From assembly GCA_965112155.1 (NCBI GenBank), contig OZ218098.1: 64,000 nucleotides of DNA; one strand, given 5' to 3'. The number at the start of each line of letters is the position of its first letter. The first letter of the stretch is position 1. The notes below the pieces were generated by a model that saw nothing but the letters and a program-made list of their open reading frames with translations, made no database searches and was not told the DNA's origin. This DNA comes from Podarcis liolepis (Eukaryota). A program made the translations under genes and the position numbers. Below, piece after piece: positions 1-64,000 of this stretch.

Positions 1-475
1 GAGGCAGGGGTGGGGCCTGGTGGCCTGAGCGTAACCCGGTCCCCTGCGGAACCGATTTGTTAGTTCCAAATAATGAAGAAATGAGAGGTAACATTGAGAA
101 GGAAAAAGCTAATCATAGCACATTTCTCCAAGTGTGGTGTGGCGTTTTTTTTGTAAAAAGAAAAGCTACAATCTTTTTCACTCGTCTTTGTGTCTTTACT
201 AAAGCTTATTGTCTGATTTCCTTAAATGTGCAAACTTTATTCCAGTGTTGACTAAAACTGTCATTTATTTATTTTTCCGTCCTAGGTGATTCTTTAGAGA
301 AGTTCTGGTTTACCATGATAAAAGGCAGAATTAAGAACATTGGCGGGAATTGGAGTTTTGTCCTGGATAGATATCTGCATGCTTCTCAAAAGCTTATCTT
401 TGTAATCATCCTATCAAATCGATCTTCTTAAGGTTTTATATTTCAGGCTTCTTTCTTTCTGAACTTTTCTTCTAG

Positions 476-757
476 AGCCACCATCGTTCCTGAAGAAAGT
501 GGACCCCTCTTACTTGTTGACTCCTGGAGAGTCAGCACATCTTCAGTGCAAAATCAAAGGGTCTCCTGAGATCCAGGTGACATGGTACAAAAATAACAAA
601 GAAATTAGAGAGAGCGACACACAGAGGATGTCTTTTGCCAATAACGTGGCTGTGCTAGATATTACCAATGTGAAAGTTGATGACAGTGGAAGTTACTCGT
701 GCGAAGCAGCTAATGATGCTGGCAGTGACAGCTGTAGTACTGAGATTGTTGTCAAAG
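476..757 (+). CDS. TTN: Titin exon 1, Ig domain (6-mer repeat A, pos 1)
   Basis: AG/GT bounded, 282 nt, phase 1-1, [13 protein letters not shown]...STEIVVK. Confidence 0.95.
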
Positions 758-3700
758 GTTTGTTCTTAAACCCAGGGGTGCTTTCTTTTCAAGGTGCTTT
801 GTTCTGTTGCAAGTGTACTATCGGTCACTAATTCTTTATTCATGCTTTGATGATTTTATAGAGCCTCCTACTTTCATCAAAACTCTTGAGCCGGGCGACA
901 TAGTGAGAGGAATGAATGCCACTCTTCATTGTGAGGTTTCTGGTACTGGACCATTTGAAATCAGTTGGTTTAAAGACAGGAAACAAATTCGCAGTAGTAA
1001 AAAATACAGGTTGACTTCCCAAAAGTCTCTTATCTCTCTGGAGATTTCTTCATTTAATAGTGCAGATATTGGTGAATACGAATGTTCCATAGCGAATGAA
1101 GTTGGAAAATGTGTTTGCAGTGCAACATATATACTGAAAGGTTAGTGAGCAAGTGAACAAACAAAACCTATTTTTAGCATGTGCAAAAGGAGAAAATAAC
1201 TCTTTCGTGGAAACCAATTTTTCTTTTTTAGTTGTCTCCTTTCCTTCTCTTTCTGTTTCTTGTTGCATCTTGGAATCTTTTCTTATATTCTTGAACGCAG
1301 GAATAAAGGCAGAGAACAGATTTCATTGAGCTTAATTCCCAAGCAAGAGGCTGTTTTACAAATGTTTAGGTGTGGGAGAGAAAGTCAATTCAGTTCTCTT
1401 TTAAAGGTGACCTTACCTTTCAAAAGAATATGCGGACCAGAACACCGCCATCCTTTAAAATTCACACTTCTCTGAATTTTGCAATGCAGTGTTCCAGCTG
1501 GGAAATGAAAAATAGTTTTGGGAAATAGTGAATATTGGGCAAAACAGCATTAAAAATGTGTGTGGTAGAAGAAATTCACACTAAAATGCTGATAAACTTT
1601 CATGAGGACTTTTAAAAACTGCAATCTGATGTGGAAATGTGAGGACTCAATTTAAGACTTTTAAAAAAGAGGAACTGATAGGTTTCCCATCCCTACACAT
1701 GATATGTAAATAATTTATTGCTTCTGTTAGCTTGTGATACAAATGTAAAACCTACCCAAGTCAGAATTCTAATTTGCAATGCTAATGCATCTTTTCATCT
1801 CCCATCCCCCACATTATCGGTACTCAAAGTTCCACCAAGTAATGAAAGAGGAGCCCAAAGGCAATGTAAAAAAAAATGCTCTTAGCATTCCCACACACTT
1901 ACTTAAGAGTAAGCCTTGCTGAACTCAATGTGACTTACCACTGAGTAGGCACGCCTATGATTGGTCTGTTAGCCTTTCCTTTGATAAGTATAATGTCATG
2001 CAAATCAGAGGGATTCCAACATAAAGCATAGCCAAAAGGCAAAATCTCTACTCCCGACATCCTTCTGAGAAGCAAGCTTTGGTACACAGTAAAAGAATTC
2101 CTCTTTTACTCTTCCTAGTCCCCTTATTTACACCAGTAGTGGGGAACCTGTGGTCCTTCAAGTGTTGCTGAACATTGTAGTTCCCCAGTCAGCATGGCCA
2201 ATTTGTAGTTCATCAACATCTGGTGGACCAAAGGTTCTCCACTCCTGGTTTACATCAATGATGGGGAAACTGTAGCCTTCCAGATGTTGTTGGACCCCAT
2301 AATTCCTGACCATTGGCTAATGGGGTGGGAGTTGGAGTACCATATCTAGAGTGCCACAGGTTCCTCACATCTACTTCACCTGGATTAATTTCCCTGCTGT
2401 CAAATGGAAGACATTTACTTATTGCTCAACAAATAATGGTTTCTCCATCTCCAGATTGAAATGGTAAATTTTTCCCTAACATTCAGAGGTAGAAATCCAT
2501 AAAAGACGTTGCCATTGTATCCAGAAGGCAATTTATTTTCTTTAAAAAGCCTTAAATGCAGCACCAAGCACCATATGATGCAATGATAGATAAGGGTTTT
2601 TCTTCCTTTCTTTCTTTTTCAAATTAGAACCTCCCTCTTTCATTAAGAAAATCGAAGATGTTACTGCACTCGCTGGGGATGAAGTTTTCTTACAGGCAGC
2701 TGTGAGAGGCTCAGCTCCTATTTCTGTCACTTGGATGAAGGGGAAAGATATTATTAAAGAAGATAACAAAGTCAAAGTGACCTTTGAAAATGGCATTGCA
2801 ACTTTGCAAATCACAGATGTCCAGATTAGCTCTGGTGGTAAATATACATGTCTGGCTGAGAATGATGCAGGAAGCCAAACATGTTTTGGAGAATTAGCAG
2901 TCAAAGGTCAGTGTAGGAGCACTTTAAGATCACACAATTCTTCTTATACACAGGCATATTGTTCGCATTAGCTCTATAATGACCACTGTTTAATTCTGTT
3001 ATAGAGCCTGCTACCATTGTTGAGAGAGCTGAATTCATTCAGGTGACGGCAGGGGACCCAGCAACTCTGGAATACACTGTTGCAGGCACTCCAGAGCTCA
3101 AAACGAAATGGTTCAAAGATGGAAAGCCTCTGGCTTCTAACAAAAAGTACAGAATCAGTTTTAAGAACAATGTTGCTCAGTTGAAATTCTACACCGCCGA
3201 ATTGCACGATACTGGCGAAATCACCTTTGAAGTTTCAAACGATGTTGGACGCAGTTCGTGCACCACCTCATTTACTGTGTTAGGTTGGTAATCCAGTAGC
3301 GCTACTGCGATTTAGATGGTAGAACAATTAGAAGGCGGGAGGTGGGAGGGGACACTCCTAAAACACTCTTTGATATATATTGGTTTTCTTTTCTTTGCTG
3401 TGCCTTGGAACAGATCGCACCCTTCCTCCGTTCTTTACCAAACCTCTGCGGAACGTCGATAGCGCGGTTGGTGGCTCCTGCCACTTTGACTGCAAAGTAT
3501 CAGGTTCTCTTCCAATAAAAGTGTCTTGGTTTAAGCACGACAAAGAGATCACTGCCAGCGCCAAGTATGCAATACGCTACGAAGAAGGTTCAGCGTCTTT
3601 GGACATCAAACACCTGGATACCAGTGACGCAGGAGTGTATTCCTGCAGAGCTACTAACTCTGCAGGGGGCAAGGAAAGCCATGGAACTTTAACGATAAAA

Positions 3701-6700
3701 GGTTTGACATCTTCTTTTGCATTCTCTTCTCAGTATCTCTTTTAACCGTTCTTTCCCCACCCCCTTTTTAACTCCTCACTACATTAAGTTGCACTACTGA
3801 TTCTTTCCAACTCTTTCTTTCAAACAATGTGTAGAGCCACCTAGCTTCGTGACAGAGCCAGAGTCTCAAGAAATATCTCCCGGGTCAACAGTGCGTTTGA
3901 AGAGTACATTTAAGGGAACAGCGCCACTCTCTGTACAATGGTTTAAGGGTGATGCTGAGCTAACAACTGGCGGAGCTTGTTACATCATGACAGAAGCTTT
4001 GTCGAGTTACTTGGAGCTTTACGCTGTGAAACCTGCTGATTCAGGCGCCTATTCTTGCAAAGTCAGCAACGCGGCTGGTTCAGCTTCATGCAGTGCAAAC
4101 TTGTTTGTCCAAGGTTTGCACAACTCTTTCTCTTATGATGATATGCTTGGGTGGCGATTTGAGGTGCCTCTTATTTTTCCTTAACCTCTTTCTACAACTC
4201 TTCTTAATAACATTCTTTGATTCCACAGAACCTGCTACTTTCGTAGAAAGACTTGAGCCGTCGCAGTTGATTAAGAAAGGAGAATACGCCCAATTAGAAT
4301 GTAAAGTTACAGGCACGCCTGAAATTAAAATCTCTTGGTTCAAGGATGACAGGGAAATTAAAGACAGTGCCAAACACAAGATGACTTTGGTGGGCTCCAC
4401 AGCAGTCCTCAGACTCCTGGATGTCACTCTTGAAGACTGTGGTGAATATACATGTGAGGCAAAAAATAATGCTGGGAAAGATACCTGCAGTAGTGTCGTG
4501 GTTGTAAAAGGTGTGTGCAAAAGTACCGCTCCACTCAATTTTCTCAGCAAGTCTTTCAAGCCTTTTAAAGGTCCCAGAACCAATTAACAACCCTCACTCT
4601 TTCTTTCTGTCTTGTGCTATAGAGTCACCTTACTTTGTCAAGGAATTTGAACCAAGGGAAGTGTTAAAAGACTCAGATGTGATACTGGAATGTGAGGTCT
4701 TAGGTACCCCTCCATTTGAGGTCTATTGGTTAAAGGACAACAAACCTGTGAGGAGCAGTAGAAAGCACAGAATAAGCATTGAGAATTCCTTGATTAGCCT
4801 CCAGGTTTTCAAGTTTGACTCTTCAGATGCAGGAGAATACCAGTGCAGGGTAACAAACGATGTAGGAAGCTGTGTCTGTAGCTCTGAGTTGGCTCTGAAA
4901 GGTCAGTACCGCCTGGAAAATATAATAATTTAATTCTGATGTTTAGTTGAGGCTAATACTCACCAAGGCATCTATTCTTTCAATAGAACCCCCACAGTTT
5001 GTGAAGAGGATTGAGAACATTAGCTCACTTAGAGGAGGCACAATAGTATTTCAAGCAACTATTAAAGGTTCCATGCCTATAACAGTCTCTTGGCTGAAAG
5101 ATAATGATGACATTGTTGAAGACGATAACACCAAAATGACCTTTGTGAACAATGTGGCCACTCTTATGATCAGGGCCATAGAAGTGAAGCACGATGGGAA
5201 ATATTTTTGCCAGGCTAAAAATGATGCTGGAATCCAAAGATGTTCTGCTTTACTAACAGTAAAAGGTTTGTAGAGCTTCCTCCCGCCTCCTTAATTTATA
5301 GCATTGTGTTTTGCTAACGTCTACACTTCAAGTCACCCAGACTCATATTTGCTCCTGTATTTATCACAGAGGCAGCCACCATCACTGATAAAGCTGTTTC
5401 AATTGATGTCACGGAAGGCGACCCAGCCACATTGCAGTGTAGATTTTCAGGAACAAAAGATATTACTGCCAAGTGGTTCAGAGATGGAAAGGAGTTGACA
5501 TTGGGACACAAATATAAAATCAGTGTTACCGATACAGTCTCTATGCTAAAGATTGTTTCTACCGAAAAGAAAGATAGCGGCGAATACACATTTGAGGTTT
5601 CAAATGATGTCGGAAGCAGCAGCTGTAAAGCTAGCATTAATGTCTTAGGTTCGTATTGTGTATCCCTCTTCTCTTGGAGGTGGGTCGGTTGGTGGGTGCT
5701 GGCCACAACTGCAATTCTTATTTTCTTTTTATGCCAAAGGCCAGCAAAGTGGCAGCCTAATCTAATATCTATCTTTTTGGTTTGTCTTGGGTAGATCTGA
5801 TCATACCGCCTAAATTCACCAAAAAGCTAAAGAAAATGGATAGCATTAAGGGCTCTTTTGTTCACCTTGAGTGTATAGTGTCTGGTTCACACCCAATAAG
5901 TATCCAGTGGTACAAGGATGGTCAAGAGATAACTGCTAGTGAAAAGCACAAGTATTCTTTCCATGATAACATGGCATTCTTGGAGATCAACCAGCTTGAA
6001 GGTGCAGATAGTGGATCTTATACCTGCGAGGCAACAAATAAAGCTGGAAGCAACCAATGCAGTGCTCATTTAACCGTCAAAGGTTTGGACATCTTGTACT
6101 TTTTCTCCTAGGCGGCAGGCTTATTTGCCACGTTGCTTTGATTCTGGTTTTTGTTTATCGTTCCAAAATGAATGACCTCCTTCTTTTCCTGGTCTTTCTT
6201 CCCACTCTTTGTAGAACCCCCATGCTTTGTTGAAAAGCCACAGTCACAAGATGTGGTACCAGCTGCCAGAGTCCAACTCAAAGCTCTTGTGAGCGGCACA
6301 CCTCCCATACAAATAAAGTGGTTCAAAGATAGCAAAGAACTCCTTTCGGGAGCTTCTCGCTCAGTTTACAAAGATGACACTTCAAGCGTGCTGGAACTCT
6401 TTTCGGCCAAGACGTCTGATTCAGGGAACTATATCTGCCAATTGAGCAATGACGTCGGGACAACAACCTGCAAGACAACTCTTTTTGTGAAAGGTCTGCA
6501 CTTTTACATCCTGGGTTATCAGCTGCAATTTGCGCAGCTCAATCCTATGCATGTCTACTTGAGTGTAAGTCCCACTGTGTTAGATGGGGATTACAGTAAG
6601 TATGTGCATAGGATTTCAATCTACCTTAGTTTTTTAGTTGGTTTGTGTCTTTTAAAGCCAATTACTATTTTCTAAATAATTATTTTTAATTTTATTTTAG

Positions 6701-9700
6701 AGCCCCCTAGGTTTCTTCAGAAGCCTAGCCCTGTAGTAGCTTTGAGAAAAGGACAGTCTACCACTTTTGAATGCCAGGTAGCGGGTACACCGGAAATCCG
6801 TGTCCTTTGGTACCTTGATGGGAACGAAGTACTGGACCATGCTAAATATGGAGTCTCGTTTGTAGACAACATGGCGACTTTTAAAGTTTCCAATGCTAAA
6901 GTGGAGGATAGCGGGACTTACATCTGCGAGGCCCGCAATGACGCAGGTAGTGAGAGTTGCAGCATTGAACTGAGAGTGAAAGGTTAGTTGCTAAGAATTC
7001 CTTTTCCAGTTCCTTCAGCCATGCAGTTGGGTTCCTCCCCTTATTTCTGAGGTTGCTTTGTTTTCTTCTACTACTTTAGAACCTCCCACATTTGTGAGGG
7101 AGCTAAAACCTGTGGAAGTAGTAAGAACCTACGATGCTGTGTTAGAATGTGAAGTCACAGGGACTCCTCCGTTTGAAGTGACCTGGCTGAAGAACAACAA
7201 CGAGATCCGAAGTAGCAAGAAATACACCATGACTGATCAGCAATCTGTTTTTGCCCTTCATATCATGAACTGTGATGTTCAGGATGCTGGCGAATACCAG
7301 TGCATTATTTCAAATGAAGGGGGCAGCTGTTCCTGTAGCACAAAAGTCAGTCTGAAAGGTCAGTTCAGTAATCATAGTAGGGAAAAAGCCTAAGAAACAT
7401 TCCATTTGTTCTCTCACCTCCTTTAGTAAATTTTAAACCTTACCCAGGTTTCATTCCGGCTTTTTTATATTTTTAATAAACACAGAACCCCCATCCTTCA
7501 TCAAGAAGTTAGAAAACGTCCACGCTGTTTTGAAGAGCTCTGCTGTATTTCAATGCACTGTGGCTGGTTCTCAGCCTTTAACAGTGTCTTGGATAAAAGA
7601 CGAAAGAATAATTGAAAACGATGACAACTTCCACATTACATTTGAAAACAATGTGGCGAGACTGAAGATCAGGCATGTTGACCTCGGTCACAGTGGGAGA
7701 TACACCTGTCAGGCACAGAATGAGTCAGGAGTTGAGAAGTGTTTTGCTTTACTTTTAGTGCAAGGTTTGTGAGTTTTGATTCCTATTTTGATTCCTCAGT
7801 AAGCACCAGTCTTCTGCCGGTTACTCATTGGAAGACTTCAATATATTTGTGTTTTTATTCTTACTCCAGAACCTGCTCAGATCATAGAAAAAGCTAAATC
7901 AATTAAAGTTACGGAGAAAGACCCAGTCACTCTAGAATGCACTGTGGCTGGAACACCAGAACTTCAAGTAAAATGGTCCAAAGATGGCAAACAACTCATG
8001 CCCAGTAGATATTACACCATGAGCTTTGACAATAATGTGGCTAGGTTCAGGATTGAGTCCATTATGAAGGAGGACAGCGGCACATACACCTTTAAGGTTG
8101 AAAATGAGTTTGGAAGCAGCACCTGTGAGGCTACTTTGTCTGTACTAGGTTTGTATTTTGGTTGGTCAAAATGGAGCATGTTCTTTTTCAATCAACATTT
8201 TAATTGCCTGTGTATTTTTCATGAAGAAGAATGACTAAAGCAAGGAATCTGATGCTACTTACCTTCTTCCCTCCTTTCTGGGCAGATCAAGCAATCCCTC
8301 CTTCGTTTACCAAAAAATTGCCCAAAATGGATAAAATTCTGGGATCATCTATTCATATGGAGTGCAAAGTCTCTGGCTCACTCCCAATTACTGCAAAATG
8401 GTTTAAAGATGGAAAAGAGATACCCGAGAGTGCAAAATACAGGCATCTGTGCCATGAGAACACTGTATCGCTCGAGGTTAATTACCTAGAGTTGACAGAT
8501 TCTGGAAATTATACTTGCAGCGTAACAAATGTTGCAGGAAGTGACTCATGTAGCGCCGTCTTAACTGTGAAAGGTTTGAATTTCTATCTTCTTTCTATAC
8601 ACTGTATTAAAATATAAATCTTTTTCAACTTCACATCATTAATATCTTTGAATGTAGATCTCATTTAACGTTATCTATATAGAACCTTTCTTTTCTTATT
8701 AACTTTGACACATGTTTTATTTCTCTTTATTGGTTTGCTGTGGCTTGCCAGGCCATATTTCTTGCGCCGGAACCTAATTAGTTTTCTTTTGTTTCTTAAA
8801 ACCTTTAGAGCCACCAAGCTTCTTGGTAAAACCAGAAAGTCAATCAGCTATACCTGATTCAACAGTGGAATTTAAGGCATCTTTAAAGGGAACACCGCCT
8901 TTTAAAATAAAGTGGTTTAAAGAAGATTTAGAACTTGTGTCTGGACCTAACTGTTTATTTGGGATTGAAGGGTCAACTGGTTTCTTAAATCTTTATTCTG
9001 TGGATGTATCAAAAAGTGGAAACTATACTTGCCAAGTTTCCAACGATGTTGGCAGCGATTCTTGTACAACCACACTGAGCATAACAGGTGTGCTAATGTG
9101 TTCTGTGTTGCTCTTTTCTTAATTGTCTTCTGCAGTCTTTTGTGTAAATGTTTCTGGGCTACTTTTCTTCCTGCATTGCTAAAACTAGAAGTTAAGCGCC
9201 CTTTTAGATTTCTCTCCCCTCTTATTCTATATACCTTTCAACACAGTCCCTCTTTTCTTCCGATTTACCTTGCTTTCATTTTTCTTCCGTTTCCCAGAAC
9301 CTCCAAAGTTCATTAAGAAGCTAGACCCGTCTAAAGTGATTAAACAGGGCGACTCCACACGACTTGAATGTAAAATCAGTGGCTCTCCGGAAATCAAAGT
9401 GGTATGGTACAGAAATGACACTGAAGTCCATGCCAGCGAAAAATTCCAGATGTCATTCACAGATTCTGTGGCAGTCATTGAAATGAGGCATCTTGGTGCA
9501 GACGATAGTGGAGATTACATATGTGAAGCACAGAACCCTGCTGGCAGGGCAAGCTGCAGTACTAAACTCCTAGTCAAAGGTTAGCAAACATGCCTTGGCG
9601 GACTTCCTTCTCTTTGACTAACTATCCCTAAAAAGATTGAGATTAGCTCATTCTGATTCTTGTATGGCTAAGCTAACTGTTAGATTGCTATAGCTGCCCA

Positions 9701-12700
9701 TTTTGGACAGGGTCCTATTTCTCATCTAATTAACCTCCAGGTTAATTTTAAACAAGGGACGAGGGTGGCGCTGTGGGTAAAACCACAGAGCCTAGGACTT
9801 GCCGATCACATGGGCGGTGGTTCGAATCCCCGCAGCGGGGTGCACTCCCACTGCTCGGTCCCAGCACCTGCCAACCTAGCAGTTCGAAAGCACCCCCGGG
9901 TGCAAGTAGATAAATAGGGACCGCTTACTAGCGGGAAGGTAAATGGCGTTTCCGTGTGCGGCTCTGGCTCGCCAGATGCAGCTTGTCACGCTGGCCACGT
10001 GACCCGGAAGTGTCTGCGGACAGCGCTGGCCCCTGGCCTCTAGAGTGAGATGAGCGCACAACCCTAGAGTCTGGCAAAACTGGCCCGCACGGGCAGGGAT
10101 ACCTTTACCTAATTTTAAACAAGTATTCTCTAACCTGTGGCTTTCACTCTTTCCCTCAAGAATGTTCAAAGGGATGTGGTGTATTTACTATTATTTATTT
10201 AGGTTATTTAATTATTGCAATATTTGTATGCCACTATTAAACCAAAAAACCAAAGTGGTCTACAACAACCACATAGTAAAAACTACATTTTTTAAAAAAA
10301 ACAACAACAACAACCCAGAGATCATCAATTAGCTATTACAGAAAGATGTTTTCTTAATTACCTGCATAAACTTGGTGGCAATTATAACCCACTCTTCATT
10401 AACATCAATGAGTGGGGTACTTAAATCAAGGCTGCAACCATAAGTCATTCAAATTTGCACCACAACACTGAGAGGGTGACAAAACATCCCCTCCAGTCAA
10501 CTAATCAAATGCTTGAGTAGATGTCAGGGTTGGCGTCCACTGAATCTGCAAGAGGCGGCAGTGACCATCACACCTCTCTGCCTGTTACAGAAAGGATAAG
10601 TAATTAGTCAGTAGGACTACATTCCATGTGAAAGGAGGAGAAAATGGGTGTTAAATGCATTCCTGCACTCACCCTTTTGGCTCAGCATTCTAGGATGGTC
10701 ATTGCTTTTATTACTGAAATGGCCAATTACCCTATTCTGGGTGGGCAACAGTTGTGGCCTCTTGCGGGCTGGCTGCCAGCCATTCCCAAGTGCTGGGACT
10801 CGCGTGCACATTGAAGATCATCCAGCCCACTGCATTGCAGGGTGGGATTGCCCGCCAAATACACTAAACTGCCCGATCATGGGCATCTTAGTGGGTGGAG
10901 CTTTGCTGGAGGACTGGGACATGCATGCTTCCATTCCAGTCAGTTGGCTACCCTTAAAAACCAGCTGTGAAAAGAAAAGGGTGCTTCTTCTGCTGCATGC
11001 ATGCCTTGGCACTGGAACAGATACATATATGGCAATTCTCACATTATATTCATATTAAACTAGCAACATATATATTGAGGTAACTTTCTTTAAATGATGC
11101 CTGATTCTTTCTTTCATCCTAGAACCACCCATCTTTAGCAGGAAGCCGTCTCCAGTAGATACACTCAAGGGTACTGAGGTTAGCCTTGAATGTGAGATTT
11201 CTGGGACGCCACCTTTTGATATTACGTGGTATAAGGATAAGAGGCAAATCCGTAGCAGTAAAAAGTACAAAGTCGCATCCAAAAACTACCATGCAAGTGT
11301 TCACATTCTGAATATCGAAGTATCTGACATTGGTGAATACCAGTGCAAAGCTCAGAACGATGTCGGAAGCGACACTTGCGTTTGTATGGTAAAACTTAAA
11401 GGTAGGTATTATTTGAGGAAATACGGTGTGCAATCATCGTTTTCTTTATAGAAATGCACAATTCTTGTTGGAATTCTTGATGCCCATTGGCTCTTTCCTC
11501 TTCAGAACCACCAAAATTCGTGACCAAAATTAACAACCTCACTGTTGTGGTGGGTGAACCAGTAGAGTTGCAGGCCACCTTGGAAGGCTCTCAGCCGATT
11601 TCGGTGACGTGGCTCAAGGACAAAGAAGAGGTCATCAGAGAAAGTGCTAACAGGACAATAACATACGTGGAAAATGTTGCCACTTTGCAGCTTGCCAAAG
11701 CAGAACCAGCAAGCGCTGGGAAGTATATCTGTCAAATCAGTAATGATGCTGGAACCCGAGAGTGCATAGCTACTTTAACCGTTCTAGGTTGGTAATGACA
11801 CAAACTTGGCTTTTTATTTTCTTTTAAAAAGAGAGAGTTACTTTTAAAAGTTGGGAAGGCTAAATAACATTCAGAGCCTTGAGGATGAGAGAGGGCGGGG
11901 CATGCCATCAGTGTACATGGTGCATTACAGAGTATTGGAGAACGGGTTCTGAAGCAAATAGTTCAGGAAACTAGTTGGGGGTTTCATACTGGTCTGCTCC
12001 TATTGGTTGGGCAGTCAGCTCCTCTTCTCTGGGAGACAGATAAGTGGCACGGTGGTGTTTACTGTGTTTCTCAATTCTAGAAAAGAAGAGCCATTAATAG
12101 CTTTGTAGTGGCTCCTTTCCAAAGCAGAAAACTGTGGCTTTAGAGAAGTGATTTCTGTAATTGCAGTATTAAGCCATGTGGCTAAGGAGACAATGATATT
12201 CACAGGCAGATATTGCTTGAATCTTTTTCCAGAGCCAGCTGTCATCACTGAGAAGGCAGAACCAATGAAAGTCACCGTCGGAGACATTTGTACCCTAGAG
12301 TGCAAAGTGGGTGGAACACCAGAACTTTCAATAGGCTGGTTTAAGGATGGAAAAGAATTAACAACTAGCAACAAATACAAAATTACCTTCTACAACAAAG
12401 TGTCCACACTTAAAATTATTGATTCAGAAATGGAAGACAGTGGCTTATACACTTTTGAGGTGCAGAACAATGTTGGCAAAAGCAGCTGCACAGCTTCCGT
12501 TGATGTTCTGGGTCAGTTCTGTTGCTTCTCTTCATTGTATTCCCACCAGGAAATGGTTCTCCTTTGTGAGGTCCTCATTTTCTTTTGTTTACCTCCTCTT
12601 ACACAGATCGGATTATTCCACCTTCTTTCACAAGAAAACTTAAAGAAACTCATGGTGTACTGGCTTCTTCAGTGATTCTTGAGTGCAAAGTGGCTGGATC

Positions 12701-15700
12701 CCTTCCCATTACAGTTGCTTGGTTCCATAATGGACATAAAATCACTAGTGGGGAAAAACATCAAATCTCATTTTCAGACAATGTTTGCAGTTTGCAGATT
12801 GGTTCACTGAACTCATCTGATACAGGAACTTATGCATGTAAAGCTGCTAATGTGGCAGGCTCTGATGAAACCAAGGCTGCTTTGATTGTACAAGGTCAGT
12901 ATTCAATAAGTGGCTAACACTTTGCAGAAATCTTCCATAATCTTTATTCTTGCAAAATTGCATTCTCTTGGTGCTGTGATTTGAGGAAATTTTTATTTTC
13001 ACTTTATGATTCCTTCATTATCGACTGATCTGTTGTTACTTTCGATGCTTCTTTAGAACCACCCTCTTTTGAGAAGGTACCTGAATCTGTGGATATTTTA
13101 CCAGGCAAAAGTGTTACATTTTCTGCTGTTATTAGAGGAACACCACCATTTAAGGTGAGGTGGTTTAGAGGCGTCAATGAACTCGTACCAAGTGATAAAT
13201 GTAACATCTACTTGGAAGATTCAGTCACAGACCTGGAGCTGTTTGATGTAGAGCCACAACAGAGTGGAGAGTATACTTGTGTTGTGACTAATGAGGCTGG
13301 CAAAGTGTCTTGTACGGCACATCTTTCTGTAAAAGGTTGGTACAGGTTGCACTTTTTTGCTTTGGAATGTTTAGGTGTTTGTGCAGCGTTGATGCCAATA
13401 CTTGACTTCTTATTGCTCACTAGAACCGGCCGTTTTTGTGAAGAAGCTCAGCGACCATTGTGTGGAGCCAGGCAAATCCATAATTCTAGAGAGCAGGTAC
13501 ACTGGTAGCCTTCCGATTTCAGTGACATGGAAGAAGAACGGCGTAACTTTAGGCCAGTCCGAAAAGTGCAGCATCACCACCACAGAGAAGTCATGCATTC
13601 TGGAAATTCTTAACAGTACAAAGGATGATCAAGGAGAATACACATGTATGGTTGAGAATGAGGCTGGAGAAGATATCTGTGAAGCACTGGTATCCACTTT
13701 AGGTCTGTCTTTAGCGCCTTCTTAATAATATTTTTTTATTTAAAAACCTCATTGTTTCTTCATTGTAGCGTTCAGGTGTCATTATCCTAATGCTGACTCT
13801 TTGTGTCCTCAGAACCTCCTTCTTTCGTCACTCACTTGGGACCTCTTGAGGTGTCAGTTGGAGACTATACCACTTTGCAATGCCAAGTTACTGGGACCCC
13901 AGAAATTACAATATCTTGGTTCAAAGGAGATACAAAATTAAGATCTACTCCTGAGTATAAGATGTACTTCAAAGATAATGTTGCTACACTTATTTTTAAC
14001 AAAGTGGATGCCAGTGACAGTGGGGAATATATTTGCAAAGCAGAAAACAGTGTCGGAACAGCCTCTTCAAAGGCTGTCTTAGCAGTTCAAGGTGATTATT
14101 TTATCTGGGATTGGTTAAAAACTCATACTGGCAGATCTTTCACTCTTTAAAAAACGTTTTCACCTGTCCAGATGCCTGCGTAAGCCGTATGTTTATTGCA
14201 TGCTTCTTTTCTTGCAGAGCGAAAACGCCCACCTTCTTTTGCAAGGAAATTAAAGGATACAGAGCAAACCGTTGGCTTCCCCATCAAATTAGTTTGCCGT
14301 CTAAATGGGTCAGAGCCTATTAGTGTTACATGGTATAAGGATGGTGTGCCTTTAAGAGATGACTTTAATGTACAGGCCTCTTACATAGATAACGTGGCAA
14401 CTCTTCAGCTGTTGCAAACTGAGATGAGTCACACTGGGCAATATTCTTGCACAGCGACCAATCCTGTAGGAACTGCTACATCTAGTGCTAGGCTCACAGT
14501 CTCAGGTTAGTTTCATACCGACTCTCTTGTTTTCATCTGTTACGTTCAACCACTCTTCCTAACCTCTAAAAAGATTTTACAGTATTTAGCTTTGCTGCGT
14601 CCAAAAGAAATCCAATCGTTCCTCTTCATTTTCTTCCCCAGAACGCAAACAAGCTCCCTCCTTTGATATCACACCCGAGTCCAAAGATCTTCCCGTTGGA
14701 GAAAGTGCTGACTTTGAGTGTCATGTTACTGGAGCCCAACCTATACATGTAACGTGGGCTAAAGATGGCCGCGAGATCCGTACAGGAGGAAACTATGCCA
14801 TTACCTTTGTAGCAAATACAGCCCATTTGAGAATTCTGAGAGTAGGCAAAGGAGACAGTGGACAGTATACTTGCCAAGCTAGCAATGATGTTGGGAAAGA
14901 CTTTTGCTCGGCTCAGCTTAATGTGAAAGGTATTTGAATTTAAGTTGGCTGATCTTTTATGCAGAAAAGGGATTTTCTTGGGATTTCTTTTCCACAGAAT
15001 TCTTTGTTTCTAACTGTTAGAAGTTAAAAAGAAAAAGGCAGACCTCTTTCAAATTAACAAAAATTCATAGGAAGCTATCTGTGAGTATTTAAGTTCTGAA
15101 CTATTTTCTTCTCCTTACTGTGTCTTGAAACCCCAGTAGAGCAAAAGAATAATGTTTTGTGCTCATAGAAATGTGATGGATTCTTATGACAAATTACACG
15201 CGCCGGTTGGGATTTACAGATGCCCACGTTAAATGTAGCTTTTATAGCATTCTTTGATTTTTGCTGTTGTAAAAGTCGAGGTGGATTTGATTCATTTACA
15301 GTTTATGTATAATGTACATTCTAAAAAATAGTTGCGTGGGAATATATACATAGATAGCTTGATCCATTAGCAGGGATTTACCAAGAGTTTTGCACACCTC
15401 TCCAGTAGATGTTGACAAGTTGAAAGGGGAGTGGGGAAATAGCAATTGGCCTCTGCACTCGTGCACCTGTCAGGGATGTCATCTTAGCATCCCACCCCCA
15501 GGCTGAAATTTTGAGAGGGCTTTGAGTGCCAGTCAACAAACAGATGAGATGGAAGCAGATGGAACGCTTGGGCACAGATAGGCTCCTTCCTCCCCTCCTC
15601 CAGATTATTGTACCTGGGAGAGGCTTATCTCATAAGTATTGCTTCTCAAAATATCCATCTGTTTTGGGGAGCACAGGTGCAGGAGAAGAGTTCTCCTATG

Positions 15701-16862
15701 TTGAGTCTGGGTGCTAATTTCCCGCCAATCTCCCTTCTTTGTAGTGGACTGGCATTAAGGGAGGCATGAGGAAACAAAGGCTGTATTTTGCTGTGTTTGC
15801 TGTTCAGTGAATCAGTGCCATGGCTTATTTCAGCAGAAATGTCAGAATTTTTGCAGTTGTTGTTTATTTTTTATGGAGGTTTCTCATACAATTACTAATT
15901 TTTGTTGGTATCCTCCTTGATAATACCATATTATGATTTCCACTGCAAAATTTTTTTGGCGTGTTCTTAATTGTTCTTATTCCTCTCCATACTGAATGCT
16001 ACTTTCCTTCCGGCTTCTCAGAACCTCCTAAATTTGTGAAGAAACTGGAACCATCAAGAATGCTGAAACAGGGCGATTCATGTCAACTTGAATGCAAGAT
16101 CAGTGGTTCCCCAGAAATCAGAGTTGTGTGGTACAAGAATGACCATGAAATCCATGCTAGCGACAAGCACCGTATGGCATTCAGTGATGGCACAGCAGTG
16201 CTGATCATTGTTGATGCTACCCATGAGGACAGTGGAGATTACATTTGTGAAGCTCTTAATTCTGCTGGCACCGCAAGCTGCAGTGCAACGGTCACAGTGA
16301 AAGGTTAGAAGCCAATGTCTACTCTGACTTCCTCCACTCTACCCAACCCTTAGGAGCACTGGAAGGTGTTTTGTTTTTCCCCCATACGGAGTCAGACCAT
16401 TGGCCCATCTACCTCAGTGTTATCTTCACTGACTGACAGTGGCTCTCCAGGATTTCGGTCAGGACTCTCTCCCAGCCCTACCTGCAGATGCTGGGGAGTT
16501 GAACCTGAGGTCCTCTTCATTCAGAGCAGATGCTCTACCAGTGAGCTGCAGGCATTCCCCTACTTTACCCTTAAATGGTTGGATGATAATGCTATAATGC
16601 TGGGGACGCATAGTCAAAAGTACTGACAAAGGACTGAGATGTCTGAAATCCAAAGACTCCTCGACTGTAGTGAAAATGGTGGCAGGGCTGATGAGGAGGT
16701 CAGGCACACTATGCAAATAGATATAGTAAAGCAGTCTTGAAAATTTTAAGAGCGGGAGAAGCAGTCTTAGAGGATCAGTGGCCCCTCTAGCCTTTACCTA
16801 TCACTGGCCTGTGTCAGAAATTACAGAACTGTGAAGTAGCACAGGACAGAAAAAGTAAAAGC

Positions 16863-16895
<33 letters not shown>

Positions 16896-19800
16896 CATCA
16901 TCATCATCATCATCATCAGTGCTTTTTTTCTGGGGGGATGCAGGGGTACACATACCCCTAAACATTTTGTAAATCTAAGTTTGGCCTCATTGAGGGGCAG
17001 TATTTCAATATGAGTAGGAAAATGAGAGCTTTTTTTTAGGAAAAAAGGCACTTGTTATTATCAATATTCCCTGCCTGTTTCCTTGACTGGACTTAAGGTG
17101 GCTTACAGATAAAAATAAGAACCACTACCAACACAGAAAAACAATCATTAAAAAACAATTAAACATTGACAGAATTAAAGCTATATACATATCTAAACAT
17201 CTGTTAAACCCATACCAATAATTTCCATAAAAACAACACAGCACCAGCCCTTTCACTAAAAGCAGTCAGTTCCCAAAATCCTGTTGGAACAAGAAAGTCT
17301 TCACCTGCTGGCTGAAAGACAAGAAGCAGGAAGCCAGCCTAGCTTCTCTAGGGAGGGAGTTCCAAAAAAAGTCTGGGAGCAGCCACCGAGAAGGCCCTCT
17401 ATTCCCTGAAAATTCAGCTTACAGGCAGTGAAAGGTTTAAAGATAACCTATGCCTCAGTTAGGATATACTCCTTGAGCATCTGATTAATAGCTAGGAAGT
17501 GGACAAGAAGAGACAACAGGTGAACGGATCAAAGAAGTGGGTGATAATGCAAGATATAAGGTTACAGGAGTAGTAGGACCAGTTTTCTCTTGTGTGTGCC
17601 AGCTACACAATCTGCCAGGTGATCGTCTGTTACTTCCTAGCAACACTCTATAGTTAGATAAGACATAAGATGTGAATTGCAGTTGCAGGCGACATTGGGG
17701 AAAGAGTTAGAGGATTTCTTCTATTTAAAAATAAAATAAAATACAGTACTTATAGGGATAAGGAGGAGGACTGTAAGAAAATAAACCTTTGGCCATGGAA
17801 GGTTTAGAGCATGTGTTTGAGGGTGTCAGTTTGAGAATAGCAGATGTGGGAGTGGAAAACGTTATGAGGAGGTACACACCCATGCTTATTAACTGCATTT
17901 ATTTGGAAAACTCAGTGCCACATGCAACAGGAATTTGTGGGGGGGGGGGGATGACAAAGTTGCCAAGCAAGACTTTGCAGCTTTAGAAATAGAAATGACC
18001 TAAAATTGACCTGCTATGCACTTGGGAGAACTAGAGAAAGAATCTTCTTAGGCACCTAAATGGGGATTTACAAGCATACCTTCTGCCTTCTGTTTCTGGA
18101 TGTCTTGCCCCTGTTAGCAAGAAACCCCTCCCAGGAGTCCCGTTACATGTCCTCGTCTCCTTTCTTTTATAGAACCTCCCGTTTTTAGCAAGAAACCCAG
18201 CCCCATAGACACACTCAAGGGCTCCGATGTCACCCTTCAGTGTGAAATAGCAGGCACACCGCCATTCGAAGTCGTCTGGTTCAAGGACAGAAAGCAAGTC
18301 AGGAGCAGCAAGAAGTTCAAAGTGACAACCAAGAACTTCAGTGCCAGCGTCCACATTCTCAACCTCGAAGCGGCAGACCTTGGGGAATATCAGTGCAAAG
18401 CCACAAATGAGGTCGGAAGCGACACTTGCTCTTGTGCTGTGAAGTTCAAAGGTTAGTAATGAGTGCGACTGCGGTGCAAAGTCTGCGGGCACGCTTTCCT
18501 TTGCCTTTCTTTTGCGGCTTCCTTGCCACCTTCCTCTTACCGTAAGGAATTCTCTTCCCTGCCAGAGCCTCCTCGGTTTGTTAAGAAGCTGAGCGAAACC
18601 TCCACCTATGCCGGGGAACCCACAGCACTGCGGGCCGTAGTAGAAGGCTCCCAACCCATTTCCGTTGTTTGGCTTAAGGACAAAGGCGAAATAATACGGG
18701 AAAGCGAAAACCTCAAGATTTCCTTTTCGGATAACATCGCAACTCTTCAGATTGCAAGTGCTGAAGCCACCAACAGCGGGAAGTACATCTGCCAGATTAA
18801 AAATGATGCTGGAATGAGAGAATGCGCAGGGCATTTACAAGTTCTAGGTTGGTACAGGCACCCACCCCCTTCTAAAGAATTGAATCTTGGCTGCCTTGGC
18901 CATTGCAGCTAATTTGCTTCTTAAGTCTTGGTTTTCTCGAAACTCAAGTTTTCTGGATTGTCTCCCTCATTCCAGAGCCGGCTGTGATTTTAGAGAAGCC
19001 CGAGCCCATGACGGTGACCTCTGGCAATGCTTTTACTCTGGAGTGCACGGTGGGTGGCACTCCAGAGCTAATTGCCAAGTGGTTTAAGGATGGAAGAGAG
19101 CTCACCAACAGCCGCAAGCACCAAATCAGCTTTTCCAACAAGGTGGCAACACTTAAAGTTCTCTCTGCAGACATGAACGACAGGGGATTGTACACTTTTG
19201 AAGTGCACAACGAAGTGGGGAAAAGCAGCTGCTCTTCCTCCGTCGACATTTCAGGTTAGCTTGGGATCTTTTTTGTTTCTCATTTGCCCTTCTCTTCTCT
19301 TCTGTCGTTTCTCCTCTTAAAAGTTGGCTCTTTGTTGCCTTTTCCTACCCAGACCACGTCGTCCCTCCTTCTTTTATAAGAAGATTGAAAGAAACCTTTG
19401 GCGTGCAGGGCTCCTCGGTTGTTTTGGAGTGCAAAGTTGCCGGCTCCCTTCCTATTTCAGTCACTTGGTTTTATGGAGGAAATGAAATTTTCCCAGGGGA
19501 CAAATACGAAACCGGCTTTTCAGATAATGTCTGTGCTTTGAAGGTGAATGCTCTGGACTCGTCTGATACAGGTCCCTACACCTGTGCTGCCCATAATGTA
19601 GCTGGTTCTGACGAATGCAGTGCCTTTTTGACAGTGCAAGGTCAGTAAAGGATAGACAAGGCATCTGTTGCAAATCTTTCCTGTGCGCGTTTATCTTGCT
19701 TTCTTGACAACCTGTTTTATACAGATGTTAGCTACCTGGCACATTTGCGTTAACTTTTTAAATGTTGTGTGTAATTCTAGAACCACCCACTTTTGCAAAG

Positions 19801-22800
19801 ACGCCAGACCCGCTGGAGGTTTTACCTGGAATGAGTGTAACGTTCAGGAGTCTGATTAGGGGAACTCCTCCATTCAAAGTGAACTGGTTTAAGGGGAGTA
19901 GAGAACTGGTGCCAGGGAAAACGTGCAACATCACCTTGGCAGATTCATCTGCGGAGCTGGAATTGTTCGAAGTGGGACCACTCCAGACTGGAGATTACAC
20001 CTGCCTTGCCACGAACGATGCTGGCAGTGCTTCTTGCACCACACATCTTTTTGTAAAAGGTTTGTCCAAAAGCTATTATTATGGCATGTACACCTGTTAA
20101 GTGTGTGTGCATGTCTGTGTGATACACACACACACACACACGTAGAGAGACACCCATATTGCAGTTCTTGGTTTAACCACTTCTTTCATATGACTTTATC
20201 TTAGAGCCTGCTGTGTTTGTGAAGAAGCTGAGCGATTTCAGCGTAGAACATGGGAAATCCATAATTCTAGAAAGCACGTTCAGCGGAACTCCTCCACTCG
20301 CAGTAACGTGGAAGAAGAACGGCTTAAACATCACACAGTCTCCAAAATGCAATATAACCACCACGGAAAAATCAGGCATTCTGGAAATTCTTAATAGTTC
20401 TACAGAAGATGAAGGAGAATATATCTGTGAAGTTGCAAATGACGCTGGGGAGGATGTATGTCATGCCCTGGTATCAATCATAGGTGTGTTGCTGTCTTAA
20501 TAGTTAGTTAACCATTCTTGTACTAATTGCCATCTTCTGATGTGCTTAGATTGACTGTGGGTATTGACTATGATTATTTCTGCTGCAGAACCACCTCATT
20601 TTGTTAAGCACTTGGATCACTTGGAGGTGACCATCGGAGAGCCTGCAACTTTACAGTGCCAAGTGGCTGGAACACCGGAAATTAAAGTGTCATGGTACAA
20701 AGGAGATACCAAACTAAGATCTACACAGGCTTATAAAATGCACTTCAAGAACAATGTGGCTTCACTCGCTTTCAGCCGGGTAGAGAATGCTGACATTGGC
20801 GAATACACCTGCAAAGCAGAAAACAGCGCTGGGTTTGCTACTTCAATGACAACAATCACCATCAAAGGTGATGGCTCTTTTTAAAATAATTGACCCTTGT
20901 CATATTACACACAGTGTTTGTGTGTAATATGCTGAAGTGTGTGACCCACTTGAATCACAGGCATGGGGACGGGGCTCTCAGCATGTCTACAAGCTGCTTG
21001 GCTGAGCTGTAAGGAGACTGAGATAGCTCTGAGTTCTTCCTGTGTCTCCGTGCAGCCTTCCTTCCTTTCCCCAAACCCTGCAAATTACTGAACTTGCATG
21101 AGTTTGAAAGGGATGACTGGATAAGGGTATGGGAGGCACACACAGACCTCCTACTCCCTGTGTGTGCCCATATAGGTGTGGGGGGCATGAGGGGTTAGGA
21201 ACAGAGAACATGGCTCTGTTTATTTTTATTGGAATTCTCCACATGTGCAGGGCATACTGGCCCAGGTATTCTTTTTAGTCTTCTTGCATGGCCAGTTATC
21301 ATACCCTGCAATTAATTTTTTTTGCAGATGTTAAACTTCCTCCTTCATTCACGAGAAAACTGAAAGACGTGCAGGAGACTCTTGGTTCTCCCATAGCCTT
21401 TGACTGCCGCATTGTTGGCTCTGAGCCGCTTGAAGTGTCTTGGTCGAAGGATGGGGTGCAGCTGAGAGATGACGACAACATTCAAACCACCTTCTTAAGC
21501 AATATAGCGACGCTTCAGATCTTGCAAACCTCCATGGCTCACGCTGGCCAGTACACTTGCACAGCTCACAATGCTCTTGGGACTGCTTCTTCCAGTGCCA
21601 AGCTCCTACTCACAGGTTTGTGAACAACTAAGTCTGAAGTTGTTGCATGCTGGTTCAGTTTTAAAGAACGTGAACAAGTCACAGGGCCGTAACAACAGAC
21701 TAAGAGTTTGCTGTTTGAAGGGAAGACAATACGTCCTGCCATGCCTTTTCACTTTTTGATTTTCTTTCTTTTCCTTAGAACACCTGAAACCACCATTCTT
21801 TGATGTGAAGCCTTTGCCCCTTGACGTTGCTCTTGGGGAAAGCGGTTCTTTCAAGTGTCATGTCACAGGTTCAGTGCCAATGAAAGTCAGCTGGGCAAAA
21901 GATAACCGTGAGATCCGCCCTGGTGGCAATTACAAGATTACACTGGTAGAAAACACTGCCACACTGACCATTCTTAAAGTAGGCAAAGGTGATGGTGGAC
22001 TGTATACTTGTTATGCAAGCAACAGTGCTGGGAAGGATTCTTGTGGCGCTCAGCTGAGTTTCAAAGGTAATTTGATGGAAAGTGCTGTCATTTCTTCTTC
22101 TTCTTCTTCTTCTTCTTCTTCTTCTTCTTCTTCTTCTTCTCCCCCCCCCCCCATTTTGTAAAAATAAAGACATGTTTGAATCTTCCAGCTAAAATGGGCA
22201 CAAGTGGGTGGCATTCTGTATCTAGAGTAGCAGCTGATAAAAATCTTCTTGAAGTTATTTTCTTGAGCATATTAATACCACACCGGGGTTTTCGTTTATT
22301 GCTTACAAGCCTGTTTAAAATTAGCAGCCTGTGGAAATTTATTAGGCCGTTAACAGGCTGAACATAGACTCTCCTTTTAATATGTGACACTTGAGTTGTG
22401 GTATCATGTTTTCCACTGAAGTGCGATTAAGTTGGGAAATCTGTGGTCCAGAATAAGAAAAAAGACTTGGTGTTTATTTGTGCAATAAGAAAATACAGTG
22501 TTGTATCCAGTCTTCTCTCTCCATTGATAGAAGGCTCTTGGGTCCACTGGAGGCTTCCATCAGTGGAACAGGGAGGGAGGTGACGTCAAGCAATTCTCCC
22601 TCCCCGCAGTCCACAACCTCTCATACCACCTTTCACTATGTTTCAAAGGATCCCCCAACCCTCTGGAACACTTTTGATGGGTGCCTGGGGCTGCTGATGG
22701 GAGGGGAAATTGCAAACATTTCCTTCTCATTCTTCCAATGGAATCTTCCACTCAATCAGTCCAGTGGAGGGACACCACTGGACTGCAACGCATGCAGCCA

Positions 22801-25800
22801 TTATTTAAATGGGCAAGAGTGTTATGAGCTTCCATAACTTTAACTGGACATAGACAAGCTTTAGGGAAAACTTCAGGCCAGATCTGAAATCTTATTACAT
22901 AGAGAAATCAGCCTTCAGATATTGCACGTTTAGAAGGAATCTGAGTGGCTATTGATGTAAACAGGCCTGCTGAGTTGTTTCTATCAAGGCCCTTGGCATT
23001 GTATGAATAGCAGAGATTCAATACATGGAGCTTTCCCCAGCATGATAATGCAACAATAGGGGAAGCTTTACCTGCTGAATATCCTTCTAATGCACAGTTG
23101 TCAAAGGCACAAAATCACTGCTCCCCTGCCTAATATCAGAATACTAGGCTAGATTCAGAAGCAAGCCAAGCCCCATTCCACAGAGAATGCATTTGGAAGG
23201 CACGTTCAGCCAGGTCCACTGCATTTCCCTAGCCTGGTACAGTGCAGTAGTGATGGTAGATGTCAATTCCTGGCTGTCTCCATGCATTCTAGGAGGAACG
23301 CAAGGATGGAAGAGGAGCAAAATGTTGCTGGGGTAGTGAGCAATATTGACAGCCTCCTTCTTAAAGTTGGAAGGGAGGCTCAAGCAAATAGATCACAGTG
23401 TGGGTTACTAACTCTGGATAAAGTATTTGCAACGGTATGTGCACAAGAGTTCCGCTGGATCAGATCAAAAGGTTCTCTAGTCCAGCATCGTCTTTCCCAC
23501 AGTGGCCAATCAGATGTCTCTGGGAATTCCATAAACAGGAGATGAGGGCAATAGCTCCCTCCCACTGTTTCCCTCCAGCCATTTCTATTTGGAGGCTTGC
23601 TGGAGGTAGCCTACAGCCATCATGACTTCCATCCATTGAGGGCCTAATCCTCTGTGGTTATATTTATCAGTTGTATTTCTCCTTTTTTGTCTTAGTGTAG
23701 TGTTGCATATAATGGAGATAATTTAAATTTTACAAGGAGGGGCTGATAGAATCCCCTGTGCTTCCATGTGTGCTTCTCCAGTCTTTTTTTTCATACCACC
23801 ACCATGAAATATACTTCTGAGGCAGTTGTGGTTTGAACTGTTCTTGAGTGCTCTATGGCTTGACTTGTAAGGGATCAGTTTGCTGCTGTAGATTGACCGA
23901 AAACTCTTTGCCAGTACACTTTGATAGCTAATATAGATGACACACATTCCTGAGATCTTGCAAAATTAACACAAGCAATTTTATGTATTCATTTTCTTTC
24001 CTTGTTGTTGTTTTTTAATAGAGCCACCGAGGTTTATTAAGAAGTTAGACTCCTCCAGGGTTGTGAAAGAGCACGATTCGACTAGATTTGAATGCAGAAT
24101 AGGTGGCTCTCCAGAAATTAACATTGTGTGGTACAAGGGTGAAACTCAAATTCATCCCAGTGACAAATTCAGCATGTCATTCATCGATTCTGTGGCAGTC
24201 ATTGAAATGCACGGACTGAGTGTTGAAGACAGTGGAGACTACACTTGCGAAGCCCAAAACGCAGCGGGTAGTGCGAACAGCAGTACTTCACTGAAAGTGA
24301 AAGGTCAGAACCTGCTCTTCCTTTGCTTTCTCTACCCTTCCTGTTGTAGAAGGTTGCAAGGGCTTGCCGTCTCCTACTAAGCAAGCCGATATCAGTTTCC
24401 ATTAAATGCCACTAGTAGGCCCCTTTATTTGGAATGGGAAATTTCCTTTGCACGTCTCTTCTCTCCCATTTCATTGCAATCCTTCATTCTTCATGGTGTG
24501 CTCTCTGTTCTTTCAAACGTAGCTCCTTTGCATTTAACAGAAATCCAAACCTCCTCTTTTGTAGCTCCTCCTGTTTTCCGCAAGAAACCGCGGCCAGTAG
24601 AGACTCTGAAAGGTTTCGATGTTCACCTTGAATGTGAGCTTCAGGGCACTCCTCCCTTCCATGTTTCATGGTACAAAGATAAAAGAGAAATAAGAAGCAG
24701 CAAAAAGTACAAGATCTTGTCTGAGAATTACCTTGCTAGCATTCACATTCTCAACGTTGATGCGGCAGACATTGGTGAATATCACTGTAAAGCTGTCAAT
24801 GATGTGGGAAGTGACACTTGCATCTGCTCTGTGATGCTGAAAGGTTGGTAAAAGACTTTCCATTGCCATGTTTTCCCCGGCCACTCCAGGTTTTTAAAAT
24901 CTTACTCTCTTTTCCATTACTTACATATTTTCCACCTCTTGATCAGGACCCCCAAGGTTTGTGAAGAAACTTAATGATACCACCGCTGTTGTTGGGGATC
25001 CAGCAGAACTGCAAGCTACGGTAGAAGGTTCTGAGCCGATTTCTGTTGTTTGGATGAAAGACAAAGGTGAAATCATCAGAGAAAGTGAAAATGTCTGGAT
25101 GTCATATTCCGATAAAGTTGCCATCCTTCAGGTTGTAAATGCAGAACCAAGCAACACTGGGAAATATACCTGCCAAATTAAAAACGATGCCGGAAGTCAG
25201 GAGTGTTTTGCTACTTTATCAGTTCTAGGTTGGTATAGAGTAAAAACAACAACAACAACACAAAAGCATACTGAAGAATAAATATTTTAACGTATTAACA
25301 TCTTATTTACAAATGTGACTCGTTTTGCATCTTATTCCAGAGCCAGCATCTATAGTGGAGAAACCAGGACCAATGAAAGTCACAACTGGAGATTCTTGTA
25401 CATTGGAGTGTACGGTAGCTGGGACACCAGAGCTGACTGCTCGGTGGTTCAAGAACGGACACGAGCTCTCTTCCGACCACAAATACAAAATCACTTTCTT
25501 CAACAAAGTAGCTGGGCTTAAGATTCTGAATACAGGAGTAGAGGACAGTGGAGAATATACGTTTGAGGTGAAAAACAATGTAGGCCAAAGCAGTTGCAAA
25601 GCATCAGTCCAAGTTTCAGGTTAGTTGAATGACTTGGGAATATCCCATCTGCATCTTGATATATGGACTTATCTAATTCAGTGATTTCCTATACTGCTTA
25701 ACCACTGAAATTTCCAAGTGCTGTACGATCAAACTAGACAGCGGATAAAATAAATTTAAGTGAATGATTAAAGATGGAAAGCTTCCTTAAAATGCCTACT

Positions 25801-28800
25801 GAAACAAGAAGGTCTTCAAAAAGCACCTGATGTTGAACAGAGAGCGGGCTGCTCTAATGTTGGCTACGAGAGAGTTCCACATAATTGGACCCACAATACT
25901 GGATGTGGAGACACAAGGAGAAGCCATGGACATGCCTCTAAAATGAAGAGAGTGCATATGCCTGCTTTCAAGATCCATCTCAAACTTCTTATGCCAATAA
26001 ATAGTTTAATTATTGTTAAGTCCTTGGGAATCTATTGCTTTTTAAAACTAAACTTAACATGCCATAATGTTTCTATCTTTGCTTTGTGCTCCACAGATCG
26101 CATTATACCACCTTCATTCACAAAGAAGCTGAAGGAAACACATGGGCTCTTGGGTTCATCTGCTGTACTTGAGTGCAAAGTAATTGGGTCACCTCCCATT
26201 TCTGTTTTTTGGTTCCATGACGGAGAAGAGATCACTAGTGGAGAAAAGTATCAAGCAACTCTTACAGATAACACTTGCTCTTTAAGAGTGAATGCTGTTC
26301 AAGAGTCAGATGCTGGAAATTACATTTGCACGGCAACTAATGTAGCTGGATCTGATGAATGTGATGCATATTTCATTGTCAGAGGTAAATACTGAAACTT
26401 AGGTAGATAATAAGAACAGGATATCAGGGGTTGGTTTTTTAAAAAAAAACACACACATGTTCCTTATATTCTTTATATCTTTTGTAAATGCAGCTGCTTG
26501 CCTTCCAACCATAACTATGTTTCATTAACCTCTTGTTACATATATCTAGAACCTCCATCTTTTGTGAAGAAACCAGAACCTCTGCAAGTTTTATCTGGGG
26601 CAAATATAACTTTCACAAGTATCATTAAAGGAAGCCTTCCCCTTGATGTGAAATGGTTTAGGGGTAGCGTTGAACTATCCCCAGGACATAGATGTAACAT
26701 CTCTCTGGAAGAATCAGTGGCTGAACTGGAGCTTTTTGATGTACTCCCAGCCCAAAGTGGAGACTATACTTGCATTGTTAGTAACGAAGCCGGCAAAATC
26801 TCTTGCACAACCCAACTCTTTGTAAAAGGTTTGTTCTTTGTTTTGGCTTCCTTTGTTTACACTGGAACAAAATCCCAAATCTCAGGCAATTATCTTAAAC
26901 TTTTGCTCTCATATTATTTCTGATAGAACCAGCGAAATTTGTGAAGAAACTGAATGACTTCAATGTTGAGAAGGGAAAGCAGTTAATCCTGGAATGTACA
27001 TACACTGGGACACCTCCTATTGCAGTGTCCTGGAGGAAAAATGCTATAAACATATCACAGTCAGAAAAATACAGCATCACCACTACTGAAACATCTGCCA
27101 TACTTGAGATCTCTAGTAGCAAACTGGACGATGCTGGGCTGTATTCTTGCCATATAGAAAATGACTCGGGACAAGATAATTCACAGGCTACAGTCTCAAT
27201 ACTAGGTTTGTAGATTGTTTTGAAAGTGACTGCCCTTTTTCATTAACTTTATGGTTGTTGTGACACGTGGAAGGGTCTGGCTGGTTTTGTAACTGAGTCT
27301 GTGTGCTTATTCTCTAGAACCACCTTATTTTGTCAGAAGCCTGGAACCTACTCAGGTGACAGTAGGGGATTCTGCATCATTGCAGTGCCAAATTGTGGGC
27401 ACACCAGAAATCACTGTGTCGTGGTACAAAGGAGACACCAAACTGAGAGCAACCGCTACCTCTAAAATGCACTTTAAGAACCAAGTTGCCACGCTGGTGT
27501 TCACTCAGCTGGGTAGCAACGATGGTGGAGAGTATATTTGCAAAGCAGAAAATAGTATTGGAGAAGCTTCCTGTTCAGCACTACTGACTGTTCAAGGTGA
27601 ATATGGCAATATGCTTTTGAAAGCCCCGGAGACAATGATTTATTGCTCTTTTAAAATGTGCCCGTGCGTCAGAACAGGAAATGTATTCTATGCCGTGACC
27701 CCGGACTTCCTTATTCTTGTGCCTTCATGGTGGTGTTGCAGCAGTGATCTGGCTTTCAAAACTGCTTGTGCCCACAAAGTTTTGACAGTGGACATGCTGC
27801 TTCTTTCCAATCCATGCACATCCCATGGGTCCTGCCAAAATCCTGTAACTTTTCATGCCACACGTTTCATGTAGCGTAGGGGGTTTTGTCCCACTTTTGC
27901 AGTGCTGTGGTGCAAGAGTGTCTCTCCGGGTTATCAATGAGGGGGTAACACACTGGAGAAGCATGGCATGGCAGGTAATAATATGGAATAATGCGTGGAC
28001 AGTTTAAATCCATCACTATTACACTATTATTGCCTCAATGGCATGGTGCAGAATATATCTGCAAAACATCCCCATGTTTCTACCTGTTCTTTATTCCTTA
28101 ACAGCAAATTTCCATAGATTTAATATAAACAAGTTATGATGCTTCACTATAGAACCATCTGTGTCATGGACCTGACTAGAACTTCTCTATGACGTAACTT
28201 CGTTCCTGCCCACAGGATTCAATCTTTCTGTTCTTGCTAATAGTGAATAATCAAACATCGGCTAATCTTTAAAAATGAATTCCATCTTCTATGCCATTCA
28301 GTATTTATCAGTAATGTTTGAAAAACAGACAATGACTCCCATTCAACTTTAGCAGCCAATTAAGCTAATTCTCACTGATTTCAATGGGATTTAGTCATCA
28401 CTGCCTTTAGCTAGATTGGGGACATATGTTGCTACAAATGTGCATACTATTTATGTCTATGAAAAAATCTTAAGCAGTGGAAATATAGTACAACAACTGA
28501 AACATTCAGTCAACAACACTCCAATGTATAATATTTGTTCCCTTGCAGAGCTTAAACTTCCTCCTTCATTTTCCCGGAAATTAAGAGATATTCATGAAAC
28601 TGTTGGATTACCAATTACATTTGATTGTGGCATTACTGGTTCCGAACCCATTGAAGTAACCTGGTATAAAGATGGCGCACAAATAAGAGATGGCTATAAT
28701 GTGCAAACGTCATACTTAAACAACGTTGCAACTCTGCAGATCTCACAAACTGACATGAGTCTTGCCGGACAATATACTTGCACAGCTTCCAATGCTATTG

Positions 28801-31800
28801 GAACTGCTTCTTCTAGTGCCAAACTCATCCTTACAGGTTTGTCAAGTGTCAAATGTACTTTTCTTTGATGTCATCAATGGGATGTTTCTCCACTTACGGG
28901 CCTATCCTAAATGATGAATATGCTGTGACTTGGGCCTCTTCCTGCAATTACCATGTGTTTCTTTCTTAACAACGTAACTCATCTGGATTAACATGTGCAA
29001 AGTTACACCTTATTTTTACTTCTTCCAACCTTTAGAAGGGAAGACTCCTCCGTTCTTTGACATCCCAATTGCACCTGTTGACGCCGTTGCTGGTGATGGT
29101 GCTGACTTTGAATGCCACATTTCTGGAACACGCCCAATAAAGGTTACTTGGTCAAAGGATAACCGAGAACTGCGAACTGGAGGGAACTACCAGATCAGCT
29201 ATGTGGAAAATATAGCCCATTTGACAATTCTGAAAGTTGGCAAAGGGGATTCTGGAAAATATACGTGTCATGCTAGCAACGAAGTTGGAAAGGACTCTTG
29301 CACAGCTCAACTTAATATTAAAGGTACTGGGTGCTTAATCTGTACCAGCTTCCATGATATCATATTGGCTTCTCTCTAAAGAACAGTGAGCAGATTTTCA
29401 CATGTGGGAAGGGTTTTGTTTTTGTTTACTTCTCCCCGCATCTTCCAAAAAGTCACATTTGAATTTCAGAGGATGACCTGTAATAGTGTGTTATGCAGTG
29501 CAGGAGGTAGCTGTACCTGGCATTGGAATCAACAGACTCTGGAGACCCCTCGTATGAGTGCCTTCCACTCACCTAGGAGGTCTCAGAGTTCAAGCTACAA
29601 TGACAAAGTGATGCTTTGGAAAACATCACAGCATCTGTATTTTGACAAGACATACTGGAGGAAACTGAAAATATGCATTGATGAGTGTTTGGGTGGTAGT
29701 CCATGGCATGTGAGCAGATTTCCATTTGTCCATTGGGACTTCCCCTTCCTCTCCTTCCCCATGCAGTCCCATGAACTCCCACAAATATGTTCTTGGGGGG
29801 CACTGAATCCTCTGGAGCAGATTTGTGGGAGCACTTGGTCTTCGGGGGAAACCGAGAAGAATGGGAAGTCTCATCATGCAAGTGCAAGTTTGTTCTGCTG
29901 GATGTGAGCCACTGACAGTAAATGGGGAAATCCAGGAGAATAGAAGACAGTTGTTCGGAGGGTGACAAAGATTTTTCTTCCTTTCTGACAGAACGACAGA
30001 ATCCACCTTCCTTCACCAAAAAGCTGTCAGAAACTGTAGAAGAGACAGAAGGGAACACATTTAAACTTGAGGGCCGTGTTTCTGGCTCCCAGCCTTTGAC
30101 TGTTGCCTGGTACAAGAATAACCAGGAGATTTATGAAAGCCCTAATTGCGAAATATCATTCAAGAACAACACTCTTCTCCTTGAAATTAAGAATTCAGGA
30201 CAAGCTGATGCAGGTTTATATACCTGCAAAGTGTCCAATGAGGCTGGGAGTGCACTCTGTACTTCTTCTGTGGTTATTAAAGGTCAGTTGACAGCCTCTA
30301 TGGTATTTATTTTTCTTCTTACGCTCATAAGCTTTTGGTGTTTTCTGATTGTCTAATTGCGCTATAATACTCATTAATTGCAATTAATTTTCTACATTGG
30401 GTGATAAAATCCAGTCCCACCTTATTTATTCATAGGCCTTGCAGGAGTTAAAGTGTAAGATTAGGAAAATAGTAGGCAATTCTTCTGAAGCTGTTCATTA
30501 CTTGACATTTCTCTTATTAAAAATGTTCTGCTGTTTACTAAACTCTTTAATAATGCCACTTTATGCATGCTTGAAGAGGCAAAAATAGTTTGAAAAAGAC
30601 ATCTTCCAGATGTTTTTCTGTAAATGCTAAGCCTTCTGAAAAAGTTATCTTATCTTTTCATCACTTTTTAATATAAATAATTAGTTCTCATACTTACTGT
30701 TAACAGTGCATAAAAATTTCATCCATTAAAAAAATGTTTTGGAAATAAATCCATTAAGGACTGCTTCAAAAGTTAGAAAGTGTTTAATGCTTCCCAACAC
30801 TTGAAGATATAGCTGCATTTGTGAGAGTCTGATCAGATAAGCAATATATTGAGTGCCTGCTTTTTCTTACATGGAACTGCTATCCATGTAAAGACTCTTT
30901 GAAATGTTTTTTCCCCTTAACAATATCACATTAAAGGTATCAAAGGTGAAGGATTGCAACCAATTGTGTAATATATTGTTCCAACCTTTCTGGCTTGTAC
31001 ATCTTTGGTAGCTTGGTGTGAAATCATCAAATTTTGGGCTGTTAACATAAAAGGTGATAATGCATATTTTGCAGCTAATTCAATGCTTTCATATTCCTTT
31101 CTCTTTGCAAAATAACAGCTTTATGTGCTACCTTAACGTATGCATACTTCACACCTCCATTCTTTTTGTACTACTTCTACCATATAAATACTGTACTGGG
31201 AAAATGGAATGGATTCATCAGCATCCGCTGCATAATCTTATTCAAACCCAGATCTGTATCTTGTTATGGAAGAGAAATTATTACTTAACATCTTTTCTTC
31301 CCTTGCTTCATTATTTTGTCCCTTCGAATGGCATTACAGAGCCCAAAAAACCACCAGTATTTGATCAACCTCTTAAACCGGCAACAATAGAAGAAGGTAA
31401 AATCTTGCAGCTCAGTTGCCATGTCAAGGGATCGCAGCCCATCAGAATCCAGTGGCTAAAAGCTGGGAAAGAGCTAAGATCATCTGATAAATGCAGCTTG
31501 AGCTTTGCTAATGGATCCGCTGTTTTGGAAGTCCAGGCAGTTACTAAGACTGATTCTGGCGAGTATATATGCAAAGCTTCGAATGCAGCTGGAACTGACT
31601 CTTGCAAGTCAAAAGTGACAATTAAAGGTACAGTGAAACTGAATGCTTTGGTGATGAAACAGTAACTCAAAATTCCGGTATCAGTCTATTCAGTATCTCC
31701 CTGTTACAGTAAATAAGAGCAGCTTCACCTATAAATTAGCAGGTCAAAACTGCTTATTTTTCCCGGGCAGGTGACTGCATATCACACTACGACTTGCATA

Positions 31801-34800
31801 TTCACATGCATTATTTCATAGTATTGCCATCCAAAATGCATTTGCTTCAATACCCTGAGCTAGTTGTTCCTTGGTATCCTGTATTTTATACATGACTTGT
31901 GCAGGGGTATAAAATTAAATCAAACAAAAGGACCCCAATACATAAGCTGGGTAGTATTTTGTGCATTTAGTCAATGGTCTCATCTATGGCATGGGTTGTT
32001 GTTGTTGTTGTTGTTCGGTTTTAGTGTAGTCCCTTTCTGCTCCACCACTTAATTCCCTCAATATTCTTTTTTCAGAAAAAGCAGCAGCTGCACCAGCAGC
32101 AGCTAAGAAAGCACCAACTGATGGCAAGCTTTACTTCGTCTCGGAGCCTCAAAGCATCACTGTCATCGAAAGTAAGCCAAGCTTTAAAAAAAATAGCCAT
32201 CTTTCATAATACTTGAATTTGGCATATGTTGACTGCTGTTTCCCCCTGGCCAGGGACAGATATTTTCTTTACCACATTTCATTTCTTTTCTTCTTCATCA
32301 GAGAGCATTGCAACATTTATTGCCAAAGTAGGTGGCGATCCCATCCCCAATGTTAAATGGATGAAGGGAAAATGGAGGCAACTCAACCAAGGAGGTCGCA
32401 TCAGCATCCAGCAAAGAGGAGATGAAGCCAAGCTGGAAATAAAGGATACAACAAAAACTGATTCTGGGCATTACAGATGTGTGGCTTTCAATCAACACGG
32501 TGAAATTGACAGCAACGTCAACCTACAGGTTGAGGAGAAGAAACAAGAAGTGATAGAAGGTGATCTTAGAGCAAAACTAAAGAAGTAAGTACCATAATTG
32601 CTCTAAGTTTTAATCTGAAGGTGAGGCAGGATCTGAACCACAAATATAACTCAGGCTGCAACCCTAAACACTCTTAATAGCAGTCATGTTCCACTGGACT
32701 TAGCAGGACTTATTTCTGACTAAACATGCCTCTTGAAGTCTATCGGACTATACCTGATCATGACACTCAAACTTCAGTCTGGTAAACATGTAGTAGATGT
32801 TATGCAGCCTTTTTCAGCCTTTTCAGCACTAGGGGCTAACAGAATGTTGTATTAATTAAAGTCTGAAACCACAATTTGATCCACTCTCTAATGCTGAGGA
32901 CAACAGCCATGAGTTTTAGAAAATCAAACATTATGGTTTAGGTTGTGCTTAATCATGACTAACAAGTCCCACTGATTTCAGAGAGTCTACTCTAAGCATG
33001 ATTCAATCCATATCCAATTGTATATGAACGAGATATCCCACAACGTGACAGCAGACCTACAGGGATATATCAGACATGCTGTTTTAAGGGCATGAATGAA
33101 AAGTTCTTTTTCCTGGTCAGAAAAACCATTAAGAGAAACTTGTCAAGAAGTAATTTATGATTCTCTATGGCATGTTACATAGAGGAATGTAAATTATCTG
33201 AAAAGTTAACTAAGTGCAAACCTATGCATTGTGCACACAGAGGTAAGCTTGGCTGAGTTAAAAAAGGATTCTAGATTCAGGTAGGTAGCTGTGTTGGTCT
33301 GACGCAGTCAAAATAAATTAAAAAATTAAAACATTGTCCAGTAGCACCTTAGAGACCAACTAAGTTTGTTCTGGGTATAAGCTTTCTTGTGCATGCACAC
33401 TTCTTGAGATACACTGAAACAGAAGTCACCAGACCCTAATATATAGTGGGAGGGTGCGGTGGGGATTTTCTCAGAAGGGTAGTAGGAGATGGGTGATTGA
33501 CTCAATGGGTATGGTAAACCTGTTAACGACTGCAATTAGTCTTACAGGAAAAAGCAAGGGATAGTCTGCAGATGACCAAAAATAGCTTTAGCAATTTAGC
33601 AATTCAGAACATTGAACCATTCAACACAGAGAGCATCTTTTATGAACAACACCAAAAATTCTGCCATTTCTATAGGACCCCAACTAAAAGGAAGGAAGAT
33701 GAGGAAGAAAAGGCCATTGATATAATGGAACTTCTGAAAAATGTAGATCCTAAAGAATATGAAAAATATGCACGTATGTATGGAATTACCGATTTCCGAG
33801 GTCTCCTCCAAGCCTTTGAGCTGCTGAAACAAAGCCAGGAAGAAGAAACTCATAGACTGGTAAATACCAGCATATACATTTGCTTCAGAGTAACTTTGAA
33901 ATGTGTTGTGCTATTATTGCTTAAATAAGTGTGTTCAATATTCCAGATATGCAGTTAACCAATTACAGAGATTTATATTCTATTTTGGAACTTAGCTGTT
34001 GCTTCTGATGTCATGAAGGTTCACATTTGGGGATCGTTTATTCATGGCATCTTCACAGCAAACCCTACTCAGTGTTGTTCTCCAAAAGATGTCAATCATA
34101 CCTCATCACATGAGTTGTATAGACTAAGAGGCATTGTTTAGGGACAGTAGAGAAGAAAAGAGGTGCTTCTGATAGTTTTTACTGGGTTCTCTTTGGGTAA
34201 CCTTAAGCATTTTGGAAGGATTGGAGTTGAGCTGTCCTGCATGTAAAGGAAGTTAGATCTGCAATGAATACACAGAACTGCTTCATTTTCGTAAAGTTTT
34301 GGCAAAAGGGAATAGCTAAACGCATGAAGGTTTTCTACCATTTTAAACCATGGTTTTTGCTCCAACAGGAGATTGAAGTAACACAGAGATCTAGAAGAGA
34401 AGAACAAGAGTTTGATGAACTGGTATCATTTATTCAGCAAAGACTTACACAGACAGAGGTAGTTATTGCCATATATTACACCATTTAATTATGTGTGCTG
34501 ACAACTGTAGCTAATACATAGCATAGGCTGTGCTCTGAAACAGTCAAACATATGAAAAATGTTTTTCAGCCCGTCACTCTGATCAGAGATATTGAAGATC
34601 TGACTGTAGTAACAGATGAAGATGCCGTGTTTGAGTGTGAGATTAAAATTAACTATCCAGAAATCAAACTTTCCTGGTACAAAGGCACGGAAAAACTGGA
34701 CTCTAACAACAAGTATGAAATAAGAATTGAAGGTGACCGACACATACTTAAAATCAGGAATTGTCAACTTGGAGATCAAGGAAATTACAGAGTGGTCTGT

Positions 34801-37143
34801 GGGCCACATATTGCCAGCGCTAAGCTTACTGTGATTGGTAAGTGCAAAATTTCTGTTTAACACAAACTTAAGCTTTGATTTTACTTGGCATTTTCTAAAA
34901 TATGTACTTGAACTTGCTAACAGAACCAGCAATTGAACGGCATCTGCGTGACACTTCACTCAAGGAAGGCTTTACGTGCTCTTTCGTCTGCCAGTTTTCT
35001 GTTCCAAATGCAAAATCCCAGTGGTTCAGAAATGGAAAGGCTCTTAAGATAGGAGGTAGATATTCAGCTGAAGTCTCAGAGAAGATGCACAGGCTCATTA
35101 TTAAGGATGTGCGAACAGAAGACCAGGGGCGCTATACCTGCAGGTTTGACCATCTAGAAACAACTGCTGACCTAACCATTGAAGGTTTGTATATGCACAT
35201 CTTTATGTAAGAATAAGCAAGTTTGGGGGTAATCTTGACAAATAAGACAGAAAAGACAATGCTGGGAAATCCTCTGTTTGAAGAAAATTCTGCTATACTT
35301 CTTCCCTCACCACCCAAGATATCAGTCATGCTGTCATTGTACACATTCTTATCTCAGCTTATTTCTCTTTGAACATTCTTATAGCTTGACTTTACAATGG
35401 GAGGGGTTTTTCCACCCCATTTCATCTTTTGGCACTTTTATGTGGAGGTTTTTACAATGATCGCAGCCCTTTCCATTGTTACCTGGCTTCTATTGCTTCT
35501 GACACAGCGCTGTGCCAACTATCTTAAGTTTCGGATCTACTTCCAGTATACGAACTCGCTGTCATGGAATGCCGAATGCTCAGTTCTTTGTATAACTTTC
35601 TTTGCTTTTTGGTGGAGTTGTGTATGTAGGCAAAGCTTCATGTAAAGGAATAATGGTTACATTTTCAAAAAATTGTTTCCAAAAACAGCTGAACCCATCC
35701 AGTTTACAAAGACCATTCAGAACATAGTGGTGAGCGAATACCAATCTGCAACCTTTGAGTGCGAGGTGTCCTTTGATGATGCAGTCGTCACATGGTATAA
35801 AGGCAAAGTTGAACTCAGGGAGAGTCAAAAGTACAGTTTCAGAAGTGAAGGCCGTTGCCATTATATGACTATCCACAACGTTACTGCAGATGATGAAGGT
35901 AATGTTACACTATTTGCTTCCTTCCCTTGCTGTCGTCCCCCGTCCCCCGTCCCCCCCGTTGCTGACAAAAATGATGTCACATAACAAATTGCCTTTGTGA
36001 TTTCAGGGGTGTATTCTGTAATTGCTCGTCTGGAGCCAAGAGGTGAAGCAAGAAGCACTGCTGAACTTTATCTGACTACTAAAGGTTAGTAAATGCTTTC
36101 TTCAACTTAAAAAACAACACAGGACGTCAGATGGAAGGGTGGAAATGATGTCCGCGAAGTGGAAATAATTTCAAATGCAAATCTACTTTCTTCTCTTGCA
36201 GAAATTAAACTGGAAGTGAAGCCCCCAGGTAAAGAAAAAAAAAGCATGGATGCATTTGTCTCAAGTTTTATTTTTGTATTTGAAACACCAGAGTGCCCAC
36301 ACATGATGAGGTTCTCTGCCTGTACATTACCCCTTCCACCTGAAGCCCCTACCCCTCTGGGTTGGATGCCAGTGTGGAGCCTCCCCAGACTTTCAGCAAT
36401 GGCCTCTGGATGTTTCTAGATGGGGGGTGGGGCTAAAAATCCCCTGGTACATGCACAAAAGCCTGCAGGCTTCATACTAAAGTTAGTTTCAGTGAGCATA
36501 GGCTATTTGTTCTTGCGTGTTCCAAGTAGGACAATTAAAGGGTTGGAGCCAAACTTAGGTGCTTGCAAATGAAAGCCACCCTTCTATCCTGAAAATACCT
36601 CATCCTTTCTTCCATTTTTGAAGGCCTCCTAACCCCCTGGAACAGATTTTAAGAGAGTGCAAGGGACTGCAGAGGGAAGGCGGAATTGGCAAAAGTCATC
36701 CTCTTTCCTTCCGCCGGAGTTCTGCTCCCACTAGCAGGATGCTCCTGTCAGTGGGTGAAACATCTGGATCTAAGCCAAATGGAATATTTAGAATGGCTTT
36801 TTCATAAGGGCAAATGACTTAAGAGTCATCTTCTAACTGAACCAGGACAGTCCATTCCATTCCAGGACACACTATTCTTTTCCTCCTGGTTTTTAATTTC
36901 TTCCCCCCTCCACAAAAGCCAGGAAGCGTGCTGCGGCCCCTTTTCATTCCTTATTGTGCTGTGCTTGGTTCCCGTGCTTTGGAAATAAGTTTTTGCACTT
37001 CTGCAAACTTCATGACAGATGGGAACCTTTGGCCCTCCAGAAATTGCTCAACAAGCATGGCCGGTGGGAGTTGTTGTTCAGCAATATAAGGAGGGCCAAA
37101 GTTTCCCCATACCTGCCTTAAGAGATTTCCAAAGCTTTGGGTA

Positions 37144-37196
<53 letters not shown>

Positions 37197-40100
37197 GTGT
37201 CACTTAAGCTGCATAAGGATTTACACTTCGAGAATGAGTTTCTTATTCGTATACGGGATGCAGCCAGATTAATCTGATGGTCCCTTTCCTTGCACATTTG
37301 GTTCTCCAGATATCCCAGATGCTAGAGTTGCAGTTCCTGTTGAAGTTCCAGCTGAAGGTAAGCCTTATATACAAAAGATTCCGCTGTTAAGGGTGGGAGA
37401 GCAGGTGGTTTAGAATTTGTGTGCCATATGAATGTTCATTGATTGAATTTTCCCTTGCGTTTATCAGAAACTCCTGCTCTTCCTCTCTTCCTTCTTATGC
37501 CAGAAGAGAAGAAAAAGGAAAAAGGTATTACTGTTCTGTTGCATACATGCTCAGAAATGAAGATCTTTACATGCACTTTCACTTGCTGCTGGGTTCATTT
37601 TGGGTGGCTAATGGCTTTATCTATTTTGTACTTGTTTTAGTCGTTAAAAAGACAACCGTGCAGAAAGTCACCAAAAAGGTGGTTCCAAAAGCTCCAGAAG
37701 AAGTTGCCCCTCCTAAAGGTACTATCATACTAGAAGTGTTGATTAAAATACTATAAAATTGATTTATAAGGGACATATGTTAACCAGTGTAGATTAAGGC
37801 ATAATCACAGCAAAGGAAGGGGGGGAACCATGTTACTCTCATTCTAAAAACTTTAGGAGCTTTCACATGTTACTACAAATGCATAAGTTCTATATCAGCA
37901 AGCATGTGTAGGCTCTGTTCATGCAATGGGGTCCAGTACTATTTGGTTATTAAGACACAGCTCCAGCTTATGTCCCAGAGGAGCCATATGCATGTCTACT
38001 CAGATGACTATTCAGCCAATGGGACTTACAGTCTACAATCTGCCCTCACTTATCTGGGAGTAAGAATTCAATAGGGCTTACACTGGAGTGTACCTGGTTA
38101 GGACTGCATTGTAAGGGCAGGATTCCACTCATGAGTCCTGTCAGTGGAAGACCTACATGGGGACTTCCACTTGCACAATGGGGCTTCCCCTCTCCCTGTG
38201 TGCCCCCCTTCCCCATGAAACTGGTTCGGGGGAGGGGGAATCAAGACAACCCTCAGAACAGCACACAGTGGGAAGAGAGGGGGGTCATTCTGTCTGGCAA
38301 GTCAAAATGTTTCCCCTGGTGGAACAGTTGTCCTAGCATGACATTGAATTCCTCCCTAGCTGTGGATGGCTTTAAAAGATTATTAGGCAAATTAATGGAG
38401 GAGAAGACTGCCAGTGGCTACTAGCCATGTGGAGAGCCAGTGTGGTGTAGTGGTTAAGAGCGGTAGTCTCGTAATCTGGGGAACCGGGTTCGCGTCTCCG
38501 CTCCTCCACATGCAGCTGCTGGGTGACCTTGGGCCAGTCACACTTCTCTGAAGTTTCTCAGCCCCACTCACCTCACAGAGTGTTTGTTGTGGGGGAGGAA
38601 GGGAAAGGAGAATGTTAGCCGCTTTGAGACTCCTTAAAAGGAGTGAAAGGCGGGATATCAAATCCAAACTCCTCCTCCTCCTCCTCCTCCTCCTCCTCCT
38701 CTTCTTCTTCTTCTTCTTCTTCTTCTTCTTCTTCTTCTTCTCTACTCCACTTCTACCACAGTTGGAGGAAGCAATGCTTCCAAAAACTAGTTGCTGGGAG
38801 CCACAAGAGAGGAGAATTGCTCTTGTGCTAATGTTCTGCTCCCTGGTTTCCCACAGGCATCTGGTTGGCCACTGTGAGAACAGGATTTTGGATTAGATGG
38901 GCCATTGGCCTGATTCAGGAGGCTATTATTAGGTCTTGTGTGTGTGTGATTGCAGCCTCAGTTGGGCTGTCGCTGCTGAATTTGACAGAAGACTCAATTA
39001 GCAATATTTGTTCCCGAGATTTGTTTCTCTCCCCTTTGTCTTTAAATGCTAACGAGAATGCCGCGCATCTTAACAATACAAACCGAAGATCTCAGTCCAG
39101 TTTCATCTGACTAATGTTAATGAGACCAGATGAAATTAAATCCAAAGGCTAGCTCATGGTGCTCAATCAAGCCGCTTAGCAGACATATCTGTAAATGTTT
39201 CAGAAGTGGCAAAGGAACCAGAACCCCCATCTTCGGCCCTAGTCCCAGTTCCAAAAGTACAGGAAATTATTCCAACAGAAGGTAAAGAATCAAATACTGA
39301 AATGCGCATACTAAGAAAATAATATTTTATTGCTTGGGCCATTTAAAATGTGGCGCTGTCATTCTTCATTTTCCTTTCAGTCATCCTAACATCATTATTC
39401 ATGCAAAGGTCATCCCTTTACAGGATTTTCCAGATAATACTAATTTGAACTCTTTCTTCAACGTTTACTTCAGGAGCTTGCTGCAGATAAGCTGGGGGAT
39501 TTAACTATCAGTTGACTAGAATACCCACTGAAATACTGATAGTTTATTAAAAGGACTTTGAAAAGACAGTAGGTAGAATTAAAGCAGAATAGCTTTTGAT
39601 CTAGTGAAGGTGTGTACTAGCACAAGAGATTAGGAGGCAGTTTTTTCATTAGTTTTTTCTCCTTGCAGCCCCCTTTGCCACCTGCCACACTGTTCCAGAG
39701 TGAAACCTCTTGAACGGATTTTCTGGGGACACAAGGGGCTGCAGCAGAAAATGGAGGAGAAGGTTCAGCAAAACAAAATCTCCTCTCCTTCTCTTATATC
39801 AGTGGACACTTCCATGCAGAATTGTTTTTCATAGGGTTCGAGGAGACATTCAATTTTGTTTCCGTTTTAATGACAAACTAACTAGTTCACACTTTTTGAT
39901 CCAATAGCCAAACTGAAATGCAGCTCTCCTTTGAAATTCACACTCCTTCAAAATTTGTGAGGTAGTTCTCCAACCAAAAATTTGTATACTAGGGGCAAGT
40001 GCGCATGAAAATGCATCAAATAGTCGAAACACTTCATTATATTAGGGGGAAATACTTGCAAAAATATGTATATTAGTCAAAACTGCATGGAAAAATGTTG

Positions 40101-40482
40101 GTGGATTTTCATGAGGAATTTTTTAAATAAATAAATAAATAAAATGTTGCATAAAGATAGGGAACTGAATCTAAGATTGGGAAAAACAAGAAGCTGAGAG
40201 AAACAGTCATTGACAGATTCATCTATCCCTAGATTTCACCCAGGAATTCCAAACTTTTCCACTGAGCAGAAAGCTTTCATTTAATTCATCTATCCATTCA
40301 TAAACTCTAATAAATCCATCTGCCTTAGGACAGCCATGCTGCTGTTGCTTTGAGAATGACATGGCATTGAAACTACACGACGAAAAACTTCATTTGTACA
40401 ATTTCAAAGCACAATAATGCATGTATGGAATGATTATTCTGAAAACTGCAAATACCCATGTCAACCTTATTAGGCTTTGTAC

Positions 40483-40519
<37 letters not shown>

Positions 40520-43500
40520 TATTAGCTCCTGCAAAGAAACCTCAGGAAGTCAAAGTTACCACTGTAGCTAAGAAGAAAGAAGCAGTTTATGAGAAGAAGG
40601 AAGAAGTATATGAGGTTCACAAAGAAGAATATGAAGAATGGGAAGAGGATTATGGAGAGGAGCATGAATATTATGAACGAGAAGAAGGATACGATGAAGG
40701 AGAAGAGGAATGGGCATATGGAGAAAGACAAGTAACTTATGAGGAAAAGCAAATTCGCAAAGAAGGTATGTTTCGTTTTTTAAAACCTTCTTCTTTCTGT
40801 TTTCTCTGTTGAGGAATCTGTGGTTCTCGAGATGTTGGTGTATTCCATATCCTATCAGCTCCAGTCAGCATAGCCATTTGGCAAGGATGATATCTGGAGA
40901 GTCACAGCTTCCCCACCACTGCACTATATGATTAATTTCCAATACCTCTCATTTCACTGTTCTTTGGAGGGGGAAGAGAGCTCAAATGTGGTTGGAAAAG
41001 CTGCTGTTCCTTTTTTTCTATCAAATTTTGCTTTCTTGCAGCAATATACTTGCAGAAAATATTTCAATTTTTTTAAAAAAATATTTTTTATTTGATTTTA
41101 CAAGTGTAAAGGTAAAGAGTAAAGGGACCCCTGACTGTTAAGTCCAGTCGCGAACGACTCTGGGGTTGCAGCGCTCATCTCGGTTTATTGGCCGAGGGAG
41201 CCGGCATACAGCTTCCGGGTCATGTGGCCAGCATGACTAAGCCGCTTCTGGCGAACCAGAGCAGCGCACGGAAACACTGTTTACCTTCCCACCAGAGCGG
41301 TACCTATTTATCTACTTGCACTTTGACGTGCTTTCGAACTGCTAGGTTGGCAGGAGCAGGGACGGAGCGATGGGAGCTCACCCCGTCACAGGGATTCGAA
41401 CCACCAACCTTTTGATCAGCAAGTCCTAGGCTCTGTTTAACCCACAGTGCCACCCACATCCCTTTACAAGTGTAGAATTATAACAATACAAAATACATAT
41501 GCATATTTAGAGATTTTTCCAAATCTTCCCACCTTCCCCTCCTTGGGTCCTATTATCAGCCTTTTCAACTGCATATTATTTCATCGTCCAAATTTTATGT
41601 CTCTCCATTTTGTCCATAATATTTTCAACATTACACGTGTTATTGCAATCCTGCTAAAGTTTTCATCTGCTTACAGTGGACTCTCAAATAAATTACATTT
41701 TTTTCTCATTATTAAAGTTTTGGTCCTCTTGGTCCTGAGCTTTCTGGTCAGTTTTGCCATTTCTGCATAATCCAACAGCAGAAAATATTTCAAATGGATG
41801 TTCATCCAATCTAAATCTGCCTGTACCTTGCCTTACAGGTCATATTAAAAAATAAGCATATTCTTTTGCAGATGGAACAATGCTGCACTGCTTAAGCAAA
41901 TGGTGGCCAGTGTTGATTTCTATTTGGGCCAAGAATACACAACTGCTAACATTCCCTGCACTCTTTTTCTTTCTCAATTATACAATCCTTGATGTTTATG
42001 AAGCGGGTGTAAGGTAATGTTCTCTAATATAAATGTAATGTATGTTACAGTTGTCCAGGTTCCAGGAAAGCCAGAACCACCTACGCGGAAACCACCAGAG
42101 ATTTCAGCCAAGAAAGTAGAGAAGAAAGTTGTGGTAGAAAAAGGTATGGCCTTTAGAATTTTAGTATCAAAACATTTCCCACTGCAGCAAGCCCTATTCA
42201 GATTCTCACAGTCCTATTTTCTTTCCTTTTCTTTCCTTTTTAAAAAGTGCATATTCCCATTATATTCTTAAGATAACTTCTGTGTAAAATGAACCAATTT
42301 CCAGCTAATGTGAAATTATTTAAATTCCCTGTAGTTACACGGAAACCTGTAACCGAAGAGGTGGAAAGAAAGGCTAAAGTGATGGAGGAAGAACATCTCA
42401 AACGGGCCAGAGGTATTACTGAAGATGATATAAATTGCATGTGCTATTAATACATTTGCATCAATTTCATATCCATGAAATACATGAAACTGCCTTAACA
42501 GGTCAGCCTATTTTGTTCATCTGATCCAGTGTACTGTTTCCTCTGGCTGGCACTGGTCTCCATGGCAGATGCCTTTCGTGTTATCTGCACCCTGTCCCTT
42601 TTAACTGGAGAGGCCAGGGACTTCACCTTGGACCTCCTTCTTGCAAACTAGGTGCCCAGCTACTAGCAGAGGGAAGGAAGTAGTGATGGGGGAGCAAATG
42701 GAGATGAGTTCTCCATTAAAAGCAAGAGGTTATAGTTAAGAGTTCTGGGGTTTCCCCCAACCCCCTGGAGCAGATTTGGGGGAGAGACATAGGAAAGCAT
42801 GAGGAGACAAGGGGACTTCTGCTATGCATATTGAAGTCCTTGCACGAACAGAATGACTTATTTGGATACAACCCTTTGCTATGTATTAATCTGGTCTTTT
42901 GTAAATTGTATCTCACGAGTGACACAAAAATGCAAGCGCATATGCAGTGTGATGTTACATTTTCTGCATGTAATCTTAGCCTAGATGATGACCAAAAAGG
43001 TTTGGGACTAACTATTTATATCCTTTAAGCTCCAGAAGCTCCACCACCAAAACCTGCACGAAAGGTGGTCCATGAAGAAGTGGTAGAGAGAAAAGGTACA
43101 AAACACATTTTTATTTTTTCAGCATTTATATGTAATCCCTGATCCGAATGTTTCCATAATGTATGCATGCATTCCCACATGTTCACTCTGTGCTGACCTG
43201 CAGTGATTGCTGGTTTTTATTAACCCATTGTATTGTTCCCACTTCACAGTCACACATGGCATTCTCTTTCTCTATGCAGGAATGGTGACCATGCCTTGAG
43301 AAATCCCCAGATCCCCATACACTTACCACAATTCTGTTTTCTTACTTCCCATATCACGACACTCCAAAACACACCAACTCCCAAAGCATGCTAGTGCCTC
43401 TTTTGTTTCTCTTTAAGGCTCCTTAAAGCCATCTGTTTTGACTCCAGTCCTGTTGTTGTCCTTGATCTGAGTTTGCCATTAGAGGAAGAAATGGTAGTTC

Positions 43501-46500
43501 TCATCACTATAGGGTGTGTGTTCTTTAAATGAATGTGGGGGAACAGGGTTCTCTTAAGTCCTGTGGGGTTTCCACAACACCTAGGCACCGAGTCTATATT
43601 GGTGCAGAATTCTTGCTTTTTGGTTTCTTTGTTTAATATCTTCTATATTCATCTAATTTACACTATATGTTACCATTTAATACAACTTCTCCTGTATACA
43701 GTGGTGCCCTGCAAGACGAATGCCTCGCAAGACGGAAAACTCGCTAGACGAAAGAGTTTTCCGTTTTGGAGGTGCTTCGCAAAACGAATTTCCTATGGGC
43801 TTGCTTCGCAAGACGACAATGCCTTGCGAGTTCCTACGGGTTTTTTTTCCTCCCCCCCCTTTTTCTAAGCCGCTAAGCCGCTTATCAGCTGATCCAATCA
43901 GCAGATAAGCCACTAAAAGCCGCTAATAGAGCTAATAGCGCTAATCCGCTAATCTGTCAATGGGCTTGCTTCGCAAGACGAAAAAACCGCTAGACGAAGA
44001 GAATCACAGAACGGATTCTTTTCGTCTTGCGAGGCACCACTGTACTCACAAAAGTATGTGTCCACTCTCTTGGTCTTCTTATGTCTGCTTTTCTTTGGAA
44101 ACAGGGCTTTTGTACGTTCTCTTTGCACACAAAAATGCTTGAAAATGTTTTTTATGCTCTCAATTGTTACCTGATATGATTTTTGTTTCTCTTTATTGCT
44201 TGTGGCACACCCACCCCAATGGTATAATTTTGAGCTGTGGTGCTGAGTTCACTAAATGTAGTATGTGGTGTTATACAACTTCCATAAGGATAGATTCAGT
44301 GTCTACCAAATCTTTAATTTAAAAAACACTAAAGTGAATTCTTGCTTTTTAAAGTACCAACAGAACAACAATGGACCATTTCAGAAGAAAAGGTGTCTGT
44401 TTCGTATCACAGAGAAGAAGAATATACATACGGTTCAGGTAACTATAAATATCTTTCCTCACTTCTTTTTTCTCCTTGCTGTCTTGTCTCGTGTGAAAAT
44501 GGCGCCTTTTAAATTTGTCCCGATACAATGGTATCTTATGGATGTGGGACCTCTCTGCATTCTCCTACTCTCCTACTCAGAATTCTTACATTCTTTTTTA
44601 CTTGATGATAGAGCAACAAGTGAGGATCTGCTCCCTATACTGAACTGCACGGGGCAATACTCATGCCCAAGAGTTTTGTGAGCACATGGGAGTGCAAAGA
44701 TTGCTTAGGCTTCGTGGAATAGACATAGTCTGTTTGCTGTTGCATTTCTTAGTTGTCATTTTGTGTACCAATCCAGTATTATCTAAAACAGAGTGAAAGT
44801 ACAGTTTTTACATCTTACAATTTTCTTTAAAGAACCAGAAGAGTATGAAGAGGACAGCTTCTATGTGGAATATCCAGCTGAAGGTAGATTTGCTCTTTTT
44901 CCAAACTAGTTATATCTTGTTTTGTACCATGCGAGTTCATCTAAATTGTTAACTGTTGAAATGTGTAGCTGTCATTGTACACCGTTGTTGATACTTCCTT
45001 GGGTTTGGGCATGTCTTTATCACTATTCAGATGACCAATATGTTGGGTGGTGGGACTTAAGATCATGCCTGGAATTGTTGCTCCCAGATTTGCAAGCACT
45101 GTGGGGAAAGAGCCTAAGCACATACAATTTGTACACACCTAGATGCCATACGAAAGATCAGATGGACACTTAGAGGTGTGGATAGCAGGAGCAATTTTTT
45201 CTTCCACCAATTCATCCATCATCTTAATAGGTCTGCATGTAGCATTTCAGTATTATCTAAAATGGAAGGTAAATGTAACTTTTTAATCTCATAATTCCCT
45301 TTAAAGAACCAGATGAGTACGATGAGGAAAGGTTCTATGTGGAAGCACCTGAAGTTCCACCTCCCAAAGGTAGATAATATTATTATTAATATTATTATTA
45401 CTACTACTATTTTAGTATGTGAGTTTATTTAAACCAGGGTTTCCCAAACTTAGGTCTCCAGCTGTTTTTGGACTATAATTCCCATCAACCATGACCACTG
45501 GTCCTGCTAGCTAGGGATTATGACAGCTGGAGACCCAAGTTTTGGGAAACCCTGGTTTAAACTCTTATCCATTAAGAACTTGACATCTGCAGTTATTTTA
45601 TATTTTGTTGATCAGATTTGGGTGCTTATGTATGTTTACATGTGTCACAAAAGCCCGTAAGGTTTTAAATATATAATGTGAGGGTGGCTCTGACGACCAC
45701 TATCATCTGATTAACCCAAAATTAATATCTTTAAAGTTCCTGAGGTGAGGAAGAGAGCAGAAGAAAAAGTTCCCAAGGAAGTGGAGGCCCCACCGGCTAA
45801 AGGTGAATAATATATGTGCAATAATAACAATATCTTAGACAGGTCTCTTGCCTGTGTATCTTCTAGATGATTGATAAACACACAGCCAAAAATGTGGCTG
45901 TGCTACTGCATCAGAAAGACACCTTTACAACTAAGATCCTACATGTTAAACGTTATATACTGAAGTTTAATCTTCAATAGCCATAACTGTCTTTGTTAAA
46001 TAGATACATGGTTTTAAATCCACGCTGGCATTTCAAACATTTTCTTCACTGCTATGAACTGTAGGCCTGTAGCACTTCCCTAAACCTTTTATACCTGTGT
46101 GTCTTTAAAGTGCCTGAGGTGCCAAAGAAACCAGTCCCAGAAAAGAAAAAACCTGCTCCTCCTCCAAAAGTAGAGGCTCCGCCAGCTAAAGGTACATCCA
46201 TTGTCAGAGATGATCCCACCATCTTGCTTATCTGAACTCTTCTCCACGCTCTAAAATGTGTCCATCCATGTGTTACTTAAGTGGCTTTGTGGTCTTTTAG
46301 TGTACTTTAGTGATGGCCCAATATTCATTTGCTATATTTCGCTTTGTAATGTAATGGATGCTTACTCCTTCCTGGGTGGGTGCCTGTTGTGGTCTGTCAT
46401 GCTCAGTTGCCATCCCTGGGCAGTGAGAACAGAGCGCACATGGCAGGCAGCCATTGGGGTAATCCCCCCTAGCTGTCTGGGCATCTGGCTTGTGTTCCCG

Positions 46501-49500
46501 CCGGCTGCTGCATTTCAAATTGGCCAATCAGTGGCCTCTCCCGGCTGAGAGGGCATTGGCTGCACACATGCCCTTGCAACTGATGAGGTATAAAAGCCAG
46601 CAGTGTTTTCCAGCCCCAGCGCATTTGCCAGATTTCGCTTTGTTAACGTAATATCTTCTGCATGGCATGATAACTGTTCAATTTGCATGCCGCGTATAGA
46701 AGGCACTCATACAGACACACAATTTTGTGGATCAAAATGGGATGTATGCCCAGTGCGGCTTTTTTCATGACAGATCACCCTGACCTGTTAACAGATTTGG
46801 GACGTGGGTGGCACTGTGGTCTAAACCACTGAGCCTAGGGCTTGCCGATAAGAAGGTCAGTGGTTCGAATCCTCGCAGCGGGGTGAGCTCCCACTGCTTG
46901 GTCCCAGCTCCTGCCAACCTAGCAGTTCTAAAGCACACCAGTGCAAGTAGATAAATAGGTACTGCTCCAGGGGGAAGGTAAATAGCATTTCCGTGCGCTG
47001 CCCTGGTTCGCCACATGACCCGGAAGCTGTCTGCGGACAAATGCCAGCTCCCCTCGGCCTACAGAGCGAGTTGAGCGCGCAACCCCAGAGTCATCCACGA
47101 CTGAACCTAACAGTCAGGGGTACATTTACCTCTTTATTAACAGCTTTTGCTTGATGCCTTGATATTCCATTTATCTCGCTTCTGCTTCTCTCCATATATT
47201 TCTGTGCAGTCTTGGATGTTGGGCCTCAAATAGGAGTTCCAAGTTCTAAAACCTCTCTTTTTTTAATGATCAAGTGCCAGAGGCGCCTAAGAAACCTACG
47301 CCAGAAGAAAGAAAGCCTGCTGCTGTTCCCAAGAAAGAACCGGCACCCCCAGCTAAAGGTACTTTTCTTGAAACGAAAGCTACCCAAAGAACCTTTGTCC
47401 CCTGTGCTTTCTCCCCCATATGCAACCACTGTTCGGAATGAGTTTTACAAATCCAGCGTCTTTCTGTGTTTGGTTACCAAAGCTAATGTATTGAATATGT
47501 GGGACTCTTAAATGGAGGTTCTTCTGGGTTAGAGCATTCCTTTCCAAAATGCCATCTCTTCCTTGTTGGGAAATGTAATCACAATATGTGAGATGTCATT
47601 GATCAGTTGTTATGTGTCCGGGTGATTCTCAGAATCTGCTTTTGATATCTTTAAAGTGCCCGAAGTACCTAAAAAGCCAGTCCCAGAAGAAAAAGCACCT
47701 GTTCCCGTTCCTAAAAAAGTGGAGCCACCTGCTAAAGGTATGAGACCACCACTCATAAGCAGCTCTTTTCATTTGTTGCTTCAAATGACGTGTCGTGAAA
47801 AGATCTGAGGTCCCACAGCAGTGATTGTTTTTGTGTCGTAATCGTCGTCTTCCTATATTTGTTCGTTGCTCAACAGCATCTTCATTAACAAATGTTCTTC
47901 AGTTAAACACCAGAACACTAAACGGACAGGGTGTGATGTTATCGTAACACATCTAAATTCGGTAAAGTGCCCAGTTCACTTGTAAGTGATCTTACAACTT
48001 GATATAGGACCCTGCTCCTCACTTTATAATAGTTAGCAATATTTGATCCCAATATTCATAACTGATGTTTTTTTCAAAGTGCCAGAGGTACCTAAGAAAG
48101 TAGAAGAAAAGGTTCCTGTTCCAAAGAAGAAAGTGCCTCCGCCACCCAAAGGTACAAGACGCAAATCTTATATATTTGAAAAATATATAAAACTAAATCT
48201 TAAGACTCTTTTGTTTCTCTCCTTGGATCTTCCTCTTAATCATATGTATGTTCATTTCATATTTGAGTCCTATGCAGCATATGTTTGTGTATAGTTGTTG
48301 ATAATAGCCGTCATGGTCTCTTAGTCTCTACATATTCTTACATATTCTCATTTTAACATTATTAAAAGTACCTGAGAAAGCGGTCCCTGAAGAAAAAGTG
48401 CCGCGGCTACGCAAAAGGGAAGAAGCTCCTCCAGCTAAAGGTATGCTATCCTTCAAAACAAACAAACAGAACAGAACAGAACAAAAAGACCATTGCAGTC
48501 AAATGTAGACAAGGATTAAATGTAAGGTATTGGTTGTGTTTAGAATAGATTTATGAAAGCTTTAGAAAACTTATTGATTAGGATATTTGTGTGAGACTGT
48601 ATGGGAAAAATACGGAATAACACATACAATCTTGCTTAAAATGTATATAGGAAGTGCAGTGTAAGCGATGGAAGTCAATCAATGAAATTTTATTATTATT
48701 TTCATATTGAGATATTTGTAGAATAAATTTGGAACAAATTCTTCCAACTTTTCTTCTTCTTCTTTTCTCTTTATTTCTTTTTTATTTTCTTATTTGCTTC
48801 TCTTTTGTTCCTTTTTTCATGTATATATGATTATTTGAAGTGTATATGTGTGTATGTATTTGCAGTGTTTTACTTATATTTTGTAACGATTATGTTAAAT
48901 AAAATTTAAATTTAAAACAAAAAACAAAAAAACAAAAGACCATTGGTCTTTTACATTGGCACCATTATTTAAATGTCCTCTAAATCTTTTTAGTTGCTGC
49001 CTCTTCTTTGTAGCCAAAATCTGTACTTTTAACATCATTCTTGCCACTTCAAAAAAATTCTAAAACTAAATGGTCTCTTTAAAGTGCCTGAGGTACCTAA
49101 GAAAGTCATCCCTGAAGAAAAATTACCTGTTGCTGTTCCCAAAAAGGTTGAAGCTCCCCCAGCCAGAGGTATGCATTTAAGTGGCCAATGGTCTTATTAT
49201 CTAAAAGAGCTTTTACCTTTCTTTCGTATGCTGACCATCATTTTATGTTTCGTACCGTGTCACATTGCTTGCAACTGTTCAACATATTTTCATAGGGCAG
49301 GAATGGGGAACCTTAGATCTGGGGGCCAAATACAGCCCTGTGGGCTTCTCCATCTGGTCTTCAAAACGCTCCTCAAGCCACATACCCTCCCAAGGTCACA
49401 TGCCTCATTGGCCATGCTTTGTATCCTCCTTGAGTAAAAGGACGCGGGTGGCACTGTGGTCTAAGCCACTGAGCCTCTTGGGCTTGCCAGTCAGAAGGTT

Positions 49501-52500
49501 GCCAGTTCAAATCCCCACGCACGATAGGGTGAGCTCCCGTTGCTCTGTCCCAGCTCCTGCCAACCTAACAGTTTGAAAGCACACCAGTGCAAGTAGATAA
49601 ATAGGTACCACTGCGGTGGGAAGGCAAACGGCGTTTCCATGCGCTCTGGTTTCTGTCACGGTGTTCCGTTGTGCTAGAAGTGGTTTAGTCATGCTGGCCA
49701 CATGAGGTATTTTTGCCTGGCTGGGATGGATGCTTAGATGGATGGATAATAAAGCAGGGTTGGTGAGTGTGTGTACAAACTGACCTACCGTCAAATTTGT
49801 ATTGGTTCCTCTCTGCACATTTGCCTCTGGCCTTGTGCACCACTGATATGTGTGCCCCAGAAGGTTGCCCCAAAGAGAAGGCAGCCCTCAGGCTGAGAAA
49901 GCTTCCCCATCCCTGTCAATAGGGGAGGAATTGCTTATGTTTGTTTTGCAGTTCTGTATTAGCTTCACTTTGTATGTTGCCTAGTAAAGAGCAGTATGTA
50001 GTTTACTTGTCCATTTTGCAGTTGTTAGTTGCACAAGTGTTTAGACAAACCTCCTCAGATATCAATCAGGAATCTGTATATCCCCATGAAAACTCAATGC
50101 GTTTAATGTCTTTTAAAGTGCCTGAGGTGTCTAAGAGAGCTGTTCTAGAAGAGAAAAGATTTGTTTCAGAAGAAAAAGTATCTGTTGCCATTTCTAAAAG
50201 AGTGGAAGCTCCACCACCTGAAGGTATATGTGCAAATAATTAGAACTGCGAGGAATTTAACTGTTTTCAGGCGCTTTTTGTTGTCGCTGCTCTTCACTGC
50301 TCTTCCCTGTTAACATCTGCCATTACAGTTTTGTGTTTGTGTGTCTCTGGACATTTGTATAACATCTGACACCCAGGCAAGATCCTCAGAGGAAATGTCT
50401 TTTCTCAGATCCAATTCCTTGGTTATCCAGAATGTCAATAGCATTTACTATTTATCCATTACATTTTATCGCACCCTACTTCCAAGAATCTCAGGGTGAT
50501 ATACATGGTCCTTCCTTTCATTTTGCTTTTGCAACAACCTAGTGAGATGAGTTAACCTGAGGGATAGTGATTGGTCCATTCACCCAGTGAGATTCATGGC
50601 TGAGCCCCACATTCTAGTCAGACACACCTATATCATGGTGGCAGAAGTAAATGTTGCACAAAGTCTTACAGAAAACCTTGTGCAAGTGGAGGAGCTCCTA
50701 GGGATCTGGGGTAGATTTTGTCATTCAACGTTCTTCCATTAAGTCAGAAGCAGACCAACTATGCTTGGAAAAGGTTTTCTTCTAAATGAAGATCACCTTT
50801 GGATCTAATCCTTTATCCTTTCAATTTTCCATACTCTGGGGAAAGAAGTCATAGTTTAGGGGCAAAGTTGCACAGTGTAAGACCCATAGGACACCTGTAG
50901 TGCGACATGGGTTTTCCTACATAAAACTCCACCTGATTTTTCTTGTAAGAATCTGTCCCCTGATAGAGTCATCACATACCACAATGCAGGATTCCATAGA
51001 TCAAGAGACCTTAGCAAGTCATCTAGACCATTGCAGTAGCTAACTTTGATGTAGATACTTTGCTATTAATTCTCTTATGGACCTGTTGTAATGGGAAAAA
51101 TCTGAGATCCCTACAATTGCAGTGAAAAGAATGTGTGTTTCTGTGTATGCAAATCAGTTCATGTCCTTTGTATATGCCTGTTTGTAGTAGCTACACTGAC
51201 CTGGCAAGGGTGGTTATAGGACATCTAACCCCACAGCAAAATTAAAAATAACCCATCTTTAAAATATTAACAGTGGAAGAATGGCCTGAAGAGGTGGAAG
51301 AGGAGGAAGAAGTGGAAGAAGAAGAAATTTATGAAAGAGAGGAGGAGATTTCTTATGAAAGGGAGGAGGAAATTTCTTATGAGAGAGAGGAGATCTCTTA
51401 TGAGAGAGAGGAAGAGATTTCTGAAGTAACAGGTATGCCTCAATTCAACAGCCAGCAGCAAATGTTGGTATAGTATAATATCTGCCATTATATCCTTTGG
51501 GCTGAATTGAATGTAATTATTTAATGACCTTTTGAAATTAAGCCAGTCATTTGCTGCTTATGATATGATATGATTTACTTTGTTCGGAACCCAAACAAAG
51601 GTTTAAAAGAGTAAATTTAAGAGTGCATACACTTTTTCTTTTCTTATTTCCCTCCATCATTCTTATTTTCACATGAAAATACAGAAACAGACCCAAGTGT
51701 TCTTTTCTCAAATTTACAAATATAGGCAGAGCACTGCAAGCCAATTTGTATAAGAATAAAAGATTCCTACATTCCTACACAGATAACACATATTATTTAG
51801 GGTGGCTCAACTTTCAGAGCCTCATTCCTCTCCCAAGAGAGCTGGAACCACCAGAAACAGACAGAAAAAGAGCTACATATTTGAAAGAAATAGTATGTAT
51901 GTATGTATGTATGTATGTATGTATGTATGTATGTATGTATTCTTTCATTCATATGATCTATTACTTGCTTATCATTATAAAATAATTCCAAATATTAGTC
52001 ACCTTCATATCAGCCACGTAGAGCTAAACAAAACAAAAGTACATGAAATCTAACTTCCCTAAAGCCATTGCTCCAAGAGCTATGGAATTAAAGGATGTGA
52101 TCTAATACCCCATTTCATAAGGCTCCCCCTATTTATTACAAGAACCATTGAGATAGGCCCTTTCATGGATGTGACCTTTTCAAGGAAGTTGAGATATGTC
52201 ATCTCTTGCTGAAGTCACTGTGGATGTTTACATTGACTTCAATGGGAACTGGGAAGTAATCTACTCACTTTTTTCCATGAAATGGTCAGAAGAGAGAGTA
52301 TGGCCTCTGTTGAGAGGAAAGCAGGGATGGAGAACCTGTGGCCCTCCAGAGCTTGCTGGACTCCCAACGACCCCAGCTAGCATGGCCAATGGTCAGAAAT
52401 TATGGGAGTTGTAGTCCAGCAATATCAGGAGGTCTGTCCCTGGAGTAAACCTACCTGCACATGTACTAGGAGTAACATGAGATGAAAGTAAATATATGTG

Positions 52501-55500
52501 TGTTTGTAAGAGCTGTCACTTTCTTGTTTTGTTAATTGTATCAACATGTGCATGTCAACTGTTCAACTATACCTTCTTAATATCTTTACATTAACAGAAG
52601 AGGCCTACTACGCTGAGGAGATAGTGCATGAAGAAGTCCCACCAGTTAAAGGTATATCAGCAACTCCTTTGGTATTAAAGTATCAACTCTTCAATATAGA
52701 TGTTTGACAGCTGTCTGTCCCATGCTTGTTACTATTGTACTTGTGCTTGTTTTTTGTCGTTGTAGTGCTCAAAATATTATGAACTATCTTTTTTGACTAG
52801 CAAGGACCTGTTTGCAAATCCCTGTGCCTTTCTCAATTTTAAAAACCCTAATTGCCAGCAATGGCCCATTTTGCTTTCATATAACACCTTGGGTATCTTT
52901 TTATTCGGCTGTGCAGAGATGAGTATGTCTTAGTGTGTGTTTCTGTGTGTATATAAAACAGAATTAGCCTCTGAACATTTCGACTGAATTTTGCATTGAA
53001 ATATGGAGTCATCTCCTTATTTTTCTATACTGTTCGAATAACATGCACAGCGAACATAACTGATACTTAAATATTCTTCCTGAAGTGCCTGAGGTTCGGA
53101 AGAAACCTGAACCAGAAAAGAAAGTACCAGTTGCTGTTCCCAAGAAAGTGGAAGCCCCCCCAGCTAGAGGTATATATATAGACTGCTTTTTTCACTTAGG
53201 CAATACGTCTGGATTTTCTCGGACATTACTGGGATTTCAAAGGCTCAACAACTTTGTGGTTTGTCTAAAAAAAAAAGCTCAACAACTTTCAGGATGCCCT
53301 GGTTTTGACTTTTTGAAATATGGCAACCCTAGGCAAAATGCTCTTTTTTGTTTTTGTTTTTTTGGTCGCCTGTCATCTAAACTATTTGAGTTGATGTTAA
53401 TCTCTTTTGCATTAAGTGTGAGCAATTGCTTGTCTCTAAGCAATCTGGCTGTGGATTTACTCAGTGAAATGTATGTGTTGTAAGTTCTTAATGCGTTTTC
53501 CTATGGATGTTAAAATCACTCCAACGTTATAAAATTTTGTAATATTTTTAAGTGGCCAAGAAAGCTCCTCCTGAGGAACGGGCACCACCTAAAGCAAAAG
53601 AACCTCCAGCACCCAAAGGTAACACACACACAAAATCATGTCAGTAATGTGTTTTGTCTAGAGAGCGTCATGTATATATTTTGTTGGTCCATTTCACATA
53701 AGAATTATATGGGTTTCATGCACATTAATATCTTGAGGGACTGTCGCCATGTATTGGCCCCTCTTTCAATCTTCTGCCAGTAATGTTGTCAGTTCCTCGG
53801 TCTCTTTTACTGTCTCATTCATGTTTTATATATGGTAAATAATAAATCAGTATTTTTAAACGGAACTGAATTATATTCAAAATATATTCCTGTCATTCTG
53901 AGATGGAACCACATGCAATATTCCTACCTTTGTTTGTTGTCTTTAAGTGACCGAAGTACACAAGAAAAAGGTTGTCACTGAAGAAAAAGTAACAGTCACT
54001 AAGAAGGAGGAGGCTCCACCAAAAAGAGGTATATAAAGTTTTAAATTCTGTGGAATTTATATATGTGTATCTTAAGATTTCTTGGGAACTAAAGAACTGC
54101 ACAGCAAATGCGAGAAACCCAGGGGACTCCGTCCTCAAATATCTCCCTCCATGACGCAGAGCAAACCACTTTTGAAACCAAATGAGCTTTCAAAGGCTAT
54201 TTGTGATATAGCATAGGAGAGGAATATAGCAGGGGGAGAAATAATTTATTGTTCACACAAAAAAAGTTGTTTTTAGGCATGCCAAAGGTAACTCTTTGCA
54301 TCCTTCTTTTGCCCTAGTAATCGAATTATCTTAAATAGTCTGCGTTTCCTTTTCTTGTTTTATGTACAATGTCAAGATCTCGGTACTTTGAATCGTTTTG
54401 TTACCTGTACGTGATTTGTCACATGTACGTGATTTAAGTCACCTGAAAATTAATAATATCTTTCAAGTGCCAGCTGTGCCAAAGAAAGCTGTGCCAGAGG
54501 AGAAAGTCCCCGTTCCGGTTCCCAAGAAAGCAGTGGCTCCACCAGCTAAAGGTACACCTGCTTTCTCTGACTCTACAAGAGGGCTTTTGAATAGGTCAGA
54601 AACAGGCACCCGCTGGAGTTGTGAACCAGCTGCTTCTGATAAGGAAAAAGTAAACTTGACTAAATTTCACAGAAATGTTCTGCTCTGTGTCAAAACAAAT
54701 GCAGAATATTAGGGTTAAACTGGGACACTTGAAACGCTGGTGTTAATGAATTCCTGTAGGCACTTTGCCTGCACAACTTCAAACAGCTGGCCTTTGCTGA
54801 TCTGCAGCAGTTCATTGTGTTGACTGTGTAGTTTGTAAGGTATTTTGCGATATTATTTTTATGTGGGTAAAACTGCCATGTGCTTTAGACTTCTTATTGC
54901 ATTCTTGTTTTGTGAGGCATTTCTCTGTCACTGTTAAAAGCTGTCCTGAATCTTAACGTCCTTCTTGAAAGTTTTCTGTAGTGTACACTCTTTTGGACCT
55001 TTATTTTTTTAAAAGAAGAAAGAAAGAAAATAAATGATTTCATAAATATTATTTCTGTTTAAAAATCTGCAGTGAATATTTTACATTATGATGCCTTTGG
55101 ATAAGAAATAACTATTTCTGTTTTTGAAAAAGAGCAGATTCCATAAACCAAAGGCAGGCCAGTTAATTATCTAAGCATATTGTCAAGTTTTTGCTAAATG
55201 TATGTCTGCTTAATATTATGTTGTCATGTTGGTCTCCTGTATTAGAAAATCTTGAGATATCAAATGTCTATGAAGTTTTCTTTGTCTATAATCCTCTTAC
55301 AAGACCACCAACAGCGACACTTCAGAGTGAGGGTTTTAAATTCACCACGTGGTTTTCTTACATTTCCTATCTTTCAAGTGCCAGAAGTTCCAAAGACAGT
55401 TGTCTCAGAAGAAAAAATATCTATTGCTGTCCCCAAAAGGAAAGCAGCCCCTCCAGAAAAAGGTATACAAGCTTTGAAGTAAACTAAATCAAAGTCCAAG

Positions 55501-58500
55501 TGGTTAATGTGCTAACAACCTACCTATTAATTCCTATATCCAACCCTAAGTTATTAAGCAAATTCTTTTCTTCTGCTCCAAATACATTTGAGAGGATATT
55601 GCTTTGGGCACTCCCCTCCCCCAATTTATTTATTTTATTTTATTTAAACCTAGAAGGCTTGCCATAAAAGTTACATTTGTTTTGTAACTGCTTAATCATT
55701 CTTATCGAAATTCCCGCTGTCTGACTCAAATAGTGTTTCCCATAAGAAATGCTAAAGTTCAATACTCTGTCTTTAATAATAGTTGTGGAAGAGCACTGGG
55801 GGTATTCGGAAGAAATGTCTGTTTCTCTTCATACAGAGGAGGAAGTTTCGTATACAGGTATGAGCTCAACCAGGGTAGGGGAACAGGAATCCTAACCAAT
55901 TCACCGTATAGATTAATGGGCAGGGTGAGAAGGTAAAATGAACCTACTAGATCAGGCCAATGACCCATCTAGTCCAACATTCTGTTTTCACAGTGTTTCA
56001 TGGCATAGTTGTCAACTTTTCCCTATTCTTGCGAGGAATCCTATTCGGAATAAGGGAATTCCCCTTTAAAAAAGGGAAACGTTGACAGCTATGGCATGTG
56101 GGTGTCACCTCAGTTTTCACTTTTATATTAAAATGAGGTGTATCTAAAGGTGTTCTACTGATCCATTAGAGGCTTCCATCAGCCAAACGGTGAGGAAAGT
56201 GATTTTTGCCAAATCCCTCTTGTTCTTGCAGCTCCCATGCCTCTGCGCCGCAAATGTGCTCTGCGGGAGGTGGCATGGAAGATGCAGAGGGGATGGCAAT
56301 TTGGTGTAAACTGATGTTTCCTTCCCTGTTCTGATGACAGAAGCCTCCACTTTCTGGGAGTTGGGAAACAACCCAATCTGTCTTTTTCTTACATTAGCAG
56401 AATTATTAGTTCTAGAACTAAACCAGTGCGAATGCTAATTCACTAAAGAAGTTCACTGACATAAAACAGTGGTGCAGGATAGTATTCATGTAAGAATTGC
56501 TGAGGGTGTTCAACTTCATTCATAGTGAGGCAAAAAAGAAGCAGTTTGTTGGCCTAAACCACAGATAACAGTGGACATTTGGTTGTTTGGCTCCCCACAC
56601 CCTCCAACAGAGTAAATTTCACAGCTTGCATAAATTATTGGTTTGTTTGTTCATTTTTGGCTTGGATGACTGCTACAGTTGTCCCATCCCATAAAGCTGA
56701 AGGCTTAAATCTTCCCACATAATCTCTTCTAGAATGTAGAAATTTCTTCAAAATGTCAGTAACCTAAACAGAGACTTGGCATAATACCCACTTAATGTAA
56801 CCAGACTTTCAATGACTTCCATCCCTTTGATTTACCAGACATAGCAGCTTGCAATGAAAGTCCCTATGTATTATCTTGAAAAATTACTGTAGATTACTGT
56901 CTAGAGTATTTCTAGGTAATAGCACCTGAAAAAATGGGCAGCTTTCCAGTATGTTAGACATATAGACTCCACTGATCCTAACAACAAAATGGTGTATATG
57001 CACTACACCAGTAAGAAGACGGATGTATAAAGACTATACCTGCAACTATGCGTTAGCCACATCTTGTCCAAATGTTTGTTCATTTGTCTGGCAACTTAAA
57101 TGTTTGTTTCTGTCAAATTTCCTACTGCTCTTTATGGCCTTCTGTACCTTTACCATCAAAGTTCTGAAACATAAATATACTGTGTCTTTAAAGTTCCCGA
57201 AGAACCTGAGAGAATTCCCACAAAACAGAAAATGCCCATATCAATTGCCGCTAAAGTGAAGAAACCTCCAGCTAAAGGTACATTTAATATTGTGCCAATG
57301 TGTGCTCTTTGTGTGCCATAAGTGTATACTTATGTATACGTCTGCTGATGTATATCTGAGTGTTCTTGTCCTAGCTTGATTCTTTCATTGCACTGAAATT
57401 TGGTTCTTAGTATGCGTTTAATAATACGTTAGCTAAGACTCTTGAAAATTCGTATTTTTTAAGTGCCTGAAGTCCGTAAGACCGTTACTCGAAAAGAAGT
57501 GGTTCATGTGGAAGTTCCCCAATATGAAGAGGAGGAAGAGGCTCCCCAATATGAAGAGGAGGAAGTCACACAATATGAAGAGGAAGTCACACAATATGAG
57601 GAGGAAGTCACACAATATGAGAAAGAAGTCTCTCATTATGAGGAGGAAGTAACCCGATATGAGGAAGAAGTCACACAATATGAGGAGGAAGTACCTCAAT
57701 ATGAAGAGGAGGAAGTTCCTTATTATGAAGAAGTTCCTGAGTATGAGGAAGAGAAAGAGGTGCCTCCTCCACCTCCTCCAGCTAAAGGTAACATCCCAGT
57801 TTACAAGTGCATTACAAAGAAAGGATCTTTTTTTTAATGCTCTTGGTTAGGCTTTGGCTTTTGTTCGCTTGGTTATTTATTTGGTTTTTGCTTTCGGTTC
57901 ATTTTGCTCTCCTTTGTTATGAGATGTGTGCGGTGCAGCTCATGTTGCAAGTAGAAATAGCTGTAGTTGAATTAGAGAATATGCCAGAAACACAGGGCTT
58001 GTCCACACTAGGCAGTGTCTTTAGTCCTAGCAAAACTCTCAGGAATATATTTCATTTCCACCCAGGCTTCTCCAAGCTGAATAAAATGTCAATTCAGCAA
58101 GCTAGTTGTGTGCCAAAACCCTGTGACACCACAGTTCCCAGAGAGTAAATAACCAGAGAAGAAAACAGCATACAGTTTGGGGGTAAAATAGATTACAAAA
58201 ATATATACAGAACATCTGATAGCATTGTCCTATGCTCTACTGAATAGTGAGATCAGGAAGAAAATGTCTAGCATCCGATAGTGTCCCCATGTTCTTCCAT
58301 TGCCAACCACCCCTCTCCATGTGCCGAGCAATATATCTTAACCATAGGGGAGATGGGAAATTTCTCCTCCATGACCTTCCCTTAAATAACTTATCTTTGA
58401 CTCTTTGCTTTTGAATTACTCTCCCCTCCCAGCATCAGTGTCCCCATCTGCAGAAGGACTGTGGCTTTGTGGTAAAACATCTGCTTTGAATGTAGAAGGT

Positions 58501-61500
58501 TCTAGTTTCAATCCCTGGCATTCCCAGGCAGGACTAAGAATGTCCCGTTTGTCATTATACAGCCACACCTTGGAAGTCGAATGGAATCCGTTCCGGAAGT
58601 CCGTTTGACTTCCAAAACGTCTGGAAACCAAAGCTGCGGAAGCCCCATCAGACATTTGGCTTCCAAAAATAGTTCGCAAACCGGAACAGTCACTTCCGGG
58701 TTTGCGGTGTTTGGGAGCCAAAAGGTCCGAGTACTATGGCGTTTGGGACCCAAGGTTTGACTAATTGACAACGAGGAGCTAGATGGACCCAGTGGTCTGG
58801 CTTGATTACAAAAAAAACAGCTATGAATGCCCCATTTCACTGTATTCAGGAAGGAGTCCCAACACTCTGGAGAGGACTTTCAGGGGATGCAAGTGGCTGC
58901 AAGGGGGAAGAGGGAGCAAGCAACTTTCCTTCAGTTAACTTAGCTTGCGGGGGTCATGTCAGAGTGTTGCAATACAGCTGTGTTCTTATGGTGCGTCTTG
59001 GTGCGTCCATTCTTTTAAATACAATCTTATCCTTCAAGTGCCTGAGGTACCAAAGAAGCCTGTCCCTGAGAAAAAGGCTCCTCCTGCGCCTGTCCCCAAG
59101 AAGAAGGAAGCTCCTCCAGCAAAAGGTACATCATCTCTTCATTCGGTGTCCTCAAACTCTTGCTTTCAGTTCATTAAGTTTGTTGGCTTAGTGGCGTTAG
59201 TGGGCTGGGGATCAACGGTAGACATGCCCTTTGTTGACTCTCTGTTCTAATGTGCTGTGTGAACGGTGTGGTGTCCTCAACAATCTCTTGCCCTATCTTT
59301 AAAGTGCCTGAGGTGCCAAAGAAACCTGTCCCAGAAGAAAAGGTTCCAGTTCCTAAACGAAAAGAAGCCCCACCAGCTAAAGGTAAATCAGTGTGAGGCT
59401 TGCCCTGTGCAAATAAACTTATCTATTAGGCTACGACTAGGCTATTAATTGCAATGACGTACTTAGATTTTCCTGTTGTGTTGATGTTGTGTCATGACCC
59501 ACTCTGGGCACGTTTATGTGGTAAAATTGTTGTGCAAACTAAAAAAAAAAACCTGTGTTAATAGTCATTTGATCCTGTTAAATGTAACTTCTTGTTTATT
59601 TTCTGCGACAACAAAAAATCTTCTTGTGTTTTGTGTCACTGTTCGCCATCTTCATTTGGAAACCAAATTCTATGCTCAAAGTACTGTCTCTTTCAATTGA
59701 AGTGCCTGAAGTGCCCAAGAAAGTGGTCCCTGAAGAGAAAATACCTGTTCCTAAAAAGGTGGAAGCTCCTCCCGCTAAAGGTATTGTCCCCTTGTTCACC
59801 TGGTCATCCTTTTAAGCCTGGAAACTTGGGTTTCCAGGTGGGTTTTTTGGGGGGGGTTCATTTCCAGGTGGGTTTTTTGGGGGGACTACAATGCCCATCA
59901 TCCCTGGCCACTGGTTCTGCTAGCTAGGGATGATGGGCATTGTAATCCAAAAACACCTGGTGACTCAAGTTTGGAGAGCCTTGTTATAAGCAATTGACCT
60001 GCTACGTTACATAGCAGGGCTGCAGTTTGTTGAACCTCTCCCTGGGTGGTCAATACCATGAAGGGTGGGCCTGTAAATATAAATATTAAAGAAACATTAT
60101 ATCAGTGAGAAAAACCTGGCGGTTTCATTAAGAGCAGATCTGCAAATTCCCTTGCCCTTGTGGTTCAGATGCAGCACATTCTTCTTTTAGTTCTTTTGCT
60201 TTGTGGTGTCTAAATACCAGAAGGAGTCAAATCAATCTGCAAATTAATCTTTTTAAAGTGCCGGCCGTGCCGAAAAAAGCCGTGCCAGAAGAGAAAGTGC
60301 CTGTTGCGGTCCCCAAAAAACCAGAGCCTGCTCCACCTAAAGGTATCTGAAATAATATTTGAAAGTTATAAATTATACATACATGTGTAAGTGCTTTACC
60401 CATGGTTTAACACAGAGATATGTGCAGAATATTTCAACAAGCAATATTAACCATGCAGAATCAACAAGGATGTGTAGATTTGCAACCACAGACACACCCA
60501 CCCGAGATATCAATGGTTTTTGTGTTTTGTCTTCTGCTACATCTGTTCTTTATTTTTTGTGATACAATGTGCATACAAAGTCTGTTTCTTGGTGTCTTTA
60601 AAGTGCCTGAGATACCCAAGAAAGCTGTGTCTGAAGCAAAGGTGCCTCTTACTGTGCCCAAAAAACCAGAACCTTCACCAGCTAAAGGTATATCAACCCA
60701 GTCAAAATCAGTCTTGATCTCATGTGTTTCTTTAATCTTAGATGTGATGCTTGTGTATGTCAAATATAGATGTTGTCCCTTGCCTATCAGCTCTTTCTAT
60801 TTCTGTCTCTTTCTTTGTCACAACAAACCCATAAATCATATTCTTCAAATTAAATCCTTGAAGTGCCTCACATACCAAAGGAGCCTGTCCCAGAAGAAGC
60901 ACCTGTTTATATACCTGAAGAAGAGGAAGCTATACCTGAAAAAGGTACATTCAGCTCATCATTATCCTTATCAAAGACCTCTTTTAAAAATAAGAACAAT
61001 AATATGATCTGTGTCGTTTGCTTTATGTTCTCTAAAAGCCATGCAATCTGATCTTATGCACGTTTACTCAGGAATAAATTCTGCTAGTCGTGCCAAATTC
61101 TGGGCAAGCAGAGTTTTGCTCATTCAGTGGGACTTCCCTTTCCCCCCTTTTCCCCATGCACCCCCCAAAATCTGCTCAAATAGTCCCCTGACTTCCGTAT
61201 GTTAATTTTGAGGGTGCACAGAGGGGCACTGCAGGCGGGAGGAAACGACAGGGAAGTTCTGTCGGGTAATCAGTAAAACAGCACTGGAGACAATGAACGA
61301 TTACTCCCAAGTGAATGGGCATAGGACTGCAGACATACTTTTAATTGCAGTCTAAATACTTCTCTTTCTTGATCTGGTTTCGTGCTGCAATTTTCTTTAT
61401 AACGCCTCTGAAAATAATTTTACAAACCTGTTTCTAAAGACATAAATAACAGCACTTAAGTATTTAAAGATAACTGTTTCTATGTCAAGATATTTGCATA

Positions 61501-63993
61501 GCCATACTCTAGAAGTGCGCCATCCAATGTTGGAGGCAAACCATGTGAACTGGTTTTGAAGAAGACATTGGGTAGGTATCCGAGATCAACCAGCCTGCCT
61601 GCTGGTTGTTGATAGTTGGGTCAAGAGGTCACGCCCCGACATGCATCAAGTGTGATGCTCCCTGCAAGGCCGCCTCTCAGTGGGGTGCTATGGCCCATTG
61701 GCCTCCATGTGACCTCTGGACAGCAATATCCCTTCCCAGACCCCTTTAACAGGGTAAGGTAAAGGTAAAGGGACCCCTGACCATTAGGTCCAGTCATGAC
61801 CGACTCTGGGGTTGCGGTGCTCATCTCGCTTTACTGGCCGAGGGAGCCGGCGTACAGCTTCCGGGTCATGGGGCCAGTATGACTAAGCCACTTCTGGCGA
61901 ACGAGAGCAGTACACGGAAATGCCGTTTACCTTCCCGCCAGAGCGGTACCTATTTATCTACTTGCACTTTGACGTGGTTTCAAACTGCTAGGTTGGCAGG
62001 AGCAGGGACCGAGCAACGGGAATCCCCGTCGCGGGGATTCAAACCGCCGACCTTCTGATCGGCAAGTCCTAAGCTCTGTGGTTTAACCCGCAGCGCCACC
62101 CGTGTCCCATTTTAACAGGATAAAGGTAAAGGGACCCCTGACCATTAGGTCCAGTCGTGACCGACTCTGGGGTTGCGGCGCTCATCTCGCTTTATTGGCC
62201 GAGGGAGCAGGCGTTTGTCCGCAGACAGCTTCCGGGTCATGTGGCCAGCATGACTAAGCTGCTTCTGGCGAACCAGAGCAGCACACGGAAATGCCGTTTA
62301 CGTTCCCGCTGGAGCGGTACCAATTTATCTAGTTGCACTTTGTGCTTTCGAACTGCTAGATTGGCAGGAGCTGGGACTGAGCAACGGGAGCTCATCCCGT
62401 CACAGGGATTCGAACTACCAACCTTCTGATCGGCAAGTCCTAGGCTCTGTGGTTTAACCCACAGCGCCACCTGTGTCCCTAACAGGATACCCAGTTGTAA
62501 AAAGCTCCAGACCCGATTCCTTAAACTTAACCTTAACTCATGATCTGATTTGGTATGATGATACTTCTTTGAACACTGTGGGATTTACTCCTAAGTAAAC
62601 ATGAATAGGATTGATGTGTATTGTTTAGTTATCACAAGCAAAGGCCCACATACTGTTTCGCGAATTGTTTTTGAAACTCCGCGAAATTTCAAATGTAGTG
62701 TGTGATATGGCATGGCTGCTGTTCCGAGAGGAATAGTCACAAATTCTGTTACGCAAGCCCTAAAGCAGATTCATGGATTGTGGCCTATGCTGTGACCTGT
62801 GTTTGTGCTCCCCGCCCTGCCCCAACCCCAACGTGAGCTATGTTTCTCTTTCCGAAGTGGATTAAAAACAAAATTCTTAATCCGAAAATATGTGTTTAAA
62901 GTCCCAGAAGTGCCAAAGAAAGTCGTCCCAGAAAAGAGAGTCCCTGCAGCTGTTCCCAAAAAAGTGGAACCTCCTCCAGCAAAAGGTACACTGAGTAACA
63001 AAGAACTAGTGTATGTTTTCTTCGGTTGTACTAACAAGCTGACCTTCCAGAAGAGAAAAGAAACTTCTTGTTTGCCAGTGAATTCAGGGGGATTTAAACT
63101 GTGTGCAGGAAATATTTCAAAATGTATATAGTACAACATGTTTGTCCTGTGTCACTTTTGTCTGTTTGCAACGTATGGAAAATGGCTTCCTGGCAGAATA
63201 TTGTCTGTTGGGTTCTTGAATTGCTGAATTGTTTGTTCTGCGAATTTCTTGCTTTTTGTACACATCTTCCTGTTCTTGGTGCTTCTTGGTGTTGTGTTAG
63301 CACTGAGGATTTTTTTTAAAAAGCAAAACATATTCTCAAAACACTATCGTGCTTTTTTTTTTAAAAGTGGCTGAGGTTCCTAAACCCGTCCCTGAAGAGA
63401 AAGTGCCCGTTCCCAAAAAGGTGCCGTCTCCTCCAGCAAAAGGTATAGCCATATATCAAAACCAGAACGCTTTTGACACTTACTTTAAGTCTAGAAATTA
63501 TCATTATGTCTCAGAGCATTGAAACACATAGCTAACAATGCTGTGAAGTCTTACATGTTTGTGTGTGCGGTGGCTTTAAATTAAGTCTATGTTGTCTTTA
63601 AAGTGCCTGAGGTTCCTAAGCCTGTTCCGGAGGAGAAAGTTCCTGTTGCCAAAAAGGTCCCAGCTCCTCCCAAAAAAGGTATATCCAATCTTTAAAACGG
63701 TGTGCAAATTTTATTTTTATTTTTGTCCATAACTGATAACCATTTGTATTAATTCATTAGCTATTAAAGTAGGGTTGCCGTACGTCATACCTGGTGTTCA
63801 CTTTTGGGAATATGGGAAAGTTGTCTGAATAGATAGCTCTTAAACGTTGCAATGTCATATGTGTTTGTCCGCGCTGGCTCGAGACCAAATTCTTAAAACA
63901 ACTCAATATTCTTTAAAGTGCCTGAAGTTCCCAAACCTGTCCCAGAAGAGAAAGTCCCTGTTCCTAAAAAGGTGGCAGCTCCTCCAGAGAAAG
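476..63993 (+). CDS. TTN: Titin, partial multi-exon gene (I-band tandem Ig, N2A, proximal PEVK); 98 exons in window, gene extends beyond both ends
   Basis: Spliced exons give tandem I-set Ig domains (EPP.F..., W.K, D.G.Y.C...N..G), the N2A motif [34 protein letters not shown] and PEVK PPAK repeats; all junctions GT-AG and frame-consistent. Confidence 0.99.
862..1140 (+). CDS. TTN: Titin exon 2, Ig domain (A2)
   Basis: 279 nt, [11 protein letters not shown]...ATYILK. Confidence 0.95.
2134..2373. mobile_element. Two tandem ~115-bp hAT-like MITEs (2134-2247, 2256-2373)
   Basis: Degenerate TIRs (CAGTAGTGGGGAACCT...AGGTTCTCCACTCCTG), 8-bp flank similarity atttacac/gtttacat; related copies at ~37014-37115, ~40811-40921, ~52322-52442, ~59815-59985. 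Confidence 0.65.
2628..2906 (+). CDS. TTN: Titin exon 3, Ig domain (A3)
   Basis: 279 nt, [11 protein letters not shown]...GELAVK. Confidence 0.95.
3005..3283 (+). CDS. TTN: Titin exon 4, Ig domain (A4)
   Basis: 279 nt, [11 protein letters not shown]...SFTVL. Confidence 0.95.
3414..3701 (+). CDS. TTN: Titin exon 5, Ig domain (A5)
   Basis: 288 nt, [11 protein letters not shown]...TLTIK. Confidence 0.95.
3835..4113 (+). CDS. TTN: Titin exon 6, Ig domain (A6)
   Basis: 279 nt, [11 protein letters not shown]...NLFVQ. Confidence 0.95.
4229..4510 (+). CDS. TTN: Titin exon 7, Ig domain (6-mer repeat B, pos 1)
   Basis: 282 nt, [11 protein letters not shown]...VVVVK. Confidence 0.95.
4623..4901 (+). 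CDS. TTN: Titin exon 8, Ig domain (B2)
   Basis: 279 nt, [11 protein letters not shown]...ELALK. Confidence 0.95.
4987..5265 (+). CDS. TTN: Titin exon 9, Ig domain (B3)
   Basis: 279 nt, [11 protein letters not shown]...LLTVK. Confidence 0.95.
5370..5648 (+). CDS. TTN: Titin exon 10, Ig domain (B4)
   Basis: 279 nt, [11 protein letters not shown]...SINVL. Confidence 0.95.
5795..6082 (+). CDS. TTN: Titin exon 11, Ig domain (B5)
   Basis: 288 nt, [11 protein letters not shown]...HLTVK. Confidence 0.95.
6215..6493 (+). CDS. TTN: Titin exon 12, Ig domain (B6)
   Basis: 279 nt, [11 protein letters not shown]...TLFVK. Confidence 0.95.
6534..6615. repeat. Short palindromic interspersed repeat (caatcctatgcat...gcataggatt)
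   Basis: Inverted ends; diverged relatives at ~1890-1975, ~32655-32730, ~37985-38110, ~62580-62612. Confidence 0.5.
6701..6982 (+). CDS. TTN: Titin exon 13, Ig domain (6-mer repeat C, pos 1)
   Basis: 282 nt, [11 protein letters not shown]...ELRVK. Confidence 0.95.
7080..7358 (+). CDS. TTN: Titin exon 14, Ig domain (C2)
   Basis: 279 nt, [11 protein letters not shown]...KVSLK. Confidence 0.95.
7486..7764 (+). CDS. TTN: Titin exon 15, Ig domain (C3)
   Basis: 279 nt, [11 protein letters not shown]...LLLVQ. Confidence 0.95.
7870..8148 (+). CDS. TTN: Titin exon 16, Ig domain (C4)
   Basis: 279 nt, [11 protein letters not shown]...TLSVL. Confidence 0.95.
8286..8573 (+). CDS. TTN: Titin exon 17, Ig domain (C5)
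   Basis: 288 nt, [11 protein letters not shown]...VLTVK. Confidence 0.95.
8809..9087 (+). CDS. TTN: Titin exon 18, Ig domain (C6)
   Basis: 279 nt, [11 protein letters not shown]...TLSIT. Confidence 0.95.
9298..9579 (+). CDS. TTN: Titin exon 19, Ig domain (10-mer repeat D, pos 1)
   Basis: 282 nt, [11 protein letters not shown]...KLLVK. Confidence 0.95.
9756..10110 (+). mobile_element. Sauria SINE, full length
   Basis: tRNA-like head GGGACGAGGGTGGCGCTGTGG...GGTTCGAATCC, (ACCTTT)n tail, TSD aattttaaacaa (9744-9755/10111-10122). Confidence 0.92.
11123..11401 (+). CDS. TTN: Titin exon 20, Ig domain (D2)
   Basis: 279 nt, [11 protein letters not shown]...MVKLK (absent from + ORF track). Confidence 0.95.
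11506..11787 (+). CDS. TTN: Titin exon 21, Ig domain (D3)
   Basis: 282 nt, [11 protein letters not shown]...TLTVL. Confidence 0.95.
12233..12511 (+). CDS. TTN: Titin exon 22, Ig domain (D4)
   Basis: 279 nt, [11 protein letters not shown]...SVDVL. Confidence 0.95.
12607..12894 (+). CDS. TTN: Titin exon 23, Ig domain (D5)
   Basis: 288 nt, [11 protein letters not shown]...ALIVQ. Confidence 0.95.
13057..13335 (+). CDS. TTN: Titin exon 24, Ig domain (D6)
   Basis: 279 nt, [11 protein letters not shown]...HLSVK. Confidence 0.95.
13424..13702 (+). CDS. TTN: Titin exon 25, Ig domain (D7)
   Basis: 279 nt, [11 protein letters not shown]...LVSTL. Confidence 0.95.
13813..14091 (+). CDS. TTN: Titin exon 26, Ig domain (D8)
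   Basis: 279 nt, [11 protein letters not shown]...VLAVQ. Confidence 0.95.
14218..14505 (+). CDS. TTN: Titin exon 27, Ig domain (D9)
   Basis: 288 nt, [11 protein letters not shown]...RLTVS. Confidence 0.95.
14642..14929 (+). CDS. TTN: Titin exon 28, Ig domain (D10)
   Basis: 288 nt, [11 protein letters not shown]...QLNVK (absent from + ORF track). Confidence 0.95.
16022..16303 (+). CDS. TTN: Titin exon 29, Ig domain (10-mer repeat E, pos 1)
   Basis: 282 nt, [11 protein letters not shown]...TVTVK. Confidence 0.95.
16351..16560 (-). mobile_element. Squamate tRNA-derived SINE (Squam2-like), diverged
   Basis: Reverse strand reads A-box-like GCAGCTCACTGGTAGAGCATCTGC and B-box-like GGTTCAACTCC; relatives at ~58455-58825 (+) and ~42480-42665 (-); family name from recall. 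Confidence 0.6.
16863..16916. repeat. (TAT)n(CAT)n compound microsatellite
   Basis: Directly visible. Confidence 0.95.
16917..17054. mobile_element. Small non-autonomous DNA element inserted in microsatellite
   Basis: Terminal inverted repeats CAGTGCTTTTTTTCT ... AGGAAAAAAGGCACTTG. Confidence 0.6.
17055..17400 (-). mobile_element. L2-type LINE 3' remnant
   Basis: Resembles squamate L2 3' end (aaagtcttcacctgctgg...gggagggagttcca...gccaccgagaaggccct) next to a (TAT)n tail; from recall. Confidence 0.55.
18173..18451 (+). CDS. TTN: Titin exon 30, Ig domain (E2)
   Basis: 279 nt, [11 protein letters not shown]...AVKFK (absent from + ORF track). Confidence 0.95.
18566..18847 (+). CDS. TTN: Titin exon 31, Ig domain (E3)
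   Basis: 282 nt, [11 protein letters not shown]...HLQVL. Confidence 0.95.
18976..19254 (+). CDS. TTN: Titin exon 32, Ig domain (E4)
   Basis: 279 nt, [11 protein letters not shown]...SVDIS. Confidence 0.95.
19353..19640 (+). CDS. TTN: Titin exon 33, Ig domain (E5)
   Basis: 288 nt, [11 protein letters not shown]...FLTVQ. Confidence 0.95.
19781..20059 (+). CDS. TTN: Titin exon 34, Ig domain (E6)
   Basis: 279 nt, [11 protein letters not shown]...HLFVK. Confidence 0.95.
20124..20141. repeat. (AC)9 microsatellite
   Basis: Directly visible. Confidence 0.9.
20205..20483 (+). CDS. TTN: Titin exon 35, Ig domain (E7)
   Basis: 279 nt, [11 protein letters not shown]...LVSII. Confidence 0.95.
20589..20867 (+). 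CDS. TTN: Titin exon 36, Ig domain (E8)
   Basis: 279 nt, [11 protein letters not shown]...TITIK. Confidence 0.95.
21328..21615 (+). CDS. TTN: Titin exon 37, Ig domain (E9)
   Basis: 288 nt, [11 protein letters not shown]...KLLLT. Confidence 0.95.
21779..22066 (+). CDS. TTN: Titin exon 38, Ig domain (E10)
   Basis: 288 nt, [11 protein letters not shown]...QLSFK. Confidence 0.95.
22092..22152. repeat. (TTC)16 microsatellite followed by C-run
   Basis: Directly visible, starts about 25 nt after the exon 38 donor. Confidence 0.95.
23445..23640 (-). mobile_element. CR1-like LINE 3' UTR remnant
   Basis: Reverse-complement similarity to 38850-38935 (ctggatcagatcaaaaggttctctagtccagcatc...cacagtggccaatcagatg); another piece at ~55941-55995. 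Confidence 0.55.
24022..24303 (+). CDS. TTN: Titin exon 39, Ig domain (10-mer repeat F, pos 1)
   Basis: 282 nt, [11 protein letters not shown]...SLKVK. Confidence 0.95.
24565..24843 (+). CDS. TTN: Titin exon 40, Ig domain (F2)
   Basis: 279 nt, [11 protein letters not shown]...SVMLK. Confidence 0.95.
24947..25228 (+). CDS. TTN: Titin exon 41, Ig domain (F3)
   Basis: 282 nt, [11 protein letters not shown]...TLSVL. Confidence 0.95.
25341..25619 (+). CDS. TTN: Titin exon 42, Ig domain (F4)
   Basis: 279 nt, [11 protein letters not shown]...SVQVS. Confidence 0.95.
26097..26384 (+). CDS. TTN: Titin exon 43, Ig domain (F5)
   Basis: 288 nt, [11 protein letters not shown]...YFIVR. Confidence 0.95.
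26550..26828 (+). CDS. TTN: Titin exon 44, Ig domain (F6)
   Basis: 279 nt, [11 protein letters not shown]...QLFVK. Confidence 0.95.
26927..27205 (+). CDS. TTN: Titin exon 45, Ig domain (F7)
   Basis: 279 nt, [11 protein letters not shown]...TVSIL. Confidence 0.95.
27318..27596 (+). CDS. TTN: Titin exon 46, Ig domain (F8)
   Basis: 279 nt, [11 protein letters not shown]...LLTVQ. Confidence 0.95.
28549..28836 (+). CDS. TTN: Titin exon 47, Ig domain (F9)
   Basis: 288 nt, [11 protein letters not shown]...KLILT. Confidence 0.95.
29036..29323 (+). CDS. TTN: Titin exon 48, Ig domain (F10)
   Basis: 288 nt, [11 protein letters not shown]...QLNIK. Confidence 0.95.
29992..30282 (+). CDS. TTN: Titin exon 49, Ig domain (post super-repeat)
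   Basis: 291 nt, [11 protein letters not shown]...SVVIK. Confidence 0.95.
31340..31627 (+). CDS. TTN: Titin exon 50, last tandem Ig domain before N2A
   Basis: 288 nt, [11 protein letters not shown]...KVTIK. Confidence 0.95.
32076..32171 (+). CDS. TTN: Titin exon 51, linker and start of N2A Ig I80
   Basis: 96 nt, [32 protein letters not shown]; donor GTAAGC. Confidence 0.93.
32302..32584 (+). CDS. TTN: Titin exon 52, N2A Ig I80 remainder
   Basis: 283 nt, phase 1-2, [31 protein letters not shown]...DLRAKLK. Confidence 0.95.
33270..33570. mobile_element. Penelope-like retroelement fragment
   Basis: caggtaggtagctgtgttggtctg...agtagcaccttagagaccaactaagtttgtt...ataagctttc...acacttct resembles reptile Penelope-like ends; from recall. 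Confidence 0.55.
33676..33859 (+). CDS. TTN: Titin exon 53, N2A unique insertion (UN2A, MARP/ANKRD1-binding helical region)
   Basis: 184 nt, phase 2-0, [61 protein letters not shown]. Confidence 0.96.
34369..34458 (+). CDS. TTN: Titin exon 54, UN2A C-terminal part
   Basis: 90 nt, phase 0-0, [30 protein letters not shown]. Confidence 0.94.
34570..34837 (+). CDS. TTN: Titin exon 55, N2A Ig I81
   Basis: 268 nt, phase 0-1, [11 protein letters not shown]...[12 protein letters not shown]. Confidence 0.95.
34924..35184 (+). CDS. TTN: Titin exon 56, N2A Ig I82
   Basis: 261 nt, [11 protein letters not shown]...TADLTIE. Confidence 0.95.
35689..35898 (+). CDS. TTN: Titin exon 57, N2A Ig I83 (5' part)
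   Basis: 210 nt, [12 protein letters not shown]...HNVTADDE. Confidence 0.95.
36007..36084 (+). CDS. TTN: Titin exon 58, N2A Ig I83 (3' part)
   Basis: 78 nt, [26 protein letters not shown]. Confidence 0.94.
36202..36228 (+). CDS. TTN: Titin exon 59, 27-nt microexon at N2A-PEVK junction
   Basis: ttctcttgcag|...|gtaaag, EIKLEVKPP. Confidence 0.88.
37148..37193. repeat. (GT)23 microsatellite
   Basis: Directly visible. Confidence 0.95.
37310..37357 (+). CDS. TTN: Titin exon 60, PEVK
   Basis: 48 nt, [16 protein letters not shown]. Confidence 0.88.
37468..37524 (+). CDS. TTN: Titin exon 61, PEVK
   Basis: 57 nt, [19 protein letters not shown]. Confidence 0.85.
37641..37718 (+). CDS. TTN: Titin exon 62, PEVK
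   Basis: 78 nt, [26 protein letters not shown]. Confidence 0.88.
38359..38940 (+). mobile_element. CR1-like LINE 3' fragment interrupted by a SINE
   Basis: gatggctttaaaaga...aaattaatggaggagaag...ggctactagccatg before the SINE and ...ggccactgtgagaacaggat...gatgggccattggcctgat after it. Confidence 0.6.
38432..38741 (+). mobile_element. Squamate tRNA-derived SINE (Squam3-like) with (CTC)n(TTC)n tail
   Basis: GAGAGCCAGTGTGGTGTAGTGGTTAAGAGC (A box), GGGTTCGCGTCTCC (B box), CORE-like GGGTGACCTTGGGCCAGTCAC, simple-repeat tail 38669-38741. Confidence 0.8.
39204..39281 (+). CDS. TTN: Titin exon 63, PEVK
   Basis: 78 nt, [26 protein letters not shown]. Confidence 0.82.
40483..40519. repeat. (TAT)12 microsatellite abutting the exon 64 acceptor
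   Basis: Directly visible. Confidence 0.95.
40526..40765 (+). CDS. TTN: Titin exon 64, PEVK E-rich
   Basis: 240 nt, [11 protein letters not shown]...[25 protein letters not shown]...QIRKE. Confidence 0.9.
41068..41777 (-). mobile_element. 5'-truncated L1-type LINE (ORF2 C-terminus plus 3' UTR) carrying a nested Sauria SINE
   Basis: 16-bp TSD gcagaaaatatttcaa (41052-41067/41778-41793), T-rich tail at left end, minus-strand frameshifted peptide [13 protein letters not shown]...[16 protein letters not shown]. Confidence 0.8.
41109..41462 (-). mobile_element. Sauria SINE, full length
   Basis: Reverse complement of the 9756 element; TSD tttacaagtgta (41097-41108/41463-41474). Confidence 0.92.
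42051..42143 (+). CDS. TTN: Titin exon 65, PEVK
   Basis: 93 nt, [31 protein letters not shown]. Confidence 0.85.
42335..42412 (+). CDS. TTN: Titin exon 66, PEVK
   Basis: 78 nt, [26 protein letters not shown]. Confidence 0.85.
43030..43095 (+). CDS. TTN: Titin exon 67, PEVK
   Basis: 66 nt, [22 protein letters not shown]. Confidence 0.85.
43699..44042. mobile_element. Tc1/mariner (Tigger/pogo-like) MITE
   Basis: 22-bp TIRs CAGTGGTGCC(CT/TC)GCAAGACGAA, TA on both flanks, internal GCAAGACG and CGCTAA subrepeats. Confidence 0.85.
44355..44438 (+). CDS. TTN: Titin exon 68, PEVK
   Basis: 84 nt, [28 protein letters not shown]. Confidence 0.82.
44833..44883 (+). CDS. TTN: Titin exon 69, PEVK E-rich
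   Basis: 51 nt, [17 protein letters not shown]. Confidence 0.82.
45307..45369 (+). CDS. TTN: Titin exon 70, PEVK E-rich
   Basis: 63 nt, [21 protein letters not shown]. Confidence 0.85.
45435..45554. mobile_element. hAT-type MITE, 120 bp, near-perfect hairpin
   Basis: ~30-bp TIRs CAGGGTTTCCCAAA(A)CTT(A/G)GGTCTCCAGCTGT; 8-bp TSD atttaaac/gtttaaac. Confidence 0.85.
45737..45802 (+). CDS. TTN: Titin exon 71, PEVK PPAK
   Basis: 66 nt, [22 protein letters not shown]. Confidence 0.9.
46111..46191 (+). CDS. TTN: Titin exon 72, PEVK PPAK
   Basis: 81 nt, [27 protein letters not shown]. Confidence 0.92.
46395..46772 (+). mobile_element. Solo LTR, 378 bp
   Basis: Termini TGTCATG...CATGACA, 4-bp flanks ggtc/gatc, GC-richer than host intron, internal CCAAT and TATA boxes. 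Confidence 0.7.
46519..46596 (+). promoter_or_regulatory. CCAAT box plus TATA box within the solo LTR
   Basis: ATTGGCCAATCAG (46519-46531), second ATTGG at 46555, TATAAAAG 46589-46596; activity untested. Confidence 0.5.
46799..47136 (+). mobile_element. Sauria SINE, near full length
   Basis: Same head, body and tail as the 9756 copy; TSD ttaacagattt/ttaacagcttt. Confidence 0.9.
47275..47358 (+). CDS. TTN: Titin exon 73, PEVK PPAK
   Basis: 84 nt, [28 protein letters not shown]. Confidence 0.92.
47657..47737 (+). CDS. TTN: Titin exon 74, PEVK PPAK
   Basis: 81 nt, [27 protein letters not shown]. Confidence 0.92.
48080..48151 (+). CDS. TTN: Titin exon 75, PEVK PPAK
   Basis: 72 nt, [24 protein letters not shown]. 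Confidence 0.92.
48369..48440 (+). CDS. TTN: Titin exon 76, PEVK PPAK
   Basis: 72 nt, [24 protein letters not shown]. Confidence 0.9.
48496..48933 (+). mobile_element. 5'-truncated non-LTR retrotransposon 3' end (L1-like)
   Basis: 12-bp TSD aaaagaccattg (48484-48495/48934-48945), AATAAA at 48898-48903, A-rich tail. Confidence 0.7.
49085..49168 (+). CDS. TTN: Titin exon 77, PEVK PPAK
   Basis: 84 nt, [28 protein letters not shown]. Confidence 0.92.
49298..49915. mobile_element. hAT-like non-autonomous element with nested SINE
   Basis: TIRs CAGGAATGGGGAACCT / AGCTTCCCCATCCCTG; degenerate TSD tcataggg/tcaatagg. Confidence 0.65.
49440..49705 (+). mobile_element. Sauria SINE, 3'-truncated
   Basis: GGACGCGGGTGGCACTGTGG...ATGCTGGCCACATGA then homology ends. 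Confidence 0.88.
50119..50223 (+). CDS. TTN: Titin exon 78, PEVK
   Basis: 105 nt, [35 protein letters not shown]. Confidence 0.9.
51274..51432 (+). CDS. TTN: Titin exon 79, PEVK poly-E
   Basis: 159 nt, [53 protein letters not shown]. Confidence 0.9.
51893..51940. repeat. (GTAT)12 microsatellite
   Basis: Directly visible. Confidence 0.95.
52598..52651 (+). CDS. TTN: Titin exon 80, PEVK
   Basis: 54 nt, [18 protein letters not shown]; tandem NAGNAG acceptor (cag/aag) allows a 3-nt shorter form. Confidence 0.85.
53086..53169 (+). CDS. TTN: Titin exon 81, PEVK PPAK
   Basis: 84 nt, [28 protein letters not shown]. Confidence 0.92.
53553..53618 (+). CDS. TTN: Titin exon 82, PEVK
   Basis: 66 nt, [22 protein letters not shown]. 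Confidence 0.88.
53948..54028 (+). CDS. TTN: Titin exon 83, PEVK
   Basis: 81 nt, [27 protein letters not shown]. Confidence 0.9.
54468..54551 (+). CDS. TTN: Titin exon 84, PEVK PPAK
   Basis: 84 nt, [28 protein letters not shown]. Confidence 0.92.
55379..55462 (+). CDS. TTN: Titin exon 85, PEVK
   Basis: 84 nt, [28 protein letters not shown]. Confidence 0.9.
55783..55857 (+). CDS. TTN: Titin exon 86, PEVK E-rich
   Basis: 75 nt, [25 protein letters not shown]; paralogous to exon 68; donor CAG|GTATGA. Confidence 0.78.
56004..56093. repeat. 90-bp fold-back element
   Basis: CATAGTTGTCAACTTTTCCC ... GGGAAACGTTGACAGCTATG inverted ends. Confidence 0.7.
57194..57277 (+). CDS. TTN: Titin exon 87, PEVK PPAK (divergent)
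   Basis: 84 nt, [28 protein letters not shown]. Confidence 0.85.
57464..57787 (+). CDS. TTN: Titin exon 88, PEVK poly-E with internal EEEVTQY repeats
   Basis: 324 nt, [26 protein letters not shown]...(EEEVTQY)n...[10 protein letters not shown]. Confidence 0.92.
58455..58825 (+). mobile_element. Diverged Squam2-like SINE split by a MITE
   Basis: Head ...GTGGTAAAACATCTGCTTTGAATGTAGAAGG... and tail GACAACGAGGAGCTAGATGGACCCAGTGGTCTG match the 16351-16560 copy in reverse. Confidence 0.55.
58560..58763. mobile_element. Degenerate Tc1/mariner-type MITE
   Basis: Preceded by TA; diverged TIRs CAGCCACACCTTGG / CCAAGGTTTGACTA; internal CCGGAAGT/ACTTCCGG inverted motif. Confidence 0.55.
59039..59125 (+). 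CDS. TTN: Titin exon 89, PEVK PPAK
   Basis: 87 nt, [29 protein letters not shown]. Confidence 0.92.
59305..59382 (+). CDS. TTN: Titin exon 90, PEVK PPAK
   Basis: 78 nt, [26 protein letters not shown]. Confidence 0.92.
59703..59780 (+). CDS. TTN: Titin exon 91, PEVK PPAK
   Basis: 78 nt, [26 protein letters not shown]. Confidence 0.92.
60259..60342 (+). CDS. TTN: Titin exon 92, PEVK PPAK
   Basis: 84 nt, [28 protein letters not shown]. Confidence 0.92.
60604..60687 (+). CDS. TTN: Titin exon 93, PEVK PPAK
   Basis: 84 nt, [28 protein letters not shown]. Confidence 0.92.
60864..60944 (+). CDS. TTN: Titin exon 94, PEVK
   Basis: 81 nt, [27 protein letters not shown]. Confidence 0.9.
61754..62108 (-). 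mobile_element. Sauria SINE, full length
   Basis: Reverse complement of the family; TSD tttaacagg (61745-61753/62111-62119). Confidence 0.92.
62123..62479 (-). mobile_element. Sauria SINE, full length (different subfamily)
   Basis: TSD taacaggata (62113-62122/62480-62489); carries the tttgtccgcagacagc variant absent from the adjacent copy. Confidence 0.92.
62902..62985 (+). CDS. TTN: Titin exon 95, PEVK PPAK
   Basis: 84 nt, [28 protein letters not shown]. Confidence 0.92.
63368..63442 (+). CDS. TTN: Titin exon 96, PEVK PPAK
   Basis: 75 nt, [25 protein letters not shown]. Confidence 0.92.
63604..63678 (+). CDS. TTN: Titin exon 97, PEVK PPAK
   Basis: 75 nt, [25 protein letters not shown]. 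Confidence 0.92.
63919..63993 (+). CDS. TTN: Titin exon 98, PEVK PPAK
   Basis: 75 nt, [25 protein letters not shown]. Confidence 0.92.
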
Positions 63994-64000
63994 GTATATC

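Follow-up and report, generated by a model that had tools for sequence, protein, structure and literature searches.

Why should most of the middle tandem-Ig exons of titin end at 5' splice sites (donors) with a pyrimidine (Y) at intron position +3, and is that base inherited, selected, or part of a regulatory code? The window (i.e., the whole stretch of 64,000 nt from Podarcis liolepis that was analyzed) contains titin exons 52 to 101, the N2A region, and PEVK exons. The 50 Ig exons, at positions 476 to 31627, are all phase-1/phase-1, encode one Ig domain each, and measure 279 to 291 nt. They are in frame, form 6- and 10-domain super-repeats, and are flanked by the two-Ig exon 51 and by N2A, and we identified them on this basis as titin exons 52 to 101. 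An N2A query matched named titins of turtles and birds at 82 to 89%. Exons were numbered so that Ek is titin exon k+51; the summed lizard exon lengths equal the distance from human c.15496 (PMC6105519) to c.22528, which is exon 78 (PMC5874998). The 10-exon repeats (10-mers) were delimited by protein identity (58 to 70%).

All 50 Ig domain ends carry GT, consistent with U2-type GT-AG introns, and a spliced frog protein (P0333) joins the end of E1 to the next exon at the predicted donor. At +3, the 50 donors have T (28), C (10), G (6), or A (6). Our recount therefore agrees with the first-pass annotation, which had reported a +3 pyrimidine in 38 donors, all 38 with G at +5 (i.e., GTYNG). In addition, -1G is present in 50/50, -2A, a synonymous position, in 49/50, and +6T in 37/50. 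The same annotation had described a positional pattern in the 10-mers (GTTGGT at position 3, GTGA at position 8, and GTA at position 10), and each was found in all three repeats (Table 1). Concordance by position exceeded that of 20,000 shuffles (p=0.0005 for +3 and p=0.0001 for +4). For +3 by itself, the 6-exon repeats (6-mers) did not exceed the shuffles (p=0.46), as almost every donor in them is Y. A table in Tan 2016 (PMC4856993) lists a human TTN donor, assigned to its exon by id order, with the letters of E36 from -7 to +7. An in-frame stop at +3 to +5 was considered as a selected feature and rejected (TAG occurs in only some donors; TTG, TGG, and CAG are common), as was a preference for G over A among purine (R) switches, the two being about equal by eye.

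Table 1. Exon blocks and representative donors in the window
Feature	Position	Strand	Remarks
Three 6-exon Ig super-repeats, E1-E18 (exons 52-69)	476..9087	+	16/18 donors GTYNG; E7 and E18 GTGTG
10-exon super-repeat 1, E19-E28 (exons 70-79)	9298..14929	+	7/10 donors GTYNG
10-exon super-repeat 2, E29-E38 (exons 80-89)	16022..22066	+	7/10 donors GTYNG
10-exon super-repeat 3, E39-E48 (exons 90-99)	24022..29323	+	7/10 donors GTYNG
E49 (donor GTCAGT) and E50 (donor GTACAG)	29992..31633	+	
N2A-region exons	32217..36090	+	7 donors read: 2 GTY (after 35184 and 36084), 2 GTAAGT
PEVK exons, 35 found	37641..63999	+	Contrasting class: xAG/GTA or GTG, non-consensus +4 to +6 (left-handed)
E1 donor, AAG/GTTTGT	758..763	+	25/27 read-through ORFs of orthologues are Y, among them clusters with mouse, bird, and frog anchors
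E21 donor (10-mer position 3), TAG/GTTGGT	11788..11793	+	Orthologues 11 Y, 5 R
E31 donor, GTTGGT	18848..18853	+	
E41 donor, GTTGGT	25229..25234	+	Orthologues 3/3 Trp (TGG)
E36 donor (10-mer position 8), AAG/GTGATG	20868..20873	+	GTGA also at 14092 (E26) and 27597 (E46)
E28 donor (10-mer position 10, exon 79), AAG/GTATTT	14930..14935	+	GTA also at 22067 (E38) and 29324 (E48)

The first-pass annotation had staked its reading on +3Y being rare in constitutive titin exons, and rare it is: only 6 of the 132 GT donors of titin's distal Ig, A-band, and M-line portions in the same genome carry it (Fisher p=2e-22 versus 38/50, although p-values that treat paralogues as independent overstate the significance). 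Junction alignment gave the de novo annotation of these constitutive exons; 42 of the 132 junctions were adjusted manually, 2 were added, and 2 GC donors were excluded. The class is likewise scarce in a partial set of Z-disc/proximal exons (2/24) and in Ig exons of other genes of this genome (HMCN1, 1/29; OBSCN, 7/48). Within a matched context (-2A/-1G/+5G), +3Y was found in 37 of 41 Ig donors versus 16 of 68 controls. PEVK donors over the whole gene have none (0/63). The earlier description of in-window PEVK donors as GTA dominated and free of +3Y stands; against its count of 40, we found 35 exons, 31 with the main filter (30 GTA and 1 GTG, 5 with +5G) and 4 more, all GTA, in a looser pass.

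The introns have diverged beyond recognition, as had been claimed, with only two blastn matches of 20 to 21 nt among 49 introns. Fourfold sites are 38% (10-mers) and 33% (6-mers) identical between paralogues, versus 27% at random; synonymous sites are thus nearly saturated. Recent gene conversion was ruled out, as paralogues share 58 to 70% identity versus 74 to 85% for turtle and quail orthologues, and their introns lack similarity. Under neutrality, 7.4 of 24 (10-mer) and 8.2 of 18 (6-mer) Y-to-R switches were expected, and 3 and 2 were observed (p=0.036 and 0.002; p=0.095 and 0.022 with reversion allowed), taking Y as ancestral at all six 6-mer positions, of which position 6 was possibly G.

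Orthologues were taken from genomic read-through ORFs of other vertebrates, with mouse, bird, and frog anchors, and the +3 class was read from the translated residue only. We kept 224 of 238 ORFs and dropped 14 (spliced or annotated proteins, own-genome matches, and poor ends); the retained ORFs are cluster representatives, mostly related to one another, for 23 of the 50 exons, from match lists covering the best 120 of 139 and the best 120 of 164. Among the ORFs kept, those of lizard-Y exons gave 112 Y, 39 R, and 13 ambiguous readings, and those of lizard-R exons gave 58 R and 2 Y, so that the majority was Y for 16 of 17 lizard-Y exons and R for 4 of 5 lizard-R exons. At 10-mer position 10, +3 was a purine in 19/20 and 12/12 ORFs. 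On per-exon trees of these 23 exons, the R/Y class changed 18 times at +3 versus 63 times at +9/+12/+15 on the same leaves, a rate below the local neutral one; for Y exons only, the hand-summed counts were 16 versus 41 (about 2.6-fold fewer). The +4 base varies among T, A, G, and C while the +3 class stays. The donor class thus appears to be conserved in other vertebrates, the outcome on which the first-pass reading also depended. Kept despite nearly saturated synonymous divergence and conserved among orthologous ORFs, the +3 class looks to be held by selection.

Certain lineages have switched. Val (GTG) is read at E10 and E12 (16/39 and 13/15 ORFs) in a clade taken as birds by its identity band. 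In a Neotoma-anchored rodent clade, the reading for E21 is A. For E20, 16/20 ORFs give Lys, and the donor may be a full GTAAG in birds and mammals. L083 and L085, two orthologues that look fish-like, share the +3A of E50. The middle-Ig titin exons in a metagenome scan (28 loci) numbered just two, each an E50 orthologue carrying +3A; a GTDB scan returned no match.

What might selection act on? We rejected the idea that Ig donors are weaker than constitutive ones. Their U1 duplexes (ViennaRNA, ignoring U1 pseudouridines) were predicted at -6.9 kcal/mol for Ig-Y donors versus -7.2 kcal/mol for distal titin (p=0.77), and Ig donors match U1 at 4.9 versus 4.6 of 7 positions; their chief mismatch lies at +3, the exon side being nearly invariant and +5G and +6T retained. 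With +3A introduced in silico, the Ig-Y duplex reached -9.6 kcal/mol, and 11 of 38 donors became 7/7 matches versus 0 of 132 distal donors; in this model, a +3 purine would make the Ig-Y donors near-perfect. The GTRAG core, present in 78/132 (59%) constitutive donors, appears in none of the Ig donors (0/50) and in one PEVK donor (1/63). Among donors with -2A/-1G, it occurs in 1/112 (Ig plus PEVK) versus 22/88 (p=4e-8), and 16 Ig donors stand one change short of it. PEVK donors arrive at a comparable number of matches differently, keeping AG/GTA and losing +4 to +6.

RBM20 binds UCUU 3' of a regulated titin exon and has been modelled to block U1 recognition (PMC6007684). As in RBM20-repressed exons, this motif is enriched after Ig donors (1.24 TCTT per 50 nt versus 0.57 in shuffled sequences; 1.08 without the E38 microsatellite); the values are 0.92 versus 0.40 for PEVK and 0.48 versus 0.40 for distal titin. 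Downstream UCUU did not differ between Y and R Ig donors (p=0.2 to 0.9), and an apparent excess after purine donors came from one microsatellite. In the rat, exons 52 to 68 undergo cooperative RBM20 repression with intron retention; Li et al. (2013, PMC3575840) stated the cooperative, all-or-none silencing of ~18 consecutive introns as unresolved. The proposed link of GTY to RBM20 did not hold when lizard donors were placed on the rat map: GTY accounts for 22/26 donors where exons are repressed and 16/24 where they are not (p=0.19). Fully RBM20-repressed PEVK has no GTY, and the donor of rat exon 70, which is always active (PMC3575840), is GTY in the lizard.

LUC7 paralogues act according to donor handedness, and left-handed donors make up about 20% of human exons (PMC11842720). 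The suggestion that LUC7L2/L3 divide the two springs fits the donors of only one of them. PEVK donors score as the left-handed, LUC7L3-promoted type (Balance of -2 or below in 52/63); 39 of the 50 Ig donors have a Balance of -1 or 0, 1 is right-handed (+2 or above), and 10 are left-handed (-2 or below), the last mostly purine donors or donors without +6T. Mean Balance is -0.76 for Ig, -2.05 for PEVK, and +0.64 for constitutive titin. Nor is +5G a signal of its own: its presence in 38/38 follows from a known general dependency, since +3-mutant donors generally need -1G and +5G (PMC9522415). QKI acts at TTN donors whose complementarity to U6 is poor (PMC12424749), and its motif was not in excess after Ig donors (0.06 versus 0.04 per 70 nt). 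Of the selected cis code put forward by the first-pass annotation, the retention, the conservation, and the constitutive rarity survive; a separate trans-factor code is not supported, given LUC7-balanced Ig sites and the lack of agreement between GTY and RBM20 repression in the rat.

The explanation that we favor, with a probability of about 0.55, is that the AG/GTYNG donors were inherited from duplicated ancestors and that +3Y has been kept by selection, since a +3 purine would render them near-perfect and no longer repressible by RBM20. Duplication would have copied two ancestral donor seeds, whose strength would have been kept short of its maximum, leaving the block repressible. Once +3 was Y, epistasis would lock -2A, -1G, and +5G, and stabilizing selection on strength would disfavor the step back to R. 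Such a ceiling could let RBM20, bound at UCUU just downstream, keep the short (~100- to 130-nt) introns unspliced across the block. On this view, the Ig and PEVK classes would reflect a single ceiling met in two historical ways rather than two codes. Because exons 54 to 78 are constitutive in human skeletal muscle (PMC5874998), the ceiling would matter mainly in the heart. Genome-wide, changes from non-consensus to consensus are on average faster than neutral, though conservation is seen for some non-consensus bases of donors (PMC4079205).

Three observations sit uneasily with a ceiling: GTY is as common in the rat-unrepressed as in the repressed stretches, purine switches are tolerated in the E10, E12, E21, and E20 clades, and downstream UCUU is alike for Y and R donors.

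Inheritance with ordinary slow turnover is a possible, although less probable, account. Here one ancestral GTY was copied 50 times, +3 is nearly free in a strong AG/GT..GT context, and +3Y turns over slowly genome-wide; titin would be special in its history and not in its rate. The 24% Y already present in matched-context controls is in line with this, as are the persistence of purine switches across whole clades, the p of only 0.095 for 10-mers under the reversible model, and the general conservation of non-consensus donor bases above neutral (PMC4079205). A seeding effect is visible in a young OBSCN array, in which 6 of 10 repeats (70 to 97% DNA identity) carry AAG/GTTYG. Slow turnover is harder to reconcile with the near saturation of synonymous sites, with a +3 class that changes less than nearby intron positions while +4 is mobile, and with the 0/50 Ig donors that reached GTRAG when 16 were one step away. 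Moreover, the N2B and novex-2 donors are also GTTGG, and neither exon is a copy of an Ig repeat.

We consider doubtful an extended form of the first-pass proposal, in which a particular U1/U6-associated factor reads GUYNG while another serves PEVK donors, so that the springs are tuned separately, and positional hexamers set exon thresholds. The three regional Balance classes, the concordance of hexamers by repeat position (including the non-consensus +4G of GTTGGT), the human PEVK rows of the Tan table, also xAG/GTA with non-consensus ends (PMC4856993), and the reported roles of LUC7 paralogues and QKI point that way. However, the Ig donors are balanced, the T/C interchange at +3 and the variable +4 are better described as "not purine" than as a bound motif, and neither the RBM20 map nor QKI motifs agree. 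Least probable, in our view, is long-range competition, in which GTY works only across its own short intron and skips start, in register, from the purine donors of exons 50, 51, and 79. Rat skips do start at exons 50 and 51 and border exon 79 (PMC3575840), whose lizard donors are GTAAGT, GTAAGG, and GTATTT, and the introns that follow Y donors tend toward shorter lengths (median, 131 versus 210 nt; p=0.09). Against this, rat exon 84 is a long-range skipping and shuffling donor (PMC3575840), human skips of exons 85 to 88 and from exon 78 to exon 80 exist (PMC5874998), and all three donors are GTY in the lizard; several Y donors (E2, E19, E29, and E49) also precede introns of >1 kb.

Titin isoform length sets the passive stiffness of heart muscle. 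If +3Y is kept by a strength ceiling, one conserved base per exon offers a clean mutational handle on all-or-none silencing by RBM20, donor-strengthening variants in TTN exons 52 to 101 may not be neutral, and purine-switch lineages (rodent exon 72 and, in what is probably a bird clade, two 6-mer exons) provide natural experiments. More speculatively, and we think it unlikely, three donor dialects (GUYNG Ig, left-handed AG/GUA PEVK, and GURAG constitutive) may date back to at least the tetrapod ancestor, with +3Y as the cis switch enabling cooperative, all-or-none RBM20 repression and core spliceosome factors able to tune the springs independently; +3 Y-to-A variants, scored by predictors as harmless strengthening, would then alter cardiac stiffness.

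We found no account of the Ig GTYNG class in the literature searched, which covered few subscription papers. RBM20 block repression of titin exons 50 to 219 (Li 2013, PMC3575840; Dauksaite and Gotthardt 2018, PMC6007684) concerns the same exons, with UCUU after donors; the available portions of these papers assign the cis signal to UCUU within introns and describe no donor classes. Among LUC7 classes (Kenny 2025, PMC11842720, whose main text has 0 occurrences of "Titin"), PEVK fits the left-handed type and constitutive titin leans right-handed, whereas Ig donors are balanced, and the Balance score ignores their defining base, +3. The pairing of +4U with pseudouridine in Tan 2016 (PMC4856993) is open to GUUUG sites such as those of titin Ig; 20 TTN rows of its supplement 3, preselected for non-canonical registers, include none with GTY. 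The -1/+3/+5 epistasis (Zhou 2022, PMC9522415) accounts for the 38/38 +5G of titin Ig, but it leaves unexplained why +3 stays Y and why such donors cluster regionally. Sub-consensus donors conserved at alternative exons (Denisov 2014, PMC4079205, citing Garg and Green 2007) likewise keep a non-consensus base above neutral at regulated exons; titin differs in that the base occupies a single position across 38 tandem exons of the same gene, and its sites are predicted to be average in strength, not weak.

The window encodes I-band titin: an N2A query matched named turtle and bird titins at 82 to 89% identity and fish titins at about 60 to 79%. The single-Ig exons E1 to E50 are preceded by the N2B exon, single-Ig exon 50, and two-Ig exon 51. 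Because summed lizard exon lengths matched the distance between the published human positions c.15496 (PMC6105519) and c.22528, in exon 78 (PMC5874998), E_k was equated with exon k+51. Flanking DNA (400 kb) was fetched, and the rest of titin was annotated by junction alignment, with 42 junctions corrected by hand; OBSCN and HMCN1 were annotated in the same genome as further control genes.

Coordinates of titin and OBSCN features (slash, exon/intron boundary; positions without prefix are window positions)
Feature	Position	Strand	Description
I-band titin	G000:C1:113832001-113896000 (whole window)	+	
Single-Ig exons E1-E50	476-31627	+	all phase 1
TCT microsatellite	22067-22130		right after E38 donor; nine overlapping UCUU motifs
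Repeat in PEVK-region introns	41116-41412, 46768-47058, 49510-49887, 61750-62426		seen as repeated ORF text; copies of one SINE-like repeat
Very long PEVK-like exons (L015, L016)	G000:C1:113902693-113904342, G000:C1:113912771-113914165		about 1650 and 1395 nt; neighbours 54-339 nt
200-N gaps upstream (L001, L009)	-135634, -55854 (window-relative)		L009 gap overlaps part of a titin Ig exon
Exon read as novex-2 (L012)	exon end G000:C1:113807937		CAG/GTTGGC
N2B exon, alternatively used (L014)	exon end G000:C1:113828883		GAG/GTTGGA
Two distal-Ig titin exons	last exon bases L018:1891, L018:5610		apparent GC donors, both AAG/GCAAGTTC
Young OBSCN Ig array (L044-L046)	G000:C13:6849433-6864300		70-97% DNA identity to one copy

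Across the 50 Ig donors, the base at intron position +3 is T in 28, C in 10, G in 6, and A in 6. All 38 pyrimidine (+3Y) donors carry +5G, which needs no special cause, since donors mutated at +3 are sensitive to loss of -1 or +5 (PMC9522415). The exonic side reads -2A in 49/50 and -1G in 50/50, and +6T occurs in 37/50. The -2A occupies the third position of the final complete codon (Lys AAA, 27; Gln CAA, 6; Leu CTA/TTA, 8; and others) and hence chosen among synonyms; A-ending codons in 49/50 exons, across Lys, Gln, Leu, Thr, Ser, Ile, and Arg, are a splice constraint acting on synonymous sites. In the 10-mers (three 10-exon super-repeats), positions 3 (GTTGGT), 8 (GTGA), and 10 (GTA) keep the same class in every copy, and concordance by position exceeded shuffling (p=0.0005 at +3; p=0.0001 at +4).

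Elsewhere, +3Y was found at 6/132 donors of distal Ig/A-band/M-line titin (the constitutive set), 2/24 of Z-disc/proximal titin (a partial set), 2/7 of N2A, 0/63 of PEVK, 1/29 of HMCN1, and 7/48 of OBSCN, six of the last in one young repeat array. The class is therefore general neither to Ig exons nor to titin. The first-pass annotation was borne out on the +5G coupling of the class, its tracking of 10-mer position, and its absence from PEVK donors, and the rarity of +3Y in constitutive titin exons goes against a refuting condition set in that annotation. Sequence context accounts for part of the excess: among matched -2A/-1G/+5G donors, +3Y occurred in 37/41 of the Ig array versus 16/68 controls. 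The N2B and novex-2 exons, which also have +3T/+5G donors, are not Ig-repeat copies, and their GTTGG may represent independent gains. The young OBSCN array, in which 6/10 repeats carry AAG/GTTYG three codons beyond the standard site and 4/10 keep the usual GTR donor, illustrates donor-class seeding by duplication.

In phase-1 introns, genomic-contig ORFs read G/GT as Gly and +3 to +5 as the next codon, so the amino acid encoded there reveals the +3 class. Two profile searches yielded 238 proteins among the matches listed, of which 224 (22 exons) were kept; cluster members added E11. Among the matches listed, whose related records make the counts nonindependent, orthologous ORFs of 17 lizard-Y exons gave 112 Y, 39 R (purine), and 13 ambiguous calls, with a Y majority in 16/17 exons, and those of five lizard-R exons gave 58 R and 2 Y; the 50 to 70% identity band of lizard-Y exons gave 23 Y, 3 R, and 6 ambiguous. 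Thus, +3Y appears conserved in orthologous exons. All Y calls in these matches (114/114) were Leu, Trp, stop, or Gln, which fits TTG/CTG, TGG, TAG, and CAG codons, so that +4 shifts while +3Y and apparently +5G persist. E1 reads through as Gly-Trp in a named mouse protein and as Gly-Leu in the cluster containing a named frog protein, which is spliced and confirms the E1 junction; the bird-like E1 cluster shares 93% identity with a named shorebird protein. One human donor in a published table (PMC4856993) is identical to that of lizard E36 from -7 to +7. Per-exon parsimony over the same leaves, again among the matches listed, gave 18 class changes at +3 versus 63 at +9/+12/+15 (Y exons only, 16 versus 41). 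Purine exceptions were GTG at E10 and E12 in a probable bird clade and A at E21 in rodents; E20 is possibly GTAAG in birds and mammals, and nine E19 ORFs were ambiguous.

The +3Y class is real and apparently selected. Ig exons are 74 to 85% identical to tortoise and quail orthologues and 58 to 70% to paralogues, which places the 10-mer triplication before the lizard split from these lineages. Introns of paralogues are unalignable, as the first reading had it, and fourfold sites are identical at 38% (10-mers) and 33% (6-mers, the six-exon super-repeats) versus 27% at random. Inheritance with generally slow turnover is a rather unlikely explanation of the class. In a neutral model based on transversion distance and assuming ancestral Y (doubtful at 6-mer position 6), 7.4 of 24 10-mer lineages were expected to leave Y versus 3 observed (p=0.036; 0.095 with reversion), and 8.2 of 18 6-mer lineages versus 2 (p=0.002; 0.022 with reversion).

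A dedicated factor code reading GTY donors, by which, in the first-pass annotation, the Ig and PEVK springs could be tuned separately, is less likely still. LUC7 Balance means (scale from PMC11842720) were -0.76 for Ig, -2.05 for PEVK, and +0.64 for constitutive donors; Ig donors are balanced and PEVK donors left-handed, so that the suggested LUC7 split between the springs is supported for PEVK but not for Ig. PEVK donors are -2A/-1G in 63/63, with +5G in 8/60 AG/GTA donors versus 29/61 in controls. Predicted U1 pairing was -6.9 kcal/mol for Ig +3Y versus -7.2 for constitutive titin donors (p=0.77), and a reading of the Ig sites as weak donors was rejected on these values. With +3A in silico, Ig pairing would reach -9.6 kcal/mol, and 11/38 donors would match all seven consensus positions, versus 0/132 distal. 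The GTRAG core occurs in 0/50 Ig, 1/63 PEVK (the last PEVK exon found), and 78/132 constitutive donors, or, within -2A/-1G context, 1/112 in the skippable arrays versus 22/88; its absence is a feature common to both arrays. The donor of exon 50 is GTAAGT, and that of exon 51 is GTAAGG. Long-range competition as the explanation of GTY donors we consider very improbable.

RBM20 binds UCUU lying shortly after a regulated donor (PMC6007684). Within 50 nt past Ig and PEVK donors, the motif is enriched roughly twofold, with no enrichment past distal donors and no difference between Y and R classes downstream of Ig donors. In the rat, according to PMC3575840, RBM20 keeps introns 50-70 (52-68 cooperatively) and 80-88 unspliced and spares 70-79 and 88-116, after which skips join the border exons; exon 70 has a constantly active donor, and exon 84 serves as a start point of skips. 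On this map, lizard GTY donors number 22/26 in repressed stretches versus 16/24 elsewhere, so that the class does not follow RBM20 repression. Together with the behavior of exons 70 and 84, these counts argue against a sharper ceiling version in which GTY marks repressed stretches. Beyond the observed regional donor classes, their conservation and average strength, the absence of GTRAG, and the downstream UCUU, we infer that a strength ceiling may keep short-intron donors repressible, that the Ig and PEVK arrays would have reached it from different ancestral seeds, and that epistasis would now hold both (joint probability, about 0.55).

The literature searched contained no description of a 38-exon, tetrapod-wide +3-pyrimidine titin array or of GTRAG exclusion from titin's whole skippable block. 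Conserved nonconsensus donors at regulated exons are of an already known kind (PMC4079205), and the titin array shares this feature.
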